Positions 1 through 64,000 of a stretch of DNA of 64,000 nucleotides are shown here, piece by piece. Origin of the DNA: a virus; the IMG/VR virus record IMGVR_UViG_3300012928_002096, positions 1,549 through 65,548 of that record; one strand, given 5' to 3'. Each line of letters begins with the position of its first letter. Positions within the stretch are counted from its first letter, which is position 1. Both the position numbers and the translations under genes were made by a program. Under the pieces are notes generated by a model that did no database searches, was not told the DNA's origin, and saw nothing but the letters and a program-made list of their open reading frames with translations.

Positions 1-248
1 CTAATTGGGAAAAAGGAATACCTTCTTGGTATAAGTATGGCAAAAAGAAAACTACATATCAGCAATGGCGTGATGCAGGGTATGGCATTAAACGTTTACA
101 AGGTATGGTAAATTTTATGGAAAGCGAAGACTGGAGTAGACGTCTACCTGAAATGAAAGAATTTTTACATAGGTGTGATGTGCAACGTGGCAACAGTTTT
201 GCCACAGTCTTTCCAGAGATGAAGGACATATTCGATGGCCTTGAATAG
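1..248 (+). CDS. C-terminal end of a radical-SAM-family protein (5' truncated by window edge)
   Basis: Open frame from nt 3 to TAG at 246-248; ends ...FLHRCDVQRGNSFATVFPEMKDIFDGLE, resembling the D-x-x-R-x-x-x-F tails of the downstream rSAM paralogs. Confidence 0.55.
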   Translation, partial: NWEKGIPSWYKYGKKKTTYQQWRDAGYGIKRLQGMVNFMESEDWSRRLPEMKEFLHRCDVQRGNSFATVFPEMKDIFDGLE

Positions 249-1509
249 TCTTCCTTGTTACTATGCACTAGGCGGTTTGAACTTGAAGCAACAGTTTGCT
301 ACAAGTTGTCCACAGCAATCTGATAGATTACAGTGGTTGGCAAAAGGACATTTACCTAGTCAATATTTTAACAATGAAGAATTTAAAAAACACAGATTAG
401 ATTTGCTAAGAGGCAATTGGCCTACTGGTTGTGATATGTGCCAAATAGTCGAAGAACAAAAGTCCGGTATCAGTATGCGACAGGAAACACCACCTGATAC
501 ACGTTGGACTGATTATGGCACAGGTGCCACAAAGTTTGAAGGTTTAAAAACTATTGAAATACGTTTTAGTAATGCTTGTAATATGGCTTGTTTACATTGT
601 AGTGCAGCGTTTAGCAGCGGCTGGATGACAAAATTAAAACGCTATCAACCAGATGAAATTGATCGTGAACACCACTTGGTACAACTTACACAAGATATGC
701 ATAGAAAACACATAGATGAAGCAATGCGTATTGAGCTAGATACAAAAATGGCTCTAGAAGTAGTTGATGACCTTATTGAAAACTTTCCTAATTTAGAAAG
801 AGTTGATTTTGCAGGTGGAGAGGTGTTGTATCAAAAACCATTTCTACCTACACTTGATAGACTTGCAGAACATCCAAATGCAAAAAATATGTTTATAATG
901 TTTCATACAAATTTTAATGCTCCATTTGATCCTGTAGCTCTTAGTCACCGCTTGGATAAATTTGGCAGCAGTGAAGTAAAAATAAGTATTGATTGTAGTC
1001 CAGGAATGTATCAATATTTTAGAGGCGGCGATTGGGACGTATTAGCAAAAAATATTGCAACTTTTAAATCTGTAAGAAGTAGGAAAACAAAAATTTCATT
1101 AATATGCACAACAGGTGTATATCAACTTATGCAGTTTAAAGATATTATACAAGGATTTGTAGAATTAGAATGTGATTATATTAACATTAGTATTATATAC
1201 ACACCTGAATATTTAAATCCTGCTCTTATGATGTTGTATTACAAAGACGAAACTGAAAAAGAAATAAACAGTGCTATTGCATACTTAACTAAATTTACAT
1301 CAAAAGACAGAAGTGACTGTTTTATTGCTTATCAAGGCATAAAAAACATATGGGAATATATACATAACCATCGAGTAGAAGAAAAACATTGGACAGCATT
1401 TAAAGAATATATTAAAAAAACTGATGTTATATGGAAACAAGAATTTAACGACCACTTTACAAATTATCAATTTGATAAAAATACAAATAGGATATTAAGA
1501 AATGTTTGA
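235..1509 (+). CDS. Radical SAM protein with N-terminal twitch/SPASM-like Cys cluster
   Basis: CNMACLHC (CxxxCxxC), FAGGE motif, N-terminal PCYY...SCP...GCDMC. Confidence 0.9.
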   Translation: MALNSLPCYYALGGLNLKQQFATSCPQQSDRLQWLAKGHLPSQYFNNEEFKKHRLDLLRGNWPTGCDMCQIVEEQKSGISMRQETPPDTRWTDYGTGATKFEGLKTIEIRFSNACNMACLHCSAAFSSGWMTKLKRYQPDEIDREHHLVQLTQDMHRKHIDEAMRIELDTKMALEVVDDLIENFPNLERVDFAGGEVLYQKPFLPTLDRLAEHPNAKNMFIMFHTNFNAPFDPVALSHRLDKFGSSEVKISIDCSPGMYQYFRGGDWDVLAKNIATFKSVRSRKTKISLICTTGVYQLMQFKDIIQGFVELECDYINISIIYTPEYLNPALMMLYYKDETEKEINSAIAYLTKFTSKDRSDCFIAYQGIKNIWEYIHNHRVEEKHWTAFKEYIKKTDVIWKQEFNDHFTNYQFDKNTNRILRNV

Positions 1510-2326
1510 AACAAGTAATAAATTTTATGAAAAACTAGGAGATGAATTTATTATCACTAAAATAAACCATTTAGATATTGCGTTTAGTAAAAAATGGAAA
1601 CGTATAGGTGTAAATTTAAGTGGAGGTGCTGATAGTGCATTACTTTGCTTTGTATTAGGTAAGATAATTGTTGATAATAATTTAGATTGTAAAATAGATG
1701 TAATCACATATCAGCGTTGTTGGGAAACTAGACCTTGGCAAGGATGGTGGAGTATACAAGTTTTCAATAAATTACAAAGTTTATATCCTAATATTATAGA
1801 AAATAGACATACAACATTCATACCACCTGCATTAGAACACGGTGTAAGTGGTCCTATTATAGATGGTAGGAGCGGTGACCAAATTATTGTAGGCGAATTT
1901 AATAAATTTGCAAGTTGGGAGTATAATTTAGATGCTGTATTCAATGCTACAAGTAAGAATCCAGACGACTCACGTGAAGATCGTATGAAAAATAGAGATG
2001 GTGACGCAGAAAATGCAAAAAGTTGGGATTTAATTTGGTTCAGTCCTAAATTAAAAACACATTTTTGTCATCCGTTTAGGTTTGTCAAGAAGGATTGGAT
2101 TGTAGCTCAATATCATCTTTACAATATACTTGATTTATATTATACTACACGTAGTTGTGAAGGAGATATCAACCATAATCCCGCAGTATCTGATGTTGTA
2201 AAAGATTTTACTAAGTACACATTAGGTATGGAAGTTCCTGTGTGTAATGAATGCTGGTGGTGTGATGAAAGACAGTGGGCTGAACAAAGAGTGCCTGAAA
2301 TGATAAAGGAAATTGATGAGTTTTGA
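1502..2326 (+). CDS. QueC-like PP-loop ATP pyrophosphatase
   Basis: GVNLSGGADSALL PP-loop; C-terminal TRSCE...CNECWWCDER Zn-binding motif. Confidence 0.75.
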   Translation: MFETSNKFYEKLGDEFIITKINHLDIAFSKKWKRIGVNLSGGADSALLCFVLGKIIVDNNLDCKIDVITYQRCWETRPWQGWWSIQVFNKLQSLYPNIIENRHTTFIPPALEHGVSGPIIDGRSGDQIIVGEFNKFASWEYNLDAVFNATSKNPDDSREDRMKNRDGDAENAKSWDLIWFSPKLKTHFCHPFRFVKKDWIVAQYHLYNILDLYYTTRSCEGDINHNPAVSDVVKDFTKYTLGMEVPVCNECWWCDERQWAEQRVPEMIKEIDEF

Positions 2327-3494
2327 TACTATAGATCTGCTTACTGGGCACGTTTTCCAAGTTACTTGGGATACCGGACGTAGGTGTAACTACGACTGTA
2401 GCTATTGTCCTGTGCATAGGCACGATAATTTTTCACGACACGCAACTATTGACGAACTCAAAGACAATGTTGACTTTTTGTATGAATATATTGATTTACA
2501 CCTAGGGTATAGAAAGAGTAAGATTGCAAATATTGGATTTACAGGCGGAGAACCAACAGTCAATCCAAACTTTATACCATTTGCAAAATATTTAAGATCT
2601 GAGTATGATACCAAATATAGGGATAAATGGGAATGTGGTTTTGCATTGACATCAAATGGTGCAATGGGTGAAAAAATGGGTCAAGCAGTAATGGAAAATT
2701 TTGATCACGCTACTGTAAGTTATCATAGTGAAAGCGATCAAAAACTAAAAGATCAAGTTAGGAACAGAATATTACAATTTCATTACAAAGGACAAGAACA
2801 TAATTTCACTGTAAGTGTAAATGTTATGTTTCACGCTGAATATTTTGACGAGTGCAAAGACTTGTGTGCTTTCTTAGAACAACATCAAGTTGACTATGTA
2901 CCAAGAGTTATAGGAGAAGAGCCTGATAGTCGTCCTAGTTTTGCACACAAATATAATGACGAACAACTTGCGTGGTTCAAAGATTATTGGCGTGTAAAAA
3001 ATGAAAAGAAAAACGATGAAAAAGAAATTAGTAAAGTATTAAGTGCAGCAGGCGAAAAGAAAAACGAAAAGAAAAAACTTGGAAACAGTATAGGACGTCC
3101 TTGTTGCGGAAGTAGAGATATGTTACTACACGCTGGTGCAAAAAGTAAAAAAAGTAATTTTGTAGATTTCAGACAATTCAAAGGTTGGAGTTGTAGTGTA
3201 AATTGGTTTTTCTTACATCTTGAACAGCAAACAGATAGTGTATTTCATCATCAAACTTGCCAAGCAAAATTCGAACACGGTAAACGTGGACGCATTGGCA
3301 AACTTAGTGAAGGTAAGCAAATTATTGCTGACCTAAGACAAAAAATGGAAACTAACACTATGCCTACTATTATATGTCCAAAAATGACTTGCGGTTGCGG
3401 ATTGTGTGCGCCAAAAAGTATGCATCAAGATAGGTATTTAGAAGTTTTAGGAAATCACTTAGATACAGGAGTATTAAATGTTAATCACGGGTAA
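2313..3494 (+). CDS. Radical SAM protein with C-terminal SPASM-like domain
   Basis: CNYDCSYC, FTGGEPT, C-terminal FKGWSC...QTC...CPKMTCGCGLC. Confidence 0.9.
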   Translation: MMSFDTIDLLTGHVFQVTWDTGRRCNYDCSYCPVHRHDNFSRHATIDELKDNVDFLYEYIDLHLGYRKSKIANIGFTGGEPTVNPNFIPFAKYLRSEYDTKYRDKWECGFALTSNGAMGEKMGQAVMENFDHATVSYHSESDQKLKDQVRNRILQFHYKGQEHNFTVSVNVMFHAEYFDECKDLCAFLEQHQVDYVPRVIGEEPDSRPSFAHKYNDEQLAWFKDYWRVKNEKKNDEKEISKVLSAAGEKKNEKKKLGNSIGRPCCGSRDMLLHAGAKSKKSNFVDFRQFKGWSCSVNWFFLHLEQQTDSVFHHQTCQAKFEHGKRGRIGKLSEGKQIIADLRQKMETNTMPTIICPKMTCGCGLCAPKSMHQDRYLEVLGNHLDTGVLNVNHG

Positions 3495-4032
3495 TAAAGA
3501 TTCTGGTATAGCACAGGCGTTACACAAACTTTATCCTGATGCAGAATTTTGTAGTCAAAGTACAGGATATGATTTAGCACGTAAATTAGATCAAGAAAGA
3601 CTTGCAGAACGTGTATGCGAACACGATGTGTTTATTAATTGTAGTGCATTGTTTAAATTTCATCAGACTACACTTTTAAATATTGTATATCATAAATGTA
3701 TGTTAGAAAAACATTGGTGTCATATTGTTAATGTTGGCAGCACTACCGATCGTGTTAAAAAAGGCGGTAGTTGGTTGTACAATGCAGAAAAGAAAGCATT
3801 GAGAGATTATTCTAATACACTAGGATTAAATGGTGTTTGGCATAGTGGACCAAAAATAAGTTACATTAGTTTTGGAACATTAAGTAATAATCAGCATAAA
3901 CATCCTAACAGAACTGTTATAGATATAGACACCGCTACAAGTTACATAAAATGGGTAATAGATCAACCTAAAGAACTTTGTATAAATGAAATTAGTATTG
4001 ATCCTATGCAGCCCGAACACTGGAGAGGCTAA
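3478..4032 (+). CDS. Short-chain dehydrogenase/reductase (compact SDR)
   Basis: LITGNKDSGIA Rossmann start, FINCS, VNVGS, YxxxK (YNAEK). Confidence 0.75.
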   Translation: MLITGNKDSGIAQALHKLYPDAEFCSQSTGYDLARKLDQERLAERVCEHDVFINCSALFKFHQTTLLNIVYHKCMLEKHWCHIVNVGSTTDRVKKGGSWLYNAEKKALRDYSNTLGLNGVWHSGPKISYISFGTLSNNQHKHPNRTVIDIDTATSYIKWVIDQPKELCINEISIDPMQPEHWRG

Positions 4033-5237
4033 TGTCTTCCTTGCCGAAGTATGGGTGTTTACTACCTATGCATCATATGGCTATTCGTCCAGATGGACAA
4101 GTTATACCGTGTTGTTATTTTAGACACGAATATGTTCCTAAAGGTTTAAATCTATCTTTGGACAATCCTTTCGAACATCCTTTTATGAAACAAAACAGAC
4201 AAAGTGTTTTACTTGATGAAATGATTCCAGGGTGTAGTAAATGTTACGAAGATGAAAAAACATCTGGACAAAGTATGCGTACAGAAATTTTTAATTCTCC
4301 GTATAATTTTCTAAACTTACCAACAGATGATAGTAGAGGAAAAATACCAAAACTTACAAACATAGATATTACATTTAGTAATGTTTGTAATAATAAATGT
4401 AGGATGTGTGGACCAGAATTAAGTACACAATGGTATAGTGACGCAAAGAAAATGAATTATCCGTTTGAAAAGCGTGGAATTATTGCTGAAAACAAATGGA
4501 TAGAAAATGCAGATGTAAGCGACTTGACTTTTATTAAGTTTTTAGGCGGCGAGCCTTTGATGGAACAAGAAAAAATGATTAAACTATTGCAAAAATGTAA
4601 TAGAGAAAAATTAGTTGTACATATTACTACAAACGGTACTTTGTTACCAAATGAAACATTACATCAACTGCTGCAAGATTGTGAAAAAGTATATATGACT
4701 GTAAGCATTGACCAGTTTGGCGAATTCAATGACTTACTGCGGAAAGGCAGTCATTGGGATACTACGTTGAACAATATGTTTGCTATGAAAGAAGATTACG
4801 GAAGACATCATACAACAGTGCATAGTGTTACATCTATATACAATGTAAACTTGTGTAATCAACTTATAGATTTTTGTATTGCAGAAAAATTTAATCAAAA
4901 AAATTGTATTGTTGATGGACCTAATTGGATGATGCCAAGAAATTTACCTGAAGCAGTAAAACAAAAATGTATTGATATAGTAAAAAAGCATTTAGTCAGT
5001 GCAACCAATACAAAAATTAGACAATTTGGTGATGCAAAATTTCATTACGATTTATTGATAAAAGAATTAGAACAAGAAGGCGACTTTGGAATGTTTTTAC
5101 GCAACGACACACGTATAAACATAATACGTAATGAACATTGGAAAGACTTTAATCCTTGGTTGTTCAATGAAATTCAGCCATACTTTGAAGATACACAACT
5201 AGAACCTGGACAACTAGATTACTTACGTAACCTCTGA
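4032..5237 (+). CDS. Radical SAM protein with N-terminal twitch/SPASM domain
   Basis: CLLP...RPDGQVIPCC...GCSKC; CNNKCRMC; FLGGEP; ITTNGT. Confidence 0.9.
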   Translation: MSSLPKYGCLLPMHHMAIRPDGQVIPCCYFRHEYVPKGLNLSLDNPFEHPFMKQNRQSVLLDEMIPGCSKCYEDEKTSGQSMRTEIFNSPYNFLNLPTDDSRGKIPKLTNIDITFSNVCNNKCRMCGPELSTQWYSDAKKMNYPFEKRGIIAENKWIENADVSDLTFIKFLGGEPLMEQEKMIKLLQKCNREKLVVHITTNGTLLPNETLHQLLQDCEKVYMTVSIDQFGEFNDLLRKGSHWDTTLNNMFAMKEDYGRHHTTVHSVTSIYNVNLCNQLIDFCIAEKFNQKNCIVDGPNWMMPRNLPEAVKQKCIDIVKKHLVSATNTKIRQFGDAKFHYDLLIKELEQEGDFGMFLRNDTRINIIRNEHWKDFNPWLFNEIQPYFEDTQLEPGQLDYLRNL

Positions 5238-5264
5238 TAAATATATAAAACTATTGAGGATAAA

Positions 5265-5759
5265 ATGTTCCACACAAAAAACATAAACTACAAAATGTTG
5301 AGTAAAGATTCTTTGGATGCTGTAAGAAAATTTGTCACAACAGAAAAACATCTTTTTGATATGGGAATCTCGTATTTGCCACACAAACCTAAGAATCAAA
5401 GTCATAGATGGAAACCTTATACAAATTTACTTAGACCTATTACAAATTATCTCAAAGAAAAAGATTTAAACATTACCATAATAGGGTCAAATAGAATTGA
5501 AGGAAATACAAAAAGAAATTCATTTAAAGTACCAAATAAAGTTAACGGCTCTAATACAACTATTTTCATACCGTTGTTTGATTATTCAAGAGAACAAAAA
5601 ATATTACATTTTGCCAACACTAATTGTGCATTAAATTCTACATTAGTGTTTGATAATTCTTTATATAGACGCTGGGTTAATGAATCTAACATAAAGTTTT
5701 GTTTTTTAGTCTATGGGGTGAGCGAGTCTATTAGTATAGTTACTGAAAGGTTGTCATAA
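5265..5759 (+). CDS. Hypothetical protein (possible degenerate double-stranded beta-helix fold)
   Basis: 164-aa ORF in the operon, GAGG RBS; TIFIPL and FCFLV strands only loosely resemble neighbouring oxygenases. Confidence 0.45.
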   Translation: MFHTKNINYKMLSKDSLDAVRKFVTTEKHLFDMGISYLPHKPKNQSHRWKPYTNLLRPITNYLKEKDLNITIIGSNRIEGNTKRNSFKVPNKVNGSNTTIFIPLFDYSREQKILHFANTNCALNSTLVFDNSLYRRWVNESNIKFCFLVYGVSESISIVTERLS

Positions 5760-5760
5760 T

Positions 5761-6357
5761 TTGCAAATCGTATATGGAGAACCGAGGACAGGTTCTCATT
5801 TTGTAGCAAGGCATATTGCTAATAAAAATAATATGTTATTTTTGGGAGAATATTTTAAAACTCCAATACCTAATGCACAAGTAAATATTGAAGATAAAAT
5901 AAAATCTATTCCGGAAAACTCTGTAATAATAATTCATCCAGATTTGTCATATGGCTATTACACAGATACTTTTTACGATTGGTTATTTTCTAATCCATTA
6001 ATAGTTACAGAAACAAATGATCGCTGGCGACAAGTTATAAGCTGGGGTATAGCAGCTAAAACAACAAATTATCATAGTTTTAATATTTCAAAGCAACTCG
6101 ATCAATATATAATTTATAAAAGAGAATTTTTTGATATGTTAAAATATTCTATACAAAAGTTTGAAAGTACTAAACATCTTATTAATTACAAAGAAAGATA
6201 CACTTTACAAGACCTTGATAAAATATCTTTTGTAAATGGAAAATATAATCCTACCAAAAAAACCTACAAGCAAAATACTCAACAATTAAGTTTAATGTAT
6301 GAAAATATTGAAGAAGTAAAAGAATGGTATCAGGAAATAAGAATTAATAAAAATTGA
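5761..6357 (+). CDS. Sulfotransferase-like P-loop protein
   Basis: N-terminal IVYGEPRTGSHF resembles the 5'-PSB PAPS-binding motif; downstream R-x-Q-x-x-S-W; TTG start. Confidence 0.55.
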   Translation: MQIVYGEPRTGSHFVARHIANKNNMLFLGEYFKTPIPNAQVNIEDKIKSIPENSVIIIHPDLSYGYYTDTFYDWLFSNPLIVTETNDRWRQVISWGIAAKTTNYHSFNISKQLDQYIIYKREFFDMLKYSIQKFESTKHLINYKERYTLQDLDKISFVNGKYNPTKKTYKQNTQQLSLMYENIEEVKEWYQEIRINKN

Positions 6358-6386
6358 ATAAATACATTTGTATACAGGAGACTACA

Positions 6387-7037
6387 ATGGATCATAAACA
6401 AATTGAAAAAGCAGTCATTAGAAGCCAGCACTGTCAGCGTAATTGGGATTTGTCAAAGCAAATACCTGAAGAAGATTTAGATCTAATTCAACACGCTATA
6501 ACGCAATGTCCTAGCAAACAAAATGTTGCATTTTACAAAGCACATATGATTACCGATAGAAACTTAATAGAAGCAATCCACAGTAAAACAGAAGGTTTCA
6601 CAACCAACTTTGTTACAATGGAAGGCGAAACAAACAGCCAAACTTTAGCTAATTTGTTAATTGTTTTTGAGGCATATAACGGACATCTAAATAGAGATAA
6701 AAAAGTATTTAGAAATGACGAAATATTGAAGATGGATTTAGGAAAAGAACTTTCCGAAGCAGAGCAAGAAACATTTAAAAGAGATCAGCAAATGGCTGTG
6801 GGTATCGCAGCAGGATATGCAAATGTTACTAGTGCTATGATGGGCTATGGTACTGGTTGTTGTGCTTGCTTCGATGGTGATGCTATTGCAGAACTTTTAA
6901 ATTTAGATGGTCCTGTTTTGCTAATGATGGGAATAGGTTACAAAGATGCTACTCGTAATAGAAGAGAACATCACGAAACTGGTTTTATGTTTCCAACAAA
7001 GCCAAAACAGAAGATCAAAGTTAAAAAGCATTACTAA
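6387..7037 (+). CDS. Nitroreductase-family flavoprotein
   Basis: IRSQHCQRNWD, CPSKQN, AAMMGYGTGCC, LMMGIGY; AGGAG RBS at 6376. Confidence 0.8.
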   Translation: MDHKQIEKAVIRSQHCQRNWDLSKQIPEEDLDLIQHAITQCPSKQNVAFYKAHMITDRNLIEAIHSKTEGFTTNFVTMEGETNSQTLANLLIVFEAYNGHLNRDKKVFRNDEILKMDLGKELSEAEQETFKRDQQMAVGIAAGYANVTSAMMGYGTGCCACFDGDAIAELLNLDGPVLLMMGIGYKDATRNRREHHETGFMFPTKPKQKIKVKKHY

Positions 7038-7056
7038 TATTTCTATTAAATAATAG

Positions 7057-8385
7057 ATGAAAGACACCTTCTGTCCAATTCCTTGGAACTTCCAGGCTGT
7101 TCGAAACAATGGAGATATACGAATTTGCTGTCAAGCAAACGTAACACAAAACCAAGGAGTTATTCGACACACTGACGGCACACCCTACAACGCACAACGT
7201 GATTCTTTAGAGGATGCACGTAATGCAGACCTTATGAAAGCTGTAAGGAAAAATATGCTTGAAGGTATTTGGAGTCAAGAGTGCGGCAGATGTCAACAAG
7301 AAGAAGAAGCAGGGCTTAACAGCAGACGCCAATACGAACAGCAAAATTGGCCTACATTTACTATTGACAAAGCAAGAGATGTAACAGACGAAGACGGCAA
7401 TGTAAATGATATTCCTGTAACATATTATGATTTGCGTTTTGGAAATTTATGTAATCTTGCGTGTAGAATGTGTGGTCCAACAGATAGTCACACTTGGTTT
7501 GAACAATGGGTAGATTATCATAAAACAAATGATTACATTGATACACACGGTACTGTAACATTACAACGTAATGCAAAAGGTAGGTTATTTACAAATGATT
7601 ATGATTGGCACGGCAGCAATGTTTTTTGGGATAGCATAGAACAAAATATTCCAAACATAAGACACGTTTATATGGCAGGCGGTGAGCCAATGATGATAGA
7701 AAGGCACTATGAATTTTTGCAAAAATGTATTGATAGTGGCTATGCTAAAAAAATTATTATAGAATACAATACAAATATGACAGCATTACCTCCTCGTGTA
7801 TTAGCAATGTGGAAACATTTTAGGCAAGTTAGAGTAGGTGCAAGTATTGACGGTTTTGGTGATATGGTTGAATACCAACGTTGGCCTTTGAAATGGAAGA
7901 GTGCTTACAAAAATTTACAAAAACTAGATGACATATGTGTTGAAAATAAAAATATATTTGCTTGGCTTGCTTGTACTGTTACTGCATACAACGTTTTTCA
8001 TATACCAGAATTTATGTGGTGGAAGTTAAAAGAAAGTGGTTTCAAAAAAATAAACAGTTCAAAAAAACGACCAATTATTACACACCACGTTGCACACGGA
8101 CCAAAAAGAACTAATATAAAATTGCTAAGTACAGAACTAAAGGAGGAACTGTTTCATCATTATAAATTATGGGAAGAAAAATTTATACAAGACAATGAAA
8201 TAGATCCACATACAAAGGATAACGCAGTAAATATTTTGGACAGTATACTAAAATTTGCCAACAAAGAAGATTATGCACAAGACTACTTACAAGAATTTGT
8301 AAATTTTACTAATTACCTTGATAAAACAAGAAATCAAAGCATACTAGATGTAGCACCACAATACTCAAAAATATTTGACAAATAA
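7057..8385 (+). CDS. Radical SAM protein with N-terminal twitch/SPASM domain
   Basis: FCPIPW...GDIRICC...ECGRC; CNLACRMC; MAGGEP; YNTN. Confidence 0.92.
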   Translation: MKDTFCPIPWNFQAVRNNGDIRICCQANVTQNQGVIRHTDGTPYNAQRDSLEDARNADLMKAVRKNMLEGIWSQECGRCQQEEEAGLNSRRQYEQQNWPTFTIDKARDVTDEDGNVNDIPVTYYDLRFGNLCNLACRMCGPTDSHTWFEQWVDYHKTNDYIDTHGTVTLQRNAKGRLFTNDYDWHGSNVFWDSIEQNIPNIRHVYMAGGEPMMIERHYEFLQKCIDSGYAKKIIIEYNTNMTALPPRVLAMWKHFRQVRVGASIDGFGDMVEYQRWPLKWKSAYKNLQKLDDICVENKNIFAWLACTVTAYNVFHIPEFMWWKLKESGFKKINSSKKRPIITHHVAHGPKRTNIKLLSTELKEELFHHYKLWEEKFIQDNEIDPHTKDNAVNILDSILKFANKEDYAQDYLQEFVNFTNYLDKTRNQSILDVAPQYSKIFDK

Positions 8386-8393
8386 ATTAAGGA

Positions 8394-9530
8394 GTGTTAT
8401 ACTATAATATGACTGAAGACTTGAAATGGAGCAACTATGACTTCACGAAAATACCCTTTGATGATATTGTTAGCGTTGGTCAGCGTACTTTATTGTACCG
8501 TGACATATTCACAGTATCTTGGCTCCTCGGAAGATTCTGCAACTACCGATGCAGTTATTGTTGGCCTTATGCCCGTAGTGACCGTAAAGACCATCGTCCT
8601 ACCGAGCTATGCTTACGAACAATCGATGAAATAAAAAGGCAAGCACGTGAGAACGGATTTAATAGTTATCATTTTAGTCTTAGCGGTGGGGAGCCTACTT
8701 TCCATCCTGGCTACTTGGATATTTTACAGCATTTGGCTAATGATGTAGAAAACACAAATTATACTAGTATTCATATGACAAGTAATTGCAGTAGACCTAT
8801 AAAGTGGTTTGAAACATATGTAGAATATGCAAAACCTTTTCATAGAGCAAGTATTACAGCCAGTTTACATACAGAACACTTAAATACAAAGGAGAAGATG
8901 CAGGACTTTGCAGATAAATTAATCCTGTGTCAAGAACACGATGTACAGATTACCATTAATATGGTCATGGTACCTGATTGGTTCGAAAGAGACTGGGAAA
9001 ACGCACTGTTCTTCCACGAACAAGGAATCAACGTCACACTCAAGCCGCAATCCGATCCAACGGCTAGTAAAGTGGTTGAAGGGTACAAAGAAGAAGACCT
9101 AAAACGTTTATGGAACGGAATGCCTCAAAGAGCGTACACTGAAAGTAAAAGGCAGTGGAAAGGTAGACCTAAACCTAAATTTGAAGTTCCTAAAGATATG
9201 ATGTATATGCCAGATGCAAGTGTGCCTTGGCATATGCAAGTGGAATTTAGAGATAAAGCAGGAACAGCTTGGTATATGGATCAAGCAGAAAGATTCAACG
9301 CTTTTAATTTTAACAAATTTAAAGGATGGAAATGCAATGCAGGATATCAAGGAATTATTATTAGAGAGCCTGATGGAAGTATCAAACGTAGTTATTCTTG
9401 TCACGATGTTCCACTTGGCAACATAGAAACAGGATTTAAGTTATTTGATCATCCTATGCCTTGTATCACTGAAAGTTGTGTTAGTAGTGCAGATAGTAAA
9501 ATACCAAAAAGGAAAGAAAATGCATTATAA
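8394..9530 (+). CDS. Radical SAM protein with C-terminal SPASM-like domain
   Basis: CNYRCSYC, LSGGEPT, FKGWKCNAG...SYSC...PCITESC; paralog of 2313-3494. Confidence 0.9.
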   Translation: MLYYNMTEDLKWSNYDFTKIPFDDIVSVGQRTLLYRDIFTVSWLLGRFCNYRCSYCWPYARSDRKDHRPTELCLRTIDEIKRQARENGFNSYHFSLSGGEPTFHPGYLDILQHLANDVENTNYTSIHMTSNCSRPIKWFETYVEYAKPFHRASITASLHTEHLNTKEKMQDFADKLILCQEHDVQITINMVMVPDWFERDWENALFFHEQGINVTLKPQSDPTASKVVEGYKEEDLKRLWNGMPQRAYTESKRQWKGRPKPKFEVPKDMMYMPDASVPWHMQVEFRDKAGTAWYMDQAERFNAFNFNKFKGWKCNAGYQGIIIREPDGSIKRSYSCHDVPLGNIETGFKLFDHPMPCITESCVSSADSKIPKRKENAL

Positions 9531-10194
9531 GATTGTAGAAAATGCTTTTGATCAAAATATTATAGATACTATAATTGAATATTATGATAATAGATTTGCT
9601 GAAACACATTTAACAAATGGTATGTACAAAATTGAAGATCCGTGGAACCTAGATATTGTACAAGAGAATATAAAACCTGTTTTATCAAATTACTTTGACA
9701 CTAATTTAGAAAATATAGGAGATAATATATACAAACACAACGATCCATATTTTCCACATTGTGATACAAGTGTTGGTTATCCTTGTTTTAATGTTCTTAT
9801 TCCGTTAAAAGTACACAATGATTTAGAACAAAAGTTTTGCATATTTGATCAGTATATAAATGATTTTAGCAGTGGTGCAACTTGGATGGGCAAATGGTAT
9901 GCTGCTGCACCAGAGTTTGAACATAATAAAAAACGTAGGTTTCCTTTCAAAGACAGCATAGTAGAAAATAAAACAAATCTTGAAATAGATGAAGAAATGT
10001 TTACAAGTTGTTTAGAAGCACGTGGCAGAGATAGATTATTGTTTAAAAATTTATCTGGTATTGCTGTTGATTTTACACCTGGTAGTTTAATTATTTTTGA
10101 TAGCAAACATATTCATTGCACTGGTAGAATGGATTGTGATTGGAAAATGGGATTGAGTTTACGATTTGCAGGTGTATTTGGAGAAGAAGTGTAA
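9520..10194 (+). CDS. 2OG-Fe(II) oxygenase-like protein
   Basis: PHCD (HxD), VLIPL, GSLIIFDSKHIHC (distal His), SLRF; start moved to ATG 9520. Confidence 0.7.
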   Translation: MHYKIVENAFDQNIIDTIIEYYDNRFAETHLTNGMYKIEDPWNLDIVQENIKPVLSNYFDTNLENIGDNIYKHNDPYFPHCDTSVGYPCFNVLIPLKVHNDLEQKFCIFDQYINDFSSGATWMGKWYAAAPEFEHNKKRRFPFKDSIVENKTNLEIDEEMFTSCLEARGRDRLLFKNLSGIAVDFTPGSLIIFDSKHIHCTGRMDCDWKMGLSLRFAGVFGEEV

Positions 10195-10883
10195 TGTATT
10201 TTATTTCTGCACCTTTTGGAAACTATTTACAGTATACTAACTTTTTAAGTGGTAAGCCAGTAATAAGTGTGACAGGAACATTTACAGTAAAGCCACGCCC
10301 TGGACTAGCAAAACAAATTATCAAAACTCTTAGATATACTAAAACAGGTTGGCGTAATCAACTAGGTTTGCGTAACCCAGGTATATTCCAAGGAATAGAA
10401 AATACATCACCTAAAAGCGTAATGAGTATTGCAAGTTTAGAACCAAATGATTGGAAAATACTTTATGAAATAGTTCCTAAAGATATGAGTGTAGAATTAA
10501 ATATTAGTTGTCCTAATGTTGACAAGCATCCTAATCTAAGTAAAATTTTTTCTAAAGATGATAGGAAATGGTGCATTGTAAAAGTGCCACCAATTATTAC
10601 AAATAAACAAATTGACAGAATTGTTAATTTAGGATATAAACAAATACACGCAAGTAACACAGTGCCTACTGCAAAAGGCGGGCTAAGTGGTTCTGTAATA
10701 GTTGAACATACACTTAGAATACTAGACTATATAAAAACTACACATCCTGATGTTGAAGTTATTGCTGGTGGTGGTGTATACAGTAAACAAGATGCAAAAA
10801 CATATATTGATGCAGGTGCAGATCATATTAGTTTAGGAACTGTATGTTTTACGCCTTGGAAAATAAAAAGGATAATAAATTGA
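10194..10883 (+). CDS. pyrD: Dihydroorotate dehydrogenase-like FMN enzyme (short, class 1-like)
   Basis: ISAPFG, ELNISCPN, VKVPP, ASNT, GGLSG, IAGGGV, GADHISLGT. Confidence 0.75.
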   Translation: MYFISAPFGNYLQYTNFLSGKPVISVTGTFTVKPRPGLAKQIIKTLRYTKTGWRNQLGLRNPGIFQGIENTSPKSVMSIASLEPNDWKILYEIVPKDMSVELNISCPNVDKHPNLSKIFSKDDRKWCIVKVPPIITNKQIDRIVNLGYKQIHASNTVPTAKGGLSGSVIVEHTLRILDYIKTTHPDVEVIAGGGVYSKQDAKTYIDAGADHISLGTVCFTPWKIKRIIN

Positions 10884-11419
10884 AATATGCAATTACTGGA
10901 CATACAAACGGAATAGGTAAAGCATTTAGTGAATTACCAGAAGTAAAAGATAATTTTATTGGCTTCAGCAAATCAAATGGATACAATATTAAAGATGTTG
11001 AAGATAGAAGAAAAATTATTAAAGAAAGTATAGACTGTGATGTTTTTATAAACAATGCATATACATTGTATTATCAAACAGACTTGTTATACGAATTGCA
11101 TAAAAAATGGAAAGATAGTGATAAAATTATTATCAATATGGGCAGTAATACAACTGATGGTATGAAAGACTTTCCGCATACTTACACTGCCCACAAAGCA
11201 AGTTTAGAAACAGCAAGTTTGCAACTTAGCAATACTAAGGATATTTGCAGAGTTGCATTGTTGAAATTTGGCTATGTTGGTACTGAAAGAATATTAAAAT
11301 ATATGAAACCAGAACATTATATTCCTGTTGAAGATGCTGCAAAAATAATTTACCAGACAGTAGAATGGGCAAATAAATATAACGTAAGAACAATGACAAT
11401 TTTACCGAGAGAGCAATGA
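10880..11419 (+). CDS. Short-chain dehydrogenase/reductase
   Basis: AITGHTNGIGKA, FINNA, INMGS, YTAHK; TTG start. Confidence 0.8.
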   Translation: MKYAITGHTNGIGKAFSELPEVKDNFIGFSKSNGYNIKDVEDRRKIIKESIDCDVFINNAYTLYYQTDLLYELHKKWKDSDKIIINMGSNTTDGMKDFPHTYTAHKASLETASLQLSNTKDICRVALLKFGYVGTERILKYMKPEHYIPVEDAAKIIYQTVEWANKYNVRTMTILPREQ

Positions 11420-12018
11420 GTTATTATACAGAATTAGATTTACCAGAATTAGAATTATACGATGAATTCAATAAGTTAATGGACAATGGTACTATACATT
11501 GGTTTAGAGATGATTGTCAAGATCAAATTTGTATCAATAGTACAAAAAAAGATCCTGATAATTTTTTATTAGGTAGAGCGAGTTTATATTATGACTGGGA
11601 TAAATCTTATGAAGAAGATGGTAAAATAGTAACTCCTTTACGTAAACCACCGTTACGGGAACAACAGTTTACTACACTTTGCACAGCATTTAAAGGTACA
11701 CTGTTTGAAGAAGTTTACAATGCTCTCACAAAAAAATACAATGTTGGCAGAGTTAGAATAATGAATAGTCAACCAAAGACTTGTTTAACTTGGCATAGTG
11801 ATAATACAACTAGAATACATTATCCAATGAAAACACAAGATGGCTGTTTTATGATTATTGAAGACGAAGTAAAACATTTAGAAAAAAATAAATGGTATCA
11901 TACGGATACACGATACGAGCATACTGCAATGAACGCAAGCAGAGAAACTAGAATGCATTTGGTTGCTTGTGTGTTAGAGGAAAGGTTTGATGGAGAATAC
12001 AACAAAGTTATTAATTAA
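11416..12018 (+). CDS. AspH/Asp-Asn beta-hydroxylase-like 2OG-Fe(II) oxygenase
   Basis: RVRIM...LTWHSD...RIHYP...HTAMN...RMHLV. Confidence 0.8.
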   Translation: MSYYTELDLPELELYDEFNKLMDNGTIHWFRDDCQDQICINSTKKDPDNFLLGRASLYYDWDKSYEEDGKIVTPLRKPPLREQQFTTLCTAFKGTLFEEVYNALTKKYNVGRVRIMNSQPKTCLTWHSDNTTRIHYPMKTQDGCFMIIEDEVKHLEKNKWYHTDTRYEHTAMNASRETRMHLVACVLEERFDGEYNKVIN

Positions 12019-12703
12019 TCACGCTTTTTGTCATCTTATGCTTATACCTGCATTTTTGTATGGTGATGCTTGGATGTTCATAGCAGGATTTGCTTGGTGG
12101 TATGTAATTGCTATTGTTGCAATAAGTGGTGGATATCACAGATATTACAGTCATTTTAGTTTTAAGACACGCAAGTGGTATCCATATGCTGTAAATATTT
12201 TAGGAATGTTTGCAGGAGCAGGGCCAGCAATGACTTGGGCTGCAACACATAGACAACATCACGCATATAGTGACACTGAAGACGATCCCCACAGTCATAG
12301 TATCAAAGGTATTTGGAGTGTATATGTAAACACCTGGGGTTATGGTTTTAAAATTAAACGTAGATTTATAAAACGTTTACTACAAGATCCGTTGTTAAGA
12401 TGGTTCCACAAATATTACTTTCATTTAAATGTTGCAATTATTGTTGTGTTTACTGCTATTGATCCTATGCTTATGATATTTGGTTATGCTATGCCTGTTG
12501 TACTAGCATTTCACGGATATGGTTTGTTAAATGTTTTAGGACACAAAGATGCACAACCAAACAATAGTTGGATAGCAAACATATTAACTGCTGGCGAAGG
12601 TTGGCATAAAAATCATCATAAACGTGCAGGAAGTTATGAAATAGGACAAAAATGGTGGGAACTAGATCCTACTGCTTGGTTTATAAAAATAATTAAGGTT
12701 TAG
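11987..12703 (+). CDS. Membrane fatty-acid desaturase (delta-9-like)
   Basis: Three His boxes HRYYSH, HRQHH and GEGWHKNHH; hydrophobic segments; WWELDP tail. Confidence 0.9.
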   Translation: MMENTTKLLINHAFCHLMLIPAFLYGDAWMFIAGFAWWYVIAIVAISGGYHRYYSHFSFKTRKWYPYAVNILGMFAGAGPAMTWAATHRQHHAYSDTEDDPHSHSIKGIWSVYVNTWGYGFKIKRRFIKRLLQDPLLRWFHKYYFHLNVAIIVVFTAIDPMLMIFGYAMPVVLAFHGYGLLNVLGHKDAQPNNSWIANILTAGEGWHKNHHKRAGSYEIGQKWWELDPTAWFIKIIKV

Positions 12704-12704
12704 T

Positions 12705-13364
12705 ATGGACATTACTTTTGCAGCAATTGACTTAGGTATTAGTGCTTTAGAAAAACAAAAAATATTAAATGAGATACTTAGTGTTCCTGATGATTATTGG
12801 CATTACAATGAATTTAGAGGATGTCATATGCTAGGCATATACAACGGTGGCGGTAAACTAGGTGGTAGAGATGTAGCAGGAAATACTGCTAAAGGTGAAT
12901 TTGATTATACTCCAGCTGGTAAACTATGCCATTACACACGATATACATTAGAAAATAAAATGTTTCCTTTTATGGATCCTGTTGGCAGAGTAACAATACT
13001 ACGTACAAAAGTTAATGCTGGATTGTCTGTGCATTTAGATAGCACCTATGAAGAAATAGGTACATTACAACACAAGTTTAGATATGTTCTAAATGGTAAC
13101 ATTGACAAACTATATTTTTTAGATAGAGATCATAAAAAAATATTTGTGCCTGATTGTTATGATACCTATGTAATGGATGGTAGTCACGCACATAGTTTAG
13201 ATCCTGGCACAGAAGAAAAAATTACACTTTGTATAGGTGCTCCTTGGAAAGGAAAGCCTAATGCTAAGTATGATGAAATATTAAATAATTCATTATTTAA
13301 TTTTAAAGTAAGTAGACCAAGTTATTACAAGCAGGAATGGCTAGATCCATTTTTTAAAAAATGA
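12705..13364 (+). CDS. 2OG-Fe(II)/AspH-like oxygenase
   Basis: GRVTIL...SVHLD...KFRYV...DGSHAHSL. Confidence 0.65.
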   Translation: MDITFAAIDLGISALEKQKILNEILSVPDDYWHYNEFRGCHMLGIYNGGGKLGGRDVAGNTAKGEFDYTPAGKLCHYTRYTLENKMFPFMDPVGRVTILRTKVNAGLSVHLDSTYEEIGTLQHKFRYVLNGNIDKLYFLDRDHKKIFVPDCYDTYVMDGSHAHSLDPGTEEKITLCIGAPWKGKPNAKYDEILNNSLFNFKVSRPSYYKQEWLDPFFKK

Positions 13365-13957
13365 GAATTGTTACACTAGAACAATATGAAGAAAAATTTT
13401 TATCATATTGTAATAAGTTTTATAATTTAGATGATAGGAATAAAGATTGGTTTGATCCTGATTATGCAGGAAGCATACCAAATTCATACAAAAAATATCC
13501 ACTGTGGACTTTTCTCATAGACGACAACGATAACCTAATTGCATTGAGTTGTGTGCAAACACATTATTTTCCAGATGATTGTGCTAGGCTTTTAACAAGA
13601 ACATTTTACAATCCTGAATATAGACGCAAGCATTTAAAATATGAACATAATGAAAAAACACCTGCAATGTATATGCTTGAAGCACAACTTGAATTAACAA
13701 ACTATAAACATAATTTTATGAGTGTAGAATTTATAAGAAGAAAAAATTCACTAGTGAAATTGGCAAAAAAGCTCAACGATAAATATTCTACTAACTGGAA
13801 AGTGCTTGATAATTTATATCACACTTATCCAAACAGTGATGATCCACATAGTTGGCAACCAGTGTGTGTATTACAAACAGATAGTAAATTTCCGTTGAGA
13901 CACATATCGCAAACAGAATGGGAAAGCATATATGGCAGAAAAGTGTTTAATTCATAA
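13361..13957 (+). CDS. GNAT-like acyltransferase
   Basis: LIALSCV...ARLLTRTFYNPEYRRK resembles GNAT motif A. Confidence 0.5.
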   Translation: MRIVTLEQYEEKFLSYCNKFYNLDDRNKDWFDPDYAGSIPNSYKKYPLWTFLIDDNDNLIALSCVQTHYFPDDCARLLTRTFYNPEYRRKHLKYEHNEKTPAMYMLEAQLELTNYKHNFMSVEFIRRKNSLVKLAKKLNDKYSTNWKVLDNLYHTYPNSDDPHSWQPVCVLQTDSKFPLRHISQTEWESIYGRKVFNS

Positions 13958-14591
13958 TACTCGTAGAAGCAGAGTTGCAGGAAACAACGGACCAAGAAGA
14001 CATCAAATGAAAACACACGGTACAGTTACACAAAACGTACCTAAAGATGTATTAGAACAAATTTACCAAATTGCTGCTACATATAACGGAAATGATTTAG
14101 GCGGAGATAATTATCAGATATCACAGCATTGTGATGTAAAAACTGCATTTACTGCCAGTGAATCGTATTCACAAATTTTGTTGCAACAATTAAATGATGG
14201 CGCAGAAAATGAAGTTGATGAAACTAACTACACAACGTGGCGTAAAGACTTACAAACTAATCTAATTGAACAATACTTAGAAAACACGTTTAAAACACCG
14301 TATAGAGCCCGTATAAGCGTTATGCACGGGGGTAATGAACTAAATTACCACATAGACACTGATACAAGTGTGTTATGTCGTGTACAAATACCTGTAATTA
14401 CAGAAGGTAGTTTATTTCAATGGAAAACAAAAACTGAAGAAATTAGTTTAGATATGTTAACCGGCAATAGTTATTTTGTTAACACTGGTTGGCTACATAG
14501 AGTTACAAATGATAGTAACAACATAAGAATTGTTTTAATTTTTGGTGTTGACTATGACAATTTACCAAACAAAGAAAGTTTGCTAATTTGA
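13932..14591 (+). CDS. AspH-like 2OG-Fe(II) oxygenase
   Basis: RARIS...NYHID...RVQIP...GWLHRVTN...RIVLIF; true start may be ATG 14007. Confidence 0.75.
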   Translation: MAEKCLIHNTRRSRVAGNNGPRRHQMKTHGTVTQNVPKDVLEQIYQIAATYNGNDLGGDNYQISQHCDVKTAFTASESYSQILLQQLNDGAENEVDETNYTTWRKDLQTNLIEQYLENTFKTPYRARISVMHGGNELNYHIDTDTSVLCRVQIPVITEGSLFQWKTKTEEISLDMLTGNSYFVNTGWLHRVTNDSNNIRIVLIFGVDYDNLPNKESLLI

Positions 14592-15316
14592 CATATGTTG
14601 ATAAAAATGATTGGGTGTTTGATACAAAACAACTACAAACAGAGTTGCAAAAATTATTAGAAGAAAATAAAGTCAACAATCAACGAGATGGCAGTTTACA
14701 CGGGTTATGCCTAACTTCGCAGGACGGCAGTTTATACAATGGATTTAATTTTAATGTTGCTATACAATATCCTCCGTATGAACAACAAGATAAACAAGAT
14801 CCTAATCCTAAAATTTATTTTGATTTAGAATACGCTAAACAAAACAACATATATCATATGCTTGACTATGAAGTAGAAACAAATGCTTGTACAGGTATAT
14901 GGAAAGAAATAATAGACTTTTTGTACAGTAAAGGAATGAATCCACGTAGAGTAAGACTTTCTTACTTACCACCAGAAGGTGTTATTAATACACATAGCGA
15001 TGGAGGCGGATATAAATTTCATATACCGATATACACAGATGGTACAGATTTTGTACACGGAGACGAATCTTACACATTAGAAGAAGGTGGTAGTTATCTA
15101 GCAAGTGTTAATCCTTATCATTATGTAAAAAATAATGGTGACACAGATAGATGGCATCTAGTTGCTGATGTTTGGGACACAGTAGGAAACTTTAGGATTG
15201 GAAAAGTAGGGCAAGACGAATTTAATAATGAAAAAGTAAATGCAAAACTATGGCGTGATTATGTTAACGGAAAAATAGACACACCAAATAAAATTTTATT
15301 AGGAGCTGAAAACTAA
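14588..15316 (+). CDS. AspH-like 2OG-Fe(II) oxygenase
   Basis: RVRLS...NTHSD...KFHIP...YHYVKNNGDTDRWHLV. Confidence 0.8.
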   Translation: MTYVDKNDWVFDTKQLQTELQKLLEENKVNNQRDGSLHGLCLTSQDGSLYNGFNFNVAIQYPPYEQQDKQDPNPKIYFDLEYAKQNNIYHMLDYEVETNACTGIWKEIIDFLYSKGMNPRRVRLSYLPPEGVINTHSDGGGYKFHIPIYTDGTDFVHGDESYTLEEGGSYLASVNPYHYVKNNGDTDRWHLVADVWDTVGNFRIGKVGQDEFNNEKVNAKLWRDYVNGKIDTPNKILLGAEN

Positions 15317-16152
15317 TGCAAATGGACGCAGTAAGATATGAAATAGATTTTAACACTATGAGTGACTCAGAAATTGTAAACTGGGGTAAAAATATAGTAA
15401 AAGATAATGTTGTACTTGTTAGAAACCAAAACCTAGACGAAGCAGGCATACTAAGAGTTTGTGAATTAGTTGGCAATGTGCTGAAACCAAATCAATTTTT
15501 TATGCATCCAGATTACCCTGGCTTATTTAGAGTAACAAACGAACGTAAGGATGGCGATAAGATTGGTATCTTTGCAGACAAAGAACTAGACTGGCACAGT
15601 AACGGTAATGGTAGGAAAAGCGGCAAAGAGTGTTGTGTAGCCTTATATTGTATTCGTCCTGGTGAAAACAGTGTAACTAGTTTTTGTGATACTAGACAAG
15701 CATATAGAGATCTAAGCGAAGAAGATAAAAACTTTTACAAGCAAATAGATTGTACATTTAAATTTGAGAACGGAACATTTTATGACTTAGACGAAGATGA
15801 CAAAGAATTAAAAATGTTTCAAGGTGGCGCAAGAGATTTCAAGTATGGTGTTACAAAACCTTTGGTATATACGCATCCATATGATGGTGATGAAGGATTG
15901 TACTTTACATTTCATTACATTAGAGAAATGTGGCTTAGAGATAATCCAGAAGAGAAGTTGGACAAGCAACCTATCTTTGATAAATTAATGGCACATATTT
16001 TCCAAGACAAATATATTTGGCATCACGATGATTGGCAACCAGGTGATTTTATTTTTATGGATCAGTTTCATAGTATTCATAAACGTAATGCAGTCGAAGG
16101 TGATAGATTCTTATATAGACTAAGTTTTGATTATGAAGGTTGTTATGGATAA
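15316..16152 (+). CDS. TauD/TfdA-family dioxygenase
   Basis: DWHSN, TSFCDT, HPYDG, WQPGDFIFMDQ...HKR. Confidence 0.8.
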   Translation: MQMDAVRYEIDFNTMSDSEIVNWGKNIVKDNVVLVRNQNLDEAGILRVCELVGNVLKPNQFFMHPDYPGLFRVTNERKDGDKIGIFADKELDWHSNGNGRKSGKECCVALYCIRPGENSVTSFCDTRQAYRDLSEEDKNFYKQIDCTFKFENGTFYDLDEDDKELKMFQGGARDFKYGVTKPLVYTHPYDGDEGLYFTFHYIREMWLRDNPEEKLDKQPIFDKLMAHIFQDKYIWHHDDWQPGDFIFMDQFHSIHKRNAVEGDRFLYRLSFDYEGCYG

Positions 16153-16847
16153 TGCATTACTACGAACTAGAATGGACAGATGATTTCAAACTTATGTTTG
16201 AAATACTAACAAAGTTTTACGTTAGTATGCCTAGTATTCTAGATGATGAAACTCCAAGATTGCCTATTATTTTTGATAAATTAAAAGATGCATACGAAAA
16301 TCCTTTTAACAAGCATAAACAAGCATTATGGTTTGATAGAATAAAAGAACCAGATCAGGAAGTAAAATTAATACTTGAATTATTTGACAAATACAAATTC
16401 AAGCACAATATAGACTATTTTACACAATCTGGACATAAAGATATTACAGGTGAATTTTTACCACATAGACATATGCCAGGAAAAGTTAGACGTGGTGTTA
16501 CAGATGATGGTGCTGCTGTAGATAAAGTACAAACCGATGCAGTAGGCGAAAAAGGTACAGAAATACAAACTACAAATGTACAATTTACATTTCCGTATAT
16601 TAATTCACATTTAGGCGAAACACAATGGTCAGCAACATACGATGTGCCTTTCTTAGAAAGACGTAGATTTACAGAAGAAGAAATTACTGGCAGATACACA
16701 CTTAACACAAAGCCTGTTTTGTTTGATGTTAAGTCTTGGCACCAAGGACGTAATACAACAAATAATGAAGATAGAGTATTATTTGGTATACCAACTTTAT
16801 TTAATAATGTTAAAGAAGCAGTTAAATACCTAAGGAGATTACAATGA
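16140..16847 (+). CDS. 2OG-Fe(II)-like oxygenase, atypical HxH site
   Basis: LPHRH...QFTFP...PVLFDVKSWHQG...RVLF. Confidence 0.55.
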   Translation: MLWIMHYYELEWTDDFKLMFEILTKFYVSMPSILDDETPRLPIIFDKLKDAYENPFNKHKQALWFDRIKEPDQEVKLILELFDKYKFKHNIDYFTQSGHKDITGEFLPHRHMPGKVRRGVTDDGAAVDKVQTDAVGEKGTEIQTTNVQFTFPYINSHLGETQWSATYDVPFLERRRFTEEEITGRYTLNTKPVLFDVKSWHQGRNTTNNEDRVLFGIPTLFNNVKEAVKYLRRLQ

Positions 16848-17518
16848 ATAGATTGAGATATAAATTCGGAGATAGATTTGCAGAAACTAAAGGATACGAT
16901 GGGTTTGCTGCTGATAAAGATGAATTAAATAACTTCTTTGAACAAAAGGTAAAAGGAAAATTAGGTGATCATAACACTGTTGGTATAGATAGTACAAAGC
17001 AACATATATACAATGTTTGTTATGATTGTAATATACCTTTATGGAACGAAATATATAATCGTGTTACAAATATAGGTACGATGTGTGATGTAAAACTAAA
17101 TTGGGATGAAATAAAACATTGTATGCGTTTTACTTTTATATGGATGCCGCCAGGAGGAGATCTTACTCCACACACAGCTCATTACTTCAGAGCATTAAGT
17201 GCATTCAATACACCATTACGTGGCAAAACAGAAATAAGTTTCTACGAACATTTACCACAAGAAGATGGAACACACAAAGTCGGCAAAAAATTAGAAACGC
17301 ACGAATATTTCAATCCTAATTTTTTAAATGTAAATCGTTATCACGGTGTTGCAAATGATACAGAAGAAGAACGTATGATATTAAAAACACATTTACTTAT
17401 TGTGCCTTGGCAAAAACTTGTTAAAGCATACGAAGGTGATGATATTATTAATATGTTTGAAGAAACAGTTCCTTGGCAAAAACAAAAGAAAGAAACACAA
17501 GTCAAACGTCATGGATAA
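16844..17518 (+). CDS. 2OG-Fe(II)-like oxygenase with HxA motif
   Basis: MPPGGDLTPHTAH...FNTPL...LNVNRYHGV...RMILK. Confidence 0.6.
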   Translation: MNRLRYKFGDRFAETKGYDGFAADKDELNNFFEQKVKGKLGDHNTVGIDSTKQHIYNVCYDCNIPLWNEIYNRVTNIGTMCDVKLNWDEIKHCMRFTFIWMPPGGDLTPHTAHYFRALSAFNTPLRGKTEISFYEHLPQEDGTHKVGKKLETHEYFNPNFLNVNRYHGVANDTEEERMILKTHLLIVPWQKLVKAYEGDDIINMFEETVPWQKQKKETQVKRHG

Positions 17519-18299
17519 TTTTAACAAAGAAGAAATAATTAATCACGCACGTGAACACGGATGGTGGTTACAAAGAGATGTGCAAATGGATAGGAAGCAA
17601 TTTATGGAGTTTTGTAACCATATTGCTACACCTTGGTCGTGGAAAATACACGATATGCACGGAGAAGGCGATCTTAACGAAGAAGAAGTTGTAGATTGGT
17701 CAAGTGAAACTAGATTTATGAAACGTAGTTTGCCTTGGCACGCTGATAATCCTTGGAGTAAAGATTTTCAGTTTCCTTTACGTGCATTTTATGCAGTAAA
17801 TATACCTGATCCAAAAGACGGACCTTTAGAGTTTCTTAATCAAACAAAATGGTTTGAATCACTTGGCGAAAATCAAAAAGCAGACTTTAGATATATGAAA
17901 GTACTTGTGCAATGCTACAAAGGAAATTGCCAACCTTATTACGATGACTTTGTAAAAGTAAATCCAATTACAGGTAAAGAAAGTTTAAACTGGGGAAGTA
18001 AAGTTGTATACAGCGATGTATATGGGTTAGAACCTGATGAAGGACACGCACATAATCATTTTTCATTTACAATGGCAATTATGCGTGATAGGAATATTGT
18101 TCCTGATGAAGAAATATCTACTTGGTTTCAAGATATGATAGATAAAGGGCATCACGATATTGTTGAATTTAAAGAAGGTGATCTGCTTGTTAATGATAAT
18201 TGGACAACATTTCATTATAGAAGAACATTAACAAACCCTAACGAACGTTTACTTTATAGGAAAACATTGTTGCAACCATGGCAAAAATATATTGGCTAA
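17511..18299 (+). CDS. TauD/TfdA-family dioxygenase
   Basis: WHADN, NPITG, EFKEGDLLVNDNWTTFHYR...RLLYR; start moved to ATG 17511. Confidence 0.8.
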   Translation: MDNFNKEEIINHAREHGWWLQRDVQMDRKQFMEFCNHIATPWSWKIHDMHGEGDLNEEEVVDWSSETRFMKRSLPWHADNPWSKDFQFPLRAFYAVNIPDPKDGPLEFLNQTKWFESLGENQKADFRYMKVLVQCYKGNCQPYYDDFVKVNPITGKESLNWGSKVVYSDVYGLEPDEGHAHNHFSFTMAIMRDRNIVPDEEISTWFQDMIDKGHHDIVEFKEGDLLVNDNWTTFHYRRTLTNPNERLLYRKTLLQPWQKYIG

Positions 18300-18742
18300 C
18301 GATAAATGTAATTGGAAAAGATAATTATTTTAATGATTATCTCACAAATCCAGCAAAAAGATTTCAAACTGGTACAGGTAAAGCCTTAGGCAAAGATTAC
18401 TGGAAAATGTATGAACAGGCATATTTGTATGCTAAACACCAAGGACATATTATACTACGAGCAAAAGTTATTAACAAACGTAACGTGTTAAAAATATATC
18501 AAATATGGGATAGTAAAGATGTTCGTGAACAATGGGAACAAAAAGTTGATCCTAAATACTTTACTGCAACAGTACCACTTATTACATATCAATATCCTGT
18601 AAATGAAAAACAAAAAAACAAAATATTTGACTTAGTATTAAAAAGTAATAAAGTAATTTTACAGGCAGTAAGAGAAGATCATAGAACGCCAGGAATGACT
18701 ATAGGCGATCCTTTAAAGTTAGATGTACTTTATAAAACTTAA
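18278..18742 (+). CDS. Hypothetical protein, last gene of the enzyme island
   Basis: 154-aa ORF overlapping the upstream stop. Confidence 0.6.
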   Translation: MAKIYWLTINVIGKDNYFNDYLTNPAKRFQTGTGKALGKDYWKMYEQAYLYAKHQGHIILRAKVINKRNVLKIYQIWDSKDVREQWEQKVDPKYFTATVPLITYQYPVNEKQKNKIFDLVLKSNKVILQAVREDHRTPGMTIGDPLKLDVLYKT

Positions 18743-20673
18743 AGACCAAATTTACCAGATATATTACTGCTAAAAGGTTTCTCACTTTTCCATAATGGAC
18801 TATGCAAATATTTGTTTGTACTATCCCAAACACTATCATCTTCATCAAAATTTATTTCTGGAGAAACAGTGATAGTTCCTTGCATAGAACTATGGTTGCC
18901 ACAAATGTAATAAAAAGTTCCTGGTAATGTTGGTGTCCATTGTACGCCATTACCGCCGTATGAACCTTGACCTGTTGCGGCCGGAGTTGATACTTGATCG
19001 CCAGTACCAGTAGTTGCAGCATCTTTTATGTATATTGGATGTGTAACCCCTGCATTGTTTGTAATAGTAAGCGTATCTCCTACTTGTACAGCAATACTAT
19101 CATTATTACCTGATACACTACCATTTCTATCTGTTCCACTCATTACATATGCACTTGCTCCACTGTTTGTAGCAGTGATTGCATAAGATTCTGGTGTTGT
19201 TTTATCTGTGTATAGCTGATCACTTTTTGCATTTGCTTCAATATATGTTTTCATTTGTGCTGGTGTCATACCTGGATTTGCTTCTAATATACACGCAACC
19301 ATACCAGCAACTTGTGGTGATGCCATACTAGTACCTGATATTTTCATTAACTTATAATTGCTGTCTAATGGTGAATCAGGTCCGCCATATGTGCTGTATA
19401 ATGCACTTGTACCACCGTTATCAGTTGAACCTACACTTATAATTTCTGTACCTGGAGCAAATATATTTACACCCGGTCCTGCACAACTTGATTCGGCTTT
19501 TTGCTCTTTACTACCTGTATATGTATAATCTACATTTCCTACCATAAATGCATTTTCACTAAAAGGTGAACTACCGCGGAAGATAAATTCTTGAGAGCCA
19601 CTTCCAAATGCACACGTATCATCATAATGTGGGCCACTTGCTTTATCTATGTAATAATAACTGTTTCCTGCTGCTATACAAAATATAATACCAGCATCTA
19701 AACATTCTTGTAAGTCTGTATCTACACTAGCAACACGAACATTTATTCTTCTGTTTAGACCTATTACAGGCACAACACCTACATTAGCCCAAAGATTATT
19801 ACTACTGCTGCCATAATCTGAATAACTCCAACTGTTACCTAAAAAGGAACCACTAGCTGGTGTGCTTCTATTACCACCATAACCCCAACTTGCATTTACA
19901 ACTGTTGGACGTTTGAATCCTGTCTTAGGATCTATAGGCTTGTTGTTATGCCATCCTTTGATAACATCAAAACAATTAGTTACACTAATACCAGTACCCG
20001 AATCTCCTGTGCCTTCTAAACCAGCTACTTTTACAGAATATATGTGTGCATCTTTAGCCCAACCTTGTGTGCGGCCTGCTACTGTACCTGCACAATGACT
20101 TCCGTGACTGTCATAGTCTCTATAATGGTTAGCACTTTGTGATCCTGCAAGTCCACTTTCTGCGTACCAATCGATTTGCTTTACTCTGCTTATACCTGCA
20201 CTATCTGTAAATTCAGGATGATCAACTTGTAGTCCGCTGTCTTGTATTACAACGTCTACACCTTTTCCTGTAAGTGTATAATTAAATTGCTCTGTAATTG
20301 TTGCTGTACCATCAAAAACATCAAAGCCTTTAGCACATCTTATCAAACCCCAATTTAAATCGTTTGAGTTTCCGCTTTGAGTATTCTTTTTCCAATTAGC
20401 ACCACCTTGAAATGCATTAAACCCAATATCTATATCTTCTCTATCTTGTGGTGGTATTTGTACATCTACTACCCTATTATCACCTCTAAGTGCAGTAGCT
20501 TCTGCATCTGTTAATGCATAGTGTGTATTTCTTTGACTTAACGGTCTTGCATTTGCAACGTCTACTGTTCTATTTGGTATATCTCCAGCACCAGTTGATG
20601 CTATCATTTCTGCATTAAATGCATCGTAGTCTACACCTGCTTTAAGTGTGACAATATACTCTTTCTCGCTCAT
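18739..20673 (-). CDS. Subtilisin-like S8 serine protease with C-terminal cupredoxin-like domain
   Basis: Triad IQDSG / HGSHCAG / GTSMASP; HP...YYICGNHSSM type-1 Cu ligands. Confidence 0.9.
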   Translation of the reverse strand: MSEKEYIVTLKAGVDYDAFNAEMIASTGAGDIPNRTVDVANARPLSQRNTHYALTDAEATALRGDNRVVDVQIPPQDREDIDIGFNAFQGGANWKKNTQSGNSNDLNWGLIRCAKGFDVFDGTATITEQFNYTLTGKGVDVVIQDSGLQVDHPEFTDSAGISRVKQIDWYAESGLAGSQSANHYRDYDSHGSHCAGTVAGRTQGWAKDAHIYSVKVAGLEGTGDSGTGISVTNCFDVIKGWHNNKPIDPKTGFKRPTVVNASWGYGGNRSTPASGSFLGNSWSYSDYGSSSNNLWANVGVVPVIGLNRRINVRVASVDTDLQECLDAGIIFCIAAGNSYYYIDKASGPHYDDTCAFGSGSQEFIFRGSSPFSENAFMVGNVDYTYTGSKEQKAESSCAGPGVNIFAPGTEIISVGSTDNGGTSALYSTYGGPDSPLDSNYKLMKISGTSMASPQVAGMVACILEANPGMTPAQMKTYIEANAKSDQLYTDKTTPESYAITATNSGASAYVMSGTDRNGSVSGNNDSIAVQVGDTLTITNNAGVTHPIYIKDAATTGTGDQVSTPAATGQGSYGGNGVQWTPTLPGTFYYICGNHSSMQGTITVSPEINFDEDDSVWDSTNKYLHSPLWKSEKPFSSNISGKFGL

Positions 20674-20682
20674 TTAGGCTCC

Positions 20683-22806
20683 TTAGTGTAAGTCTACCCA
20701 AGCACCGTTTGCATATCCTTGGAATTTATTTGTAGTGGTATTATAAACCATATCACCATTTGCAGATGCTAATGCATCACGTTCTGTTGTTGTGAATGAT
20801 GCAAATCTTACTGGCGATTGTGTAATTACTACTGCATTACCTGCTGTCAAGTTTAAATTACTTGCCGCAGTTATTTCTGGCGTACCTGTGCTTGTGCTTT
20901 CAAAACGGTCTGCAATAACAGCATTGGTAACTGTTAAATTGTTTTCAACTGTAAGATCACTTTGACAAGTTACTGCTGGAATAATTACCATACCACTTGA
21001 ATCGTTTGTATCAACAGTTGATCCTGTGAAATCGTAGTTTCCTAAGGCAGCTGGTTGCAGTGCTGAATCAGCTTTTGTACCTTGAGCACTTGTAGCAGCA
21101 TCTGTAATGCCGTAACCTGCTAGTGTAGTTGGTGTACTAGTTACACCTGACCAAGCAACTCCACCTGCTGTACCGCTTACATTACCTGTTACGTCACCTG
21201 TAAGTGTGCCAGTGATTGTTACACCATTAGTGGTTGTTTGTAATTTTGAACTACCGTTGTAATATAATCTAACACCACCATCTTCTGTAGCATCTATTTG
21301 TACTTCATCATTTGCAGCATTTTTTATTTCTAGTAAATTTGATAAAATTTGTAATCCGCCATCACCAGCATCTTTAATTACACTTGCTGTGCCTGTGTGA
21401 TAAATTTGTAAATCATCGCCTGCACCAAATATTAATGTATCGTCAGAACCTGGACTTGCAGCATCACCAAACTTAATGTTGTAAGTTCCTGTTGTCATAT
21501 TGCCGCCAAGCACTGGACTTGTATCGCCTGAAAGTTCAGTTACACCAGTAACTGTAATGTCACCTTCTGCATTACTTGAAGTGCTTATATTTCCTGCACC
21601 AAGTATTTTAAAACTTTCTCCGCTATTGATTAATCTAATAGCACTATCGTCTGCACCAACACCAATGTTGCCAATGCCTCCGCCCGAACCACCTGATCCT
21701 ACAACGTCTACATCATTTACCCACGCACTACCGTTATATTTTAAAACTTGTCCAGCTTGTGGAGTACCAATAGTTACATTTCCTAAATCAGAAAGTGTGT
21801 TAGGTGCTAAGTTTACTTTACCTGCTACACCATCAACTAATATTGTTGAATCATCAGCTACAACTGTACCTGTTATAGAGGCTGCTTCTAAGTTGCCTGA
21901 AAAAATACCATCGCCTCTTACATCTAATGCTTTTAGTGGTTGATCCGTTTTAATACCTAAATAACCAAAACGGTTGAAAACCATTGCATTGTCTGTGCCT
22001 GTACCACCTGATTCGTTGTATGTTAAAAATACAATTCTACCTGGCATAATACCATCAGCAATAGCAGTGGTATACTTGTCAGCACCCATTTTAATTATAG
22101 CTGAGTTAGTGTAAGAATCTCCGTCATAGCCTTTTGAAATAAAGTTATATACTGTATCACCTGCTGTCAATACTGTTTTATTTGCAATAGTACCATTATG
22201 TCCTCTTGCTTCTAATGCTACACCATTTGTACTTGTTATAGTTGAATCAACAATAATATTTGCACTATCGCTACTTAATGTAAGCGCACCACCTGAAAAT
22301 GTATTGCTTGTTACATCAACCATTACATTGTTTAAGGAGTTAAAAACTGATGCTAGTACTTTATTATTGTTTCCGTCTACTAATACTGTGGAATCGTCAC
22401 CATATACACTACCTGATAAATCACCATCAAAACTACCGTTAAATAAGTTTGCAGCCATTGAGGTTGCATTTACATAACCACCTGCATCAATATTTAAGTT
22501 AACATCTATACTTCCGGTTGCGTTAATATTGCCTGTAGTATCAATATCGCCAGTACCAGTTATATCAAAGCTATTTAAATCAAGGTTGCCACCTAACTGT
22601 GGAGTTGTGTCGTCTACTACATCGCCTCCGCCGCCACCGCCGCCGGATCCTGATGATACTTGATTACCACCAACAGTCGTTCCGTCACCTACCCAAAGCG
22701 GTCCTACACTAGCGCCTGAATAGTCTGTAACGTAAATTAATTCACCTAATTCTGGGGTATAAGACAAACGCTCAGCATTAGTACCTCTTTTAATTCTCAA
22801 AGCCAT
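20683..22806 (-). CDS. Tail-fibre-like virion structural protein
   Basis: N-terminal RIKRGT...GELIYVTD...VGDG (Mtd_N-like), Gly linkers, repeated DDSTxLVDG and DTxPxLGGN modules, C-terminal GDMVYNTTTNKFQGY. Confidence 0.75.
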   Translation of the reverse strand: MALRIKRGTNAERLSYTPELGELIYVTDYSGASVGPLWVGDGTTVGGNQVSSGSGGGGGGGDVVDDTTPQLGGNLDLNSFDITGTGDIDTTGNINATGSIDVNLNIDAGGYVNATSMAANLFNGSFDGDLSGSVYGDDSTVLVDGNNNKVLASVFNSLNNVMVDVTSNTFSGGALTLSSDSANIIVDSTITSTNGVALEARGHNGTIANKTVLTAGDTVYNFISKGYDGDSYTNSAIIKMGADKYTTAIADGIMPGRIVFLTYNESGGTGTDNAMVFNRFGYLGIKTDQPLKALDVRGDGIFSGNLEAASITGTVVADDSTILVDGVAGKVNLAPNTLSDLGNVTIGTPQAGQVLKYNGSAWVNDVDVVGSGGSGGGIGNIGVGADDSAIRLINSGESFKILGAGNISTSSNAEGDITVTGVTELSGDTSPVLGGNMTTGTYNIKFGDAASPGSDDTLIFGAGDDLQIYHTGTASVIKDAGDGGLQILSNLLEIKNAANDEVQIDATEDGGVRLYYNGSSKLQTTTNGVTITGTLTGDVTGNVSGTAGGVAWSGVTSTPTTLAGYGITDAATSAQGTKADSALQPAALGNYDFTGSTVDTNDSSGMVIIPAVTCQSDLTVENNLTVTNAVIADRFESTSTGTPEITAASNLNLTAGNAVVITQSPVRFASFTTTERDALASANGDMVYNTTTNKFQGYANGAWVDLH

Positions 22807-22855
22807 ATGAAACTTCTCCTACAGTATTACTTTAAAGTATTTATCTCATATTTAA

Positions 22856-23149
22856 TTATTTGTTAAGCTTTAAAAAACGCTTTGTGCGTTTAGAGACATC
22901 TTTTTGAAGGCGCTTGGTATCTAGTCTAAAATCAACAGTATCTATTTTGTCATTGTATTCATCTAAGAATGAAGCAATAGTATCTGATGGATCCTCTACA
23001 TTTTTATTGTTATGTACATCAATTTCCCAAACTTTTTGGTCAAGAAAGGTTACAATTACTGTAGAAACGTATTCAATAGGGAGGTAATCATAATTGACTT
23101 CATCTAAAATTTCCTCCCAATAGTCGGTATCACTTGGTTCTTTAGGCAC
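22856..23149 (-). CDS. Hypothetical acidic protein
   Basis: ORF track 22856-23236; probable GTG start at 23149 overlapping the upstream stop. Confidence 0.6.
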   Translation of the reverse strand: MPKEPSDTDYWEEILDEVNYDYLPIEYVSTVIVTFLDQKVWEIDVHNNKNVEDPSDTIASFLDEYNDKIDTVDFRLDTKRLQKDVSKRTKRFLKLNK

Positions 23150-23747
23150 TTTCGGTTTTCTTTGCGGCTTTACGTTTAGTAGGAACAAGTTCTTCTGCTT
23201 GCTCTCTAAGTGCCTTTGCTTCTTTAAAAAGTGCATCAGCTTGTGATCTATATTGTGCCGCTAAGTCTTCGTTACTCATTACTCCGTCAGTAGAAACTTC
23301 TTCAGTGTATACAGCTGATGGATCAACTGTTTCTTTTGTGTCAGGTACAGTTTCGCCATCTGGGCCTTTTAGAGCTAAATCGGCTACTGTTACACCTTTT
23401 TGTTCAGCAATAATTTTATTCAATTCGTCTAAAGATATTGCATCAGAATTTGTTGGTGTCATTTCAACAATACTAGTTTCAACTTTTCTAAGTTTGCCTG
23501 TAGTATGAAATCCTGCTAACATATTTCTACCATCTGGTAGCATAGCTCTCGCCATTGCTTCACCAAACTCATATGCTTCTTGTCCGGCAGCTGATTCAAC
23601 TGCGGTAATTAGTGCATCGTGTTCCTCTGCACTTAAATTTTCTGTTTGACAAACCAAACAATTTTCTGGTTCGCCTGGAACAACTCTATAAGCTACTATA
23701 ACTTTTCGCTTATTAGATTTAATTCTTCCTACGTGTTTAAGAGCCAT
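23142..23747 (-). CDS. Hypothetical phage protein
   Basis: MALKHVGRIK... start at 23747 after a GGAGG RBS; coiled C-terminus. Confidence 0.75.
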   Translation of the reverse strand: MALKHVGRIKSNKRKVIVAYRVVPGEPENCLVCQTENLSAEEHDALITAVESAAGQEAYEFGEAMARAMLPDGRNMLAGFHTTGKLRKVETSIVEMTPTNSDAISLDELNKIIAEQKGVTVADLALKGPDGETVPDTKETVDPSAVYTEEVSTDGVMSNEDLAAQYRSQADALFKEAKALREQAEELVPTKRKAAKKTESA

Positions 23748-24003
23748 CTTCCGCCTCCGTTGTTGGTGCTGTTGGTGCTGCCGCAGCCGCTTTCTCTGCA
23801 GATTCAGCCGCTTCTTTAGCTTGTTTTGCTTGTTCTTCAACAGCTTTTAAGAAACCATCAAGCTTATTATAAAGAGCTCCGACATTTGCGAGCTCATTTG
23901 CTTTGAATGTTCCTCGTTCAGTAGAGAGCTCAATTACAGCTCTTGCTAATGCTAGATCTTGAATGTTTAGTTCATTTGGATCTGGTTGTGTTTGTTCAGT
24001 CAT
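23737..24003 (-). CDS. Small coiled-coil hypothetical protein
   Basis: 88 aa, AGGAG RBS upstream. Confidence 0.7.
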   Translation of the reverse strand: MTEQTQPDPNELNIQDLALARAVIELSTERGTFKANELANVGALYNKLDGFLKAVEEQAKQAKEAAESAEKAAAAAPTAPTTEAEDGS

Positions 24004-24040
24004 TACTCTTTTACTCCTTGTATAATATATATTTTCTTGA

Positions 24041-24316
24041 CTATCTTGTATACTTCAAATGTGGACAAGCTAACATAAAAAAGCTCATCTCTTTGGATAA
24101 TTCAAATCCAACTGTTGTTACACTTGAAATTGTATCGTTTTGTATAGATACATTTTCTCCTAAAAAGTATCTTCCTGTTAAATTATCTTCAATCCAATCA
24201 GAAAGAACTGCTTCTATGTTATAGGTTTTTTCCAAGTCAACAGTCTCGAAAGTAGGAGGGCAAAAGTTTACCCTCCTTATACCTAAAACATCTAGTGGAT
24301 TGGTTTTAACCTTCAC
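24041..24316 (-). CDS. Hypothetical protein
   Basis: 91 aa, start overlaps the upstream stop (GTGA). Confidence 0.65.
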   Translation of the reverse strand: MKVKTNPLDVLGIRRVNFCPPTFETVDLEKTYNIEAVLSDWIEDNLTGRYFLGENVSIQNDTISSVTTVGFELSKEMSFFMLACPHLKYTR

Positions 24317-25635
24317 GCAGCCTCCTCATAATGTGCAGTCATACCAAAAGGACCTTCTAAGTTTTTATCGTGATGACTATGAATAACAAATAATGTATCA
24401 CAGTAATTAGGATCTCCCCAACTATCCCAAGCATAGCCATCTGTAAACATAATAAATTTCTTAGGCTCAATGCCTTGATCCTTCATATATGTCCAATTTA
24501 CTTCAAAGTCAGTGCCGCCACCACCTTTAACTTCATAGTCACTGATATCGTCTCCGTCATCTGAACTATAAAATGCTTCATTATATACCTTAGTATCAAA
24601 ACACCATATTGTAATTTTGTAATCTTTGTACTCGTCCATAATACCTTTAACTTCACTTAAGAAGTCTTTAGCTTGCTTATCACCTATACTACCTGACATA
24701 TCAATACTAATACAAAGATCAATAGTTTCTTCAAAGTTCATACCTGGAAGTATAGCACCACTTTGCCAACCTTTGCGATTTGGTCTTACAAAAGTGTAAT
24801 CACTTTTAATTGTGCTTTGAATCTGCTGACGTAGTAACTGACGCCAATTCATTTTAGGCTCAGTAAGTTCTTTTATCATACGTGTAATTTCAGCTGGAGT
24901 ATTACCAGCACCTGCTGCCTGTGCGGCCGCCATCACTGCTTCTTTTATTTCGTCTTTAATTTTTTGCTTTTCGCCTTCAGATAATGTTTGACCTTTTCCT
25001 TTGCCTTTACCATCATCGTTGCCTTCACCGTTGCTTGCTGGCCCTTCGCCCCACTCAAAATGCTCATCTAACATTTCACCTAATTGTTCAATGTCAATTT
25101 TTTCTGCATCTTGGTACAATTGGTCGTATACTTCTTCACTAGTCCAATCTAAGTATTTGAAGTCTTGGAAACATTCTACTAGCTTTGGCTTCATACCAAT
25201 TCTATCTCTAACTAGAATATTGTTAACAATATAATCACAAGCAACATTGTAAAGATAAGGATTACGATCTTCTCTTCTTGTAAGATGATCAAATACCATA
25301 TGTAAAATTTCGTGTGCGATAACAAATTCTATTTCTTTGTTATCCATTGCATTAAAAAACTGTGTATTGAAGTATAAGTTTTTACCATCTACTGCCGCAG
25401 TAGGAATAGTTTCGTCTGCCGCAACAATTCGTAAACGTGTTGCCATATTACCGAAAAAAGGATGCCTTAGAAGCAACCCAACTCTTGCAGTAATAATTCT
25501 ATCTAGTACAACCTTTTGCATTTCTTCTAATGCTTCTGGTGTAATATTAGGATCTGGTTCCCAATTCTTTAGTTTGCTTGCAGTTTTTTCTGTAGACATT
25601 TTCATTGCTACATAGTGCGGCATAAAATCTAACAT
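24313..25635 (-). CDS. DUF2201-type metallopeptidase + vWA domain protein (MoxR partner)
   Basis: TAAVDG, FVIAHEILH (HExxH), IDMSGSI MIDAS, GGGTDF, FTDG. Confidence 0.88.
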   Translation of the reverse strand: MLDFMPHYVAMKMSTEKTASKLKNWEPDPNITPEALEEMQKVVLDRIITARVGLLLRHPFFGNMATRLRIVAADETIPTAAVDGKNLYFNTQFFNAMDNKEIEFVIAHEILHMVFDHLTRREDRNPYLYNVACDYIVNNILVRDRIGMKPKLVECFQDFKYLDWTSEEVYDQLYQDAEKIDIEQLGEMLDEHFEWGEGPASNGEGNDDGKGKGKGQTLSEGEKQKIKDEIKEAVMAAAQAAGAGNTPAEITRMIKELTEPKMNWRQLLRQQIQSTIKSDYTFVRPNRKGWQSGAILPGMNFEETIDLCISIDMSGSIGDKQAKDFLSEVKGIMDEYKDYKITIWCFDTKVYNEAFYSSDDGDDISDYEVKGGGGTDFEVNWTYMKDQGIEPKKFIMFTDGYAWDSWGDPNYCDTLFVIHSHHDKNLEGPFGMTAHYEEAA

Positions 25636-25665
25636 AGTTGTCCTCTTTTTATCAGTGCTGTAATA

Positions 25666-25694
25666 GTTATAACATTATTTAATATGATTGTCAA
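25666..25694 (-). promoter_or_regulatory. sigma70-type (early) promoter with extended -10
   Basis: Minus strand TTGACA-N17-TATAAC, TG at -15/-14, upstream of the vWA gene. Confidence 0.75.
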
Positions 25695-25707
25695 CCTTTA
25701 AATAGAA

Positions 25708-25735
25708 TAGTGGACAGTACGAATACTGCCCACTA
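25708..25735 (-). terminator. Intrinsic terminator hairpin with UUCG loop
   Basis: Minus strand TAGTGGGCAGTA-TTCG-TACTGTCCACTA then TTCTATTT, just after the MoxR stop. Confidence 0.7.
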
Positions 25736-25744
25736 GTTATTGGC

Positions 25745-26833
25745 TCAAGCGTTTTGAGCAGCCTTGATATACTTGCCATATCGCGAGTGAAACTCATCAA
25801 AACAAGCAACTTCATCAGGATCAATTGGAAGATTGTATTGTGTAAGAGCAAGCTTTATACCCATTACAACTAATTCAGTCTCAAAATTATCCATTGCAAA
25901 CCTTAAAAAGTTATCAACTTTTTTGTCGAACTTCTTGTCATTTGCATCACTTGCTTCTTTAAGCTCATAACAAAGAGACACAGTTAAGGAATACATTGCA
26001 CTGATTTCCTGTGTTTTTATCTCTTTTACCTTGCCATCTAAAATATCGGATGGATTAGGCATACTTCCCGCAATCTTACGATGAGCCATAAATTTTACAG
26101 CCAAACCTTCACCTACAGCACCAGCAACAAGGTCTGTAGTTGTAGATTCATCTGAATCATCTTCGTCTAGTAGTTCAGAAACAAACGACCAACTACGTGG
26201 CGTTGCAAAAGAACGACTTGGCGATTTAGGATCAAAATCATAAAGATCCTGTTTTGCAAATTGCAAGTAGCCAACAACATCTTTGTGTTGCTTGTTGTCA
26301 ACTGCCCACTCAAACCAATCATCAAACAATACTGAAAGTTCTAAGTGTATAAAGCGATTTGCAAGCGGAGCAGGCATTCGATACGTAACACCTTTGTCTG
26401 CTTCGCGGTTACCAGCGGCAACGATAATAACGTTGTCTGGTAATTTGTATTGTCCTACTCGACGATTTAGAATCAACTGATATGCTGCCGCTTGTACAGC
26501 AGGAGGAGCTGAGTTCATCTCGTCAAAGAATACAACAATGTTATCATATGCTTTTGCGAATTCTTCGTCTGGCAATTCGCTAGGTGCGCCCCACACCATT
26601 TTGCCTTGGTTAGCATCAAAGTACGGAATACCTTTGATGTCTGTTGGTTCCCACAGCGATAATCTAATATCAATTAGATGGCTGTTTTTCATACTATCAG
26701 TAATCTGCCTAATAATATCAGACTTACCAATACCTGGAGGACCCCATAAAAACACAGGTCGCTTCTTTTTAAATGCCCGATAAATGCTTTTCTTAGCTCG
26801 ATTCGGACTAACTTGTCTTGTCATTGTATCCAT
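25745..26833 (-). CDS. MoxR-like AAA+ ATPase
   Basis: Walker A GPPGIGKS, Walker B FFDEMN, AAGNR, LANRF, TPRSW. Confidence 0.92.
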   Translation of the reverse strand: MDTMTRQVSPNRAKKSIYRAFKKKRPVFLWGPPGIGKSDIIRQITDSMKNSHLIDIRLSLWEPTDIKGIPYFDANQGKMVWGAPSELPDEEFAKAYDNIVVFFDEMNSAPPAVQAAAYQLILNRRVGQYKLPDNVIIVAAGNREADKGVTYRMPAPLANRFIHLELSVLFDDWFEWAVDNKQHKDVVGYLQFAKQDLYDFDPKSPSRSFATPRSWSFVSELLDEDDSDESTTTDLVAGAVGEGLAVKFMAHRKIAGSMPNPSDILDGKVKEIKTQEISAMYSLTVSLCYELKEASDANDKKFDKKVDNFLRFAMDNFETELVVMGIKLALTQYNLPIDPDEVACFDEFHSRYGKYIKAAQNA

Positions 26834-26873
26834 TTTGTATTTCCTTGTTTGTTTGTATCAGTGCTTATACGTT

Positions 26874-26902
26874 ACATTAACATTTATTTGTTGCAGTGTC
26901 AA
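26874..26902 (-). promoter_or_regulatory. sigma70-type promoter
   Basis: AAAGG-TTGACA-N17-TAATGT upstream of MoxR. Confidence 0.6.
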
Positions 26903-26907
26903 CCTTT

Positions 26908-27303
26908 TTATATATCTTTATATTCAACAACTGCTGAAAGCTCGTCTACAAGAGCTTTACCATAATCTGTAAACAAGATACCTTGCTCCCATACAAAATG
27001 CTCTACATCTTGTATATGATAAAAAGTTTCTTGTTGTGCAATCCAACGGAGTGCTGTTGTACGATCGCCTGCACCAAGATTTATCACATCTTGCACACGG
27101 TCTTCAAATCGTGCAACACAGGCTGCTTCACGAATTTTCTCTTCAGCCATATTTTGCTCAAGAGTTTTGCAGTACTCATCCCAAGTTTTCTGCTTTTCTG
27201 CAGGAGTACAGTTATTCCAGTCTGCGTAAAAAGCTTCACGTGGACGGACACCATACACTTCTTTGTGTAAGTCTGAAATAGTATCTTCACAGTATGTAAA
27301 CAT
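26908..27303 (-). CDS. Hypothetical early protein
   Basis: 131-aa ORF with its own promoter and AGAGGG RBS. Confidence 0.75.
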   Translation of the reverse strand: MFTYCEDTISDLHKEVYGVRPREAFYADWNNCTPAEKQKTWDEYCKTLEQNMAEEKIREAACVARFEDRVQDVINLGAGDRTTALRWIAQQETFYHIQDVEHFVWEQGILFTDYGKALVDELSAVVEYKDI

Positions 27304-27339
27304 TTGAAAGCCCTCTTTGCTTTATTGCCCTATATATAC

Positions 27340-27368
27340 AATATAAGACATCTTTACACAAAGGTCAA
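27340..27368 (-). promoter_or_regulatory. sigma70-type promoter
   Basis: AAAGG-TTGACC-N17-TATATT. Confidence 0.6.
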
Positions 27369-27595
27369 CCTTTTTTCTTTAATTTTATTAAAAAACTTCC
27401 TGGATTATATTTTTGTTGATTACATTCTCTAACAAATGGATGATTACTTGCCCAAGTAGGAAATTCTCTCATCATAGCACCTTGGCCTGTGATTACAATA
27501 CATTGTCTATGTCCAAGATAATATGCTTGATCAACGGATTTTTTAAATTTACGCCAACCTTCGTGTATGTGAGCACCGTGTAAATCAATCCTCAT
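27365..27595 (-). CDS. Stand-alone Smr/MutS2 domain protein
   Basis: IDLHG, IVITGQG, NPGS motifs. Confidence 0.85.
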   Translation of the reverse strand: MRIDLHGAHIHEGWRKFKKSVDQAYYLGHRQCIVITGQGAMMREFPTWASNHPFVRECNQQKYNPGSFLIKLKKKG

Positions 27596-27968
27596 TTTGT
27601 CTTTTCATTGCTTTTGTAAGGCCGTACTTACGCAAATCACCACTAAACAATGTTAATTCAACTGCTTTCTTCTCATTTGTAACCGTTATGCTTCTATTTG
27701 TCAAATAATAAGGGCAATCGATAAACTTATCTAAAAATATTATAATTTGTGTTGTTAAAGGCATTTCACGTGGATATGGAATATCATATGTTGTTAGTCC
27801 TAATTCTTGTATTGCTTCATACCCTTCATCTGTTAAACGAAGTCCGCCTACTTCTTTATTTCTAGTATTATACCACCAAATATGTAAGTGTTCTTGTACT
27901 GAAATATCATTATAAGTTTTGCCTAATTCTTTTAGGAAAATTTTTGTGTATGTAATTTTATTAGACAT
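27585..27968 (-). CDS. Hypothetical protein (winged-helix-like segment possible)
   Basis: 127-aa ORF, GGLRLTDEG motif. Confidence 0.7.
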   Translation of the reverse strand: MSNKITYTKIFLKELGKTYNDISVQEHLHIWWYNTRNKEVGGLRLTDEGYEAIQELGLTTYDIPYPREMPLTTQIIIFLDKFIDCPYYLTNRSITVTNEKKAVELTLFSGDLRKYGLTKAMKRQNED

Positions 27969-28252
27969 TAGTCAATTTGTTCACCTTCGACTAATTTTAC
28001 TACTGTAAATTCATCTGTTTTGAACATTTCATTTAATTTCTTTGATAGATTAAATGCGTGACCTGGATTTGAAAAACTAGTTTTTTTATACTTTGGACCA
28101 GGGTAATTAGTTAAAGAATTACTACTTTTTAAATTAAATGGTTTATTTTTGTAAAACACAGCCCATATTGCATCTGCTTCTAAAACCTGCTCACATTTGT
28201 ATGTAACACTATTTGTAAATTCTAATAATACATTTGGCTTGGGTCTGCTCAT
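27968..28252 (-). CDS. Hypothetical protein
   Basis: 94 aa, GAGGA RBS, GATAAATA upstream. Confidence 0.75.
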   Translation of the reverse strand: MSRPKPNVLLEFTNSVTYKCEQVLEADAIWAVFYKNKPFNLKSSNSLTNYPGPKYKKTSFSNPGHAFNLSKKLNEMFKTDEFTVVKLVEGEQID

Positions 28253-28309
28253 ATGCGTATCCTCTTAGTTATATACGCATATATTTATCCTTTTTAAACT
28301 ATAGTTTAA

Positions 28310-28552
28310 TTATTTCCAGTCGGAATCAGCACCTATTACTACTTCAATATCTCCAATATCACCGCCTGCATTTTCTTTTACAAACTTTTCTAAATCACCA
28401 TTCATTCTTGCCATAACAATTCCTAAAGTAAATGCAAGATTTTTTGCTTGATTCATATCTAAACGTAATTCTCTTGCTCTGCTTGATTCTGCAGATTTAA
28501 CTTGCTGAATAAATTGTTGTATGCTACTGGTATTTAGAGGCTCTATTGACAT
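28310..28552 (-). CDS. Hypothetical protein
   Basis: 80-aa ORF coupled to the upstream gene. Confidence 0.65.
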   Translation of the reverse strand: MSIEPLNTSSIQQFIQQVKSAESSRARELRLDMNQAKNLAFTLGIVMARMNGDLEKFVKENAGGDIGDIEVVIGADSDWK

Positions 28553-29003
28553 TACTTAAGGCTGCTTTCATTTCTATTTCTGTTTTAAATGGACCCATAT
28601 ATTCATTTCTTTGTAAAGTAATCAATTTAGGGCAAAAACTTTTAAGCCAATTTACGTTAAATCTCACTAGATAATATCCAGCACAGTATAAACTTTTACT
28701 CTTCCTACTTTTTGTAAACAAAGGTAATTTACTTTGCAAATCATACATACTGTTAAATGGCAATGATCTAGTAGGATAGCCGTGTACTTCTTTATCTGTA
28801 TTATTTTCCGTAGGAATTTTTGCAACAAAAAGATCTTTGCCTAGTTTTCTTTTCAATGCATTTTCACTTTTGTAAAAGTCTATTTTACCTTTTGCACTGA
28901 CAACAAATCCTTCTTCTTCTTTTGCTAGTGTACCAACACGTACACCTGCATCTTCAACAATCCAAAATTTTCCATCTAAAATAGGTTTTGCTTTCACTGT
29001 CAT
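28524..29003 (-). CDS. Hypothetical protein
   Basis: 159-aa ORF, SLYCAGYY motif. Confidence 0.7.
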   Translation of the reverse strand: MTVKAKPILDGKFWIVEDAGVRVGTLAKEEEGFVVSAKGKIDFYKSENALKRKLGKDLFVAKIPTENNTDKEVHGYPTRSLPFNSMYDLQSKLPLFTKSRKSKSLYCAGYYLVRFNVNWLKSFCPKLITLQRNEYMGPFKTEIEMKAALSNVNRASKYQ

Positions 29004-29980
29004 ATATAATACCTCGCTTGTAACGGTTCTGCATATTGTGCCGCATTATCTGCAATACGCTGTAAATCCCACTTAGCACAAAACTTCATAAGTCTCATAC
29101 CTACTTGGCTAACGTTCTTACTGCTTGCTGATTGGATAGTGTTATTTATTTCTTGCTTTATGTTATCTGGTTGTGCAGTCAAATCACATAATGTAACATT
29201 TCTTGTGTAATCATCTAACACACGATGTTCTACACCTTCGTGATCAACCCAACGTTGCAACATCATATTGTTCCAATTGTAGCCTTTACTTTCTTTATCA
29301 GCAAATGCTTCTAGTAAGCCTACTTTGTTCTTTGTACCTTTTTTACGTACACCTGGATATGCACTAAACACGTTATCACTAGTGTCACCACGCATACACT
29401 TTTCAAACAACATAAATTGTGGTTCTGGAGCAGCCTTAGGCTCCTTAGTTTTCTTGTCTATTACAGATTTACCTTTGTCATCAAAGTAACCTTCGTGTGT
29501 AATTGTAACATTTTGTACACCGTTATATTGACGCACATTGGGTGCAATAAGTTGTGCAAAGTCACCATCTGTGCTAACAATCACGTGTTCATCATTTGGA
29601 TGTGCTTGCACCCAACCTGCTATAAGATCATCTGCTTCTAACACAGGATTATGTAAAACTGTGCAGTTTGTTTTGTCTGTAACAAACTCTTTGAACTCAT
29701 CAAATATTTCCCAAAAGATTTTATCTTCTTCTGCCTCACGTGGGCTCATAGCTTCACGATGTTCTTTACGGTTACGCTTGTAAGGCTCATAATAATCTTT
29801 ACGCCAACTACGTCCTTCTAAACAAAAAACAACGTGTGAACCGCTGAAGTCTTGCCACGCTTTCTTAATACTGTTAAGTGTAATGTGCATTGCCATACCT
29901 ACTTTAGTATCAATATCGCCACGTACTACGTGTCTAGCTCTAAAGAAAGTATTTGCTGTATCAATTAGTATGTAAGTCAT
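29000..29980 (-). CDS. rnh: T4-type RNase H / 5'-3' flap exonuclease
   Basis: ILIDTAN, EADD, VSTDGDFAQL, GDTSDNV..AYPG. Confidence 0.9.
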   Translation of the reverse strand: MTYILIDTANTFFRARHVVRGDIDTKVGMAMHITLNSIKKAWQDFSGSHVVFCLEGRSWRKDYYEPYKRNRKEHREAMSPREAEEDKIFWEIFDEFKEFVTDKTNCTVLHNPVLEADDLIAGWVQAHPNDEHVIVSTDGDFAQLIAPNVRQYNGVQNVTITHEGYFDDKGKSVIDKKTKEPKAAPEPQFMLFEKCMRGDTSDNVFSAYPGVRKKGTKNKVGLLEAFADKESKGYNWNNMMLQRWVDHEGVEHRVLDDYTRNVTLCDLTAQPDNIKQEINNTIQSASSKNVSQVGMRLMKFCAKWDLQRIADNAAQYAEPLQARYYI

Positions 29981-30365
29981 AAAACTCTTCTTCTACATAT
30001 CGTTTCAATTCGTGGTCACCAACATTGTCAGGTACTTCGTTTTTGTAAAACAATCTGTAGCTGTCACTGCCGTATTTCCCAATTCCATATAACATTGTAG
30101 CATCATTTCCGTCCCAAGTCAAGAACTCTTTACTCATTCTTTTCAAACGCTTATATCTTACGTTTACCATACCGAGACTTTCGATTATAGTTTTAATTGT
30201 TTTTTCGGGTGTGTTTAAGAAATGTACAGGAGTTGGCGCAGTTGCAAACAACGGAGGTAATACACGTTTTACTTGTTTTCTATTTGTACAATTTAAACAG
30301 ATAACACCTACCATATGTTGCCATACGTTTTCAACTTGCTGTTGAACCATTAGATCGTCACGCAT
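29961..30365 (-). CDS. MBD4-like HhH-GPD DNA glycosylase
   Basis: ICLNCT..KQ, HhH LYGIGKYGSDSYRLF, catalytic-type DHEL. Confidence 0.8.
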   Translation of the reverse strand: MRDDLMVQQQVENVWQHMVGVICLNCTNRKQVKRVLPPLFATAPTPVHFLNTPEKTIKTIIESLGMVNVRYKRLKRMSKEFLTWDGNDATMLYGIGKYGSDSYRLFYKNEVPDNVGDHELKRYVEEEFYDLHTN

Positions 30366-30790
30366 TACGAAACTTCACTTTTTCCTTGATCGATAGGTAC
30401 AACATTAATATAACCTGCGCCTCTATCTGTGTCTATTCCTTCTTCTACAAACATATTGTAAACAATATCTTTGAACCATCTATCAACAATTTGTTCTTCA
30501 GCATCGCCTTTTTCGCCATAGCCTGCGCCAATAAGTTGTTCAATAAAATATTTGTTCCAATCTAATTCAAAAAAACCATTTCTTACGTTATCTTGGTTAA
30601 CTTTGACATCAAGTACATTTACCCACGGTTCTTTCTTTTTTGTAGCATATGCTTTAGGATCACGAACTTTTAACTGTTCCATTTCTTTGGCTTCTAAAGC
30701 AGCCTTCTCTTCTGAAATACGCTGTTCTTCTTCTGCAATGCGTTTTTCTTCTGCTTCAATGCCAGTTACTTTTTTAAGCCATTGTTTCAT
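30365..30790 (-). CDS. Hypothetical phage protein
   Basis: 140 aa, FFELDWN...VDRWF. Confidence 0.7.
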   Translation of the reverse strand: MKQWLKKVTGIEAEEKRIAEEEQRISEEKAALEAKEMEQLKVRDPKAYATKKKEPWVNVLDVKVNQDNVRNGFFELDWNKYFIEQLIGAGYGEKGDAEEQIVDRWFKDIVYNMFVEEGIDTDRGAGYINVVPIDQGKSEVS

Positions 30791-30985
30791 TTATTTTCCA
30801 TTCACTGCTGGTATTCTATCAGCCCAAGGAAAACCATTTACAAGTTTTCTTAGTTCTGCACCTTCAAAGTTTTCCATACCAAGATAATGTGCAAGGGTTT
30901 CATTCTCAGGATCTATTTTGCTTAGTTCCCTAGTTAGATTATTGATCATATCATAATCCATTTGTGTTTTAATGTGCTTTCCCAT
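30791..30985 (-). CDS. Small hypothetical protein
   Basis: 64 aa, TAATG coupling with the upstream ORF. Confidence 0.6.
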   Translation of the reverse strand: MGKHIKTQMDYDMINNLTRELSKIDPENETLAHYLGMENFEGAELRKLVNGFPWADRIPAVNGK

Positions 30986-31143
30986 TAGTACTCCACTGTT
31001 TGTTTAAGATAATTAACTTCGACTTGTTTTGCGCCTAACGTATCGTCATATGATTCTTCCATTCTGTACGATACGCCTTGCTTATACAATTTTACATTTA
31101 GTTTGTTTATTTCTTTAACCATTGTATTGAGGTCTTTTACCAT
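30985..31143 (-). CDS. Small hypothetical protein (below ORF-track cutoff)
   Basis: MVKDLNTMVKEINKLNVKLYKQG...QTVEY*, 52 aa, stop overlaps the next ATG. Confidence 0.5.
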   Translation of the reverse strand: MVKDLNTMVKEINKLNVKLYKQGVSYRMEESYDDTLGAKQVEVNYLKQTVEY

Positions 31144-31236
31144 TTCGGCTACTTTTGGATCTTTCTTATTAATTTCCTTATTTTTTCATATTCCTCATCG
31201 CTTCTAATACCGTTAGGAACACTGTCAATATTCTTT

Positions 31237-32133
31237 TTAAGTTCCCCAGGCATTTCCGAATAAGCTGATGTGGAGTCTAGGCGAGAACCTCCACCCTCGT
31301 TCCATACAGAGGTCCGCCACCTCTTGTACGTTGAGAGTGTATTCTTCCGACCTACCCCCAAGCGGCATAAGATATACAGGAACGTTGACACCTGCTTCAC
31401 GATAGGCACTAACAGCTCTAGCGACTTCGTCAACATCGTCTTGATCAGCGACAACAAACTTGAGATACATATCGCTGCCGTTAACACGCCTATAGTCAGC
31501 AGCCACAGCAGGCTTAATAGCAGTTTCCCAAGGTTCTCCGCTAACGCTAAGTTTTGGGGAACAAGACCAAGTGACTTCAAATCTGTCTTGAGTGTTGAGG
31601 TAGTCATAGAAATCATCTTTAAGATGTTGTGTAGTATTTGTTTCAAATGTGACATTTTTCAAATCCCTCATCCGTGGATGTTCAAATAATTCTACGTACA
31701 GTCGTTGCCACGCCAACAACGGTTCGCCACCAGTCATAATCAAATGTACATCTTGGCCATTATCCATTGTCCATTTGCCTTCTGGTAATAAACTTAGTAA
31801 ATGTTCTACAACTTCATCTACATCTTTAAGCATATTGAAATGTTTAAATTCTGGATAGATACTTGCATATGTATCACAACCTGTGTGTACAATAGGCAGA
31901 TCATTAAATTCTTTTGTAGTTTCGTGAATGCCATCAGCAAGTAATTGCTTTACTTCTGCATTGTAACGTTCACCACGCTTGTGTTGTTCCCAACGATCGC
32001 CAACGCTTTTATCAACACCAAAATTCATACAGCGAAAGTTACAACCGAAGGTACGTAGGAATACACTAGGTACTCCTACAAACTTGCCTTCGCCTTGTAC
32101 ACTATAAAATGCTTCACTATAGCGTAACTTCAT
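31237..32133 (-). CDS. queE: 7-carboxy-7-deazaguanine synthase QueE (radical SAM)
   Basis: EAFYSVQGEG..GVPSVFLRTFGCNFRC...GCDT, MTGGEP, FETN, SCSPKL, FSPRLHISLFG. Confidence 0.93.
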   Translation of the reverse strand: MKLRYSEAFYSVQGEGKFVGVPSVFLRTFGCNFRCMNFGVDKSVGDRWEQHKRGERYNAEVKQLLADGIHETTKEFNDLPIVHTGCDTYASIYPEFKHFNMLKDVDEVVEHLLSLLPEGKWTMDNGQDVHLIMTGGEPLLAWQRLYVELFEHPRMRDLKNVTFETNTTQHLKDDFYDYLNTQDRFEVTWSCSPKLSVSGEPWETAIKPAVAADYRRVNGSDMYLKFVVADQDDVDEVARAVSAYREAGVNVPVYLMPLGGRSEEYTLNVQEVADLCMERGWRFSPRLHISLFGNAWGT

Positions 32134-32297
32134 TATAGTTCCTCCGCAATACCGAGGACTTCAGCAACAAGTAAACCTAAGGCTAACCAACCCCAACTAC
32201 CTGTTGCTAAAGCAACTACGCATCCTGCGATACGTACACCACTTTTTACTAAACTAATATAAAAGTGTTTTTTACTTACATCTACTGGTTCTGCCAT
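32133..32297 (-). CDS. Small membrane protein
   Basis: MAEPVDVSKKHFYISLVKSGVRIAGC...AEVLGIAEEL*, 54 aa, TAATG-coupled on both sides. Confidence 0.7.
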   Translation of the reverse strand: MAEPVDVSKKHFYISLVKSGVRIAGCVVALATGSWGWLALGLLVAEVLGIAEEL

Positions 32298-33004
32298 TAT
32301 GACCCCTGTGCAAATTGCTGTTGTAGTTTAACGTTATCGATAAACTCTTTTTTAGTTGCTGGATCATTTTTAAATGCACCACGTAACACTGTAGTTTGTG
32401 TTAAACTACTGTGTGCTTTGATACCTCTATTTTCACAACAACCGTGCGTGGCTTGTACATAAACACCAACATTTTCACTTCCTGTATGTTTCTGAATTTC
32501 ATCAGCAATCATTACATTTAGTTCTTCTTGTAGTGTTCCACGCATAGCACACCACTGTGCAATACGTGTGTATTTACTCAAACCTAGTAACTTAGGACCA
32601 GCAATAATACCAATGTATGCTACACCTTTAACAGTTTGGTGATGATGTGAACACAAACTTGTAAGTTCACTACGCACAACCAACATACCTTCATAACCTT
32701 CACCTTCATTTACATAATTAGGAAAAGCATTAGGTGCTGGCATTGGATTATATCGACCAGACATAATTTCGTTGACATACATTTTTGCCATACGTCTACC
32801 AGTGTCAATACTGTTAGGATCGTTCTCAGTATCGATAATCAATGTTTGTAAAACATCTTCAAACTTATAAGCAAGTTCGTTCTTGATCTCTTCAAGTTCC
32901 CACTCGCTTATGTGTTCACTAATATTATCATTTGCAAAAAAACGCACGTTATTTTTTTTAAGTCTTTCACGTACAACTTGACTGACTTTTACTTCTTCTG
33001 TCAT
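32297..33004 (-). CDS. folE: GTP cyclohydrolase I
   Basis: SLCSHH, GLSKYTR, LQEEL, ATHGCCENRG. Confidence 0.95.
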   Translation of the reverse strand: MTEEVKVSQVVRERLKKNNVRFFANDNISEHISEWELEEIKNELAYKFEDVLQTLIIDTENDPNSIDTGRRMAKMYVNEIMSGRYNPMPAPNAFPNYVNEGEGYEGMLVVRSELTSLCSHHHQTVKGVAYIGIIAGPKLLGLSKYTRIAQWCAMRGTLQEELNVMIADEIQKHTGSENVGVYVQATHGCCENRGIKAHSSLTQTTVLRGAFKNDPATKKEFIDNVKLQQQFAQGS

Positions 33005-33042
33005 TTAATTCTCCGAGTTATAGACGAGGATGTCTATTGTTT

Positions 33043-33071
33043 ATAGTAACACTATTTAGATCTTTTGTCAA
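33043..33071 (-). promoter_or_regulatory. sigma70-type promoter upstream of folE-queE, with embedded TAAATA
   Basis: TTGACA-AAAGATCTAAATAGTGT-TACTAT (17-nt spacer, TG extension). Confidence 0.7.
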
Positions 33072-33074
33072 CAA

Positions 33075-33281
33075 TTAACTAAAATATTTTTCAATCATTT
33101 CAATTCTATCACTGGCTGCCGCCATAGTGTCTAATTCATTTTGTATTGCTTCTACAATATCTGCGTGTTCGCCTATGCCAACACTTTGATTCATATATAC
33201 CATAATATTCGTTTTAGCTCTTTCTAGCTCGCCTTCGGCGTGCATCCTGGCAGCTTTGGCTAATTGTTCACTCATACTCAT
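33075..33281 (-). CDS. Small helical hypothetical protein
   Basis: 68 aa, VGIGEHADI motif. Confidence 0.75.
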   Translation of the reverse strand: MSMSEQLAKAARMHAEGELERAKTNIMVYMNQSVGIGEHADIVEAIQNELDTMAAASDRIEMIEKYFS

Positions 33282-33409
33282 TGGCTTTTCTCCTTTTTTA
33301 GTCTCTGTCTCTCTTCATATTGAGCTTTCTTTTCGAGGTATTGTTCCTCAGTTAAGCTATGCCAACCAATACATCTACCAGTTGGACTTCTTCCGCACCC
33401 ACAACTCAT
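33278..33409 (-). CDS. CDGSH-like Fe-S/Zn microprotein
   Basis: MSCGCGRSPTGRCIGWHSL..., 43 aa, GGAGGG RBS, ATGA overlap. Confidence 0.65.
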   Translation of the reverse strand: MSCGCGRSPTGRCIGWHSLTEEQYLEKKAQYEERQRLKKEKSQ

Positions 33410-33439
33410 ATTTCCCTCCTTGTTGTTTATAATTATTTA

Positions 33440-33967
33440 TTAATCATATTCCCAAGGAAAAACAATCCAAGTATCTTTTTCGCTAGTATCTATTTCTTCC
33501 CATACATAGTCTACATTGCCAAAATTTGTGTGTGTTTTCTCGCACATTGTAGCAAAACGGACATTTTCGTGCCAAACATCTTCCCACCCTATGCTATCAG
33601 GTAAACAACCCGATTCCCAGTCTTGTTTGATCCAATCAAACGTAGCGCCTGTGTCGTTGATATCATCTACAACTAATATTTGTTTACGCATTTTTGGTTT
33701 ACATTTTCCATCGTGATAACCTAGTGCATCTTCAGCCATCCATAAATTACTTTCTGGCTGTTCTTTACTATCACGTAAACGCACATCTAGTGTGTAATGA
33801 TTACAGTCTAGTAGGTGGCTTAATATTACACTTAAAGGCAATCCGCCTCTATTAAGTCCTACAATGTAATTAGGACGAAAATTATTTTTGTACATTTCAA
33901 GTGCTAACTTATGAGCGCATTTTTGTACATCATCCCAAGAATAATATTTCCTGTCTATTTTTTCCAT
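33440..33967 (-). CDS. Purine phosphoribosyltransferase (Gpt/Hpt-like, type I PRTase)
   Basis: IVGLNRGG, ILVVDDINDTGAT, WIVFPWE. Confidence 0.88.
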   Translation of the reverse strand: MEKIDRKYYSWDDVQKCAHKLALEMYKNNFRPNYIVGLNRGGLPLSVILSHLLDCNHYTLDVRLRDSKEQPESNLWMAEDALGYHDGKCKPKMRKQILVVDDINDTGATFDWIKQDWESGCLPDSIGWEDVWHENVRFATMCEKTHTNFGNVDYVWEEIDTSEKDTWIVFPWEYD

Positions 33968-34176
33968 TCGTCCATCTCTGTTTTTATTTCAGTAATTTTT
34001 TCGTGTGCAATGCCACGTGCCATTTCTTGCACTTGTTCTAGCATATGTTTACAAGTTGCGGCATCATATTTTTTATTGCTTATTTCAGAAAATTCATTCC
34101 GTACTCTGTGTGCTTGTATGCACAAATCTTTCATTGCATTGATTCTATCAATCCATTGCTCGATACTATGTTGCAT
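33955..34176 (-). CDS. Small hypothetical protein
   Basis: 73-aa coupled ORF. Confidence 0.65.
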   Translation of the reverse strand: MQHSIEQWIDRINAMKDLCIQAHRVRNEFSEISNKKYDAATCKHMLEQVQEMARGIAHEKITEIKTEMDEWKK

Positions 34177-34544
34177 TAAAATGGAACCTCTTCTTCATTT
34201 TTTCTGTTACCAACATAATCCTGATGTACCATTGCATATATGCTTTTAAAATTTTCATATGCTTTTTGTAATGCAGGATATTCATTACACATATCTTCTA
34301 CTTTGGATACTTCTGGCATTATATCTTCAAAAACAACTGGCGTATTATATCCAGTTAGTGTATAAACTTGATCTTCACCTGTTAATAAAGTATCTACAGT
34401 ATTTGTATCAATTGTAATAGTATCGGTTGAACTTATTGATGTTAAATCTATATCATATAAAGGATCGTACGTTGTTGTAACTTGAACATCGCTATCAATA
34501 AGATCCTCAGTAGTTATATGTACAGTTTCAGCGTGATCTCGCAT
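34176..34544 (-). CDS. Acidic hypothetical protein
   Basis: 122-aa coupled ORF. Confidence 0.65.
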   Translation of the reverse strand: MRDHAETVHITTEDLIDSDVQVTTTYDPLYDIDLTSISSTDTITIDTNTVDTLLTGEDQVYTLTGYNTPVVFEDIMPEVSKVEDMCNEYPALQKAYENFKSIYAMVHQDYVGNRKNEEEVPF

Positions 34545-34819
34545 TATAGATACCCCATATTTTCCATATGTCCTCTAAGATTTTCAATTGCCTCTAATAC
34601 ACCTGGCCAATCTTCATTTTGAATCATTTCACGTGCATCTCTACAATCTTCAAGCAATTGGGGATTTTCAGGCCACTCTTGAATATTATCTAAAATATGT
34701 TTTGCTTCTTCTTCAAACCACATTATACCTTCCAAAAATTCACCATCGTCTAAATATTCGATGGCACGTAAAACCCAGTAATATAAATTATCAGTTCCTT
34801 TTAGTTCACTCGAGTGCAT
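34544..34819 (-). CDS. Hypothetical protein
   Basis: 91-aa coupled ORF. Confidence 0.65.
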   Translation of the reverse strand: MHSSELKGTDNLYYWVLRAIEYLDDGEFLEGIMWFEEEAKHILDNIQEWPENPQLLEDCRDAREMIQNEDWPGVLEAIENLRGHMENMGYL

Positions 34820-35681
34820 TTCTGCTCCTTTCTAATTTGTATTGATCAAGACACATATCCTCAATCGTTTTTTCTAGTGTTACAAGGTCACTTAAATTAT
34901 CAACAACACTTGTAACAGCATCACCTTCTCTTCTTGGTGCCTCTACAGTAATTATTGATTTACCTGTAACTTTCTCCATAGTATTGATAACTTCACGTAC
35001 ACTATATCCTACGTTAGAACCAAGACATTCATAGTCTGTATTAGCTGGTCCTCGTTCAACGGCATTAGCAATGGCACTAGCCAAATCAGCAATGTGAATA
35101 TAATCACGAATACAAGTACCATCCCTAGTATCATAGTCCACGCCAAAGATCTTAAGGTCGGGTAGTTTCTCAGCAGCCACCATAGCAGCAACACGAATAA
35201 GATGGGTAGGAACGCCCAATTGACGATTATGCCCGTCAGTACCAGATACGTTAAAAAATCTAAATATAGTGTATCCATCAGCTTTCTCCTTTATTACATC
35301 TTCTGCGGCTACTTTGCTACGTGCATATGGACTTGCCATTTCCCAAGCACTACTTGTACTAGCAAACAAAACGTGTGGGCAAGTTGTCTTATTTAGAAGA
35401 TTTAGTGTACCCATTACATTTACTCTATAGTATTCACTAGGCTCCTTCATACTATCTGGCACAACACTACGGCCTGCTAAATGCACAATAGCATCATAAA
35501 TGCCACCAACATATTGCCCAGTAATATCAACATTATGAAAATCATCACAGTATGCAGATACATCATTGTGTTCGCCGTGAATATTAATATCCCAACCAAC
35601 AACAAAATGTCCACGTTCTTTTAGTAGTTTACAAACGTGACTACCTATGTATCCTGTTGCACCTGTAACTAAAACTTTCAA
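34806..35681 (-). CDS. galE: UDP-glucose 4-epimerase-like NAD-dependent epimerase
   Basis: TGATGYIGSH, HLAG, ASTS, YARSK, FRFFNV, GTCIRDYIH. Confidence 0.88.
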   Translation of the reverse strand: MKVLVTGATGYIGSHVCKLLKERGHFVVGWDINIHGEHNDVSAYCDDFHNVDITGQYVGGIYDAIVHLAGRSVVPDSMKEPSEYYRVNVMGTLNLLNKTTCPHVLFASTSSAWEMASPYARSKVAAEDVIKEKADGYTIFRFFNVSGTDGHNRQLGVPTHLIRVAAMVAAEKLPDLKIFGVDYDTRDGTCIRDYIHIADLASAIANAVERGPANTDYECLGSNVGYSVREVINTMEKVTGKSIITVEAPRREGDAVTSVVDNLSDLVTLEKTIEDMCLDQYKLERSRNALE

Positions 35682-36841
35682 TACTTTGTCTCCGCTACGT
35701 GATCTCTATAACGATTGCTATCTCTACGCCACTGTTCACCGTTGCCTTGCATAATATCAATATAACGATCAATTGTTGCACTAGTCCAATCACTAATCTT
35801 ACCTAAGTCTTTGTGTGGAGAATCTAGCAATGGCTGTAGTTTGTTGACTGCATCTTCTGTACTCCAAGGAACATACATTCTTGTGTAATCGTTTGCAAAT
35901 ATTTCAGGAAAACTTCTATATGCAGGAAACAATACATTACAACCTAATGCATCTGCTTCACTTACTGTATTACTTGTCCAGTCTTGTAATGCACAGTTAA
36001 ATAAAACTTTACTATGATTTACAATATGATAGTAATCATTCTTTTTTAAGTTTTCATAAATTTTTAAGCAACCTGCTTTTTCAAGAGCTCTTGCTCTATC
36101 AATATACTTTATATTGTTACTTCTTAATGGACCACCTTGTAGAATAGCAAACTCAATATCTGCATCATTGAGTTGTTCAGCAATATCCATAAAAAAATCT
36201 GGCTGTTTTTCTTGATCAAAACGTGCCGCAAATACTACACGATTTTCACGTTCGTCCCAAGGCTTAATTTCGCCTACTCTAAGTTGCACTTCTGTTTTAT
36301 CAAACGCAAGTCCACTTATGTTGTAAATAGGTGCTTTCCAGTTTGCTATTTTCATATGTGCAACCATTTCTTCATTACTTGCTAATACGCCTGTAACAAA
36401 CTCATTGCACATTTCTTCATACAAACTCATCCACTTGCCCATACCCCAAACGTGTACAAAGTCATCTGGATCTACAGCCTGTGCTAAACAACGTATCCAA
36501 ACTTGCGGGCGTTGTTCTGCTGGAATCTGATCCATAATGTAAGGCAACGATTCCATACCAGGCTGAAACATATCTTCAAAGAATACAACATCTTCGCCTG
36601 TAACTTCACCGTTACGCATCATTTGCACTAAGTTCATCATTTGCGACATTGCAAAGTAAGAACGGCCGTGTGCATCTAACACCTGACCGACTTGAATTGC
36701 TTTTGTGTTATCAATAGTAGTACCAGGCACACTAACCCAGTCGATGTCACGTCTTAAAAACGCTCTTCGTGACCACTCTTCTAACTGTAATGTGTACCTG
36801 CCTTCATAAGGCTCTAAGCCCATATAAAACAGTTTTCTCAT
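35678..36841 (-). CDS. GT-B (GT4-like) glycosyltransferase
   Basis: VVFAARFDQEKQP, LFNCALQDWTSNTVSEADALGCNVLFP. Confidence 0.82.
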   Translation of the reverse strand: MRKLFYMGLEPYEGRYTLQLEEWSRRAFLRRDIDWVSVPGTTIDNTKAIQVGQVLDAHGRSYFAMSQMMNLVQMMRNGEVTGEDVVFFEDMFQPGMESLPYIMDQIPAEQRPQVWIRCLAQAVDPDDFVHVWGMGKWMSLYEEMCNEFVTGVLASNEEMVAHMKIANWKAPIYNISGLAFDKTEVQLRVGEIKPWDERENRVVFAARFDQEKQPDFFMDIAEQLNDADIEFAILQGGPLRSNNIKYIDRARALEKAGCLKIYENLKKNDYYHIVNHSKVLFNCALQDWTSNTVSEADALGCNVLFPAYRSFPEIFANDYTRMYVPWSTEDAVNKLQPLLDSPHKDLGKISDWTSATIDRYIDIMQGNGEQWRRDSNRYRDHVAETKY

Positions 36842-37029
36842 TAATTACGTCCTTTATTCCGATTCTTAGCTCGGATCCAGTTTTTATATTTGGTGAAGGC
36901 CTGCCAAACACGGGCATCTTTTTTGTAAAGATCTGCCTGGTTAAATGGATAACCTTCTGTACGACAAAAATCGTGCAGTTCGTCTAAGTCGTTAAAGATT
37001 TTATTAACGACAGGATTTTTGATAGTCAT
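36841..37029 (-). CDS. Small hypothetical protein
   Basis: 62 aa, AAGGA RBS. Confidence 0.7.
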   Translation of the reverse strand: MTIKNPVVNKIFNDLDELHDFCRTEGYPFNQADLYKKDARVWQAFTKYKNWIRAKNRNKGRN

Positions 37030-37033
37030 TTCC

Positions 37034-37507
37034 TTAATAATCCTTTTTTGCTTCTAAGTTAGGATAAATGATTGAACAGCCGTTTTCGCCATCTTCGGCG
37101 ACATCAATTACAACAAACCGGCCTGGATATTTGTTGTTAATCTGTGTATACAAGTCATCTGCTATCATTTCACAAGACTTGTGGTTGAGTTCGATAGTTT
37201 TATCATCATATAAACTTTCTAACCAACGCTTGAATTGAATAAATTCAATATCTCTATCATTGTGCGTAACTTCAATTTGCACTTTGAAATGAAAGATGTG
37301 TCTATGTGCTACACCTAAAAAACTTACATCGTCCCAGCCACCTGTTGCTAGTGCTGGATCGTCTTTTGCCGCAGGATATAAATGTATACCTTCTTTACGA
37401 AATGTAACCCATATACTACGTTTTGCAATTTCTAATGTTTTATTCAATTTTGCATTTTCCTCTCTAAAGCGCCTTAACATATATTCATAATAACGTTCTT
37501 GGCTCAT
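37034..37507 (-). CDS. QueD/PTPS-paralog T-fold protein, DpdL-like (putative CDG decarboxylase)
   Basis: EGIH, LGVAHRHIF (LxxxHRHxF in place of QueD CxxxHGH), SCEMIA, VAEDGENG. Confidence 0.7.
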   Translation of the reverse strand: MSQERYYEYMLRRFREENAKLNKTLEIAKRSIWVTFRKEGIHLYPAAKDDPALATGGWDDVSFLGVAHRHIFHFKVQIEVTHNDRDIEFIQFKRWLESLYDDKTIELNHKSCEMIADDLYTQINNKYPGRFVVIDVAEDGENGCSIIYPNLEAKKDY

Positions 37508-37511
37508 ATTG

Positions 37512-38015
37512 TCAACCTATGATTTCGTCTGTGGTGTATTTAGACCAATCAGTAAAAACAGCCTTCTCTTTTAAATCGTGCATCCTATGCACCCATACAC
37601 CCGGATTAGTTGCATCAAAGTCTTTGTCATCTATTTTAAGACACGCATTATATCCTAGTTGACTTATGTATGGCAGTTTTGCACTAATCATTGGAATAAA
37701 ACGATTGTATTCAGTGTAACCGGATTCTAATACCCATTCTACATCTTTAATATCAAAATCTAATGTTATCCAAAAACCTTCTTTCAACAATGGAAAGATC
37801 ATATTATCATATGCTTCATTTGGTTCAAAGCTCATATTGGCACCAATATAAATATGATCAACACCTGCTTTGTTTGCGTGTTCAACAATATCTTCAAAGT
37901 TTTGTACACCTACAACGAACAGCGTTTTCTTACCAAACTTTGGCGTGTGTTCTACTTCTGTGCCAATAAAAAAGTTTACACTTTCATTTACACCGCTATC
38001 ATAATCTCTTTTCAT
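37512..38015 (-). CDS. Unknown protein inside the deazaguanine locus
   Basis: Likely start ATG 38015 (ATGA overlap); GTEVEHTP, HIYIGANMSF, NPGVWVH. Confidence 0.75.
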   Translation of the reverse strand: MKRDYDSGVNESVNFFIGTEVEHTPKFGKKTLFVVGVQNFEDIVEHANKAGVDHIYIGANMSFEPNEAYDNMIFPLLKEGFWITLDFDIKDVEWVLESGYTEYNRFIPMISAKLPYISQLGYNACLKIDDKDFDATNPGVWVHRMHDLKEKAVFTDWSKYTTDEIIG

Positions 38016-38185
38016 TGCTGTTTCACCTGATATATTTCGTTCCACGTATTCCAACGTTTTTTAATGTATTCATTTAACTGTTCTGGCGGATAATTTTTTT
38101 CTTTCATATTTGCAATAATCTTATCCAAATCTTCTAAAGCCATTTCTAATGCAAGTAACCTAAGTTCTTTTTCATTGGTATCCAT
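38012..38185 (-). CDS. Small hypothetical protein (below ORF-track cutoff)
   Basis: MDTNEKELRLLALEMALEDL...YQVKQQ*, 57 aa, overlaps both neighbours. Confidence 0.55.
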   Translation of the reverse strand: MDTNEKELRLLALEMALEDLDKIIANMKEKNYPPEQLNEYIKKRWNTWNEIYQVKQQ

Positions 38186-38384
38186 TTACATATATGCCTT
38201 TGTCTATTAGTTGTCTTTCTATTCTATAAATTTCATCTTTTAACCAAAGTTTTTCTGTTTTTAACCGTCTTAACTCTTCGGTAATATGATGAGTATATAA
38301 CTTTTGTATTTCTGTGTCAAGTGCTCTGTGTTTTTTTCTTAATTCTTCAAGGTGAGATATTAATTTATCGTTGTCGTCGCCCAT
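38172..38384 (-). CDS. DUF465/YdcH-like coiled-coil protein
   Basis: LEELRKKHRALDTEI...LKTEKLWLKDEI. Confidence 0.7.
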   Translation of the reverse strand: MGDDNDKLISHLEELRKKHRALDTEIQKLYTHHITEELRRLKTEKLWLKDEIYRIERQLIDKGIYVNGYQ

Positions 38385-39842
38385 TTAGATCTCCTCAAAT
38401 AGTTCTCCGAACTTTGTGCTTGCGTTTACAGTCTTTTTTCCTACATTAAGTCTTGTGCCTATAACTTGCATCCAAAACTTAGAATATTTTGTTATTAAAT
38501 CTAAACTTTTTTGTCTATCTTTTAAACTAAAGATCTCATCAACAACTTGTTTAAACTCTATACGTTCAAAACGTTCGTCAATCAACATATAAGGATATTC
38601 TCCTGTGTCATAACGTTCGTTTGCTCGTTGTGTGCTTTCAATGTGCATCCATACATTATGACCCATTTGTAATGCATAACTAAATGAGTCCCAACTTGTT
38701 TTGCCTTCTTTACCAATTTTATTCAAATCGCCTGGTTTGTAAATACAAATGTCTTTTATTTGACATTCTTTACTAATAGGAGAGTCTTCAAATGCTTTCA
38801 AAAGACCATCTGTTTCAAGTGCATCTTTAAATGTTCTTGTGTCTGTTGCATACTTCTTATCATCAGCGCCTGGCGACATCATATAACTCCACTTGCCACG
38901 ATCTTCAATACGTATTGTGTGATAAACTTGTCCATTTGCTGTTGCTAAGAAAGGCGATGCACAGTCATATGTAATCATAAAGTTTTTATTATGATACTTA
39001 CGCACTGCACGTTGGATATCTGTAAGCAATACAGCCCATTCTAACTTACTTGTGCCTAAGAAGTGCATAACATCGTGAACACCTTCTTCTAGTAACCCAT
39101 CGTGTATTTGATGCACAAGTCTACGCAATATCAAATCAACATCGCACATATTTTGTCCACCCATTGCCCAGCCATTAAAGTGTGTATCTGGAAACTGTGC
39201 TGGATCGCAATAGTGCTTGAACTCTTCATACCAACTATCTGCATCTGCGTGGTTACTACCTTGTAATACGTTCAGCACTTTGAAGTTGCCACGTCTATTT
39301 GCCATATAGTATTTTGCGTTTATGTGTGTTGCATCTACAGCATCTTGATAACTGTGAATATTTGCTGCCTTTGCTGCCTTAGGATCTTGGAAAGTCCAAG
39401 TTGGAATATCCAACATCATTCCATAGTCCATATATTCTTCCATCCAGTTAACAACAAGTTCACGTTTCTTTTGTGCTTTTGGACATTTAGGATTAGTCCA
39501 GTCACCTTCCCAAAGTCCTTTTGCAATTTGGAAACCACCAGAGTCACCAAGCAACCAACTATTTTCTCTATCGCGGTTGCGTAACATATCTTCTTTTTCT
39601 ACGTGTTTGTTTATATCTAAGTCTGCGTGTCCTGCAGAATACAAAGCCCACTTATAATGAAATGCTCCTTTATCAGGATTCAAAAAGTTTAGACTTTCTA
39701 CTTCATTAAGTCCAGATGGCACACGATTGTAATCAACGTATTCACCGAAACGTTGTTTACCTACAAATGTAGCATAAAAGCCACTTATACTTGGCAGAAA
39801 CACAGCATAATCATTCTGTGTTTGTGTTAGATCCTTTTTCAC
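38385..39842 (-). CDS. dpdA: TGT-fold transglycosylase, DpdA-like (7-deazaguanine insertion into DNA)
   Basis: LGDSGGFQ, MMLDIP, NVLQG, GWAMGG, HFLGTS, YDCAS; folE/queE context. Confidence 0.7.
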   Translation of the reverse strand: MKKDLTQTQNDYAVFLPSISGFYATFVGKQRFGEYVDYNRVPSGLNEVESLNFLNPDKGAFHYKWALYSAGHADLDINKHVEKEDMLRNRDRENSWLLGDSGGFQIAKGLWEGDWTNPKCPKAQKKRELVVNWMEEYMDYGMMLDIPTWTFQDPKAAKAANIHSYQDAVDATHINAKYYMANRRGNFKVLNVLQGSNHADADSWYEEFKHYCDPAQFPDTHFNGWAMGGQNMCDVDLILRRLVHQIHDGLLEEGVHDVMHFLGTSKLEWAVLLTDIQRAVRKYHNKNFMITYDCASPFLATANGQVYHTIRIEDRGKWSYMMSPGADDKKYATDTRTFKDALETDGLLKAFEDSPISKECQIKDICIYKPGDLNKIGKEGKTSWDSFSYALQMGHNVWMHIESTQRANERYDTGEYPYMLIDERFERIEFKQVVDEIFSLKDRQKSLDLITKYSKFWMQVIGTRLNVGKKTVNASTKFGELFEEI

Positions 39843-40230
39843 GTATTGCTCTCTTTTCTAAACTTAACTTATCTTTTTGACTCATTACATATGCGGCGCC
39901 TGCAAGAATTAAAATTGCGCCAGCTTCGGCAACTAGCACCCAAGGATTTGCGTCTTTACTGTGTAGCACAATTAATCTACACAATGCTGTCATTGCAATT
40001 ATAATAGGCAATGTAACAGGTATTCTGTTGCTAATAAAGTATGCACCAACCATACCTACAATCTCAGTATATATAAAAAGCAGAAATAAATCTGCAAGTT
40101 CTATCTTAAGATCCATAATCATAGAATATACATCTAAACCTGCCGCAACAACAGTAAGTATGCCTATTATAGAAAGCATACCTTTTTCTGTCATTACTGT
40201 AGTCCAGTGTAATCTATTTTTTTCTTGCAT
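39811..40230 (-). CDS. psiE: PsiE-family membrane protein
   Basis: ADLFLLFIYTEIVGM...IPVTLPIIIAMTALCRLIVL. Confidence 0.8.
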   Translation of the reverse strand: MQEKNRLHWTTVMTEKGMLSIIGILTVVAAGLDVYSMIMDLKIELADLFLLFIYTEIVGMVGAYFISNRIPVTLPIIIAMTALCRLIVLHSKDANPWVLVAEAGAILILAGAAYVMSQKDKLSLEKRAIREKGSNTNTE

Positions 40231-40958
40231 TATTTCTGTTGCGCTGGTAGAATGTAATCATATTTTGCCATACCACTGTCTACGCTAATTTTCATAGCAC
40301 CTTGATCAGTGATACTCATTGTTTTGTCACCATCTAAGTTTAGTATAGCAAGTGTTTGTGCAACTGGCCACGCCCAAGTATGTGTAAGTTTGCCTTCAAT
40401 ACCGTGTTCAAATGTAAATGAACCTGCGTGTGTTGCTTCGTCACCAAAGTAAAAGTTCAAGTTGTTATCTTCAGTCTTTACTTGGAACACTGTTTCTTCA
40501 CTGTGTGCGCCTGACATCAATTTCATACGTGCAATTGCTGCCATATTAGGCTGAATCTCAACATCATATGTGCTGACTTTGAACTTTACACTTTTTAGTT
40601 TTTCTTCAATAATTGCTTTGTTCATAAAACGATAATCATTTTCAAAATCACCCGATGCATTTTCAAAGTGTATGTGTGTTGGCATAACTTCGCCGTTGCG
40701 TTCTGCTTGTACAACTTCAATCTTTGCATTGTCTTTGTACTCTGGATTTTTCAAGTGATAATCTAATTTGCCAAGATCTGGCATACCAAATGTTCCGTTA
40801 AATTCACCAACTGGCGAATGTGTTGTTGCTGTCATAATCACACTACGATCATCAGCCATACTATCAATTTGAGTATCTTCTTCTGCTGTAACTTTCAGTG
40901 TAGTAATAAAACCTAGTCTGTGTGTATGACTCACAATGTCTTGTAGAATATCTTGCAT
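40230..40958 (-). CDS. Probable DNA polymerase sliding clamp (gp45-like)
   Basis: 242 aa, two-repeat alpha/beta pattern, ends YDYILPA; near DNA polymerase. Confidence 0.55.
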   Translation of the reverse strand: MQDILQDIVSHTHRLGFITTLKVTAEEDTQIDSMADDRSVIMTATTHSPVGEFNGTFGMPDLGKLDYHLKNPEYKDNAKIEVVQAERNGEVMPTHIHFENASGDFENDYRFMNKAIIEEKLKSVKFKVSTYDVEIQPNMAAIARMKLMSGAHSEETVFQVKTEDNNLNFYFGDEATHAGSFTFEHGIEGKLTHTWAWPVAQTLAILNLDGDKTMSITDQGAMKISVDSGMAKYDYILPAQQK

Positions 40959-40979
40959 ATTGTTCTCCGTTGTTGATTA

Positions 40980-41008
40980 ATTATACTAACTTTTGCTTTA
41001 TTTGTCAA
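40980..41008 (-). promoter_or_regulatory. Perfect-consensus sigma70 promoter
   Basis: TTGACA-AATAAAGCAAAAGTTAG-TATAAT. Confidence 0.85.
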
Positions 41009-41759
41009 GTGTTTGTTTCAATTTTGTGTTATAATAAACTGCTGCCGACAATGTATTTAGATTAATATTTTTTTCTGATGCCATTTTTAATAGAGCCTTT
41101 GTGTCTTTTGGAAAACACATTCCACCCCATCCACGTATACCTTCTTCTGGCCATACATAACTATGACTTGAACCTATACGTTTATCATCTGTAATACCTG
41201 CTTGCACTTCTTCATAGTCTAAATTATATGCTTTACAAAAATCAAAAATTTCATTGAAGAAACTTACTTTAGTTGCTAAGAAAGCATTTCTAAAATATTT
41301 TATAGCAATAGCTTCTTCTGGTGTAACAATGTTTATACGGCATTGAGGCCAATTAAAACTATATTGGTCACGCCAGTAATCTGTATCACCACTTAAAATA
41401 ATACAGTCTAATTGTTTAATATCATTCATATAGTTTTTTGCTCTAAGAAACTCTGGAGAAAAACATAATCTATGATTAGGAAAATTATTTTTTATATCTT
41501 GCCAGCCTTGTAAACTTATTGTGCTTTTGATTAATATAGGTGTTGTTTCATTACAAAGTTCTATAGTGCTGTACACAGCACTTACATCACAACTACCATC
41601 TTCTGCTGATGGAGTAGGTACACATATTACCACAGCACTTGTATTTGAAAAATCAGCATATTTGTCTTTAGGTGGATCGTGTATTTCAATTTCTCTTCTA
41701 TGGTCTTTGAATAGTAATTCGTATGCCTGTCCAACAAATCCGTATCCTGCTATAATCAT
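40998..41759 (-). CDS. ugd: UDP-glucose/GDP-mannose 6-dehydrogenase-like (N-terminal and central domains only)
   Basis: IAGYGFVG, ICVPTP, IKSTI, FSPEFLR, KYFRNAFLATKV, GWGGMCFPKD. Confidence 0.85.
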   Translation of the reverse strand: MIIAGYGFVGQAYELLFKDHRREIEIHDPPKDKYADFSNTSAVVICVPTPSAEDGSCDVSAVYSTIELCNETTPILIKSTISLQGWQDIKNNFPNHRLCFSPEFLRAKNYMNDIKQLDCIILSGDTDYWRDQYSFNWPQCRINIVTPEEAIAIKYFRNAFLATKVSFFNEIFDFCKAYNLDYEEVQAGITDDKRIGSSHSYVWPEEGIRGWGGMCFPKDTKALLKMASEKNINLNTLSAAVYYNTKLKQTLDK

Positions 41760-42469
41760 TGTGCTAACTTCGCTTCCTGAAAGTATCCAAGTCTTTCCCA
41801 AGTATCACGATAATCTTTAACATTGAAACAACGTTTTGTATCTAGCTTGACTGCTAATGGCCAATCATTACCACCTTCAACAATTTTGTCACCAAAGAAA
41901 TAAATTTTATCATTCTTGTTAAAATCTTCTAAGATTTGACTTTTATCTCCACCTTTACGATATATGTCTATTCCTGTTTCGCCACCTATAGTTGCAGTTA
42001 TATCAGGAAATTCTAAATTAATTTGGAAAGCAATACTTTCACGTTCTTTGTTTTGCAAATCGTGTTGTATATAAAGTTTACGTTCACCTAGTGTGCAATT
42101 ACGTCCTACTATACTAAAATTAATTGTACCTGTTCTTTCTTCTATATGATTACCTGTACGTAATGGAAAATTACTTGCTTGTAACCAACCGTGCATTAAA
42201 TTATACAATTCTTTAGGAGCATCAAATGTTTTACTTGCTACATTTTGTCCTTTTTTGTAGACATCATTGCCACTGCAATTATAACAAGACTCAACATTTT
42301 CACAAATATCTTCACCAAGCTGTTCGACTGTCTTATTATAATCGCTACCAGTTACTAACCATACTTTATTATGTGTAATAAATGATTTAAAAAATGTTTT
42401 AAACTCTGGATGAATAGTTTGTCTACTTGGTGTAAGTGTGCCGTCAACATCGAATATAAATTTATTCAT
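41756..42469 (-). CDS. Phosphomannomutase (eukaryotic-type, HAD-IIB)
   Basis: FDVDGTLT, VTGSD, IEERTGTINFSIVGR, FFGDK..EGGND. Confidence 0.88.
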   Translation of the reverse strand: MNKFIFDVDGTLTPSRQTIHPEFKTFFKSFITHNKVWLVTGSDYNKTVEQLGEDICENVESCYNCSGNDVYKKGQNVASKTFDAPKELYNLMHGWLQASNFPLRTGNHIEERTGTINFSIVGRNCTLGERKLYIQHDLQNKERESIAFQINLEFPDITATIGGETGIDIYRKGGDKSQILEDFNKNDKIYFFGDKIVEGGNDWPLAVKLDTKRCFNVKDYRDTWERLGYFQEAKLAQ

Positions 42470-42876
42470 TATACTTCACATACTCTCTTTCTTAAATCAC
42501 TAGTGCTAAATCTATGATCACGTTTATTAAAATACAAATCTATTTCACGCTTACGACAAATGTCTTTACCTGTAAAATCTTTGTCTCTGTATTCTTCTCC
42601 AAGTATTCTAACATCTATATGATACATTGTCAATATATCTTCTAGGTCTTTTTCAGTGCCATAAGGAATAATTTCATCAACATACTTTACACCTTTTAAT
42701 TGTGTATAGCGTTCGACAATAGTTTGCACAGGAGCATTTTTTTCTGATCGATCTACACTAGGATCCATTTGTAATGCACATATTAAATAATCGCATTGTT
42801 CTTTTGCTTCACGTAACATTTGTACGTGTCCTGCGTGTAATAAATCAAATGTTGAACAAGTAAATCCTACTTTCAT
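42469..42876 (-). CDS. TagD-like cytidylyltransferase
   Basis: FDLLHAGH (HIGH-type), ERYTQL...VDEII, RFSTS. Confidence 0.88.
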   Translation of the reverse strand: MKVGFTCSTFDLLHAGHVQMLREAKEQCDYLICALQMDPSVDRSEKNAPVQTIVERYTQLKGVKYVDEIIPYGTEKDLEDILTMYHIDVRILGEEYRDKDFTGKDICRKREIDLYFNKRDHRFSTSDLRKRVCEV

Positions 42877-43217
42877 TAATGATTCCGCCTACCATCAAAT
42901 GCACAAACAAAGTAAAGTTCTTGGTCTTTACCTTGATACATATCAGATTCTACTCTATGATGTATACCATCTTTAATCAATACAACATCACCAGGACCAA
43001 CTGCCATAGGCTCATCATTTAGATACATTGTGCCTTTACCTCTAATAAAGAAATAAATTTCTTCTTGTCCTTTGTGTATATGTCCTGACGTAGATTTGCC
43101 AGGCTTCATTGTTGTACTACTTAATACTAAATTTTGTAACAGTGTGTTATCTTTAACAATGTATCGTTCGTCTTGTTTAGCGATAACTCCACCAATATCT
43201 TGTATATCTACTTTCAA
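42876..43217 (-). CDS. Cupin-domain protein (mannose-6-phosphate isomerase-like)
   Basis: GHIHKGQEEIYFFIRG...GDVVLI..GIHHRV. Confidence 0.85.
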   Translation of the reverse strand: MKVDIQDIGGVIAKQDERYIVKDNTLLQNLVLSSTTMKPGKSTSGHIHKGQEEIYFFIRGKGTMYLNDEPMAVGPGDVVLIKDGIHHRVESDMYQGKDQELYFVCAFDGRRNH

Positions 43218-43498
43218 AAGTCTATCTCCCTTCCTTTATATTCCCAAGTTCCATATCTAGTTGGTTCGGCTTCTTTTGGCCCGCCATATTCTTTAGCTTT
43301 TTCTTCTGTAACTTTTTGTTCAGGTATATCAGGGTCTTTACGTGCATATTTTATATCACAATATCCACAAACAACATAATGTCCATCGTGTGGTATTCTA
43401 AGATAAACTTTTGGGTGGTCATTGTTATCTCCACTACACGCAACACTGTCGCCATCTATGTAAATAATGCGTTCTTCAAATCCTTCGATTCTTTCCAT
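43214..43498 (-). CDS. zf-CHCC (NDUFS6-like) + DUF1674 (SdhAF4-like) fusion
   Basis: VACSGDNNDHPKVYL...VVCGYC followed by EYGGPKEAEPTRYGTWEYKGREIDF; GGAG RBS before ATG 43498. Confidence 0.8.
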   Translation of the reverse strand: MERIEGFEERIIYIDGDSVACSGDNNDHPKVYLRIPHDGHYVVCGYCDIKYARKDPDIPEQKVTEEKAKEYGGPKEAEPTRYGTWEYKGREIDF

Positions 43499-43499
43499 A

Positions 43500-46163
43500 T
43501 TAACTCCATTCAAATAAATTGTTAAATGTTGTTTTTTGCTTTGTGCTTTCTAAGTCATATTTCAACACACCAATTAAGTTGTCTAGTTTGTTGTCAATAA
43601 TAACTTCTTCCATTGCATCGCCATCAAAAGGAAGCTCTTTAAACCAATCAGGAAGTCTTAGTTGATCTGTTGGATAAGCAACAGAAGTATATCCTAATGG
43701 ATTTTGTTTCAGTTTACAAACAATAACTTTCATACCATCTACAATTTCTTGGGAATATTTATCACCATTCATACGTTTCAATGTATTCCAGTTGATGCTT
43801 GCTCTTACGTGTCCAGGCATATTTGCTTTGCCTTGCTTTTCTTCTAGTCGTTGATAATGTCCAATCTTGTTTGCACGTTTGGGTGAACCTTTCTCAAATC
43901 CTGGACGTTCTTTAAACTCACGCCTAAATTCACTTATACTTTCTAGTAATTCTTTTTCGGGCTGTACTGCTAATACCATATCAAGCAATGTTTTCAAATA
44001 GTTTTGCATAAACACTGGAGTATCACTACGCTTTAAGTCCAAGCCCATAGCTTTAACTTTACCTAATGCACCATCCTTATCTTTTCTATCACCTTCTAAG
44101 TCATACACTCGCACTGCATAACGTTTCTTTGTAATAAACAAGCCTGTGTCTGCAACAACTTCTCTTGCGGCAGCAATAACCTCACTACGTGGGCGAGGAC
44201 AATGAAATGCGTCACGCATAAAATCTGGAAATGTTGTGTTTGCTTGTTCGCATAACTGGTCATACAATGTAATTACATTATCTTTACCCCAAGGCACAGT
44301 ACCAGCAGTAATTTCTTCTTCAAGTACAGGATACGCACTAAAGTAAACAGAGTCTGTATCACCATATATAATTGCTTTACCTACGTGATCATATTCGCCT
44401 GTAATAATCTTATTCACTTCACTTGCCATATGCTTTGCAATTTGTCTGCCAGTTAGTGTTGTTGACTGTCCAATACGTTTATCAAAAAATCTACAGCCTG
44501 GATTCAAAATAGCACCATACAAACTGTTCAAGTTAATCTTTTTGACAAGTTGTCTTTTGTCCCAAAATGCTATTTCTGTTTCGTTGCCTGCATCAATTGC
44601 TTTACGCATTTTTGCTTGTAATTCTTTACGCTCTGCATACCAACGTTTCAGCAAACCTGGAATAACACCTTCGACTTCTGTTGTAAACACAGTACCGTTA
44701 GCACTAAGCATCCACGGTTGATGGCTATCAAAAATAAGTTTGTATATTTCTGCACCACTTAGCACGTGGCTTGTACCATCTTCTAAATCTAATGTAAGTG
44801 CAACGTCTTTGCGTTGTTCCATTACAGCATCATATTCTAATGTAGCAAACTTACCTTCCCAACTTGCCGCAAAACTTTTCTTTTCAAGTGTTTGTGCATT
44901 GTGTAAAAACTCTTCAGTCAAGTCTGGACGTATTTGTCCAATAATAGTTTCTGGAGCCATATTCATTGCACGAATAATACTTGGATATAGACTGTTCAAG
45001 TCCATACTACCAATCCACTTATGTACACCTTTTTTAGGATACGCAACATAAGCACCTGCCGCGGCAGTTTGCCCTTCGTGTTGTACTCTGTTAGGTGCTT
45101 GCATACCTCTTCTGTGTGCTTCATTAACAATTGCTTGCTCTGTAACTGCAACTGCTCCTGCTGTTGTTTGTAATAACACAGTATTATCGTGTGCAATTTC
45201 ATTTGCAAGATCAATAAAGCGTAACTTCTTATCAATTTTATCTAGTAGTGCAACGTCTTGTCTATTGTATTCAATAAACTTTTTAAAGTCGTTGTTGTAA
45301 AGTTGATCAAGTGTGCCTTCATACACAGTCTTGTTTTCACCAACTTCCATTTCACCAATAGCATCAAGTCTGTATGTGTGACGTTCTTCATATGTATATT
45401 TGCGATACAGTTCAAGATAGTCCATATGCACTCTACCTATTGTATCAAACGTTTCAGCAGTTTTGCCAAACTTTTCAAACTCTCTACGTCTTGGAAGTTG
45501 CTTCCACAAACAAAAGCGCCTAGTGTCATCTTTGCTCAACACCCGTGAAACACGATTTACAGTGTAAGGAATATCATAACCTTCACTGTTCCAGCCGCTC
45601 AATATATCTGCATCTTCTATAACATCAAGAAATGCTTGTAGCATATCTCCTTCATTTTCATACAAATATGTATTATCAAAATCTGCACATTCTGCTTGTG
45701 CTTCTTCCATAGTTAGTGTTTTGGGCGGCAATGCAAATGTTACCAATGCATCTAACCATTGTAAATGCACAGTAATAGCAGTAATTGGCATAAAAGGATC
45801 GCTTGGATCAGCAAAGCCTCTATCTGGATCAAAATCAGTCTCAATATCAAAAAAGCAAACATTTAGTTTAGGAGCATCTTGGTTGAGATAGTGTTCACTC
45901 AAACATTGAAATATTGGATTTACATCCGACTCAAACATTTTTTTGCCTTTGTTAATGGCAAGTTCTTTTCTAAAATCTTTTGTATTTTTACAAACTACAC
46001 GTTGTAGTGGATCTCCATAAATGCTTTTGTATTTGCCACGTGGATCTTCATAGTAAAATGTATACTTTGCTTGATATTCAGTAAAATGCCTTTTACCATC
46101 CTTGCGTTCTACTGCACGGATAATATCTGCATCTCTATCAAAAAAAGCGTCTACGTATGGCAT
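43500..46163 (-). CDS. polB: Family B DNA polymerase
   Basis: Exo FDIETD, NSEGYD; Pol DLNSLYPS, KINLNSLYG, YGDTDS. Confidence 0.97.
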   Translation of the reverse strand: MPYVDAFFDRDADIIRAVERKDGKRHFTEYQAKYTFYYEDPRGKYKSIYGDPLQRVVCKNTKDFRKELAINKGKKMFESDVNPIFQCLSEHYLNQDAPKLNVCFFDIETDFDPDRGFADPSDPFMPITAITVHLQWLDALVTFALPPKTLTMEEAQAECADFDNTYLYENEGDMLQAFLDVIEDADILSGWNSEGYDIPYTVNRVSRVLSKDDTRRFCLWKQLPRRREFEKFGKTAETFDTIGRVHMDYLELYRKYTYEERHTYRLDAIGEMEVGENKTVYEGTLDQLYNNDFKKFIEYNRQDVALLDKIDKKLRFIDLANEIAHDNTVLLQTTAGAVAVTEQAIVNEAHRRGMQAPNRVQHEGQTAAAGAYVAYPKKGVHKWIGSMDLNSLYPSIIRAMNMAPETIIGQIRPDLTEEFLHNAQTLEKKSFAASWEGKFATLEYDAVMEQRKDVALTLDLEDGTSHVLSGAEIYKLIFDSHQPWMLSANGTVFTTEVEGVIPGLLKRWYAERKELQAKMRKAIDAGNETEIAFWDKRQLVKKINLNSLYGAILNPGCRFFDKRIGQSTTLTGRQIAKHMASEVNKIITGEYDHVGKAIIYGDTDSVYFSAYPVLEEEITAGTVPWGKDNVITLYDQLCEQANTTFPDFMRDAFHCPRPRSEVIAAAREVVADTGLFITKKRYAVRVYDLEGDRKDKDGALGKVKAMGLDLKRSDTPVFMQNYLKTLLDMVLAVQPEKELLESISEFRREFKERPGFEKGSPKRANKIGHYQRLEEKQGKANMPGHVRASINWNTLKRMNGDKYSQEIVDGMKVIVCKLKQNPLGYTSVAYPTDQLRLPDWFKELPFDGDAMEEVIIDNKLDNLIGVLKYDLESTKQKTTFNNLFEWS

Positions 46164-46181
46164 TTATATTCCTTTGTATTA

Positions 46182-46460
46182 TTATAGCACAAAAAGCTGT
46201 ACAAGAGCAATCGAATTCATTAGTACAAACCAAGCACAAAGTACGATTGCAAAGGCTGCTTTTCTAATTACTGTACTTATAACACCAAGTATACTTCCTA
46301 ACAAATATAAGGGTATAAAAAGCTCAGTAGCAGGATCTAACACAGTAAAAGTTAAGATAACACTGGCTGCCATCAATACTGTAGTTTCAACCATCTCACA
46401 ATAAAAAGCCACGGGTGATAACCTATAGCTTTCTTTTATATATTCTAAAATCTTATTCAT
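46182..46460 (-). CDS. Small membrane protein
   Basis: Three hydrophobic segments. Confidence 0.7.
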   Translation of the reverse strand: MNKILEYIKESYRLSPVAFYCEMVETTVLMAASVILTFTVLDPATELFIPLYLLGSILGVISTVIRKAAFAIVLCAWFVLMNSIALVQLFVL

Positions 46461-46719
46461 CAGTATCGTAACCTGTGGTAGCTACGATTGTTTCTAAATC
46501 CTCAAATTCATCAGATACTCTACTCCAATCACGTTTTTGTGCAACTTTTATTGCTTTATTGATTAGACTAGGCTTTACGTTTAGTTCTTCGGCTACTGCT
46601 TTTACAGTTTCTTTCAGTCCACCTTGTAGATCTTCGATTTCCTGTAATACAGTTACACCTTCTTTCACTAGGCGTTCTAACTTGGCCTTTTCCTCTGGGC
46701 CATACACACGGTCACTCAT
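46453..46719 (-). CDS. T4 DsbA-like small dsDNA-binding protein
   Basis: LKETVKAVAEELNVKPSLINKAIK helical pattern; located upstream of DNA polymerase. Confidence 0.55.
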   Translation of the reverse strand: MSDRVYGPEEKAKLERLVKEGVTVLQEIEDLQGGLKETVKAVAEELNVKPSLINKAIKVAQKRDWSRVSDEFEDLETIVATTGYDTDE

Positions 46720-46744
46720 ATAGTACTCCTTAGTTATTTGTTTT

Positions 46745-46773
46745 ATAGTAATAGAATATTGTCAAAATGTCAA
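46745..46773 (-). promoter_or_regulatory. sigma70-type promoter upstream of the DNA polymerase operon
   Basis: TTGACA-N17-TACTAT. Confidence 0.75.
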
Positions 46774-47216
46774 GCTTTAAATGACCCATCTACGTGTTTA
46801 TCTATATGCGCCAATATTTCATATCCTATAATTTCTGCTTTGTAATCTTGGTGGTCACCTAAGTAAAGATACTTATATCCTTGTGACTTCATCCAAGCAG
46901 GAACGTGGTGACTGAAGCGCCAACCAATACGCTTCCAAGGTTGTTCGTAATTCCAAGCAAATTGTTGACTAAATCCTACTTTATCATTAGGATACATTAA
47001 GGTCTGCTCCCAAGCAATAAGTTTATTATTTTCGTATAAGCAGTTCCAGGCATAAAGGTCAATATCATCCTGATATAAAGGATGTACACTTTCAAAATTT
47101 TTATGTTTGCAATATGTTACAAATACTTCTGTTGCTTCTTTAAGTGTTGGTTTAACATTCACAATGTCTGGATCTAATTCATAGTCTATCTTAGATAAAT
47201 CTATTCTACCGTACAT
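46770..47216 (-). CDS. ATE/Bpt-like aminoacyl-tRNA-protein transferase (C-domain-like)
   Basis: SQQFAWNY...IG...GYKYLYLG...YKAEIIGYEIL resembles the ATE_C YxYLG...YK motif. Confidence 0.55.
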   Translation of the reverse strand: MYGRIDLSKIDYELDPDIVNVKPTLKEATEVFVTYCKHKNFESVHPLYQDDIDLYAWNCLYENNKLIAWEQTLMYPNDKVGFSQQFAWNYEQPWKRIGWRFSHHVPAWMKSQGYKYLYLGDHQDYKAEIIGYEILAHIDKHVDGSFKA

Positions 47217-47892
47217 AATAACCTAACCTTTGTTCTTTGAAATATGGTTCAATATCTTCATACCAATCTTCATAAGGATTATCTATCCATTGATAACCTT
47301 CTTTGACAAGAGATTCTTTATACTCTGTTGTTGTATCTTGCCATATTGGTATATATTCATTCCATTTATCTTCAGTGGTGCCATCTGGATTACCACTAGG
47401 ACGGAAATGTATTTCAATAGGATTGTTTTCTTTGTATTCTACATTAATGATAGGTATGTCTATGGCTGCTAAAGGTTTTGGCAATACAGGTATATCATCA
47501 CTTTTTTTCCATCTTGTGAATTTTATGACATTTGTTTTATCATTCCAGCCTTGCCAATTATGTAAACAGTTCCACTCGTTGTTTTCTTTATAATATGTTG
47601 TTGAAAAATGTCTGCCTTCAAAATACTCACACCAAAAATATCCTGGTGGTACACTTGAAATATCCCCTTTTTCTAAAACTTTTATTGTTGTACAAATACC
47701 CATTCCACCTAAATTATATATAGGTCTTATTACGTATTCTTTTGTTTCAGGAATTTCTGTAGCACCTGGACCGCAACTGTATCCCATTGTTTCAGCTAGG
47801 TATAATTTATTCCACCACTTGTGTAAGTGTGGTAGTTGATTGTAAAGTTCGCGTTCTTCTAGATCGTAATCATCTATCCACTTCAGGCTCAT
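47206..47892 (-). CDS. ATP-grasp-like protein
   Basis: YVIRPIYNLGGMG, WCEYFEGRHFS, INVEY...IEIHFR. Confidence 0.55.
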   Translation of the reverse strand: MSLKWIDDYDLEERELYNQLPHLHKWWNKLYLAETMGYSCGPGATEIPETKEYVIRPIYNLGGMGICTTIKVLEKGDISSVPPGYFWCEYFEGRHFSTTYYKENNEWNCLHNWQGWNDKTNVIKFTRWKKSDDIPVLPKPLAAIDIPIINVEYKENNPIEIHFRPSGNPDGTTEDKWNEYIPIWQDTTTEYKESLVKEGYQWIDNPYEDWYEDIEPYFKEQRLGYYVR

Positions 47893-50623
47893 ACTTTCTT
47901 CTTAATTCCATATATTTTTGTCTTGCCTTTTCGTAGTTAGGTATACCACCAAATAGTGTTTTCTTTCTTTGCTCTTCTTGCTGATAATTATAGCCAAAAT
48001 TGATGTTCGGGTTATCACGGGCAATATACAAAATAGGATTTAATGTTTGGAAAACTTCCATCATTATCTCGTCTTGTTTATTTCCGTCTAGAAGATCATA
48101 TTCCTTCATATACGCTTCAAGTTTGTCAACAATTTTCATTATATCAATTGAATCTATAAGTGCTTTTAATTCATCTGGTTTATCTTGTAAATCTTGTATT
48201 TGATCTAATTCAGCACGGATAGCATCAGCCTCTTTGATTATATTTTCACGTGCTATTTTTCTTGGATTTACACCAATTTTCTTCAACCTTGATGCAACAT
48301 CTTCTTCAGATGCCCACCAGTCTTTATCTTCTATGTCTGTTTGTAAATCACCATCATAATACTTGTCAACAATATCAAAGTCTTCTCTGCTAACCAAAGC
48401 CTTAAAAAGTTTTCTTAGCATTGGTTCGTCAACAGTGCTAAATATACCTGCAAATGATGGTCTGTCTAATGCTAATTTAAATTGATCAGCAGTGCCCTTA
48501 GGTGCTACAAATGCAATAACATTTAAAGGACTACCTTTTCCAATTGATTTTGCAAATCTATCTAACAATGCTGCCATATATGGATTAGACTCGGTTGTAT
48601 CTTCTTTGAAAAATTTATATGTCCAAGCATCATCACCTCTGCCACCTAATTCTTCTTCTAAAAACTGTCCTGTTTCTTGTTTGAAACCTGGATATATTGT
48701 TTCAAGATATACTTTTTTAGAATTGTTCATTTTAAACAATCTGTCTATAGCAGCTAAAATAAGGTCTTCTTTTCTACTTGCCAAATCACGGACTATGCTC
48801 ATTTCGTCATCGTCTAATTCTACTTTTTCTTCAGTGTCAGGAATTTCAAACTGTCTTGCGTCTAGTCCTTCTTGTTGATATCTTTCGTCAAAGTATATGT
48901 TTGCATTGCCGCCGTCTACTTCACCGTCGCCGTCATTGTCCTTACCATCGCCAACTAGCCATATTCTATCTTTTGCAATTGATTGTTCATAAAACAATGA
49001 AGGATCTGTACCTGCACTTTGATACACTGTGCCTTCTTCTATGATGCCTTTTAGTCTTAAAGGACCTAAAGGAGCATATTCTTGAAATGGAGGCAAATGT
49101 GCATAAAATCTAACCATTTCTGGATATGTTTTATTCATTACATCAATGAATGCCTGTATTGCTCCATTTGTTTCTTCTGCAGAAGGTTGCCTATACAAGT
49201 CTGGCAACTCACCGCCGCTTTGTGATATTGCTTCTTTTAATAATTTATCTTCTAAAAGCACATCAAAAACTTCAGGTTCTATATCTGGTCTATCTCTAGA
49301 CATAACACGCATAATTTCAAATTGCTTTCCGTCGCTGGACACAGTTATACTATCATCTGTAAACTGAATTGCACTATGATATAGTCTTGGATTGATTCTT
49401 TTTATTCTAATTAGATGTGCTATGAATATACGGTTATATAGATCTGGACTTAATTCGTCTACCATACGTTGACTTAGTATTTTATTTGTTAATGCATTGT
49501 ATTCTTTTGCAACTATGTCATAATCTTTAGCATTAGCAAGTTGCATTAATGCTTCTTCGATGCTCATTTCGTCACTTTGAACACGAGCAGAAGTAAAAAC
49601 AGCAAAATAATTATTTTTAAATGCTTTTTCTATTTTTTCTGCTAATTGTCTTGCAGTGATTTGGTCAATGTTTGCTGTATCATTTTGTTCCGACTTAGCA
49701 TCTTCAGCTGCTTGCTTTTCGATTCTATCTTGAATACCAGCAGTATTACGTTCAAATTGAAATTGTGCAATACCTGCAAAGTGTAGATACAATAATTTTG
49801 GTTTAGTTAATTCTTCTCTTGCTATTTTAGGACCTAAGTAGGTAACTTGTAAAAATCTAAGTCTTTCAAAATCTGGTATTAGGTTAACCATTCCACCAAT
49901 TTTATTTTGTGTTTTGAAATTAGGACTTAAAGGACGTAAAACAGCTCTCAAATTATCAAATAATATATCAGCATTACGAGATTTATTAAGTATTAAATCT
50001 ATTGTATCGTCAGCCCAGTCTTTTATATTTTTTTCAGTTTGCCCACCAAAATTTTGGCCTTTCCATTGTTCGTTTATAATAGGAGTTATTACAGCAGCCC
50101 AACCATCTCTACCTATTGATTGTAAAAAACTTGCATAATCTGTAACTTGAGATACATCGCTATTTGCAAACTTTTGTCCATCAAATGCTCTACGTACTTT
50201 TTTGAAGTTAGCCAACGCATTATCTAGTTCTCTATTCTTTAAGAAACCTAAGTTGTTCAAAGGAGCTAGTAAAAGTTTACCATCTTCTTGATTTATAACA
50301 CCATTAATTGTAAGAGGTCTTACTTTTGTGTTATCTGCCATATCTGCAATTTGTATATTAATACTTTTTTGCCATCTTCGTATAGCATTACCTAATGCTT
50401 GGTCAAAAACTCCTGTTTCTCCGCCAGTCCACGCTTTTGTATTATTGGGCCACCACGAACCTTCTTGTCTTTCTCCGAGTGCTAAACTGTGTTTTGCCAT
50501 TGCTCGTTGTATTGATTTGATTAGTTCTTTATCAACACTGTCAGGGCCTACATAAACGTTGATGTTTCTGTTGCCAGCAAAGGCCTGTAAAGCATCTTCT
50601 TTTAAGACGTCAAAAAGTTTCAT
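47870..50623 (-). CDS. Large virion-associated protein with a PG-binding-like N-terminus and two annexin-like repeats
   Basis: IKSIQRAM...GVFDQALGNAIRRWQ; two A..(I/F)..A...DE...(D)Y/F..V...Y...L repeats; DNDGDGEVDG. Confidence 0.55.
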   Translation of the reverse strand: MKLFDVLKEDALQAFAGNRNINVYVGPDSVDKELIKSIQRAMAKHSLALGERQEGSWWPNNTKAWTGGETGVFDQALGNAIRRWQKSINIQIADMADNTKVRPLTINGVINQEDGKLLLAPLNNLGFLKNRELDNALANFKKVRRAFDGQKFANSDVSQVTDYASFLQSIGRDGWAAVITPIINEQWKGQNFGGQTEKNIKDWADDTIDLILNKSRNADILFDNLRAVLRPLSPNFKTQNKIGGMVNLIPDFERLRFLQVTYLGPKIAREELTKPKLLYLHFAGIAQFQFERNTAGIQDRIEKQAAEDAKSEQNDTANIDQITARQLAEKIEKAFKNNYFAVFTSARVQSDEMSIEEALMQLANAKDYDIVAKEYNALTNKILSQRMVDELSPDLYNRIFIAHLIRIKRINPRLYHSAIQFTDDSITVSSDGKQFEIMRVMSRDRPDIEPEVFDVLLEDKLLKEAISQSGGELPDLYRQPSAEETNGAIQAFIDVMNKTYPEMVRFYAHLPPFQEYAPLGPLRLKGIIEEGTVYQSAGTDPSLFYEQSIAKDRIWLVGDGKDNDGDGEVDGGNANIYFDERYQQEGLDARQFEIPDTEEKVELDDDEMSIVRDLASRKEDLILAAIDRLFKMNNSKKVYLETIYPGFKQETGQFLEEELGGRGDDAWTYKFFKEDTTESNPYMAALLDRFAKSIGKGSPLNVIAFVAPKGTADQFKLALDRPSFAGIFSTVDEPMLRKLFKALVSREDFDIVDKYYDGDLQTDIEDKDWWASEEDVASRLKKIGVNPRKIARENIIKEADAIRAELDQIQDLQDKPDELKALIDSIDIMKIVDKLEAYMKEYDLLDGNKQDEIMMEVFQTLNPILYIARDNPNINFGYNYQQEEQRKKTLFGGIPNYEKARQKYMELRRKYEPEVDR

Positions 50624-51370
50624 TTACATTCCCATTTTTTTATTCAGTGCAGCATATAGTTGGTCTTTTATACTTTCAACACTAGATTCTTTGGCCATTT
50701 TTGTAGCAGTGGCGTACATAACAGCTTTAGCATCTTTGCCATAACGGTCTTTGAAATCACCTTTATTCTTTTTCATACCTTTGACGTACTTTTCTTTTTT
50801 CTTTTCCTCGCCTTTGGTAAGTTCACGTTCACTTATTGACTCTTCCATACTAGTAGCTGCCGCTTGTGCTGCTTTTTGTATTTCAGGTTCACTAGCATCT
50901 GGCATTATTGCCTTAATAGCACGATATATTGCTTTGTATAATTCTCCTGTAGGACTAAAACCAATTTTTTTAGCAATACTTCCTTGCCCAAAACTTTTAT
51001 CTATTGCTTTAGTAAATGCATCATCATCTGCTTCGCCTACAAGTTTGCCTCTAGCAGGGTGTGGAGTTTCATTACCACCTGGTTTACTTTTTTTCTTAAT
51101 AGCATCTTTTGCTTTAAGTTGTCCTTCTGAGCCTGTTTTATAGCCTTCAGTTAAAGTAATACCAGCAAGTGCAGCAAAGTCACTTACACTGTAATCTTTA
51201 TCCATTTGTAATGAACCTTCTGGCACTGTTGCACTTTCTGTAATGAAATCTACTTTTGCTTCAGGTGCTGGAGCATTGCCACCTGCTTGTGCTCTTAGTG
51301 CTTCAAGTTCTTGCTTTGGATCTACAGGATCCATAGCGAATAGTTTGTGCTGTAGTGCATTATAATCCAT
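50624..51370 (-). CDS. Probable internal head protein with Lys-rich module
   Basis: SE-RELTKGEEKKKEKYVKGMKK...YATATKMAKE. Confidence 0.65.
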   Translation of the reverse strand: MDYNALQHKLFAMDPVDPKQELEALRAQAGGNAPAPEAKVDFITESATVPEGSLQMDKDYSVSDFAALAGITLTEGYKTGSEGQLKAKDAIKKKSKPGGNETPHPARGKLVGEADDDAFTKAIDKSFGQGSIAKKIGFSPTGELYKAIYRAIKAIMPDASEPEIQKAAQAAATSMEESISERELTKGEEKKKEKYVKGMKKNKGDFKDRYGKDAKAVMYATATKMAKESSVESIKDQLYAALNKKMGM

Positions 51371-51495
51371 TAATTTTTCCTTTTCTTCTTACCAGCGCAA
51401 TGTGCCTTTTGTGAGAAGCCTTTGGGATTAGAGCAGTTAATACTTTTTTTGTATTTAGAACTCCACTTTTCCTTTATAACTTCTTTTATTTTCAT
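51370..51495 (-). CDS. Basic microprotein (below ORF-track cutoff)
   Basis: MKIKEVIKEKWSSKYKKSINCSNPKGFSQKAHCAGKKKRKN*, TAATG-coupled. Confidence 0.7.
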   Translation of the reverse strand: MKIKEVIKEKWSSKYKKSINCSNPKGFSQKAHCAGKKKRKN

Positions 51496-52158
51496 TTACA
51501 TTTTTACACAGTTATCTACTGTCTTGCCGCCTTTTTTCTTAGTACCCATACGCTTGTAGCCTTTCCAGCATACTTTGCCGTCTACGCCTTTTTGCTTTTC
51601 TTCTGGTAATGTAGTGTAACTAGGGTTACCACAATCTGGGCAACACCCTATGTTTTCGGTGATTTCTTTCATTTTCATAGCTAAACTTCCTTTATATGTG
51701 CTAAATTCCTCTTTTGTTAGAACTGGTTTGTGACGCTTTGGTTTTGCGGATTCTGGTAGTTTAGGTGAATCCATATTCATTTCATAATCTAAACTGTGGA
51801 ATACGCTGCTCAAATAGTCTGCTGCTTTTGTGATTTTGGCTTGCTGCCAACCTTCAATGCCCTCTGCTTCACTTACGTTTTTCATCATTTCGTGTAGCTT
51901 GATAGCATACTTTGCGATCTTATACAAATCACTACGAGCCATTTGTACTTCGTGATCACGCTCCGCGGCATCTGCTAGATCCGCAAGACCTTCTTTAACT
52001 TTCTTTTTTGGAAGATGTTTATCTTTGATTGCGCCTTTTTCTTCTTCGCTTGCGCCTTCGCGACCAGCCTTCTGTAGTTCCTCAAAACCTTTTTTACCGT
52101 ATTTTTTAATACCTATGTGTCTTTGAAGGCCGCTTTCTTTTGTGGCTTTTTCAGTCAT
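51496..52158 (-). CDS. Probable internal head protein, modular
   Basis: DHEVQMARSDL...WQQAKITKAADYL domain; C-terminal CWKGYKRMGTKKKGGKTVDNCV module. Confidence 0.7.
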   Translation of the reverse strand: MTEKATKESGLQRHIGIKKYGKKGFEELQKAGREGASEEEKGAIKDKHLPKKKVKEGLADLADAAERDHEVQMARSDLYKIAKYAIKLHEMMKNVSEAEGIEGWQQAKITKAADYLSSVFHSLDYEMNMDSPKLPESAKPKRHKPVLTKEEFSTYKGSLAMKMKEITENIGCCPDCGNPSYTTLPEEKQKGVDGKVCWKGYKRMGTKKKGGKTVDNCVKM

Positions 52159-52185
52159 TATAATGCTCCAATAGTAATTACTATA

Positions 52186-52374
52186 CTATTTATCTTTAGA
52201 GCGTTTACTGTTCTTCTTCTTAGGCTTGCCACCTAGGATGTTTGTGTCAATATCTAAGGCATTTTTTACTGTGCCATCTGGGTTTTTCATTTGTCTACTG
52301 ACCAATCCACCAACAGGCGCTGCTACTGTTGCTACTGCGGCTGCTGTTGTTTCACATAACTCTTTTATCTTCAT
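52186..52374 (-). CDS. Small basic protein with leader MKIKELCE
   Basis: 62 aa, Ala-rich then Lys-rich. Confidence 0.65.
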   Translation of the reverse strand: MKIKELCETTAAAVATVAAPVGGLVSRQMKNPDGTVKNALDIDTNILGGKPKKKNSKRSKDK

Positions 52375-53105
52375 TTTTTCTTTCTACCTGATTTCATATT
52401 CGCACACCAGTGATACATTTTTGCCTTTTCACCGCTTGCTTTTTTAGCACGTTTACGTAAATCTGTTACACTACCATTACAACTAGCACCTGAACGCTTT
52501 ACACGCCCTGGTCTGCTTTTGCCTTTTTTCTTACCATCTGCAAAGTTTTCACCAACTGCTTGTTTAATTGCTTTTGCTGTTCGTTCAAACTTGTGATCTT
52601 TATACTTAAAGCCAATTCCTCCAGCATCTTCCCAAGCATTTATATTAACACCGTAATCGTCAATTAATATGTTAGGACTACCATCTTCGTTTTTGGCAAA
52701 CTTTGGTTTGTTATGTGTAATAAACACATCTTTTGGCGGAAAAAATGCTAGATTATTTTTTATCCATTCACGCTTATGTGGTTCTGATCTTGGATCATCA
52801 GCTAATGGTGAACTACATATAAAATATTGCCCTTTTACTTTTTTAACAAGTCCTAGTAGATCTTTTGCTTGGGGCAGTAAAGGTAAATTCAACCAAAATT
52901 CATCAGTGTCTCTTATTTTTTGTAGTGCATCATCTATGTTATGTTGTTTGTTAATTTGTGTAAAATGGTCAACTTGCATTATTTTAGCCCATTCACCAAA
53001 AAAGTCAGCAAGAACACCATCCATATCAATATAGATTTCTGTATTAGGATTTAATCCTATTTCCTCTCTAAGGTTAATAAAATTTTCTAATTCACCAATC
53101 TTCAT
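52371..53105 (-). CDS. 5'(3')-deoxyribonucleotidase (HAD, NT5C-like) with basic C-terminal module
   Basis: YIDMDGVLADF, ICSSP, ILIDDY..NINAW..AGGIG. Confidence 0.85.
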   Translation of the reverse strand: MKIGELENFINLREEIGLNPNTEIYIDMDGVLADFFGEWAKIMQVDHFTQINKQHNIDDALQKIRDTDEFWLNLPLLPQAKDLLGLVKKVKGQYFICSSPLADDPRSEPHKREWIKNNLAFFPPKDVFITHNKPKFAKNEDGSPNILIDDYGVNINAWEDAGGIGFKYKDHKFERTAKAIKQAVGENFADGKKKGKSRPGRVKRSGASCNGSVTDLRKRAKKASGEKAKMYHWCANMKSGRKKK

Positions 53106-53430
53106 TATCGTTCTCTGTTAGTGCAGCAAATATTCTACCTGGTTTTTTAGGTTTTTGCACTACTTCTTCTAATGTATGTCCACCTTCCATAATTGCTAAT
53201 TCATATGCACTATAACACGGAACTTCATTTTCTGCAAGTCCTAAATTATATAATACATTTGTGCTATTACCCTTAACTTTTTTCTTATGTGTTGGTGGGC
53301 GTCCATCTTTATCGACCTTAAAGCCAAACTTTGCTGCTTCTATACTGGTTTGATTAGGTCCTACGTCCGGTGTTGTGTTAACACCTTTTACAATTCTACC
53401 TACGCCTTCATCTAAATCATAAATTCTCAT
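53092..53430 (-). CDS. Hypothetical protein with leader MRIYDLDE
   Basis: GVGRIVKGVNTTPDV...FGFKVDKDGRPP. Confidence 0.7.
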   Translation of the reverse strand: MRIYDLDEGVGRIVKGVNTTPDVGPNQTSIEAAKFGFKVDKDGRPPTHKKKVKGNSTNVLYNLGLAENEVPCYSAYELAIMEGGHTLEEVVQKPKKPGRIFAALTENDNEDW

Positions 53431-53657
53431 TTTGATTTTTTCCTGCTGCGTAAACCTGGAGGATACTCTTGTCCTTTCCAGTACGGACGGCTAAACCATA
53501 ATTTGAACCAATCTTCATCGCCGGGTTGTATATTATTCTTACGTTGTATTCTTGCTTTTTCAGTGCCTGTGTGACTTATATTTTCAGGCACATATGGTGT
53601 AAATCCTGTAAATTTATTCTTAATACCAGCAAGGTGTTGTAAGTCGGCGATATCCAT
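53427..53657 (-). CDS. Small hypothetical protein
   Basis: 76 aa, IQPGDEDWFKLWFSRP. Confidence 0.7.
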   Translation of the reverse strand: MDIADLQHLAGIKNKFTGFTPYVPENISHTGTEKARIQRKNNIQPGDEDWFKLWFSRPYWKGQEYPPGLRSRKKSK

Positions 53658-54181
53658 TATGTTGCCGCTTTTCTTGCCTGTACAATTGCCCTCGCTAAAT
53701 CTGCTGGTGCTGCTCTTGGGAACTCTCTTCTCATATCAGCGAGCAACTGTTTGTCTGTTTTGTAATTAAGGCGTTTTTTTGCATATCTCATATAATCCTT
53801 AAATGGATCTTTTTTACCGTGCATAATTCTATCGCCAATACCTTTAACAAAATCCACAACGCCTTCGGTGACTTCTTCCATTTCGTCATTAATAAGTTCA
53901 CCAACAATCATTTTGATATCTTGTTTATTAAGTAGTTCATTAGGAGCAAAAGGTAATTGATATTTTGCACAGTAATTTTTTAATCCGTTGTTGACCATAT
54001 CATACAAGCCTTTTGTTTGCTTGCTTTTTTTATAATCTTCAAACGCAGGAAAAAATGACTTCCTATAAAACATAGGATCGTTTCTAATATATATTTTTAA
54101 GTCTTCCGCAACGTCATAATCTGGACTTGGATAGATTTCTTTAGGAATATCTATGTCGTGGAATTCATTAATTTTTACCAT
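53657..54181 (-). CDS. Hypothetical protein
   Basis: 174 aa; NDPMFYRK domain plus VTE-GVVDFVKG module. Confidence 0.7.
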   Translation of the reverse strand: MVKINEFHDIDIPKEIYPSPDYDVAEDLKIYIRNDPMFYRKSFFPAFEDYKKSKQTKGLYDMVNNGLKNYCAKYQLPFAPNELLNKQDIKMIVGELINDEMEEVTEGVVDFVKGIGDRIMHGKKDPFKDYMRYAKKRLNYKTDKQLLADMRREFPRAAPADLARAIVQARKAAT

Positions 54182-54299
54182 TTTCTTCTAACCTTTTTTT
54201 GAGATTTTCTATCTCTTTTTTTAATGCTTCAATTGTTTCTTGTGCCTTTTTAAGCTCTTCTAGTCCTCTATATCCGTATTCAGTATAGCCATCTACCAT
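54168..54299 (-). CDS. Small coiled-coil peptide (below ORF-track cutoff)
   Basis: MVDGYTEYGYRGLEELKKAQETIEALKKEIENLKKRLEENGKN*. Confidence 0.45.
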   Translation of the reverse strand: MVDGYTEYGYRGLEELKKAQETIEALKKEIENLKKRLEENGKN

Positions 54300-54865
54300 T
54301 TTCTACAACTCCAGTAACGTGCCTTATGACGCGGTCCTGGATTGTCGCAGTTATGTCTAGCACGAAAACTTCTGCGTCTTGCAGCATTGTTCTTTTTAAT
54401 TTTCATACCTTTTTGTCCAAAGTTTACTTTTACAACATTACCTTTTGGATTTTTGACATATACTTTAAACTTCTTTACATCACCTGCCATAGGCTTGCCT
54501 AGTTTAACTTTACGTCCTTGATATTCTGCTTCCCATACACCGTCTTCATCAACGTATCCAGGGTAACCAAAATATTCGTGAAAGTCTTGATCGTCCTCAA
54601 GAGTAATTTCACTTACATTATCAAAGTCTTCCGTTGCGTTTATTTCGAAATCATTAAGTCCTAGTTCAAATAGTTTCATTGCTACTCCTTCTATTTCATT
54701 TTCATTCAATGCAAACGGAGTGTCAATAGTAACTGTAGAAGAATTATTGTTTTCTTCTAAGGTATATTCACTTACATTTTCTAATAGTTCATTACTTGCA
54801 GTAGATACAGTTTCTGCTACAAGTTGATGATCAAAGTCTGCAAAGGTTATACTTAAATAGTGCAT
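54293..54865 (-). CDS. Protein with acidic N-domain and basic C-terminal module
   Basis: EAEYQGRKVKLGKP...RRSFRARHNCDNPGPRHKARYWSCRKW. Confidence 0.75.
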   Translation of the reverse strand: MHYLSITFADFDHQLVAETVSTASNELLENVSEYTLEENNNSSTVTIDTPFALNENEIEGVAMKLFELGLNDFEINATEDFDNVSEITLEDDQDFHEYFGYPGYVDEDGVWEAEYQGRKVKLGKPMAGDVKKFKVYVKNPKGNVVKVNFGQKGMKIKKNNAARRRSFRARHNCDNPGPRHKARYWSCRKW

Positions 54866-54869
54866 AATA

Positions 54870-55559
54870 CTATTTATCTGTAAAAACTAATTGCTCTATC
54901 CTTTGTATATTATCCCCAACTAACATTTGAGCTATTAGTAATGTTTTAGCGTCACGTACATAAAAGTAGTAACCTTTAACATATCTACTATTTGTAATAC
55001 TTTCTTTGGCTTTGTCACCTATCTTTGCCAGGTGTGGATTTTCGTCTATCCATTTTACTAAGCTAGGTGTTCCTAACTTCTTTCCAAGTGTTACTTTATA
55101 CTGATATTGCGGTTCTTTGTCAACTAAAATAACATTTTTATTTTCTTGTAAAAATTGTATTTGTAAAGGATCGGGTTCATAAAACTCCACCCAATTTTCT
55201 TTGATATTATTTGATAAACTTGTTAAGAACTTCCTATCATTGCTGTATAAATTGAGTCTATGCATTTCAACTCGCACTAAGTAATCTACATCATTCCTTA
55301 TTAAATGTCTGTAAATTGTTATTGCATCATAATAATGTTTTGTATCAATAGATTCTTTAAATCTACTGCCAACAGGTAATGTTATTTGAGGTTTTCTAAA
55401 ATTATGATATCTGTTACATTCATCTAGCTTGCCTTTTGCATAACTTAATGTGCCTTCTTTTTGAAACTCAGTACGGAAAAAAGTAGCACATTGATTACGT
55501 ATACAAAGTTTGTAAAGATACTTGTTATAATGTAACTTTTTACTTTCATACAGTTTCAT
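54870..55559 (-). CDS. Hypothetical protein
   Basis: 229-aa ORF coupled to clpA. Confidence 0.7.
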   Translation of the reverse strand: MKLYESKKLHYNKYLYKLCIRNQCATFFRTEFQKEGTLSYAKGKLDECNRYHNFRKPQITLPVGSRFKESIDTKHYYDAITIYRHLIRNDVDYLVRVEMHRLNLYSNDRKFLTSLSNNIKENWVEFYEPDPLQIQFLQENKNVILVDKEPQYQYKVTLGKKLGTPSLVKWIDENPHLAKIGDKAKESITNSRYVKGYYFYVRDAKTLLIAQMLVGDNIQRIEQLVFTDK

Positions 55560-57792
55560 TTTCTTCTACCAAACAATCTAATTTGATTTCATCTTCTCTG
55601 AAATCGATTGTAACACTTCCGCCATTTTTAAGTTCACCAAAAAGTATTTTTTTACTTAGAGGACGTTTAATTTGTGCATCAATTACACGCTGTAACGGTC
55701 TTGCACCCATTTTAGGATTGAATCCTTTGTCAACTAAGAAGTCAAGAGCTTCGTCAGTAATGTCAATAGCAATATCTTTTTCTTGTACTTGTTGTTTTAG
55801 CTCTAGTAAAAACTTACCTACAATTTTCATCATTACTGGCTTGTCAAGTTTACCAAATGTAATAACACCATCTAGCCTGTTTCTAAACTCAGGTGGAAAA
55901 TATTTTTTAAAGTCAGTATCTTCATAGTCTTTATCGCTATCTTCACCAAAACCAATTGCATTTTTCTCAGCATCTTGTGACCCTAAGTTAGTAGTTAGTA
56001 TAAGTGTAGCATTACGTGCATCTGCTTCTTTACCGTTACTGCCTGTTACTCTACCATTGTCCATAATTTGTAACAAAATAGTGCTGATGTCTGGATGTGC
56101 TTTTTCTATTTCATCTAAAAGTAATACACAGTTTGGATTTTCTTGCAGTTTAGTAATAAGTTGGCCTGCGTCTTCTTCAAAACCTACATAACCTGGAGGC
56201 GAGCCAATCAGTTTACTAATACTATGCTTTTCTTGGAATTCACTCATATCAAAACGCACAAGTTTTACACCCAAATGATGTGCTAGTTGCTTGCTTAGTT
56301 CTGTTTTACCAACACCTGTTGGACCCATAAACACAAAACTACCAATTGGTTTGTTTTCACTTTTTAGTCCTGCTTGTGCTACTAAGATTTTATCAACAAT
56401 ATCTTCGATAGCATTGTCTTGACCATACACAACTGTTTTTAGATTATCTTCTAAGTTTGCTAAGTTTTCGCTTTCACGTTCTTTTACCTGTTCTTCAGGC
56501 AAGTTAATCATTTTTGCTAATTCAAACTGTATACTTTCTTCAGTTACAACTTTATTTTCAACTTGATCATTTACTTTGAATCTACTACAAGCAACATCAA
56601 TCAAATCTATTGCTTTATCAGGCAATTTTTTATCAGTTTGATATTTTACGCTAAGTTTTACGGCTGCGTTTATTGCTTCTTCTGTAATAGTAGTATTATG
56701 ATAACTTTCATAATATTGTTTAATACCTTTAAGTATTCTTACAGTGTTTTCTTGTGAAGGTTCGTCAACATTTACCCTTTGAAATCTTCTCATCAACGCA
56801 CGATCTTTTTCAAAGAACTTACGATACTCTTCCCAAGTTGTACTTGCAACAACTTTCAAGTTACCTTTAGTCAAAGCAGGCTTTAACATATTTGCCATAT
56901 CATTTGCACTGTTACTACCGCTTGCACCAGCACCACTTATCATATGTGCTTCGTCGATAAACATAATAGTTTTGCCTTTTTTCTGCAATGCAGAAATAAC
57001 CAACTTGAAACGCTCTTCAAAATCTCCTCTATACTTTGATCCTGCTAACATACTGCCAATATCCAATGTATAAACATTGTATTCTTTTAAAAACTCTGGT
57101 ACACTTCCGTGGACAATATTGTATGCAAGTCCTTCAGCAATAGCAGTCTTACCCACACCTGGTTCACCAACCATTAGCACATTACTTTTGCTTCTTCTAC
57201 CAAGTGCAAGTGCTACTTGCTCTAGTTCTTCACTGCGTCCAATAATAGGATCAATTTTATTATTTTTAACAAGACTGTTTAAGTCGCTTGTAAACTCTTT
57301 TAGTGCTTTATTAGCAATACCCATATTTTCTTGTGGGTTGTCATCGTCACTTCTATCAAATTCTGTGCTAATATAGTCTGCAAATTGCTGTTTATTTACA
57401 CCAGCCTGCTGTGTAATAAAATACGCATAACTTTTCTTTTCACTTAGTATACTTAGAAATACATCTGATATTTCTATCATATTACGCATACTAAACAATA
57501 CTTGTGTAAACGCTCTATTCAATACACGTTCTACTGTTTGTGTCTTAGCAGGTTTATATTCTTTACCTTTCTCAACTAAAATATTATCAAGTTTAGTTCT
57601 GAGATAATTTTCCAAATTCTTTTTAATATATTCAACGTCTGTGCCAAATCCTGTGACAAGTTCACTGAAATTATTTTCACACAACATTGCATATAGTAAA
57701 TGTTCTAATGTCACATACTCGTGACGTAGTTTTACTGCGTCTTTGACTACTTTATCAAATACAAGTTGTAATTCTTTAGACGGTTCTACCAT
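55546..57792 (-). CDS. clpA: ATP-dependent Clp protease ATP-binding subunit ClpA
   Basis: Clp_N (HEYVTLEHLL), two AAA modules (GEPGVGKT, GPTGVGKT), IGF ClpP-docking loop (NAIGFG), MGARPL. Confidence 0.95.
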   Translation of the reverse strand: MVEPSKELQLVFDKVVKDAVKLRHEYVTLEHLLYAMLCENNFSELVTGFGTDVEYIKKNLENYLRTKLDNILVEKGKEYKPAKTQTVERVLNRAFTQVLFSMRNMIEISDVFLSILSEKKSYAYFITQQAGVNKQQFADYISTEFDRSDDDNPQENMGIANKALKEFTSDLNSLVKNNKIDPIIGRSEELEQVALALGRRSKSNVLMVGEPGVGKTAIAEGLAYNIVHGSVPEFLKEYNVYTLDIGSMLAGSKYRGDFEERFKLVISALQKKGKTIMFIDEAHMISGAGASGSNSANDMANMLKPALTKGNLKVVASTTWEEYRKFFEKDRALMRRFQRVNVDEPSQENTVRILKGIKQYYESYHNTTITEEAINAAVKLSVKYQTDKKLPDKAIDLIDVACSRFKVNDQVENKVVTEESIQFELAKMINLPEEQVKERESENLANLEDNLKTVVYGQDNAIEDIVDKILVAQAGLKSENKPIGSFVFMGPTGVGKTELSKQLAHHLGVKLVRFDMSEFQEKHSISKLIGSPPGYVGFEEDAGQLITKLQENPNCVLLLDEIEKAHPDISTILLQIMDNGRVTGSNGKEADARNATLILTTNLGSQDAEKNAIGFGEDSDKDYEDTDFKKYFPPEFRNRLDGVITFGKLDKPVMMKIVGKFLLELKQQVQEKDIAIDITDEALDFLVDKGFNPKMGARPLQRVIDAQIKRPLSKKILFGELKNGGSVTIDFREDEIKLDCLVEENETV

Positions 57793-58312
57793 TTACTTTC
57801 CTTTTATATTTTTTATGTCTTTTCTTTTCTGCTAAGTTTAATTTTAATTTAGACACTCTATTAATGAATTGCACACCTTGTAAATGATCATACTCGTGTA
57901 AGAATATTCTTGCATCAATATCATCAAATTTTGTTTCTACGTGTATTACGCTTTTACCATCTGGTGTAATAGTATCAAATTCTACCATACAACTCATAGG
58001 ACGTCTTACTTTCAAAAACAAGTCAGGATGACTCAAACAACCTTCAACACCTAGTTCAAGTTCTTTACTCAAACCTTTAATCATTGGATTAATTACTGTA
58101 GTTATGTCGCCATATTGTTTATTAAGCATAGTTCTCATAACAAAAATTTGTCCGTCAAATCCTACTTGATTTGCACTGAGTCCTAAACCGTGATGCTTAC
58201 GCATTACGTCCATCATATCAAATGCAATTGGCGCCGGATGTATATTTGTAATATCAAACGGTCGTACAGAATTTTCTAACATAACATCAGGTGCGAGAAT
58301 TAAGTTCATCAT
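57776..58312 (-). CDS. def: Peptide deformylase
   Basis: GLGLSANQVG, EGCLS, HEYDHLQG. Confidence 0.95.
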   Translation of the reverse strand: MMNLILAPDVMLENSVRPFDITNIHPAPIAFDMMDVMRKHHGLGLSANQVGFDGQIFVMRTMLNKQYGDITTVINPMIKGLSKELELGVEGCLSHPDLFLKVRRPMSCMVEFDTITPDGKSVIHVETKFDDIDARIFLHEYDHLQGVQFINRVSKLKLNLAEKKRHKKYKRKVNGRTV

Positions 58313-59090
58313 TTAACTGTCTTATCCTATCTAAATCTTCATACCTATCTAATTTAGGCGTAGTTCCTTTTACTTCAACATACACGTTGCCTGTACGTTG
58401 TGTTTTATAATCTTTGATTCCGTAACCTGGAATACTTAATATTGTGCCTGGATGTGTGCCTGGAGGAATCTTAATAGCAATTGTGCCTCCTCCTAATTTG
58501 TCTATAGTTGTTTCTGTGCCTAAAATAAGTTCTAATACATTTATACTACAAAATGTTCTCAAATGCAACCTATCTCTTACATATTTTGGATGACTTTTAA
58601 CATTTATTTTAGCAAGTAAGTTTCCCCTTGGTAGTTGTTTAAAATAGTTGTCACCTAAGCCTGCAAGTTGTAATATTTGTCCGCTTTCAATGCCTGCTGG
58701 TACGTGAATATTTGCAACTACTTCTTCACCAGAACGTAACTGATATCTGCCAATAATATTTTTGCCTTGTATAACATCTTCTAAATTAACATTTACATTA
58801 ATAGTAACATCTTGATTTCGCCTTTGTACTCTTCTGCCTTGGTGAAAAAACGCTCCAAAAATATCATTCATATTTTGACTGTTGAAATTCATTTCTGGTC
58901 TAGGAGGAGCATCATAATGAGCCTTTTTATCAGGATCTTTTAGCGTGTCATATGCTTCATTTATTTCTTGAAACATTTTTTGGTCACCACCTTTGTCAGG
59001 GTGATGCTTCATTGCTAATTTTTTATATGCTCGTTTGAGTTCTTCAGGAGATGCTGATTTGTCAACACCTAACCGCTTGTAATAGTCCAT
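58287..59090 (-). CDS. dnaJ: DnaJ/CbpA-type co-chaperone (no Zn finger)
   Basis: J domain YKKLAMKHHPDKGG; DnaJ_C region. Confidence 0.9.
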   Translation of the reverse strand: MDYYKRLGVDKSASPEELKRAYKKLAMKHHPDKGGDQKMFQEINEAYDTLKDPDKKAHYDAPPRPEMNFNSQNMNDIFGAFFHQGRRVQRRNQDVTINVNVNLEDVIQGKNIIGRYQLRSGEEVVANIHVPAGIESGQILQLAGLGDNYFKQLPRGNLLAKINVKSHPKYVRDRLHLRTFCSINVLELILGTETTIDKLGGGTIAIKIPPGTHPGTILSIPGYGIKDYKTQRTGNVYVEVKGTTPKLDRYEDLDRIRQLNDELNSRT

Positions 59091-59109
59091 ACTATTACTT
59101 ATTTAGACC

Positions 59110-59583
59110 CTAGCGTTTTTTACTTGAACTTGATTGTTTACCTGCGTATGCTTGTCCACCAAAGAATGCTGCAACTATTGCTGCAACAGAAACAAAGTAA
59201 GTTGCTGCCATTGAGCCTAGTATATCTCCGGCTGTTTCTAAGTTTGCAAATACAGCCAATACTACTGCAAAAGGATATAGTAACATTCCAAACAAAGCAA
59301 ACCAAGCCATTTTACGTTGTGCGTCACGCATTGCATCAGCATCTTCAAGTGCTTTGCGTCTAAATTCTAACTCCATTGCCTTTTCTTCAGCATCAACCCA
59401 TCCATCTCCATTTATATCAGCAGGATGATAAGTTTGCTGAACAGGCGCAGGTGCTGCTACTGGTGCCGCTGCTGGCGCTGCTGCCGGTGTTGGTGTAGGA
59501 GCTGGTGCTGGTGCAGGAGTTGCTGCTTTTGGTGCAGGTGCTGCTCCACCGCTCTTAAGTTCCTCAGGTTTTTTTCTTGGCAT
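59110..59583 (-). CDS. Two-TM membrane protein with Pro/Ala-rich N-terminus (holin candidate)
   Basis: PA/PT repeats, DINGDGWVD, two TM helices, basic C-terminus; downstream of lysis genes. Confidence 0.6.
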   Translation of the reverse strand: MPRKKPEELKSGGAAPAPKAATPAPAPAPTPTPAAAPAAAPVAAPAPVQQTYHPADINGDGWVDAEEKAMELEFRRKALEDADAMRDAQRKMAWFALFGMLLYPFAVVLAVFANLETAGDILGSMAATYFVSVAAIVAAFFGGQAYAGKQSSSSKKR

Positions 59584-59860
59584 TTTTACCCTCCAATTTG
59601 TTTAGTCTTGCCTCGATTGAATCTATTTTAGCTGTAATTTTTGGATACTTTTTACGCCAAGCATCTTCAGGTTGTTCCAGCCAAGTTAAGCCCCAACGTT
59701 CAACTAAGTAGTCGACCATAAGATCAAATTTTGCATAACCCCAAAGTCCTACTCTTGTTGTGCTTAAATATGCCAAAACCATTGCACCTGCAATACTACC
59801 GGCAATACTAGTATAGATCCAAGTTCTATCGCTAGCCATATTTTGTATCATTTCCCACAT
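59564..59860 (-). CDS. Small membrane protein
   Basis: One TM helix and a coiled C-terminus. Confidence 0.65.
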   Translation of the reverse strand: MWEMIQNMASDRTWIYTSIAGSIAGAMVLAYLSTTRVGLWGYAKFDLMVDYLVERWGLTWLEQPEDAWRKKYPKITAKIDSIEARLNKLEGKNAKKKT

Positions 59861-59884
59861 AAACAGCCCTCCTATTATGTGTAT

Positions 59885-60307
59885 TTACCATAAATCAGTA
59901 TTACACCAGTATTGTTCTGCACCAGGCTGAAGTGAATCACAGCCACGTATTAGTAATTCGATCATTTCTGTAAGGTCTTGTGAAATACCTGTAATTATTG
60001 CAAGAAAAATAAACAAGAAAAATAGTATAAATGGACTTGAAAGAATTAACCACCAATAAGTTCTAAATATTCCGTATCCGTGTGCTTTACGATATTCTCT
60101 TTTGCGTTGGAACCAATGCACAATTCCTTTTATAATGTTTTTGATTCCTTCAACAAACCATTCGCCTATAAAGTGTCTAATAACTCTAACAACAATAAGG
60201 ATTGGACTTGCAATAACTTCCCAAATTAAAAGCAATGCATCTACAATAAGATCAACTACGTGATCTACTGTCCACCATTCCTTAAAACGTTGCCAACGAC
60301 TTTTCAT
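59885..60307 (-). CDS. Membrane protein
   Basis: Two hydrophobic segments. Confidence 0.65.
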   Translation of the reverse strand: MKSRWQRFKEWWTVDHVVDLIVDALLLIWEVIASPILIVVRVIRHFIGEWFVEGIKNIIKGIVHWFQRKREYRKAHGYGIFRTYWWLILSSPFILFFLFIFLAIITGISQDLTEMIELLIRGCDSLQPGAEQYWCNTDLW

Positions 60308-60801
60308 TTTTCAGCCCTATACCTTCTTATACTTATACTTCTATGCGGATTATATCTTTCATACCTAACTTTATTGTCTTGATTGCCGCCTAAAATTACC
60401 CAGTATTCTTTGCCGTTGTAAATTTGTGTTTCTACATAAAATCCAACGTGTCCTTTCCACCCTTCATCACCTCTTGGAAAAATAACAATATCACCACGGC
60501 GTATATCGTGGCGTTGTACAGTATCTCCCCAATTCAAAAAACTTCTTGCTAATAATGGATTATCACTTACAGATTCACTGCCTGGAATATTGTCCTGTGC
60601 TAATACTGCATTTACAAACGCTGCACACCATTCTGTATACAGCGGGTCAACACCTACTAATTCTTTTATTTGCTTTCTATGTTGACGTTCTTCTAGTCCA
60701 ACGTACGGTTGAGCTGTGCCTATACTATCATCTGTAGTGACTTGACAACCTAATAATATAAAACTTAAAAGTAGAATTATATTATTCTTGAACCACAGCA
60801 T
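60304..60801 (-). CDS. TIGR02594-like NlpC/P60-CHAP peptidase, predicted lipoprotein
   Basis: Lipobox FILLGC; WCAAFVN, ARSFLNWG, GHVGFY, LGGNQ. Confidence 0.8.
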   Translation of the reverse strand: MLWFKNNIILLLSFILLGCQVTTDDSIGTAQPYVGLEERQHRKQIKELVGVDPLYTEWCAAFVNAVLAQDNIPGSESVSDNPLLARSFLNWGDTVQRHDIRRGDIVIFPRGDEGWKGHVGFYVETQIYNGKEYWVILGGNQDNKVRYERYNPHRSISIRRYRAEK

Positions 60802-61171
60802 TATCCATTGCTTCTTCTGCTTGTTCGTAGTAACCTTCATACGCTGCTATTATTGCTTGTTGCTGTTGCACTAATGCACGTATATCTGAAAAGTTCAAAC
60901 CTAAATTTCCGTATCCATCTCCTGTAAGTGCATATAATGCAAAGGCTTGTCCTTCTGTTTCAAGTTTATTAATTACTGCGTCTACATTACCTTCGTTGAT
61001 TACTATCCATTCTACTTTACGCATATTAAGTTCGTCAACTGGAGGCAACTGTAGTGTTGGTTTTTCAATTGGTTTAGAGCTTACTTCAATCTGCTGTGGC
61101 TTCGTCGAGCAGGCCGCGAGACTTATAAGTATCGTAAAGCCAAGGACACTCTTTGTTAAAAGCGATGTCAT
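60782..61171 (-). CDS. o-spanin-like lipoprotein
   Basis: Signal peptide with lipobox LAAC; Pro-rich then helical; start lies inside the i-spanin 3' end. Confidence 0.7.
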   Translation of the reverse strand: MTSLLTKSVLGFTILISLAACSTKPQQIEVSSKPIEKPTLQLPPVDELNMRKVEWIVINEGNVDAVINKLETEGQAFALYALTGDGYGNLGLNFSDIRALVQQQQAIIAAYEGYYEQAEEAMDNAVVQE

Positions 61172-61574
61172 TTTTTGCTGTCCTTTCTTTTTCATTGAGT
61201 TCTGCCCCCGACAATAATTCAAAGCATCTACCAGCATTTTCTGTGCCTCTATTTACTGCACGTTCTATACCATCTGCATTTGCTATGGCTGCTGCTGTCA
61301 AATCGATTTCTTGTAATTTATCTGCTAATTTTTGATTTTGTCTACGTATAGCAGTATAAGCATTATTTAAACTAGATATTTCGTTTTGAGCACTTGCATA
61401 GTCTGCTTGTAAACTTTCAAGTGCTTGCTCGTTTGTTTCAACTGCTATTTCTAATTTTGCGTTGTTTTCATTTAGTATTGCAATACGGGCTTGTGTGTCA
61501 TTATAATACCAATAACCTATGCCGCCCATAGCACACATAACTAAAAACATTACTGCTGCTAGTTTCAAGCCCAT
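61086..61574 (-). CDS. i-spanin-like protein
   Basis: N-terminal TM, long coiled coil, C-terminal Cys pair. Confidence 0.7.
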   Translation of the reverse strand: MGLKLAAVMFLVMCAMGGIGYWYYNDTQARIAILNENNAKLEIAVETNEQALESLQADYASAQNEISSLNNAYTAIRRQNQKLADKLQEIDLTAAAIANADGIERAVNRGTENAGRCFELLSGAELNEKERTAKNDIAFNKECPWLYDTYKSRGLLDEATAD

Positions 61575-61585
61575 ACCTTTACCAC

Positions 61586-62449
61586 CTACCCTAATAACTT
61601 TCCCAGTGTATTTGGTCCTACAATACCGTCTGCAACAAGACCATTTGCACTTTGCCACTCTTTAACAATACGTGCAGTACCAGGTCCAAAAATACCATCA
61701 GCAGGTGAAATATCAAGTCTTTCTTGTACTTCTGCTACTAATGGACCACGTGAACCTTGACGTATTGTTTGGTTAGTGTTAAGTTCTTTTTCTTCTTCTG
61801 GTTCTATTTCCATATCACCGCCTAAAACATCTAATGCGTGTGCCCAATGTTTTTTACGATCTTCTAGTCCAATAGTACCTCCGTTGATACGTTTGGTCAT
61901 TTTTAAAATGTCCATATTATCACAGTGTTTGTTAATATTGTTTTCGTCCCAGAACCAGCAAGCACTATCTAATGCACCTTTTTTGGTACGCACATAATCT
62001 ACTGCTTCTTCTGGTGTCATTTCTACATCTTCTGCGAATTCTGTGTAATTGTATCTTCCTGTAAGTTGTAGTATTCCGCCACCACGGAATCTCCAGCCGT
62101 CGCCGCTGTCAACATCACCATTGTCCATTCTGTTGGCATATATGACGTTAGCAATCCTTTCAGGTTGTCTATGATATTCGTTTGCATCTCTACCAGCCCT
62201 TTTAAAATATTTTGGAAATATAACATTTAGTGCTTTTGCACTGTAATTCAAGTTTTCACTTAGCACTCTAAAACCACCTGATTCGTGTCCACATTGTGCA
62301 ATAAATCCTGCAACTCTTGGTATTGTATTGACATCCCACAACGGCAGTATTTCAAGCATTGCTTCATACCAATCTTCCCAATCACTTCTATGGATTAGTT
62401 CTTCTGCCATCCACGGTTCAAAATCAAAATCAAAATCTTCTTTAGCCAT
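61586..62449 (-). CDS. GH19 chitinase-class endolysin with C-terminal peptidoglycan-binding domain
   Basis: FIAQCGHESGGF, FRGGGILQLTGRYNY, TKRINGGTIGLEDR; ADGIFGPGT and ADGIVGPNT. Confidence 0.92.
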   Translation of the reverse strand: MAKEDFDFDFEPWMAEELIHRSDWEDWYEAMLEILPLWDVNTIPRVAGFIAQCGHESGGFRVLSENLNYSAKALNVIFPKYFKRAGRDANEYHRQPERIANVIYANRMDNGDVDSGDGWRFRGGGILQLTGRYNYTEFAEDVEMTPEEAVDYVRTKKGALDSACWFWDENNINKHCDNMDILKMTKRINGGTIGLEDRKKHWAHALDVLGGDMEIEPEEEKELNTNQTIRQGSRGPLVAEVQERLDISPADGIFGPGTARIVKEWQSANGLVADGIVGPNTLGKLLG

Positions 62450-62615
62450 TTTTAGTTTCCTTTACTTCCGGGGTGCAGGCTTCACAACTGCAAGATTCAC
62501 ATAATTTTATTATTGTATTTGGTGAAGCATAGTTAGGTACACCACAATGTCCAGGGTGTCCGCAGTTTTTACAATATGTTCCGTTATAGTCTTTCGACCA
62601 CGAGTGTATGTCCAT
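62442..62615 (-). CDS. Cys/His-rich microprotein (below ORF-track cutoff)
   Basis: MDIHSWSKDYNGTYCKNCGHPGHC...LCESCSCEAC...NG*, 57 aa. Confidence 0.55.
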   Translation of the reverse strand: MDIHSWSKDYNGTYCKNCGHPGHCGVPNYASPNTIIKLCESCSCEACTPEVKETKNG

Positions 62616-63279
62616 TGTTTTCCAGTGTTAACGTTTTGTCACCGTATTTGGTAACATTGTAGTCTCCAAGGTATTTAGTTAAAAACAATATTTCAGGATA
62701 TGCTTCTATGTTTATTTTTTCATTGATTTGCACATCTTCTGTTTTATTAAAATCTTTGATAGTAAATGCTATTGGATCAGCATATACCTTTTTAATAATA
62801 ATATTTTCGCCTATAAAGTCTACTTGCCCTGCTAAACTTGAAAAGAATGTTTCTGCATTTTCCATTACAGTTAAACTATATGTTCTTGCATCAATTGGTA
62901 CTATTTCTTGCAAATTATCGATAGTTGCATCATAACTGCTGAAGTTTTTGTAGTATCTAAATTTAAAAGATTCTGTAGCTGAAAGTTCTCCAATACCATA
63001 TAGCATTGATACAATGTTTTCATTTACACTTGTGTTTCTTTCCATTTCTACAAAAACTTTGTAAGTGCCATTATCTAGTTCACTTACAGTAGAGTCTGCG
63101 TCTAAAACAAAGTCATATGATTTTTCAATAAATTCTACTAAATCTTTTGCTGCGGCAGCTTCGCTTACACTAAAACTTACTACAACAACATCTTCGTCAT
63201 CACCCATTTTACTTTTAAAATTATCTATTTCAAAAACCGGATTTAATAGATCACGCAAGTCTCCATTTCTCAAACCCAT
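62584..63279 (-). CDS. Hypothetical phage protein
   Basis: 231 aa, KSKMGDDEDVVVVSF...DLVEFIE...VLDAD. Confidence 0.75.
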   Translation of the reverse strand: MGLRNGDLRDLLNPVFEIDNFKSKMGDDEDVVVVSFSVSEAAAAKDLVEFIEKSYDFVLDADSTVSELDNGTYKVFVEMERNTSVNENIVSMLYGIGELSATESFKFRYYKNFSSYDATIDNLQEIVPIDARTYSLTVMENAETFFSSLAGQVDFIGENIIIKKVYADPIAFTIKDFNKTEDVQINEKINIEAYPEILFLTKYLGDYNVTKYGDKTLTLENNGHTLVVERL

Positions 63280-63782
63280 TATACTGCTCCTGGTACTTCT
63301 TCTTGTGTAGGAGCAGGTTGCACTGTTTCTGCACTCGGTTGCTCTTCTTTATCATACAAATCTTTATCGCCACTGTAGATATCTAATATCAAACTTTTTG
63401 GCATTTTGATTTCTACTACCCAAACTGGCACTTTGTCTAGTTTACCTTTTTTTGTACCTGGACGAATGTCTCCTGGCTTGCGTATTTGTCGTGCTTTTAT
63501 AATATGTGTTTTTTCAAAATTAATTTTACAACCATAATCAAGCAAAATTTTACCACCTGCTGGATCTGGCATATCTTTGCGTGGCCACATAAATGAACAA
63601 GTTACCCAATGTCTTTCAATTTTTGGACCTGCTGCTAGTTCGCCTTCGCTCCAATTTTCAAAAACATATAAACCTAAACTATCTATTACTCTTTCGAAAT
63701 CTTTTAAAATTGTAAAAGCTTTATCGTTTTCGTGAATAGTTTGTAAATTTTGTATTACGTCTAAAGTATCTAAAACAGCCAT
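63279..63782 (-). CDS. Hypothetical phage protein
   Basis: 167 aa, GAGGA RBS, late-promoter motif upstream. Confidence 0.75.
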   Translation of the reverse strand: MAVLDTLDVIQNLQTIHENDKAFTILKDFERVIDSLGLYVFENWSEGELAAGPKIERHWVTCSFMWPRKDMPDPAGGKILLDYGCKINFEKTHIIKARQIRKPGDIRPGTKKGKLDKVPVWVVEIKMPKSLILDIYSGDKDLYDKEEQPSAETVQPAPTQEEVPGAV

Positions 63783-63801
63783 AGTAGTCCTCGCTTTAGT
63801 A

Positions 63802-63809
63802 TATTTATC
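63802..63809 (-). promoter_or_regulatory. T4-type late promoter motif GATAAATA (representative copy)
   Basis: Same octamer on - strand before gene starts at 22838-22845, 28282-28289, 52187-52194 and 54871-54878, and on + strand at 5236-5243; compare T4 TATAAATA. Confidence 0.6.
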
Positions 63810-63929
63810 ATAATACTAATCTAACCTGTTTAGAATTCAACACGCACTTAATGATTTGGTGATCAATGTAAATACAATTGCAGGGGGACCTGCGTGGTCT
63901 CATCTGCTTCCATAAAAAGGAGACATTAT

Positions 63930-64000
63930 ATGGGTGCAAAAGCTAAAGCCAAAAGGCAAGCAAGCAACAATGTTGTAAAATTTAACAACTATCTTCCAAA
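63930..64000 (+). CDS. 5' end of a divergent gene (possibly PhoH-like), truncated by window edge
   Basis: AAGGAG RBS, MGAKAKAKRQASNNVVKFNNYLP...; product is a guess. Confidence 0.5.
   Translation, partial: MGAKAKAKRQASNNVVKFNNYLP

What the first reader, a model, noticed from the sequence alone, without database searches (positions are those of the whole stretch)
1..18742. 18.7-kb phage island of about 25 tailoring enzymes with no scaffold-building enzyme, converging on virion genes
Seen: one co-oriented run, with many ATGA/TAATG overlaps, of 6 radical-SAM proteins, a QueC-like PP-loop enzyme, 2 SDRs, a sulfotransferase-like protein, a nitroreductase, a desaturase, a GNAT and about 9 2OG-Fe(II)/AspH/TauD oxygenases. 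There is no NRPS/PKS/terpene synthase and no obvious precursor peptide. It ends head-to-head with an S8 protease and tail-fibre gene. Known: rSAM-SPASM enzymes, FMN nitroreductase-fold oxidases and S8 peptidases co-occur in RiPP clusters, and AspH/2OG enzymes hydroxylate proteins and lipids. Inference: this is a hypermodification factory acting on a macromolecule (virion proteins or their glycans, phage DNA, or host envelope) rather than a set of metabolic AMGs.
Basis: partly seen in the sequence, partly recalled or inferred. Interest (0 to 1): 0.85.

Follow-up and report, generated by a model that had tools for sequence, protein, structure and literature searches.

The report
Phage radical-SAM and oxygenase tailoring island
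A large uncultured marine phage carries, next to a tail-fibre-like gene, a tightly packed block of about 25 genes, mostly for radical and oxygen-dependent enzymes; half of the block also occurs in predatory bacteria beside sugar-chain genes, so it most likely tailors a sugar-type surface molecule, by chemistry nobody has yet worked out.

Summary
Window 1-18742 is one co-oriented, overlapping run of 24 complete genes plus the 3' end of a 25th, and the contig end cuts the island.

Family searches support 19 of the 25 genes:
- four N-terminal-twitch radical SAMs (NCBIfam NF033640) and two other rSAMs;
- a PP-loop enzyme, two compact SDRs and a sulfotransferase-like protein;
- a nitroreductase, a DHODH-like flavoenzyme and a membrane desaturase;
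- three AspH, two TauD and one AspH-like protein with His-x-Ala.

Six genes stay unassigned.

The left half (gA-g14) keeps its gene order in related IMG/VR phages. The same genes occur at 35-68% identity in Bdellovibrionota chromosomes, next to glycosyltransferase, nucleotide-sugar dehydrogenase and carbamoyltransferase genes. The right half varies gene by gene, but the same families recur, including beside the tail fibres of cultured Pelagibacter phage Mosig.

The RiPP reading fails. I found no precursor and no RRE, and the S8 protease pairs with the fibre-like gene in 69 of 80 phage loci whether or not an island is present.

The island most likely tailors a nucleotide sugar or glycan for the host envelope or the virion (confidence 0.42).

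Papers have mentioned rSAM cassettes in marine myophage host-recognition clusters, and this scan has met the same cassette on other DNA. It is a new member of a known but uncharacterised kind.

The parts
3..248 (+). 3' end of gB, an N-terminal-twitch radical SAM. The full gene lies on the parent contig at 384-1796 (470 aa). Upstream of it is the truncated rSAM-like gA, at contig 1-387.
   Evidence: NF033640 at 423 bits against a cut-off of 170. CX3CX2C at residue 146 and an N-terminal 4-Cys motif. More than 2000 metagenomic clusters match; the top 120 are 79-89% identical.
235..1509 (+). g01, N-terminal-twitch radical SAM
   Evidence: NF033640 at 203 bits; Pfam Radical_SAM; CNMACLHC motif.
1502..2326 (+). 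g02, PP-loop ATP pyrophosphatase, distantly QueC-like. Predicted to adenylate or amidate a carboxylate.
   Evidence: Invariant SGGxDS and a C-terminal CxxCWWC (alignment A3). Profile E 0.025 against the PP-loops of Asn and NAD synthetases. Atlas nearest clusters are QueC-like at 0.97. Homologues of 22-30% identity occur in Bdellovibrionota clusters. No Pfam hit.
2316..3494 (+). g03, radical SAM without the N-terminal twitch
   Evidence: Pfam Radical_SAM 1.1e-11. CNYDCSYC at residue 25. 34-46% identity to genes in Bdellovibrionota clusters.
3478..4032 (+). g04, compact SDR-type oxidoreductase
   Evidence: adh_short 8e-4, below the cut-off. YNAEK motif. 67% identity in L004-type phages and 24-44% in Bdellovibrionota clusters.
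4032..5237 (+). g05, N-terminal-twitch radical SAM
   Evidence: NF033640 at 236 bits. Pfam finds SPASM at residues 9-52, ahead of Radical_SAM at 113-259.
5265..6357 (+). g06 (unknown, 164 aa) and g07 (sulfotransferase-like, 198 aa). A two-gene cassette that is absent from L012 and L013.
   Evidence: No Pfam hit. For g07, Atlas nearest clusters carry Sulphotransf or Sulfotransfer_3 at 0.95-0.97. A GATAAATA motif lies 21 nt upstream of g06. The L012 gene list lacks both genes.
6387..7037 (+). g08, FMN nitroreductase-fold enzyme (probable start at 6387)
   Evidence: Pfam Nitroreductase 3.2e-10. 43-55% identity to Bdellovibrionota genes. Start chosen from the SD sequence and the homologue in L003.
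7057..8385 (+). g09, N-terminal-twitch radical SAM
   Evidence: NF033640 at 367 bits. 85-91% identity in L002/L003, 54-56% in L004-L008, and 37-52% in the best Bdellovibrionota copies.
8394..9530 (+). g10, radical SAM. With gB it forms the conserved core pair.
   Evidence: Pfam Radical_SAM 2.3e-16. 55-68% identity to Bdellovibrionota genes, which usually lie next to the gB homologue.
9520..10194 (+). g11, unassigned beta-rich protein with an invariant H-x-D...H...R pattern; a possible 2OG-type oxygenase
   Evidence: Alignment A5 invariants H80, D82, H199 and R215. AlphaFold model with pLDDT 96, mostly strands. No Pfam, PDB-sequence or AspH-profile match.
10194..10883 (+). g12, DHODH-like TIM-barrel flavoenzyme; absent from L002 and L003
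   Evidence: Pfam DHO_dh 7.5e-14; NCBIfam PRK07259 3e-18, below the cut-off; no tblastn match in related loci.
10844..11419 (+). g13, compact SDR-type oxidoreductase
   Evidence: TGHTNGIG and YTAHK motifs. 32% identity to g04. 35% identity to Bdellovibrionota genes.
11416..12018 (+). g14, AspH-family 2OG oxygenase
   Evidence: Pfam Asp_Arg_Hydrox 8.8e-12. H-x-D...H...R conserved in alignment A4. 39.5% identity to the Pelagibacter phage Mosig AspH.
11990..12703 (+). g15, membrane di-iron desaturase/hydroxylase
   Evidence: Pfam FA_desaturase 7.6e-12. Three His boxes and two hydrophobic segments. 34% identity to Mosig_00080.
12705..13957 (+). g16 (possible AspH-like cupin) and g17 (possible GNAT)
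   Evidence: g16 against the AspH profile, E 0.03. For g17, Atlas gives GNAT only as a weak lead, and the pairwise E to the Mosig N-acetyltransferase is 0.012. Neither has a Pfam hit.
13932..15316 (+). g18 and g19, AspH-family 2OG oxygenases
   Evidence: Pfam Asp_Arg_Hydrox 2.5e-6 and 1.2e-8.
15316..16152 (+). g20, TauD-family dioxygenase with H-S-N at the H-x-D position
   Evidence: Pfam TauD 1.5e-30. The nearest solved relative is ScoE (E 9e-6), and the alignment places WHSN opposite WHAD. 33% identity to the Mosig TauD.
16152..17518 (+). g21 (unassigned, invariant H-R-H...H) and g22 (AspH-like with H-T-A at the H-x-D position)
   Evidence: g22 against the AspH profile: E 1.6e-4, with PHTA aligned to WHSD. 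For g21: alignment A6 invariants, a model with pLDDT 72, and no significant profile match.
17511..18742 (+). g23 (TauD family) and g24 (unknown, 154 aa); the last genes of the island
   Evidence: Pfam TauD 1.5e-7 for g23. In L093, g23 is 91% and g24 76% identical, and both again lie next to the S8 gene.
18739..20673 (-). S8 subtilase with a C-terminal cupredoxin-like domain. It is convergent with the island and belongs with the fibre-like gene, not with the island.
   Evidence: Pfam Peptidase_S8 5e-29 and Copper-bind 1.9e-5; phrog_9158. A homologue of the 707-aa gene lies just upstream of the S8 gene in 69 of 80 IMG/VR loci.
20683..22806 (-). 707-aa fibre-like protein
   Evidence: Weak Mtd_N hit at the N-terminus. 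The body is rich in Gly, Thr, Asn and Asp and repetitive. 56-85% identity in clade relatives. A GATAAATA motif lies about 30 nt upstream of the start.

Best explanation
The island is the phage copy of an uncharacterised multi-enzyme tailoring pathway. Its core is N-terminal-twitch radical SAM enzymes (NF033640) plus partner rSAMs, small SDRs, a PP-loop amidating-type enzyme and a nitroreductase-fold flavoenzyme. A changeable set of O2-dependent oxygenases (AspH, TauD, di-iron desaturase) extends it.

Proposed mechanism (inferred):
1. A nucleotide-activated or carrier-linked sugar, for example a uronic acid made by the phage's own PMM, UGDH-family and epimerase genes, is rebuilt step by step.
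2. The steps would be radical C-H chemistry (epimerisation, deoxygenation, C-C or C-methyl formation), SDR redox steps, adenylation or amidation of a carboxylate, sulfation and hydroxylation.
3. The product is then placed on a surface glycan of the infected cell, or on the virion fibres. That would change what is displayed at the level of phage-host recognition.

Shown here: the gene content, its conservation, its sharing with Bdellovibrionota glycan-type loci, and its position next to fibre-like genes.

Inferred: the substrate class, the reactions and the acceptor.
For: 1. Coherence. gA-g14 keep their order at 65-99% identity in L002 and L003. gB, g09 and g04 persist in more distant phages with other rSAMs. 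Related contigs carry 7 to 11 or more rSAM genes around gB.

2. Shared with cells. A taxonomically unbiased pattern scan of GTDB genomes returned mostly Bdellovibrionota. Their clusters hold gB (58-66%), g10 (55-68%), g09 (37-52%), g03, g04, g08, g02, gA and g13 together, including on closed chromosomes.

3. Glycan context in cells. The neighbours include two GT2, PMT_2, a carbamoyltransferase, a UDP-Glc/GDP-Man dehydrogenase and an LPG_synthase_TM-domain protein. In a small BLAST tally, 16 of 70 loci had such a gene within 10 kb.

4. Glycan context in phages.
- The same contig encodes an epimerase/dehydratase, a GT1, a UGDH-family protein, PMM and a cytidylyltransferase.
- In relative G002, a nucleotide-sugar 6-dehydrogenase (PDB 1mfz, E 6e-17) sits among the rSAM genes upstream of gA.
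- The Mosig island combines AspH, TauD, desaturase, nitroreductase and rSAM genes with an ArnB/DegT-type sugar aminotransferase, a carbamoyltransferase and an epimerase, between the tail fibres and VrlC.
- g07's nearest Atlas families are sulfotransferases, including the Stf0 type.

5. Position and timing. There is a fibre-like gene on one side in the window and on both sides in G002. A depleted ATAAATA motif (13 observed against 36 expected) lies 20-40 nt upstream of g06, g08, g14 and the fibre-like gene.

6. Literature. Zaragoza-Solas et al. 2020 (PMC7029224) describe a hypervariable host-recognition cluster in pelagimyophages with LPS-type genes and rSAM cassettes.
Against: - No glycosyltransferase or sugar-activating gene lies inside the island as seen in this window.
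- The window's sugar genes are 16-24 kb away, on the other strand, and interleaved with a deazaguanine DNA-modification locus that could be their real partner.
- Only about a quarter of the bacterial loci showed a recognisable sugar or envelope gene within 10 kb, and that tally used few BLAST queries.
- No member of NF033640 has a known substrate, and rSAM, AspH and nitroreductase families also act on peptides, lipids and nucleotides.
- The right half is not conserved gene for gene, so it may not act on the same substrate as the left half.
- Three of the oxygenase-like proteins lack the canonical carboxylate ligand: H-S-N in g20, H-R-H in g21 and H-T-A in g22.
Confidence: 0.42

Rival explanations
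1. Protein or peptide modification (RiPP-like). On this reading the rSAMs, the nitroreductase-fold dehydrogenase, the AspH hydroxylases and the S8 protease mature a ribosomal product, such as a virion protein or a secreted peptide.
For: Weak NCBIfam similarities of g03, g05 and g10 to peptide maturases (PapB, SkfB, YhhB and others) at E 1e-5 to 1e-10, all far below their cut-offs. AspH enzymes hydroxylate proteins. The island lies next to a fibre-like gene and a protease. Earlier scan note e1-1937314 proposed virion-protein maturation for another phage rSAM array.
Against: No gap in the island is longer than 27 nt, so there is no room for a precursor gene. No Pfam hit other than those named, and so no RRE/PqqD domain, appeared in any of the 25 proteins. 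The contig has no His-x-Ser, poly-Ser or tagged proteins in coding frames. The S8 gene pairs with the fibre-like gene in 69 of 80 loci, mostly without any island. The bacterial counterparts sit beside GT and sugar genes.
Confidence: 0.15
2. Membrane-lipid remodelling. On this reading the desaturase/hydroxylase, the AspH (LpxO/OlsC-like) enzymes and a GNAT-like acyltransferase modify aminolipids or lipid A of the infected cell, with the rSAMs acting on lipid chains or head groups.
For: g15 is a membrane di-iron enzyme with three His boxes. LpxO and OlsC belong to the AspH family (established knowledge). The combination AspH + acetyltransferase + TauD + desaturase + AspH recurs in Mosig. An LPG_synthase_TM-domain protein neighbours some bacterial clusters. 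First-stage note e1-5326626 proposed the same reading.
Against: All proteins other than g15 lack transmembrane segments. The GNAT assignment of g17 is weak. There are no acyl-carrier, acyl-CoA or lipid A genes in the island. The rSAM half has no similarity to known lipid rSAMs beyond the shared core (Tes E 6e-5, far below its cut-off).
Confidence: 0.15
3. A hyperplastic 'junkyard'. On this reading the genes are independent auxiliary metabolic genes that pile up in a permissive region near the fibre genes and share no substrate. Examples would be TauD for organosulfur use, and 2OG oxygenases for DNA repair or 2OG balance, as proposed for cyanophages.
For: The right half differs between the window, G001 and G002. 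g06-g07 and g12 are present or absent as cassettes. Single TauD and 2OG oxygenase genes occur in cyanophages (Sullivan et al. 2010, PMC3037559). There are possible internal promoters.
Against: The left half keeps its order across phages, and the same gene set co-occurs in bacteria. gB is 79-89% identical across more than 100 clusters. The same oxygenase families recur at the same place at only 29-36% identity, which argues for selection on the set. Genes are translationally coupled.
Confidence: 0.15
4. Nucleic-acid hypermodification. On this reading the PP-loop QueC-like enzyme, the rSAMs and the oxygenases elaborate a modified base or nucleotide, for example a 7-deazaguanine derivative, for the phage DNA.
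For: The contig has FolE and, by the first-stage notes, QueE, QueD-like and DpdA-like genes but no queC. g02 is distantly QueC-like. TauD-family and rSAM enzymes act on nucleotides in some pathways (established knowledge).
Against: g02 homologues occur, sometimes in tandem, in Bdellovibrionota rSAM clusters. g02 has no Pfam QueC hit. The island is about 12 kb from the deazaguanine genes and on the other strand.
Confidence: 0.07

Closest known systems
Host recognition cluster (HRC) of pelagimyophages and cyanomyophages (Zaragoza-Solas et al. 2020, PMC7029224). A cultured example is Pelagibacter phage Mosig EXVC030M, 54.7-74.6 kb.
   Same: A large hypervariable island next to tail-fibre genes, holding genes unrelated to virion structure. 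Both carry AspH, TauD, FA desaturase, nitroreductase and rSAM genes. g20, g15 and g14 are 33-39% identical to the Mosig proteins. The paper notes rSAM cassettes as the variable part.
   Different: The backbone here is a jumbo phage whose DNA polymerase is nearest to Phosso and Atu_ph07 (48-50%), not a T4-like Kyanoviridae phage. The rSAMs here are the NF033640 set shared with Bdellovibrionota and have no BLAST-detectable homologues in the 26-kb Mosig island stretch that was compared. No glycosyltransferase lies inside the island in the window.
NCBIfam NF033640, 'twitch domain-containing radical SAM protein' (N_Twi_rSAM)
   Same: gB, g01, g05 and g09 score 203-423 bits against a cut-off of 170. 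They have the N-terminal Cys-rich module ahead of CX3CX2C.
   Different: The family is a sequence definition only. No substrate or reaction is attached to it, so membership does not explain the function.
Multi-rSAM clusters of Bdellovibrionota (for example OZ242254.1 at 1.41-1.43 Mb). Earlier notes of this scan reported these too.
   Same: The same gene set (gB, g10, g09, g03, g04, g08, g02, gA, g13) at 24-68% identity, often with gB and g10 adjacent.
   Different: The bacterial clusters sit beside GT2, PMT_2, carbamoyltransferase and UGDH genes, and often add B12-rSAMs. The phage version instead adds AspH, TauD and desaturase genes and lies by fibre-like genes.
RiPP gene clusters with rSAM-SPASM maturases (sactipeptides, ranthipeptides, streptide)
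   Same: A radical SAM core with an auxiliary Fe-S module, and co-occurrence with a nitroreductase-fold enzyme and a nearby protease.
   Different: The auxiliary module is N-terminal. No precursor, RRE, transporter or dedicated peptidase was found.
Marine T4-like environmental viral genomes rich in Fe-S proteins (Nishimura et al. 2017, PMC5332604)
   Same: That paper reports one 183-kb T4-like genome with 12 rSAM genes, which is the same phenomenon of rSAM multiplicity in marine phages.
   Different: The paper discussed it only as Fe-S demand, with no analysis of the cluster, its bacterial counterpart or its position.

Membership tests
NCBIfam NF033640 (N_Twi_rSAM) | Whole-protein score above the curated cut-off of 170 bits | tested here: met
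   gB 423, g09 367, g05 236 and g01 203 bits. g03 and g10 match only the core (22 and 47 bits) and are not members.
NCBIfam NF033640 (N_Twi_rSAM) | A Cys-rich twitch-like module N-terminal to an intact CX3CX2C | tested here: met
   The regex finds C...CC...CxxC within the first 100 residues or so, and CX3CX2C at residues 115-146, in gB, g01, g05 and g09. Pfam places SPASM at residues 9-52 of g05.
RiPP cluster with an rSAM-SPASM maturase | A precursor peptide gene next to the maturase | tested here: not met
   The largest intergenic gap is 27 nt. No Cys-, Ser- or His-repeat peptides occur in coding frames. The 73-aa ORF in L012 has no precursor-like features.
RiPP cluster with an rSAM-SPASM maturase | An RRE (PqqD-like) domain, or a C-terminal SPASM with two auxiliary clusters | tested here: not met
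   No Pfam hit other than those named, and so no PqqD, appeared in any island protein at E<=0.01. The auxiliary motif is N-terminal.
RiPP cluster with an rSAM-SPASM maturase | A dedicated leader peptidase linked to the cluster | tested here: not met
   The S8 gene is linked to the 707-aa fibre-like gene in 69 of 80 loci. Only about 14 loci, all in this clade, have island genes nearby.
Host recognition cluster of marine myophages | A hypervariable island embedded in or next to the tail-fibre module | tested here: met
   A fibre-like gene lies at 20683-22806. In G002 a 657-aa protein with a fibre-type N-domain and a 3190-aa protein lie beyond the far end. The right half differs between the window, G001 and G002.
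Host recognition cluster of marine myophages | A T4-like (Kyanoviridae) genome with the island between VrlC and gp14 | tested here: not met
   The DNA polymerase is nearest to 350-490-kb jumbo phages. The 3190-aa neighbour shows no BLAST similarity to the Mosig VrlC.
Host recognition cluster of marine myophages | LPS- or glycan-type genes inside the island | tested here: inconclusive
   There are none in window 1-18742. A UGDH-like gene lies inside the island of relative G002, and the window's sugar genes are at 34.8-42.9 kb.
2OG-Fe(II) oxygenases (Pfam PF05118 AspH, PF02668 TauD) | A Pfam score above the gathering threshold | tested here: met
   g14 45.6, g18 27.9 and g19 35.4 bits (cut-off 22.6); g20 107.5 and g23 32.0 bits (cut-off 27). 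g11, g16, g21 and g22 have no Pfam hit.
2OG-Fe(II) oxygenases (Pfam PF05118 AspH, PF02668 TauD) | The His-x-Asp/Glu...His iron triad | tested here: inconclusive
   The triad is present in g14, g18 and g19 (alignment A4). g20 has H-S-N, g22 has H-T-A and g21 has H-R-H. g23 was not checked.
QueC (7-cyano-7-deazaguanine synthase, PF06508) | A family-level HMM match, and a genomic link to folE, queD and queE | tested here: not met
   No Pfam hit even at E<=10; only the PP-loop and a Cys cluster are shared. Homologues lie in bacterial rSAM clusters.

The most novel reading that the evidence does not exclude
A family of abundant marine jumbo phages took over a many-step radical-SAM pathway, probably from Bdellovibrionota-like predatory bacteria. 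They extended it with fast-evolving oxygenases. The pathway builds a heavily modified sugar-type unit that is displayed on the infected cell or on the virion fibres. That would be a phage-encoded surface 'hypermodification' system resting on an enzyme family (NF033640) whose reactions are new to enzymology.
Probability: 0.35. Interest if true: 0.8.

Novelty: new member of a known kind. Interest (0 to 1): 0.55.

Why it matters
- The core enzyme gB is one of the most conserved genes of this phage group. More than 2000 metagenomic clusters match it, and the best 120 are 79-89% identical. Yet no member of its family has a known substrate.
- The same gene set occurs in phages and in predatory bacteria. 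Working out its product would add new radical enzymology.
- It would also explain what marine myophages and jumbo phages keep in the variable islands beside their fibre genes. That bears on host recognition and on exclusion of competing phages in the ocean.
- A cultured phage with an analogous oxygenase and rSAM island (Pelagibacter phage Mosig) makes part of this testable. Culturable Bdellovibrio-like strains may carry the cluster too; the loci with the gB+g10 core found here are all MAGs.

Tried and rejected
- DNA-level search of cultured phages with the whole island found no match.
- Protein searches of cultured phages with gB, g09 and g10 found nothing above 30% identity; the full-length matches were 21-22%.
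- The RiPP reading was rejected for the reasons given above.
- I looked for the His-x-Ser or poly-Ser tailed and N-terminally tagged substrate proteins that earlier scan notes reported beside other phage rSAM arrays. None lies in a coding frame of this contig.
- Single-sequence and profile searches of PDB sequences gave nothing useful for g02, g07, g11 and g21, or for two neighbours in G002. The one exception was the PP-loop match for g02.
- Pfam at E<=10 gave nothing for g06, g07, g11, g16, g17, g21, g22 and g24.
Their folds were therefore not compared with any library.
- Co-variation of island content with the fibre allele could be looked at only loosely. L093 keeps g23 and g24 (91% and 76%) with a fibre-like protein only 60% identical. 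G002 has a 66%-identical fibre-like protein and a different right end. This shows no sign of co-variation, but the cases are too few for a test.
- Direct and inverted repeats in the island show no recent duplication.
- The consensus sigma-70 promoter and terminator scans were at background level.

Full report
**What the window is.**
- The window is bases 1549-65548 of a 67,036-bp IMG/VR viral contig that CheckV rates 19% complete.
- Its family-B DNA polymerase (43500-46163, - strand) is nearest to Sinorhizobium phage Phosso (469 kb, 50%) and Agrobacterium phage Atu_ph07 (490 kb, 48%). The next nearest are 350-kb Vibrio and E. coli jumbo phages. 'Jumbo phage' is therefore reasonable.
- GC content is about 33%. 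GC skew flips at about 18.7 kb, where the gene strand changes.

**The observation.**
- Every ORF of at least 150 aa in 1-18742 is on the + strand.
- Junctions overlap by 1-17 nt or leave at most 27 nt between genes.
- The first ORF is the 3' end of a 470-aa gene (gB) that starts 1.2 kb upstream on the contig. Before it lies a truncated gene (gA) that the contig end cuts.

Pfam and NCBIfam give:

| Gene(s) | Assignment |
|---|---|
| gB, g01, g05, g09 | NF033640 'twitch domain-containing radical SAM protein', above its cut-off |
| g03, g10 | other rSAMs |
| g08 | nitroreductase |
| g15 | FA_desaturase |
| g14, g18, g19 | Asp_Arg_Hydrox |
| g20, g23 | TauD |

- All six rSAMs keep CX3CX2C, and the four NF033640 members have an N-terminal four-Cys motif.
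- g04 and g13 are compact SDRs, judged by motif and weak HMM hits.
- g02 is a PP-loop enzyme: it has an invariant SGGxDS and a C-terminal Cys cluster, its profile hits the PP-loop of Asn and NAD synthetases at E 0.025, and its nearest Atlas clusters are QueC-like.
- g07 is sulfotransferase-like by Atlas features.
- g22 aligns to a profile of the local AspH-like proteins at E 1.6e-4, with H-T-A where they have H-x-D.
- g16 (E 0.03), g11 (invariant H-x-D...H...R; model pLDDT 96) and g21 (invariant H-R-H...H) remain candidates only.
- The GNAT call for g17 is weak.
- g06 and g24 are unknown.
- The island meets the S8 protease gene tail-to-tail, not head-to-head.

**Relatives among phages.**
- Two IMG/VR contigs (L002 in G001, L003 in G002) keep gA-g14 in the same order at 65-99% identity, without g12. 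After g14 they carry different AspH and nitroreductase genes.
- Five more distant contigs keep gB (83-86%), g09 (54-56%) and g04 (62-68%) among other rSAMs, including a B12-rSAM.
- gB matches more than 2000 metagenomic 90%-identity clusters. The best 120 are 79-89% identical, on contigs of up to 322 kb.
- Around gB these contigs carry 7 to 11 or more rSAM genes.
- In G001 and G002 the island is about 25.5 kb from gA to the same S8 gene.
- In G002 the rSAM region continues at least 11 kb upstream of gA. That stretch contains a nucleotide-sugar 6-dehydrogenase (GDP-mannose 6-dehydrogenase 1mfz, E 6e-17).
- Beyond that lie proteins of 657, 675 and 3190 aa. The N-terminal 130 residues of the 657-aa protein match proteins of Phosso and Atu_ph07 (annotated hypothetical) and a MIJ3 protein annotated as a tail fibre.
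- No cultured phage has a close homologue of gB, g09 or g10.

**The S8 protease and the fibre-like gene.**
- The 707-aa protein has an Mtd_N-like N-terminus and a repetitive body rich in Gly, Thr, Asn and Asp.
- The S8 protein has an intact Asp/His/Ser triad and a cupredoxin-like domain with His/Cys/His/Met ligands.
- Of 80 IMG/VR loci that encode an S8 relative, 69 have a homologue of the 707-aa gene just upstream.
- Only the roughly 14 loci that share this phage's flanking genes have island genes convergent with S8.
- The protease therefore belongs with the fibre-like gene and is not an island component.
- Within the clade, the genes nearest S8 are again TauD-, AspH-, desaturase- and nitroreductase-like, but often at only 29-36% identity. 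In L093 they are g23 and g24 at 91% and 76%.

**Relatives in cells.**
- A pattern scan of one genome per GTDB species, using an alignment of the NF033640 paralogues, returned 70 loci. They are overwhelmingly Bdellovibrionales, Bacteriovoracaceae and Oligoflexia, and several lie on closed chromosomes.
- These loci hold the island's left half as a set: gB 58-66%, g10 55-68%, g09 37-52% (best copies), g03 34-46%, g04 24-44%, g08 43-55%, g02 22-30%, gA 27-40% and g13 35%.
- Their neighbours include two GT2, PMT_2 and an FAD amine-oxidase-like protein. There are also further rSAM-SPASM and B12-rSAM genes, an AspH-domain protein, a carbamoyltransferase, a UDP-Glc/GDP-Man dehydrogenase and an LPG_synthase_TM-domain protein.
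- A small BLAST tally found a sugar or envelope gene within 10 kb in 16 of the 70 loci.
- In a gB tree rooted on the paralogue g09 (a long branch, so the root is tentative), all phage sequences form one clade nested among Bdellovibrionota, nearest to Bacteriovoracaceae. The rows labelled as cellular that fall inside the phage clade come from MAG contigs of 3 and 13 kb and are probably mis-binned phage DNA.

**A cultured analogue.**
- g20, g15 and g14 are 33-39% identical to proteins of Pelagibacter phage Mosig.
- In Mosig these genes lie in a 20-kb island between the tail-fibre genes and VrlC. The deposited annotation lists:
  - AspH (two), N-acetyltransferase, methylase, TauD, peroxiredoxin, FMN reductase and aminotransferase;
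  - FA desaturase, nitroreductase (two) and three MoaA-like rSAMs;
  - an ArnB/DegT-type sugar aminotransferase, a carbamoyltransferase, a methyltransferase and an epimerase.
- This is the 'host recognition cluster' of Zaragoza-Solas et al. 2020. They note LPS-type genes and rSAM cassettes there, and propose surface alteration against co-infection (PMC7029224).
- Nishimura et al. 2017 recorded a T4-like marine genome with 12 rSAM genes (PMC5332604).
- Sullivan et al. 2010 recorded multiple 2OG-Fe(II) oxygenase genes in cyanomyophages (PMC3037559).
- None of these papers assigns a function.

**Other context in the window.**
- The same contig encodes an NAD-dependent epimerase/dehydratase, a GT1, a UDP-Glc/GDP-Man dehydrogenase-family protein, a phosphomannomutase, a cytidylyltransferase and FolE, at 32-43 kb on the - strand.
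- The heptamer ATAAATA is depleted: 13 occurrences against 36 +/- 5 expected.
- Most copies lie 20-40 nt upstream of start codons. These include g06, the probable true start of g08, g14 and the fibre-like gene.
- The motif looks like a late-promoter element, which would mean that parts of the island are transcribed together with virion genes. This is an inference.

**Reading.**
- The best-supported explanation is a tailoring pathway for a sugar-type small molecule, whose product ends up on a surface glycan or on the virion.
- What is shown is the gene set, its conservation, its glycan-type neighbourhood in bacteria and in phage relatives, and its place beside fibre-like genes.
- The substrate, the reactions and the acceptor are inferred.
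- The rivals are protein modification, lipid remodelling, unlinked AMGs and nucleic-acid modification. They remain open at lower odds, and the evidence for and against each is given in its field.

**Novelty.**
- The kind of island is already on record in the literature and in earlier notes of this scan. I repeated the Bdellovibrionota link independently here.
- What this case adds:
  - a jumbo-phage backbone;
  - the join of the NF033640 cassette to an AspH/TauD/desaturase array;
  - the separation of the S8 protease from the island;
  - a cultured phage that holds an analogous island.

Noticed in passing
window 18739-20673 (-): An S8 subtilase with an intact Asp/His/Ser triad, fused to a cupredoxin-like domain that keeps the type-1 copper ligand pattern (HP...YYICGNHSSM). 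Its gene follows a fibre-like gene in 69 of 80 IMG/VR loci, including cyanophage-like contigs.
   Followed up: partly
window 5237, 6358, 11373, 22838, 28282, 33434, 52187, 63802 (among 13 sites): The heptamer ATAAATA, often as GATAAATA, is three-fold depleted in the window. Most copies lie 20-40 nt upstream of start codons, so it is a candidate late-promoter element of this phage.
   Followed up: partly
window 15316-17518: Three neighbouring oxygenase-like proteins lack the usual carboxylate iron ligand: g20 has H-S-N, g21 has H-R-H and g22 has H-T-A. The last pattern is the one seen in 2OG halogenases.
   Followed up: partly
window 31237-42876 (-): A nucleotide-sugar toolkit (epimerase/dehydratase, GT1, UGDH-family protein, PMM, cytidylyltransferase) next to FolE and a phosphoribosyltransferase. 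First-stage notes read this stretch as a deazaguanine DNA-modification locus.
   Followed up: partly
L088, L045, L089, L064 (genome contigs): MAG contigs labelled Arcticimaribacter, Neisseriaceae, Rickettsiales and Planctomycetota carry gB at 56-81% identity. In the gB tree they fall inside or beside the phage clade, so they are probably phage DNA binned into bacterial MAGs.
   Followed up: partly
L174:8279-17851 (G002 contig 78.3-87.9 kb): A 3190-aa ORF lies beyond the far end of the island in the nearest relative. It has no BLAST similarity to the VrlC of phage Mosig.
   Followed up: partly
L009:19763-21413: On a 322-kb contig that carries a gB relative, a Trp_halogenase-family gene and an AMP-binding-domain gene follow the rSAM array.
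   Followed up: no
window 5265-6357 and 10194-10883: g06-g07 are missing from L012 and L013, and g12 is missing from L002 and L003. The island therefore gains and loses one- or two-gene cassettes between close relatives.
   Followed up: partly

What the first reader, a model, noticed from the sequence alone, without database searches (positions are those of the whole stretch)
16844..17518. 2OG-Fe(II) enzyme with His-x-Ala in place of His-x-Asp: candidate halogenase
Seen: DLTPHTAH at the HxD position, with distal His (RYHGV) and the 2OG-binding Arg (RMILK) retained. Known: SyrB2/WelO5-type 2OG halogenases replace the Asp/Glu ligand with Ala/Gly to bind chloride. Neighbours also have altered triads: 16140 has HRH and TauD 15316 has HSN. 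Inference: a possible phage-encoded radical halogenase, although the extra His (HTAH) could instead be a ligand.
Basis: partly seen in the sequence, partly recalled or inferred. Interest (0 to 1): 0.6.

Follow-up and report, generated by a model that had tools for sequence, protein, structure and literature searches.

The report
Phage iron oxygenase lacking its aspartate
A gene conserved in uncultured marine giant phages encodes an iron/2-oxoglutarate enzyme that has permanently replaced one of its three iron-holding residues with alanine; chlorinating enzymes do this, but so does at least one ordinary hydroxylase of the same family, so chlorination is a testable minority bet.

Summary
ORF 16844-17518 (224 aa) folds with high confidence (pLDDT 92) as a 2-oxoglutarate-oxygenase barrel. 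Homology to Asp-bearing relatives and to a neighbouring paralogue puts Ala112 exactly at the His-x-Asp carboxylate position. His110, distal His167 and Arg177 are invariant in 71 homologues. Ala is kept in 53 of them although synonymous sites are saturated (dN/dS about 0.06-0.2). The extra His of HTAH varies, so it is not a ligand.

The halogenase reading is only partly supported:
- The family is a divergent branch of the AspH-like Pfam family PF05118. Its one characterised carboxylate-free member, human AspH, is a hydroxylase that does not halogenate.
- A nested clade of syntenic orthologues carries Asn at this position; single sequences carry Gly or Thr.
- His183 is fixed only in the Asp-less clade and could lie next to the vacated site.
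- The fold does not favour halogenases over AlkB-type enzymes.
- No tool returned model coordinates, so I could not measure the iron site.

My odds: hydroxylase-type 2-His oxygenase about 0.5, halogenase about 0.2, relocated third ligand about 0.15.

The gene belongs to a desaturase plus multi-oxygenase module present in all 19 related viral contigs. This scan has noted the same Asn variants, and HxA TauD-type phage enzymes, on other DNA.

The parts
16844..17518 (+). Gene for a 224-aa DSBH (2OG-oxygenase fold) protein, a divergent AspH-like (PF05118) lineage
   Evidence: ORF. AF2 pLDDT 92.3, pTM 0.88. All top-50 VIA matches are 2OG oxygenases, Z up to 13.3. pN 0.11-0.37 against saturated pS 0.63-0.76.
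17171..17179 (+). His110-Thr111-Ala112: proximal iron ligand, with Ala at the carboxylate position of HxD/E
   Evidence: H110 invariant. A112 kept in 53 of 72 sequences, and it aligns with Asp in 7 distant homologues and in paralogues 13932 and 14588. The Ala codon varies between GCT and GCA. It lies at the end of strand 106-110.
17180..17182 (+). His113, the 'extra' His of HTAH: not conserved, so not a ligand
   Evidence: The column reads H/N/A/R/E/V/S/L among close homologues.
17342..17344 (+). His167, distal iron ligand at the start of strand 167-170
   Evidence: Invariant in 71 sequences. It aligns with the distal His of PF05118 paralogues.
17372..17374 (+). Arg177, the 2OG C5-carboxylate-binding Arg at the start of strand 177-184 (distal His +10)
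   Evidence: Invariant. It aligns with the Arg of paralogues. The VIA range offset places it on AlkB R204 (an inference from ranges, not a residue-level alignment).
17390..17392 (+). His183: fixed only in the Asp-less clade; candidate second-sphere partner or third ligand
   Evidence: H in 65 of 65 non-Asp sequences, but N/S/D/H (1 of 7) in Asp-bearing ones. The range offset places it on AlkB R210, which lines a tunnel with H131, D133 and H187 (PMC5628400). Geometry was not measured.
17330..17332 (+). Val163, four residues before the distal His, where AspH has Asp721 and HygX has its relocated Glu
   Evidence: V in 51 of 53 Ala-clade sequences. The AspH and HygX positions come from PMC10915816 and PMC13374393. 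Equivalence is by position only.
11987..18742 (+). Conserved module: delta-9-type desaturase, unknown 12705, GNAT-like 13361, AspH-like 13932 and 14588, TauD-like 15316, this gene, TauD-like 17400, unknown 18278
   Evidence: The same set of genes flanks the orthologue in all 19 IMG/VR loci, usually next to the tail-fibre-like gene.
15316..16152 (+). TauD-family neighbour with His-Ser-Asn at the triad position (WHSN, nt 15592-15603)
   Evidence: PF02668, E 1.5e-30. WHSN is invariant in 16 orthologues.
16140..16847 (+). Neighbouring DSBH-like paralogue with His-x-His...His...Arg; the real start is probably ATG 16152
   Evidence: H109, H111, H201 and R212 are invariant in 14 homologues. AF2 pLDDT 76, with the HxH loop below 50. 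VIA matches are almost all 2OG oxygenases, Z 5.5-8.5. It is absent from the 19 loci.

Best explanation
The gene encodes a working Fe(II)/2-oxoglutarate-dependent oxygenase of the AspH-like (PF05118) lineage with a natural carboxylate-free, two-histidine iron site.

Proposed mechanism:
- His110 (end of barrel strand II) and His167 (start of strand VII) hold the iron.
- 2OG chelates the iron. Its distal carboxylate is salt-bridged to Arg177 (strand VIII), probably helped by Thr129.
- The coordination position that Asp fills in ordinary family members is left open by Ala112 and taken by a solvent molecule, as in human AspH.
- The ferryl intermediate then hydroxylates, or otherwise oxidises, a substrate made or modified by the co-inherited desaturase plus multi-oxygenase module. 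A lipid or acyl compound, or a small metabolite, is the most likely substrate.

Shown: the fold, the conserved His/His/Arg set, the homologous Asp-to-Ala replacement, purifying selection, and module synteny.
Inferred: iron and 2OG binding, water at the open site, hydroxylation as the outcome, and the substrate class.
For: Fold: AF2 pLDDT 92.3. All top VIA matches are 2OG oxygenases: ALKBH5 Z 13.3, ALKBH6 12.6, AlkB 12.4, AspH 9.8.

Family: 6 of 19 family members hit PF05118. P0049 scores 42 bits against a cut-off of 22.6. The family HMM finds PF05118 paralogue 13932 with H on H, A on D and R on R. hhalign to 14588 gives the same register. An Atlas neighbour cluster is 27% PF05118.

Site: H110, H167 and R177 are invariant in 71 sequences. 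T129, N122, Y155 and K181 are also conserved.

Selection: pS is saturated at 0.63-0.76 while pN is 0.11-0.37.

Precedent: human AspH, in the same Pfam family, uses only H679 and H725, has Gly681 with a water at the carboxylate site, hydroxylates, and shows no halogenation with chloride or pseudohalides (PMC6817910, PMC13168262, PMC10915816).

Orthologue variation: a nested clade of syntenic orthologues has Asn, and single sequences have Thr or Gly. This fits 'no carboxylate needed' better than 'an empty halide pocket is needed'.
Against: - AspH holds its iron-bound water with Asp721, four residues before the distal His. That position here is an almost invariant Val163, so the AspH solution is not copied.
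- Asp-to-Ala/Gly changes usually inactivate hydroxylases: 8 of 10 plant enzymes gave no halogenation and were hard to express (bioRxiv 10.1101/2024.12.09.627616). Most known natural carboxylate-free 2OG enzymes are halogenases.
- Ala specifically, not just any small residue, is fixed across 53 sequences.
- The iron-site geometry could not be measured.
- The substrate is unknown.
Confidence: 0.5

Rival explanations
1. Radical halogenase. The site opened by Ala112 binds chloride or bromide on the iron. After hydrogen abstraction, the substrate radical rebounds onto the halogen, as in SyrB2, WelO5 and BesD. This would be an independent origin of halogenation inside the AspH-like lineage, and the first phage Fe/2OG halogenase.
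For: - HxA sits exactly at the triad position and is fixed in 53 sequences under strong purifying selection, with both His and the 2OG-binding Arg intact.
- There is no acid at distal-His minus 4, where the two known non-halogenating HxG enzymes have one: AspH Asp721 and HygX Glu (PMC10915816, PMC13374393). Here it is Val163, and Phe/Leu115 follows Ala112. That is compatible with a hydrophobic anion pocket.
- No other carboxylate is conserved across the Asp-less clade.
- BesD aligns at Z 11.3 over 171 residues.
- The hosts are marine, and seawater is halide-rich.
- The HxA/G motif is the accepted mining signature, with the caveat that it gives false positives (PMC12871659).
Against: - Ten syntenic orthologues have Asn and one has Thr at this position. 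Those side chains would fill or ligate the halide site.
- The family's only characterised 2-His member does not halogenate (PMC6817910, PMC13168262).
- There is no sequence link to the SyrB2/PhyH, WelO5 or BesD families.
- The fold is closer to AlkB-type enzymes than to halogenases: WelO5 Z 9.7, CurA Hal Z 9.5.
- I saw no carrier protein and no enzyme that would exploit a C-Cl bond in the module.
- Phage halogenases in the papers I read are flavin-dependent or tryptophan-halogenase-like (PMC10452541, PMC3037559).
Confidence: 0.2
2. Relocated third ligand. The iron site is not two-coordinate. His183 became fixed when Asp was lost (or Asn took over in the Asn clade) and completes a 3-His or 2-His-1-Asn site, giving an ordinary oxygenase with a neutral ligand set.
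For: - His183 is invariant in all 65 non-Asp sequences and is N/S/D in 6 of 7 Asp-bearing ones.
- It lies on strand VIII, six residues after Arg177. By VIA range offset this is the AlkB R210 position, which lines the tunnel beside H131, D133 and H187 (PMC5628400).
- HygX is a precedent for a relocated ligand with HxG (PMC13374393).
- The neighbouring paralogue 16140 has a conserved HxH motif, so histidine-rich sites occur in this island.
Against: [quoted passage not shown] A shorter His side chain at that position is unlikely to reach the iron without a backbone shift.
- His183 also stays invariant in the Asn clade, where it would be redundant as a ligand.
- One Asp-bearing relative (P0046) also has His there.
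- The co-variation rests on very few independent events.
Confidence: 0.15
3. Not an oxidising enzyme. It is a 2OG- or metal-binding protein, or a pseudo-enzyme kept for a structural or regulatory role in the module.
For: - Loss of the carboxylate commonly kills activity (bioRxiv 10.1101/2024.12.09.627616).
- Three adjacent DSBH proteins all have non-canonical triads: HTA, HSN and HxH.
Against: Exactly the catalytic set (H110, H167, R177, and the 2OG-pocket residues T129 and N122) is the most conserved part of the protein over deep divergence, and selection is strong. A mere scaffold would not need both His residues and the Arg.
Confidence: 0.05

Closest known systems
Human aspartate/asparagine beta-hydroxylase AspH (Pfam PF05118; PDB 5JQY, 9FVU)
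   Same: - Same Pfam lineage by transitive homology.
- DSBH fold (Z 9.8).
- Natural two-His iron site with a small residue at the carboxylate position: H-T-G in AspH, H-T-A here.
- The 2OG-binding Arg is ten residues after the distal His in both (H725/R735; H167/R177).
   Different: - The window protein misses the Pfam threshold.
- It is a single 224-aa domain with no TPR domain.
- It has Ala, not Gly.
- It has Val163 at the position of AspH's water-holding Asp721.
- It has His183, fixed in the Asp-less clade.
- It is phage-encoded, sits in a desaturase/oxygenase module, and has no known substrate.
Fe(II)/2OG halogenases (SyrB2/CytC3/CurA-Hal, WelO5/AmbO5, BesD/HalB, DAH)
   Same: - His-x-Ala/Gly...His motif at the facial-triad position.
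- Retained 2OG-binding Arg.
- The change is stably inherited within a clade that descends from HxD ancestors, as described for DAH.
- Same general fold (BesD Z 11.3, WelO5 9.7, CurA Hal 9.5).
   Different: - No sequence homology to any of these families.
- Orthologues with Asn or Thr at the position.
- No carrier protein or natural-product scaffold genes nearby.
- Halide binding and halogenated products are untested.
HygX (hygromycin B orthoester synthase, PDB 4XCB)
   Same: A 2OG oxygenase with the carboxylate position filled by a small residue (HxG) that is not a halogenase. General fold match (Z 9.9).
   Different: HygX relocates the acid to E-x3-H, four residues before the distal His (PMC13374393). 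Here that position is Val163, so this escape route is not used.
Bacterial AspH-family lipid hydroxylases LpxO and OlsC (from my own knowledge, not tested here)
   Same: The PF05118 lineage acts on acyl chains of membrane lipids. Here the gene always travels with a delta-9-type desaturase and a GNAT-like protein.
   Different: I made no direct comparison. Their triads are, to my knowledge, canonical. The lipid substrate here is only a guess from context.

Membership tests
Fe(II)/2OG-dependent oxygenase superfamily | Double-stranded beta-helix (jelly-roll) core | tested here: met
   AF2 pLDDT 92.3 with eight core strands. All top-50 VIA matches are 2OG oxygenases, Z 9.5-13.3.
Fe(II)/2OG-dependent oxygenase superfamily | Two His iron ligands, at the end of strand II and the start of strand VII | tested here: met
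   H110 and H167 are invariant in 71 sequences and lie at the ends of strands 106-110 and 167-170. Metal binding itself was not tested.
Fe(II)/2OG-dependent oxygenase superfamily | Asp/Glu carboxylate two residues after the first His (HxD/E) | tested here: not met
   Ala112 aligns with Asp of HxD in distant homologues and in paralogues.
Fe(II)/2OG-dependent oxygenase superfamily | Basic residue on strand VIII that binds the 2OG C5 carboxylate | tested here: met
   R177 is invariant and aligns with the Arg of PF05118 paralogues.
Fe(II)/2OG-dependent oxygenase superfamily | Fe(II)- and 2OG-dependent turnover | not testable with these tools
   Needs a biochemical assay.
Pfam PF05118 Asp_Arg_Hydrox (AspH/LpxO/OlsC-like) | Match to the family HMM above the gathering score | tested here: inconclusive
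   The window protein has no hit. Its distant homologue P0049 scores 42 bits against a 22.6 cut-off, and five others score below threshold. The family HMM hits PF05118 paralogue 13932 at 20.5 bits. Membership is therefore by transitive homology only.
AspH-type two-His hydroxylases | Small residue at the carboxylate position, with the water ligand held by a second-sphere Asp four residues before the distal His (Asp721) | tested here: not met
   The small residue is present (Ala112), but the minus-4 position is Val163, V in 51 of 53 Ala-clade sequences. Equivalence is by sequence position; no coordinates were available.
AspH-type two-His hydroxylases | TPR domain and EGF-domain protein substrate | tested here: not met
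   This is a single-domain 224-aa protein. The homologues found, searched at 78-424 aa, are 194-244 aa. Longer fused forms were not searched.
Fe(II)/2OG halogenases | His-x-Ala/Gly...His in place of HxD/E...H | tested here: met
   HTA...H167, anchored by homology.
Fe(II)/2OG halogenases | Small residue kept throughout the orthologous group | tested here: inconclusive
   A 53, G 1, but N 10 (one nested clade in the same syntenic module) and T 1.
Fe(II)/2OG halogenases | Homology to a characterised halogenase family (SyrB2/PhyH-type, WelO5, BesD) | tested here: inconclusive
   No Pfam or PDB sequence hit. Structural matches to BesD (11.3), WelO5 (9.7) and CurA Hal (9.5) are no better than to hydroxylases and AlkB.
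Fe(II)/2OG halogenases | Halide coordinated to iron, and a halogenated product | not testable with these tools
   Needs a metal/halide-bound structure or spectroscopy, and product analysis.
HygX-type oxygenases with a relocated acid | H-x-G ... E-x3-H: an acid four residues before the distal His | tested here: not met
   Val163 is at that position. Motif from PMC13374393.

The most novel reading that the evidence does not exclude
This is the first virus-encoded Fe(II)/2OG radical halogenase. It would have arisen independently inside the AspH-like lineage, and it would be fixed in a lineage of abundant marine jumbo phages as part of a desaturase/oxygenase module that chlorinates or brominates a host lipid or metabolite during infection. 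His183 would act as the second-sphere partner of the halide.
Probability: 0.2. Interest if true: 0.8.

Novelty: new variant of a known kind. Interest (0 to 1): 0.5.

Why it matters
Natural 2OG oxygenases that work without the carboxylate ligand are rare and matter mechanistically. They are either C-H halogenases, which are sought after for biocatalysis, or special cases such as AspH and HygX, which show what else decides hydroxylation versus halogenation.

This lineage offers a compact 224-aa example under strong selection. It comes with a built-in natural series at one position (Asp, Ala, Asn, Gly, Thr) and a co-varying His183.

It also shows that marine giant phages carry a conserved oxidative tailoring module of unknown product. 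In that module at least two unrelated oxygenase families have both given up the iron-binding Asp. Finding the product would reveal a new kind of phage-driven chemistry in the ocean, whether or not halogen is involved.

Tried and rejected
Searches that gave nothing:
- tblastn and megablast against 50,697 phage records found nothing. No cultured phage carries this gene.
- Sequence searches against PDB with the family profiles, with P0049 and with neighbour 14588 gave only noise. I therefore obtained no residue-level alignment to AspH or any halogenase.
- hhalign of the family against paralogues 11416, 16140 and 12705 gave nothing useful.
- Literature searches for the SyrB2 chloride-pocket residues found nothing citable. 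I do not use my recollection of that pocket as evidence.
- Cluster look-up shows only unnamed marine metagenome proteins.

I used IMG/VR loci instead.

Ideas rejected:
- The extra His113 as a ligand: the column is variable.
- A decaying pseudogene: dN/dS is well below 1.
- An AspH-type Asp or a HygX-type Glu at distal-His minus 4: it is Val.
- A conserved compensating carboxylate elsewhere: E176, E89 and D61 all vary once distant Asp-less members are included.

Full report
**What is there.** ORF 16844-17518 (+) encodes 224 residues and starts in an ATGA overlap with the upstream gene. It has no Pfam or PHROG hit and no match in 50,697 deposited phage genomes. A search of 5.8 billion proteins found 39 homologues at 48-90% identity, all unnamed and from marine metagenomes. 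An exhaustive search of 1.84 billion cluster representatives found only 19 clusters. The family is therefore small and uncharacterised. The record holding the window is a 67-kb IMG/VR fragment that CheckV estimates at 19% complete. Its DNA polymerase is closest to those of the jumbo phages Phosso and Atu_ph07, at 50% and 48% identity. This is an uncultured marine giant phage.

**Fold.** An AlphaFold2 model built on 37 sequences has mean pLDDT 92.3 and pTM 0.88, with eight core strands. An all-against-all structural search gave 2OG-dependent oxygenases for every one of the top 50 entries: ALKBH6 Z 12.6, AlkB 11.8, AspH 9.8, WelO5 9.7, CurA halogenase 9.5. The second look gave ALKBH5 Z 13.3 and BesD Z 11.3. 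The fold is certain, but it does not separate hydroxylases from halogenases.

**Is Ala really at the carboxylate position?** Yes, and this rests on homology rather than on pattern matching.
- In 37 close homologues P109, H110, A112, H167 and R177 are invariant.
- The more distant cluster representatives align over their full length and carry H-x-D at the same columns (P0045, 46, 47, 49, 53, 54).
- Six of 19 family members hit Pfam PF05118 (Asp_Arg_Hydrox). P0049, which has HTD, scores 42 bits against a cut-off of 22.6.
- A family HMM finds the PF05118 paralogue three genes upstream (13932). It aligns H110 to His, A112 to the Asp of HID, H167 to His and R177 to Arg.
- hhalign gives the same register for both 14588 and 13932.
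- H110 ends strand 106-110, H167 starts strand 167-170 and R177 starts strand 177-184. This is the canonical layout of strands II, VII and VIII.

**The extra His.** The residue after Ala (His113 in the window) reads H, N, A, R, E, V, S or L among close homologues. It is not a ligand.

**Evolution of the site.** Across 72 aligned sequences position 112 is A 53, N 10, G 1, T 1 and D 7. On a maximum-likelihood tree the Asp-bearing sequences fall outside a 63-member Asp-less group, though that split has weak support. Ala is the predominant state in the group. The ten Asn sequences form one well-supported clade (SH-aLRT 99) nested among Ala lineages. Synonymous sites between the window gene and its orthologues are saturated (pS 0.63-0.76), while pN is 0.11-0.37, giving dN/dS of about 0.06-0.2. 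The Ala codon itself varies between GCT and GCA. This is a selected, working protein that lost its carboxylate long ago and has kept both His residues and the 2OG-binding Arg ever since.

**Is there a replacement ligand?** Once distant Asp-less members are included, no acidic residue is conserved (E176, E89 and D61 all vary). The two known non-halogenating enzymes with a small residue at this position each have an acid four residues before the distal His:
- AspH has Asp721, which holds the iron-bound water (PMC10915816).
- HygX has a relocated Glu ligand in an E-x3-H motif (PMC13374393).

Here that position is Val163, which is almost invariant. One residue needs attention. His183 is invariant in all 65 Asp-less sequences but is N, S or D in six of the seven Asp-bearing ones. 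Thr129 and Glu176 behave similarly. The structural alignment ranges to AlkB (model 7-187 against AlkB 14-214) put Arg177 on AlkB R204 and His183 on AlkB R210. AlkB R210 lines a tunnel together with H131, D133 and H187 (PMC5628400). His183 may therefore lie beside the vacated site, as a hydrogen-bond or charge partner of a water or an anion, or less probably as a third ligand. No tool returns coordinates and /data holds no model file, so this stays unmeasured.

**Context.** All 19 related IMG/VR loci carry the orthologue inside the same module: a delta-9-type desaturase (11987), 12705, GNAT-like 13361, AspH-like 13932 and often 14588, TauD-like 15316, this gene, TauD-like 17400 and 18278. The module usually lies next to a tail-fibre-like gene, an HNH-like gene and an ATPase. 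In the window, five radical-SAM genes, a nitroreductase and a DHODH-like gene lie upstream. I saw no carrier protein, NRPS or PKS. The constant desaturase, together with the AspH family's known lipid hydroxylases (LpxO and OlsC, from my own knowledge), makes a lipid or acyl substrate the best guess. It is only a guess.

**Neighbours.**
- TauD-like 15316 reads WHSN, invariant in 16 orthologues, while TauD-like 17400 keeps WHAD or WHSD.
- ORF 16140 has H109-x-H111...H201...R212 invariant in 14 homologues.
- The 16140 model is moderate (pLDDT 76, with the HxH loop below 50). Its structural matches are almost all 2OG oxygenases at Z 5.5-8.5.
- In the loci whose orthologue of this gene has Asn (MPHVNY), the adjacent TauD-like gene also has Asn. 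Two unrelated oxygenase families in one module have both given up the Asp.

**Hydroxylase or halogenase?** For halogenation:
- The motif sits at exactly the right place.
- Ala specifically has been fixed for a long time.
- The 2OG site is intact.
- The AspH-type and HygX-type compensating acids are absent.
- Asp-to-Gly/Ala changes usually inactivate hydroxylases (bioRxiv 10.1101/2024.12.09.627616), so a lineage that thrives without Asp has adapted to it.

Against halogenation:
- The lineage is AspH-like. AspH, the only characterised two-His member, hydroxylates and shows no halogenation with chloride or pseudohalides (PMC6817910, PMC13168262).
- Asn and Thr occur at the position in syntenic orthologues.
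- His183 offers another way to complete or tune the site.
- There is no sequence or preferential fold link to a halogenase family.
- A database paper warns that HxA/G mining gives false positives (PMC12871659).

Phage halogenases in the papers I read are flavin-dependent or tryptophan-halogenase-like (PMC10452541, PMC3037559), so a phage Fe/2OG halogenase would be new.

**Verdict.** My odds are:
- about 0.5 for a two-His hydroxylase-type oxygenase;
- about 0.2 for a halogenase;
- about 0.15 for a relocated third ligand;
- about 0.05 for a non-catalytic protein;
- the remainder for something else.

This is a new variant of a known kind: a phage-borne, AspH-like, carboxylate-free 2OG oxygenase. 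Earlier notes of this scan on other genomes describe the same Asn pair, which I confirmed in my own loci. They also describe HxA variants in phage TauD-family enzymes, which I did not test.

Noticed in passing
window 15316-16152 (WHSN at 15592-15603): The TauD-family protein (PF02668, E 1.5e-30) has Asn where the family has the iron-binding Asp. WHSN is invariant in 16 orthologues from related viral contigs, and the distal His and the Arg are kept.
   Followed up: partly
window 16140-16847: This DSBH-like paralogue has His-x-His...His...Arg invariant in 14 homologues, a possible 3-His site. The AF2 model is moderate (pLDDT 76, HxH loop below 50) and its fold matches are nearly all 2OG oxygenases (Z 5.5-8.5). 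Homologues start at MHYYEL, so the real start is probably ATG 16152. The gene is absent from the 19 related loci.
   Followed up: partly
window 17390-17392 (His183), 17228-17230 (Thr129), 17369-17371 (Glu176): These three residues are fixed in all or nearly all Asp-less family members but variable in the Asp-bearing relatives. This co-variation with loss of the carboxylate ligand is unexplained.
   Followed up: partly
L007-L012 and L018, about 10001-10627 (and 9155-10000 for the TauD-like gene): In one clade of related phages the orthologue of this gene reads MPHVNY (Asn), and Arg116 is replaced by Leu. The adjacent TauD-like gene also has HSN.
   Followed up: partly
window 11987-18742 and loci L001-L019: A desaturase plus GNAT-like plus multi-oxygenase module is conserved in all 19 related IMG/VR contigs, usually beside a tail-fibre-like gene. 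Its product is unknown.
   Followed up: partly
window 11416-12018: This AspH-like ORF (HSD triad) matches PDB 7V4F/7V4P 'Beta-hydroxylase', a non-heme hydroxylase of a nucleoside-antibiotic pathway, at E 3.4e-9.
   Followed up: no
window 235-9530: Five radical-SAM ORFs (one with a SPASM-type cluster domain), a nitroreductase (6354-7037) and a DHODH-like ORF (10140-10883) lie upstream on the same strand.
   Followed up: no
window 9445-10194: This is another likely DSBH protein with a PHCD...HIH motif. It has no Pfam hit.
   Followed up: no
window 18739-20673 (-): This is a 644-aa protein matching a phage protease PHROG. Its C-terminal part matches tail-fibre and baseplate PHROGs and ends in a cupredoxin-like C-x2-H-x3-M string. 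It sits directly downstream of the module.
   Followed up: no

What the first reader, a model, noticed from the sequence alone, without database searches (positions are those of the whole stretch)
34806..43217. Glycosyltransferase and a nucleotide-sugar toolkit interleaved with the deazaguanine genes: candidate glycosylated-deazapurine DNA hypermodification
Seen: the order on the - strand is cupin, cytidylyltransferase, PMM, UGDH-like, clamp, psiE, dpdA-like, (small ORFs), unknown, DpdL-like, small ORF, GT-B, galE, then PRTase, folE, queE. The GT and galE sit physically inside the dpd locus and are translationally coupled to each other. Known: T-even phages glycosylate modified cytosines, and I know of no sugar-bearing 7-deazaguanine in DNA. 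Inference: a new sugar-decorated base, or a GT that glycosylates a second base or virion proteins using UDP-Gal, UDP-GlcA or GDP-Man.
Basis: partly seen in the sequence, partly recalled or inferred. Interest (0 to 1): 0.8.

Follow-up and report, generated by a model that had tools for sequence, protein, structure and literature searches.

The report
Glycosyltransferase wedded to phage deazaguanine genes
A sugar-transferring enzyme is a near-constant neighbour of the genes that phages use to swap guanine in their DNA for 7-deazaguanine, in this abundant uncultured marine phage and in several cultured phages, which suggests an undescribed sugar-bearing deazaguanine base that could be looked for directly by mass spectrometry.

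Summary
On the minus strand lie cupin, cytidylyltransferase-like, PMM, a truncated UGDH-like gene, a clamp-like gene, PsiE, a remote DpdA-like transglycosylase (GDSGGFQ motif), small ORFs, an unknown 180-aa protein, DpdL (exact LxxxHRHxF signature), a 62-aa ORF, a GT-B/GT4 glycosyltransferase, a start/stop-overlapping GalE-like epimerase, then PRTase, FolE and QueE.

DpdL lies just upstream of the GT in 75 of 76 evaluable viral contigs. The two genes sit 0-3 kb apart in seven cultured phage lineages (BUCT-ZZ01, ACP17, X1/BUDD, BCSR5, PA5oct group, Phosso). DpdL or que genes also flank the GT in 8 of 10 deep-branching metagenomic lineages (28-39% identity). The GT is the best-conserved gene of the module (median 74% where PolB is 60%) and keeps its donor-binding residues. 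Two unrelated GalE lineages sit directly after it.

Five DpdL phages lack the GT, including phiST, whose DNA carries plain dDG. That fits an optional tailoring step.

My best reading (about 0.5): a hexose, probably galactose, is added to a DpdL-branch deazaguanine. The acceptor atom and the timing are unknown. The cupin/CTase/PMM/UGDH set is lineage-specific. I found no published report of this link.

The parts
35678..36841 (-). GT-B / GT4-type glycosyltransferase (387 aa), founding member here of a DpdL-linked clade
   Evidence: Pfam Glycos_transf_1 scores 31 bits against a cut-off of 26.4. The AF2 model has pLDDT 94.8. VIA-align Z is 22-27 over 300-343 residues to GT4 enzymes. Family invariants are R15, D90, R207, E211, K212, P214 and E295, with D/E287 forming a D/E-x7-E motif. 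At least 599 IMG/VR contigs carry it, and 855 representatives at 50% identity match it.
34806..35681 (-). GalE-like UDP-hexose 4-epimerase (291 aa), start overlapping the GT stop
   Evidence: TIGR01179 galE scores 205 bits, below the cut-off of 262. GxxGxxG and S...YxxxK are present. The TTG start and TGA stop overlap. A GalE follows the GT in 73 of 80 viral loci, with a median gap of 15 nt. The alternative GalE lineage in relatives passes the cut-off at 265-315 bits.
36841..37029 (-). 62-aa basic ORF between DpdL and the GT, function unknown
   Evidence: Its stop overlaps the GT ATG as TAATG. pI is 9.8. It is conserved in 53 of 82 loci.
37034..37507 (-). DpdL (QueD-like T-fold paralogue, predicted 7-carboxy-7-deazaguanine decarboxylase)
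   Evidence: The motif LGVAHRHIF matches LxxxHRHxF as defined in PMC10516641. It is 36% identical to phiST CGPG_00067 and 50-61% identical to the ACP17, PA5oct and Phosso homologues.
37512..38054 (-). Conserved unknown protein (180 aa), a module member
   Evidence: It is present in 68 of 82 loci and in ACP17. It is also found beside the GT in two deep lineages, L100 and L101. The AF2 model has pLDDT 81 and no significant fold match.
38385..39842 (-). Remote DpdA-like DNA guanine transglycosylase (485 aa)
   Evidence: It has no Pfam, NCBIfam or PDB sequence hit. The family is invariant for D100-S-G-G-F-Q105. hhalign against the DpdA3-type alignment, which includes phiST CGPG_00065, gives 93.8% probability and E 1.8e-7 over 202 columns. 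Homologues occur in PA5oct (34%) and Phosso, with weak hits to annotated 'TGT domain' proteins.
33440..33967 (-). Xanthine/guanine phosphoribosyltransferase-like enzyme
   Evidence: Pfam Pribosyltran. NCBIfam xanthine PRTase, E 3e-11, below cut-off. It is present in 53 of 82 loci. BUCT-ZZ01 carries an annotated XGPRT inside its own cluster.
32297..33004 (-). GTP cyclohydrolase I (FolE)
   Evidence: Pfam E 2.3e-36. NCBIfam FolE 138 bits.
31237..32133 (-). QueE-like radical SAM enzyme (7-carboxy-7-deazaguanine synthase)
   Evidence: NCBIfam QueE models hit below their cut-offs. It is 40% identical to the annotated QueE of BUCT-ZZ01.
30365..30790 (-). Conserved unknown (141 aa) downstream of queE
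   Evidence: Homologues lie just after queE in PA5oct and Phosso. It is present in 27 of 82 loci.
42876..43217 (-). Small cupin; lineage-specific sugar-metabolism candidate
   Evidence: Pfam Cupin_2, E 1.8e-12. It is found in only 8 of 82 loci.
42469..42876 (-). Cytidylyl/adenylyl-transferase-like enzyme (sugar-1-P or glycerol-3-P nucleotidyltransferase type)
   Evidence: Pfam CTP_transf_like. It hits rfaE domain II and TagD models below their cut-offs. It is present in 45 of 82 loci, and in some of them it lies directly after galE.
41756..42469 (-). Eukaryotic-type phosphomannomutase (HAD-IIB)
   Evidence: Pfam PMM, E 1.3e-31. It is present in 35 of 82 loci.
40998..41801 (-). Short nucleotide-sugar dehydrogenase-like protein lacking the C-terminal UDP-binding domain
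   Evidence: Pfam finds the central domain and part of the N-terminal domain only. GYGFVG and GGMCFPKD are kept. Relatives are 246-271 aa.
40230..40958 (-). Clamp-like replication protein (sits between the sugar genes and the modification genes)
   Evidence: phrog_12062. The Phosso homologue is annotated as sliding clamp.
39811..40230 (-). PsiE-family membrane protein (probably not part of the module)
   Evidence: Pfam PsiE, E 1.6e-19. It is present in only 2 of 82 loci.

Best explanation
The 387-aa protein is an active retaining-type GT-B/GT4 glycosyltransferase. It is a dedicated component of the 'DpdL branch' of phage 7-deazaguanine DNA modification.

The proposed pathway runs as follows. 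FolE, a QueD not found in this fragment, and QueE make 7-carboxy-7-deazaguanine from GTP. DpdL, a QueD paralogue, remodels it; the published prediction is decarboxylation to 7-deazaguanine. A divergent DpdA-type transglycosylase exchanges genomic guanine for the product. The XGPRT-like enzyme probably salvages the released guanine.

The GT then uses a UDP-hexose, most likely UDP-galactose supplied by the start/stop-overlapping GalE. It attaches a sugar to the deazaguanine derivative, either on the free base before insertion or on the base in DNA. Virion DNA would therefore carry a hexosylated deazaguanine rather than plain dDG.

Shown here: the gene identities, the GT fold and donor-binding motifs, and the near-obligate GT-DpdL (and GalE) linkage.

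Inferred: that the acceptor is the deazaguanine, which sugar is used, which atom it is attached to, and whether it is added before or after insertion.
For: (1) Linkage in close relatives. DpdL lies upstream of the GT in 75 of 76 viral contigs with usable flank, with a median gap of 267 nt.

(2) Linkage at depth. GT homologues of 20-26% identity lie 0-3 kb from DpdL in ACP17, X1/BUDD, BCSR5, the PA5oct group and Phosso; the BUCT-ZZ01 homologue is 71% identical. Of 10 further metagenomic lineages at 28-39% identity, 8 have DpdL or que genes adjacent; the other 2 are contigs under 3 kb.

(3) Specificity. With the window GT as tblastn query, every hit among 50,697 phage records is in a DpdL-carrying record. 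DpdL itself is in only 29 records.

(4) The GT tracks DpdL, not the DpdA type. It occurs with two very different DpdA families, alignments A2 and A3.

(5) Constraint. The GT is the best-conserved gene of the module, at median 74% identity against PolB 60%, DpdL 64% and the DpdA-like gene 52%.

(6) The catalytic apparatus is kept: an R-x3-E-K diphosphate motif and D/E-x7-E. It has the full GT4 fold, Z 22-27.

(7) Two GalE lineages that share only 30-36% identity both sit directly after the GT.

(8) Five DpdL phages lack the GT genome-wide, including phiST, whose DNA carries plain dDG. That is the pattern expected of an optional tailoring step.

(9) Cui et al. could not obtain dDG from ACP17 dpdL plus dpdA in E. 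coli and suggested that other enzymes were missing. PA5oct DNA has a chemically unidentified modified G.

(10) Precedent: queuosine, a 7-deazaguanine, is mannosylated and galactosylated in tRNA by QTMAN and QTGAL.
Against: No chemical data exist for any GT-carrying phage.

7-Deazaguanine has no hydroxyl to glycosylate, and DpdL's activity is itself only predicted. An O-glycoside therefore needs either a different DpdL product or an unusual linkage (N-, C- or ester).

The nearest structures are GT4 enzymes with small soluble acceptors: BshA, MshA, SenB, sucrose-phosphate synthase and a pterin glucosyltransferase. T4 alpha- and beta-glucosyltransferases are not among the top 50. The GT is acidic, with pI about 5.

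One contig (L061) keeps GT, GalE, FolE, QueE and the DpdA-like gene but has no DpdL.

A sister GT4 clade in the PhiXhv-12/Ep032 phages sits with GlmS and a deacetylase, with no que genes nearby.

Gene linkage inside a replication module could partly reflect shared timing of expression.
Confidence: 0.5

Rival explanations
1. The GT is a biosynthetic helper whose sugar does not end up in DNA. It might glycosylate a pathway intermediate, such as a pterin or CDG, transiently for activation, solubility or channelling. Or it might be needed for DpdL or DpdA to work. Either way the final base would be plain dDG or another unglycosylated deazaguanine.
For: The closest structural relatives act on small soluble acceptors. 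The GT tracks DpdL rather than the DpdA type. dDG could not be reconstituted from ACP17 dpdL plus dpdA alone.
Against: phiST makes dDG without any GT homologue in its genome. I know of no precedent for a transient glycosyl intermediate in 7-deazapurine synthesis (own knowledge). Keeping a dedicated GalE for a catalytic by-path would be costly.
Confidence: 0.2
2. The GT glycosylates something unrelated to deazaguanine: another DNA base, a virion or replication protein, or a host molecule. On this view it sits beside DpdL only because both are early or replication-module genes that are inherited together.
For: Phage genomes carry many GT4 genes of unrelated function. The upstream sugar genes lie among replication genes. 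A sister clade in PhiXhv-12 lies in a sugar-amine context without que genes.
Against: The adjacency persists down to 20-30% identity, across T4-like phages, jumbo phages and a family A polymerase phage, while the surrounding genes differ. No hydroxymethylase or thymidylate-synthase-like gene lies near the GT in this window. With the window GT as query, the tblastn hits in cultured phages are all in DpdL-carrying genomes.
Confidence: 0.12
3. The FolE, PTPS-like (DpdL), SDR and GT genes form a pterin-glycoside pathway, as in cyanobacterial tetrahydrobiopterin glucoside synthesis. It would be an auxiliary metabolic function rather than a DNA modification.
For: The Synechococcus UDP-glucose:tetrahydrobiopterin glucosyltransferase is among the structural matches, at Z 23. 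FolE, a PTPS-family protein and an SDR are adjacent.
Against: That match is no better than dozens of other GT4 enzymes. The SDR is GalE by the equivalog model in relatives, not a sepiapterin reductase. QueE and a DpdA-like transglycosylase are constant partners, and this pathway leaves them unexplained. DpdL lacks the catalytic Cys of PTPS/QueD.
Confidence: 0.05
4. The GT-like protein has lost transferase activity and serves as a structural or DNA-binding partner of the transglycosylase.
For: The sequence match to Pfam is weak. The long DpdA forms co-occur with the GT, whereas the short DpdA3 of phiST and MA9V-3 does not.
Against: The donor-binding residues are invariant across 44 diverse members. 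GalE is coupled to the GT in two independent lineages. The GT co-occurs with two unrelated DpdA types.
Confidence: 0.05

Closest known systems
Phage DpdL/DpdA3 7-deazaguanine pathway (Cellulophaga phage phiST; Cui et al. 2023, PMC10516641)
   Same: Both have FolE, QueE and a QueD paralogue with LxxxHRHxF. Both have a highly divergent TGT-like transglycosylase and no QueC. The genes lie next to the DNA polymerase.
   Different: phiST has a short DpdA3 (259 aa) and no GT, GalE, 180-aa protein or PRTase. Its DNA carries plain dDG. The window and its cultured relatives add a GT4 enzyme that the paper did not assign to the pathway.
T4 alpha- and beta-glucosyltransferases and the 5hmC/5-hydroxycytosine DNA glycosyltransferases of other phages
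   Same: These are phage-encoded Leloir glycosyltransferases, some with the GT-B fold, that decorate a modified base to evade host nucleases.
   Different: They act on hydroxyl groups of modified pyrimidines and sit beside hydroxymethylase, TET or thymidylate-synthase-like genes. They are not the closest structures to this GT. I found no purine-type base with a sugar in DNA in the literature searched.
QTMAN (GTDC1) and QTGAL (B3GNTL1), which glycosylate queuosine in tRNA
   Same: A sugar (mannose or galactose) is added to a 7-deazaguanine derivative already placed in a nucleic acid by a TGT-family transglycosylase. That QTMAN belongs to GT4 is from my own knowledge and was not tested here.
   Different: The substrate is eukaryotic tRNA, and the acceptor is the cyclopentenediol hydroxyl of queuosine, which this pathway cannot make. 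No specific sequence or structural affinity was detected.
GT4 enzymes of small soluble acceptors (BshA, MshA, SenB, sucrose-phosphate synthase, pterin glucosyltransferase BGluT)
   Same: Best structural matches, Z 23-27 over more than 300 residues. They share the retaining GT4 architecture and donor-binding motifs.
   Different: Identity is only 8-15%. The phage clade has its own conserved N-terminal acceptor-domain motif (E-P-x-E-x-R-Y-T plus conserved Asp and aromatic residues).

Membership tests
GT-B fold, CAZy GT4-like retaining glycosyltransferases | Two Rossmann-like domains (GT-B) with close structural similarity to solved GT4 enzymes | tested here: met
   The AF2 model has pLDDT 94.8. 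VIA-align Z is 22-27 with 300-343 aligned residues to BshA, MshA, PglA, PimA and others.
GT-B fold, CAZy GT4-like retaining glycosyltransferases | C-terminal donor-binding motifs: E-x7-E and a basic R/K pair for the diphosphate | tested here: met
   R207, E211, K212 and E295 are invariant. Position 287 is D or E, seven residues before E295. Both hold in the 9- and 44-member alignments.
GT-B fold, CAZy GT4-like retaining glycosyltransferases | Pfam Glycos_transf_1 above the gathering score | tested here: met
   31.0 bits against a cut-off of 26.4. The margin is small.
DpdL (predicted CDG decarboxylase) | Signature LxxxHRHxF replacing the QueD motif CxxxHGH | tested here: met
   L64-G-V-A-H68-R-H70-I-F72, aligned with phiST CGPG_00067 and set against true QueDs.
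DpdL (predicted CDG decarboxylase) | Sequence homology to the founding member, phiST CGPG_00067 | tested here: met
   tblastn E 1e-10 at 33% identity. The alignment gives 36% identity.
DpdL (predicted CDG decarboxylase) | Context: FolE and QueE present, a DpdA present, QueC absent | tested here: met
   Caveat: the record is a 19% fragment, and QueD was not found in it.
DpdL (predicted CDG decarboxylase) | Decarboxylation of 7-carboxy-7-deazaguanine | not testable with these tools
   The activity is unproven even for the founding member.
DpdA / TGT-family DNA guanine transglycosylase | The D-S-G-G-F/L-Q active-site motif of TGT enzymes | tested here: met
   D100 to Q105 is invariant in 12 family members. 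That this is the TGT catalytic motif is from my own knowledge.
DpdA / TGT-family DNA guanine transglycosylase | Detectable homology to an accepted DpdA subfamily | tested here: met
   hhalign gives 93.8% probability and E 1.8e-7 over 202 columns against an alignment that includes phiST DpdA3. A weak reciprocal HMM hit was also seen.
DpdA / TGT-family DNA guanine transglycosylase | Match to Pfam TGT (PF01702) or to solved TGT sequences | tested here: not met
   No hit was found. The same model also misses phage X1, whose protein is annotated as queuine tRNA-ribosyltransferase, so the test is insensitive for these divergent proteins.
DpdA / TGT-family DNA guanine transglycosylase | TIM-barrel fold and zinc site | not tested
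GalE (UDP-glucose 4-epimerase) | NCBIfam equivalog TIGR01179 above its cut-off | tested here: not met
   The window protein scores 205 bits against a cut-off of 262 and is short at 291 aa. The GalE that occupies the same position in more distant relatives scores 265-315 bits.
GalE (UDP-glucose 4-epimerase) | SDR Rossmann GxxGxxG and catalytic S...YxxxK | tested here: met
   GATGYIG and SPYARSK are present in the translation.
T4-type DNA glucosyltransferases (AGT/BGT) | Specific structural or sequence relationship, and a 5-hydroxymethylpyrimidine pathway in the genome | tested here: not met
   They are not among the top 50 PDB matches. Viral 'DNA alpha-GT' models match no better than generic GT-B proteins, at TM about 0.5. 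No hydroxymethylase was found in the window.

The most novel reading that the evidence does not exclude
Genomic guanine in this abundant marine jumbo-phage lineage, and in cultured phages such as PA5oct, ACP17, X1, BCSR5, Phosso and BUCT-ZZ01, is replaced by a hexosylated (probably galactosylated) 7-deazaguanine derivative. That would be the first sugar-bearing purine-type base known in any DNA. It would be made by a dedicated GT4 clade working with DpdL, and might involve an unusual glycosidic linkage or a DpdL product other than plain 7-deazaguanine.
Probability: 0.45. Interest if true: 0.9.

Novelty: new variant of a known kind. Interest (0 to 1): 0.78.

Why it matters
Every DNA sugar modification I found in the literature sits on a pyrimidine. 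Every known DNA deazaguanine is sugar-free.

A glycosylated deazaguanine would be a new class of DNA base. That would bear on restriction and CRISPR evasion, and on the recognition of modified DNA by type IV and END-type nucleases. It would also matter for sequencing of environmental phage DNA and for enzymatic tools.

The GT family is very abundant in marine metagenomes: at least 7,993 clusters at 90% identity and at least 599 IMG/VR contigs.

It may also explain two loose ends. The first is why the DpdL pathway of ACP17 could not be reconstituted. The second is the identity of the unidentified modified G of the therapeutic-candidate jumbo phage PA5oct.

Several carriers are cultured, so the question can be answered directly.

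Tried and rejected
- **Megablast of the region against 50,697 phage records.** No match.
- **Pfam TGT, PTPS and QueC searches of the whole 67-kb record.** No match. The TGT model is evidently too insensitive for these proteins.
- **PDB sequence searches.** I searched with the 485-aa protein, with its family profile, and with the 180-aa family profile. Nothing significant came back.
- **Fold of the 180-aa protein.** Foldseek found nothing at E < 0.04. VIA-align gave Z <= 6.9, with STAS domains and QueE-like partial barrels in the noise range. I do not name a fold.
- **Bacterial genome scans.** An alignment query was too diverse for pattern design. A single distant member found nothing. Occurrence in cellular genomes is therefore untested.
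- **A special relationship to QTMAN, T4 AGT/BGT or the pterin glucosyltransferase.** I looked for one in the PDB, BFVD and Swiss-Prot fold searches. None stands out from generic GT4.
- **Promoter and terminator scan.** The counts are close to the shuffled expectation, so I did not use them to define operons.
- **The upstream cupin/CTase/PMM/UGDH-like genes as an NDP-mannose or NDP-mannuronate route.** This is plausible on paper. I did not adopt it, because the set is absent from about half of the close relatives and from all distant ones.

Full report
**What the window is.** It is part of a 67-kb IMG/VR viral record that CheckV rates 19% complete. GC content is about 35%. From about 18.7 kb onward the genes are on the minus strand. 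The family B polymerase (43500-46163) is closest to those of the jumbo phages Sinorhizobium phage Phosso (50%) and Agrobacterium phage Atu_ph07 (48%). The source is therefore probably an uncultured marine jumbo myovirus. No nucleotide-level relative exists among 50,697 GenBank phages.

**Checking the observation.**
- cupin (42876-43217)
- cytidylyltransferase-like (42469-42876; it hits RfaE domain II and TagD models below their cut-offs)
- eukaryotic-type PMM (41756-42469)
- UGDH-like (40998-41801)
- clamp-like (40230-40958)
- PsiE (39811-40230)
- a 485-aa protein (38385-39842)
- two small ORFs
- a 180-aa unknown (37512-38054)
- a 157-aa protein (37034-37507)
- a 62-aa ORF
- a Glycos_transf_1 protein (35678-36841)
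- a GalE-like SDR (34806-35681)
- PRTase (33440-33967), FolE (32297-33004) and QueE-like (31237-32133)

The GT stop and the galE start overlap. The 62-aa ORF stop overlaps the GT start.

First, the UGDH-like protein is a conserved short form of 246-271 aa in relatives. It keeps the Rossmann glycines and the catalytic-cysteine motif but lacks the C-terminal UDP-binding domain. Second, neither QueD nor QueC is detectable in the record.

**The deazaguanine genes.** The 157-aa protein carries L-G-V-A-H-R-H-I-F. This is exactly the LxxxHRHxF signature by which Cui et al. (NAR 2023, PMC10516641) defined DpdL, the predicted 7-carboxy-7-deazaguanine decarboxylase. It aligns at 36% identity with the founding member from Cellulophaga phage phiST and is clearly distinct from true QueDs.

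The 485-aa protein has no Pfam, NCBIfam or PDB sequence match. Its family is nonetheless invariant for G-D-S-G-G-F-Q. A profile-profile comparison against an alignment of DpdA3-type proteins (phiST CGPG_00065, ACP17, X1, BCSR5, BUCT-ZZ01) gives 93.8% probability and E 1.8e-7 over 202 columns. 'dpdA-like' is therefore justified as remote homology. Fold and zinc site were not tested.

**The glycosyltransferase itself.** An AlphaFold model built on 44 diverse homologues is confident, with pLDDT 94.8 and pTM 0.92. It matches solved GT4 enzymes over nearly its full length, at Z 22-27. The matches include sucrose-phosphate synthase, BshA, MshA, SenB, PglA, PimA, TreT and the Synechococcus pterin glucosyltransferase, and none stands out. 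T4 alpha- and beta-glucosyltransferases are not in the top 50. In the viral structure library only the ACP17 homologue and one unnamed protein stand out.

Across the family the diphosphate-binding R-x3-E-K and the D/E-x7-E motif are invariant. The N-terminal (acceptor) domain has its own conserved signature: E-P-x-E-x-R-Y-T plus conserved Asp and aromatic residues. This looks like an active Leloir transferase with a clade-specific acceptor site.

**The key test: does the GT occur without the dpd genes?** It almost never does.

1. *Close relatives.* A scan of IMG/VR returned at least 599 contigs. The 80 best (72-99% identity) share the core order PolB, clamp-like, DpdA-like, 180-aa, DpdL, GT, GalE, FolE, PRTase, sometimes QueD, then QueE. 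DpdL is present in 75 of the 76 loci that have upstream flank, with a median gap of 267 nt. GalE follows the GT in 73 of 80, with a median gap of 15 nt.

2. *Cultured phages.* With the window GT as query, tblastn hits lie only in BUCT-ZZ01 (71%), ACP17, X1 and BUDD. A family profile and queries from other members add Phosso (annotated 'glycosyltransferase'), the eleven PA5oct-group records and BCSR5. In every case the gene lies 0-3 kb from DpdL, inside a cluster with FolE, QueE and a DpdA-type gene. DpdL itself occurs in only 29 of 50,697 records.

3. *Deep lineages.* An exhaustive search of 1.84 billion representatives gave 855 family members. I fetched contigs for ten lineages at 28-39% identity. 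Eight have DpdL or que genes beside the GT. One of these is a phage with a family A polymerase. The other two are contigs under 3 kb.

4. *The converse does not hold.* Five DpdL phages have no GT homologue anywhere in their genomes: phiST, RHph_I1_18, Ahp1, Bakedbeans and D479. phiST is the phage in which plain dDG fully replaces G.

5. *The GT follows DpdL, not the transglycosylase type.* It occurs with the 485-aa type in the window, PA5oct, Phosso and three metagenomic lineages. It occurs with the DpdA3-long type in ACP17, X1, BCSR5 and BUCT-ZZ01.

6. *Conservation.* Among loci whose polymerase is 66% identical or less, the GT is the most conserved gene. Its median identity is 74%, against FolE 66, DpdL 64, PolB 60 and the DpdA-like gene 52.

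**Exceptions.**
- One contig (L061) keeps the DpdA-like gene, GT, GalE, FolE and QueE. It replaces DpdL and the 180-aa gene with two unknown ORFs and adds a nucleobase permease.
- A sister GT4 clade in the Xanthomonas/Erwinia jumbo phages (PhiXhv-12, Ep032) matches only from residue 83 onward. It lies with GlmS and an LmbE-type deacetylase, with no que genes nearby. Those phages do encode a DpdA-like protein elsewhere.

**The sugar genes.** GalE is the persistent partner in the marine lineage. It comes in two forms that share only 30-36% identity. The second form passes the GalE equivalog cut-off. The window's own copy falls short of the cut-off but has GxxGxxG and YxxxK. This points to a 4-epimerised UDP-hexose, most simply UDP-galactose, as the donor.

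The cupin, CTase, PMM and UGDH-like genes are present in 8 to 45 of the 82 loci, change position, and are absent from all distant relatives. They could form an NDP-mannose or NDP-mannuronate route, but I treat them as lineage-specific accessories.

**Mechanism.**
- *Shown:* the enzyme families, the linkage and the conservation.
- *Established elsewhere:* FolE, QueD and QueE give CDG, and DpdA proteins exchange guanine in DNA for a deazaguanine.
- *Predicted in the literature:* DpdL decarboxylates CDG.
- *My inference:* the GT adds a hexose to the DpdL-branch base. The PRTase recycles the guanine that the transglycosylase releases, feeding it back towards GTP.

Whether the sugar is added to the free base or to DNA is open. 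Small-acceptor structural relatives and independence from the DpdA type favour the free base. Phage precedent favours DNA.

The main chemical difficulty is that 7-deazaguanine offers no hydroxyl. Either the linkage is unusual, or the DpdL product in these phages is not plain DG.

**Literature.** Cui et al. examined the genes around DpdL in phiST. They reported failure to obtain dDG from ACP17 or phiST dpdL plus dpdA, and suggested that other enzymes might be missing. They did not mention the ACP17 GT. PA5oct DNA resists G-containing restriction sites, and its base is chemically unidentified. Searches combining deazaguanine with glycosyltransferase or glycosylation terms found no report of a sugar-bearing deazaguanine in DNA. 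A survey of phage DNA glycosyltransferases concerns cytosine derivatives only. The nearest precedent is glycosylated queuosine in tRNA. The main 2024 review of the field was not available to me, so I cannot exclude a brief mention there.

**Verdict.** The glycosylated-deazaguanine reading is the best available explanation, but it is unproven (about 0.5). It is a new variant of a known kind of system. It is abundant in nature and can be tested immediately in cultured phages.

Noticed in passing
window 235-9530 (+), 10140-10883 (+), 15316-16152 (+), 17400-18299 (+): The plus-strand arm holds five separate radical SAM proteins, one of them with a SPASM domain. It also holds a dihydroorotate-dehydrogenase-like protein and two TauD-family dioxygenases. 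This is an unusual enzyme-rich block for a phage.
   Followed up: no
window 40998-41801 (-): The nucleotide-sugar dehydrogenase homologue is conserved as a form of about 250 aa in relatives (246-271 aa). It lacks the whole C-terminal UDP-binding domain but keeps GYGFVG and the GGMCFPKD catalytic-cysteine motif. The likely true start is the internal Met before MIIAGYG.
   Followed up: partly
window 37512-38054 (-): The 180-aa protein is a module member: it is in 68 of 82 loci, in ACP17 and in two deep lineages. Invariant residues include E33, E35, P38, N73, D99, K140, D143 and W154. The model is confident but has no significant structural match. The weak QueE-like partial-barrel resemblance (Z about 6) lies within noise.
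   Followed up: partly
window 30365-30790 (-); L084:11973-12584; L085:15544-16296: A 141-aa unknown protein just downstream of queE has homologues in the same position in PA5oct and Phosso. It is a further candidate member of the module.
   Followed up: no
window 29961-30365 (-): This is a truncated HhH-GPD / endonuclease III-like protein (134 aa) at the edge of the module, present in only 6 of 82 loci. It is of interest because host END nucleases sense hypermodified DNA through an inactivated EndoIII domain.
   Followed up: no
L061:6581-14220: One related contig keeps the DpdA-like gene, GT, GalE, FolE and QueE. It replaces DpdL and the 180-aa gene with two unknown ORFs (362 and 195 aa). It also carries a xanthine/uracil-family nucleobase permease next to FolE.
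   Followed up: partly
L108:6749-7852 and L109:5578-7284 (Xanthomonas phage PhiXhv-12; also Ep032, Ep026): A sister GT4 clade sits with GlmS and an LmbE/BshB-type deacetylase. The same genomes encode a 568-aa DpdA-like protein near thymidylate synthase, with no que genes or DpdL detected. This may be a different base-exchange-plus-sugar system.
   Followed up: partly
L086, L087, L089, L090 (phages RHph_I1_18, Ahp1, Bakedbeans, D479): These DpdL- and FolE-carrying phages have no GT and no detectable DpdA of either divergent type. D479 has a dNMP kinase beside DpdL. In Bakedbeans and MA9V-3 the DpdL domain is the C-terminal part of a longer ORF (383 and 294 aa). This hints at a third, possibly pre-replicative, architecture.
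   Followed up: partly
L001 (Synechococcus phage BUCT-ZZ01): The GT is 71% identical to the window's copy, while the neighbouring QueE, FolE and DpdL are only 34-40% identical and the DpdA is of the other type. This implies either lateral exchange of the GT or exceptional constraint on it.
   Followed up: partly
window 41008-40980 (-): A perfect 12-of-12 sigma-70 consensus (TTGACA, 17 nt, TATAAT) lies in the short gap upstream of the clamp-like gene. It separates the sugar genes from the modification genes. Overall promoter-like counts are near the shuffled expectation.
   Followed up: no
window 18739-20673 (-), 55546-57792 (-): There is a subtilase fused to a plastocyanin/azurin-like copper-binding domain, and a full-length ClpB-type double-AAA chaperone, both encoded by the phage.
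   Followed up: no
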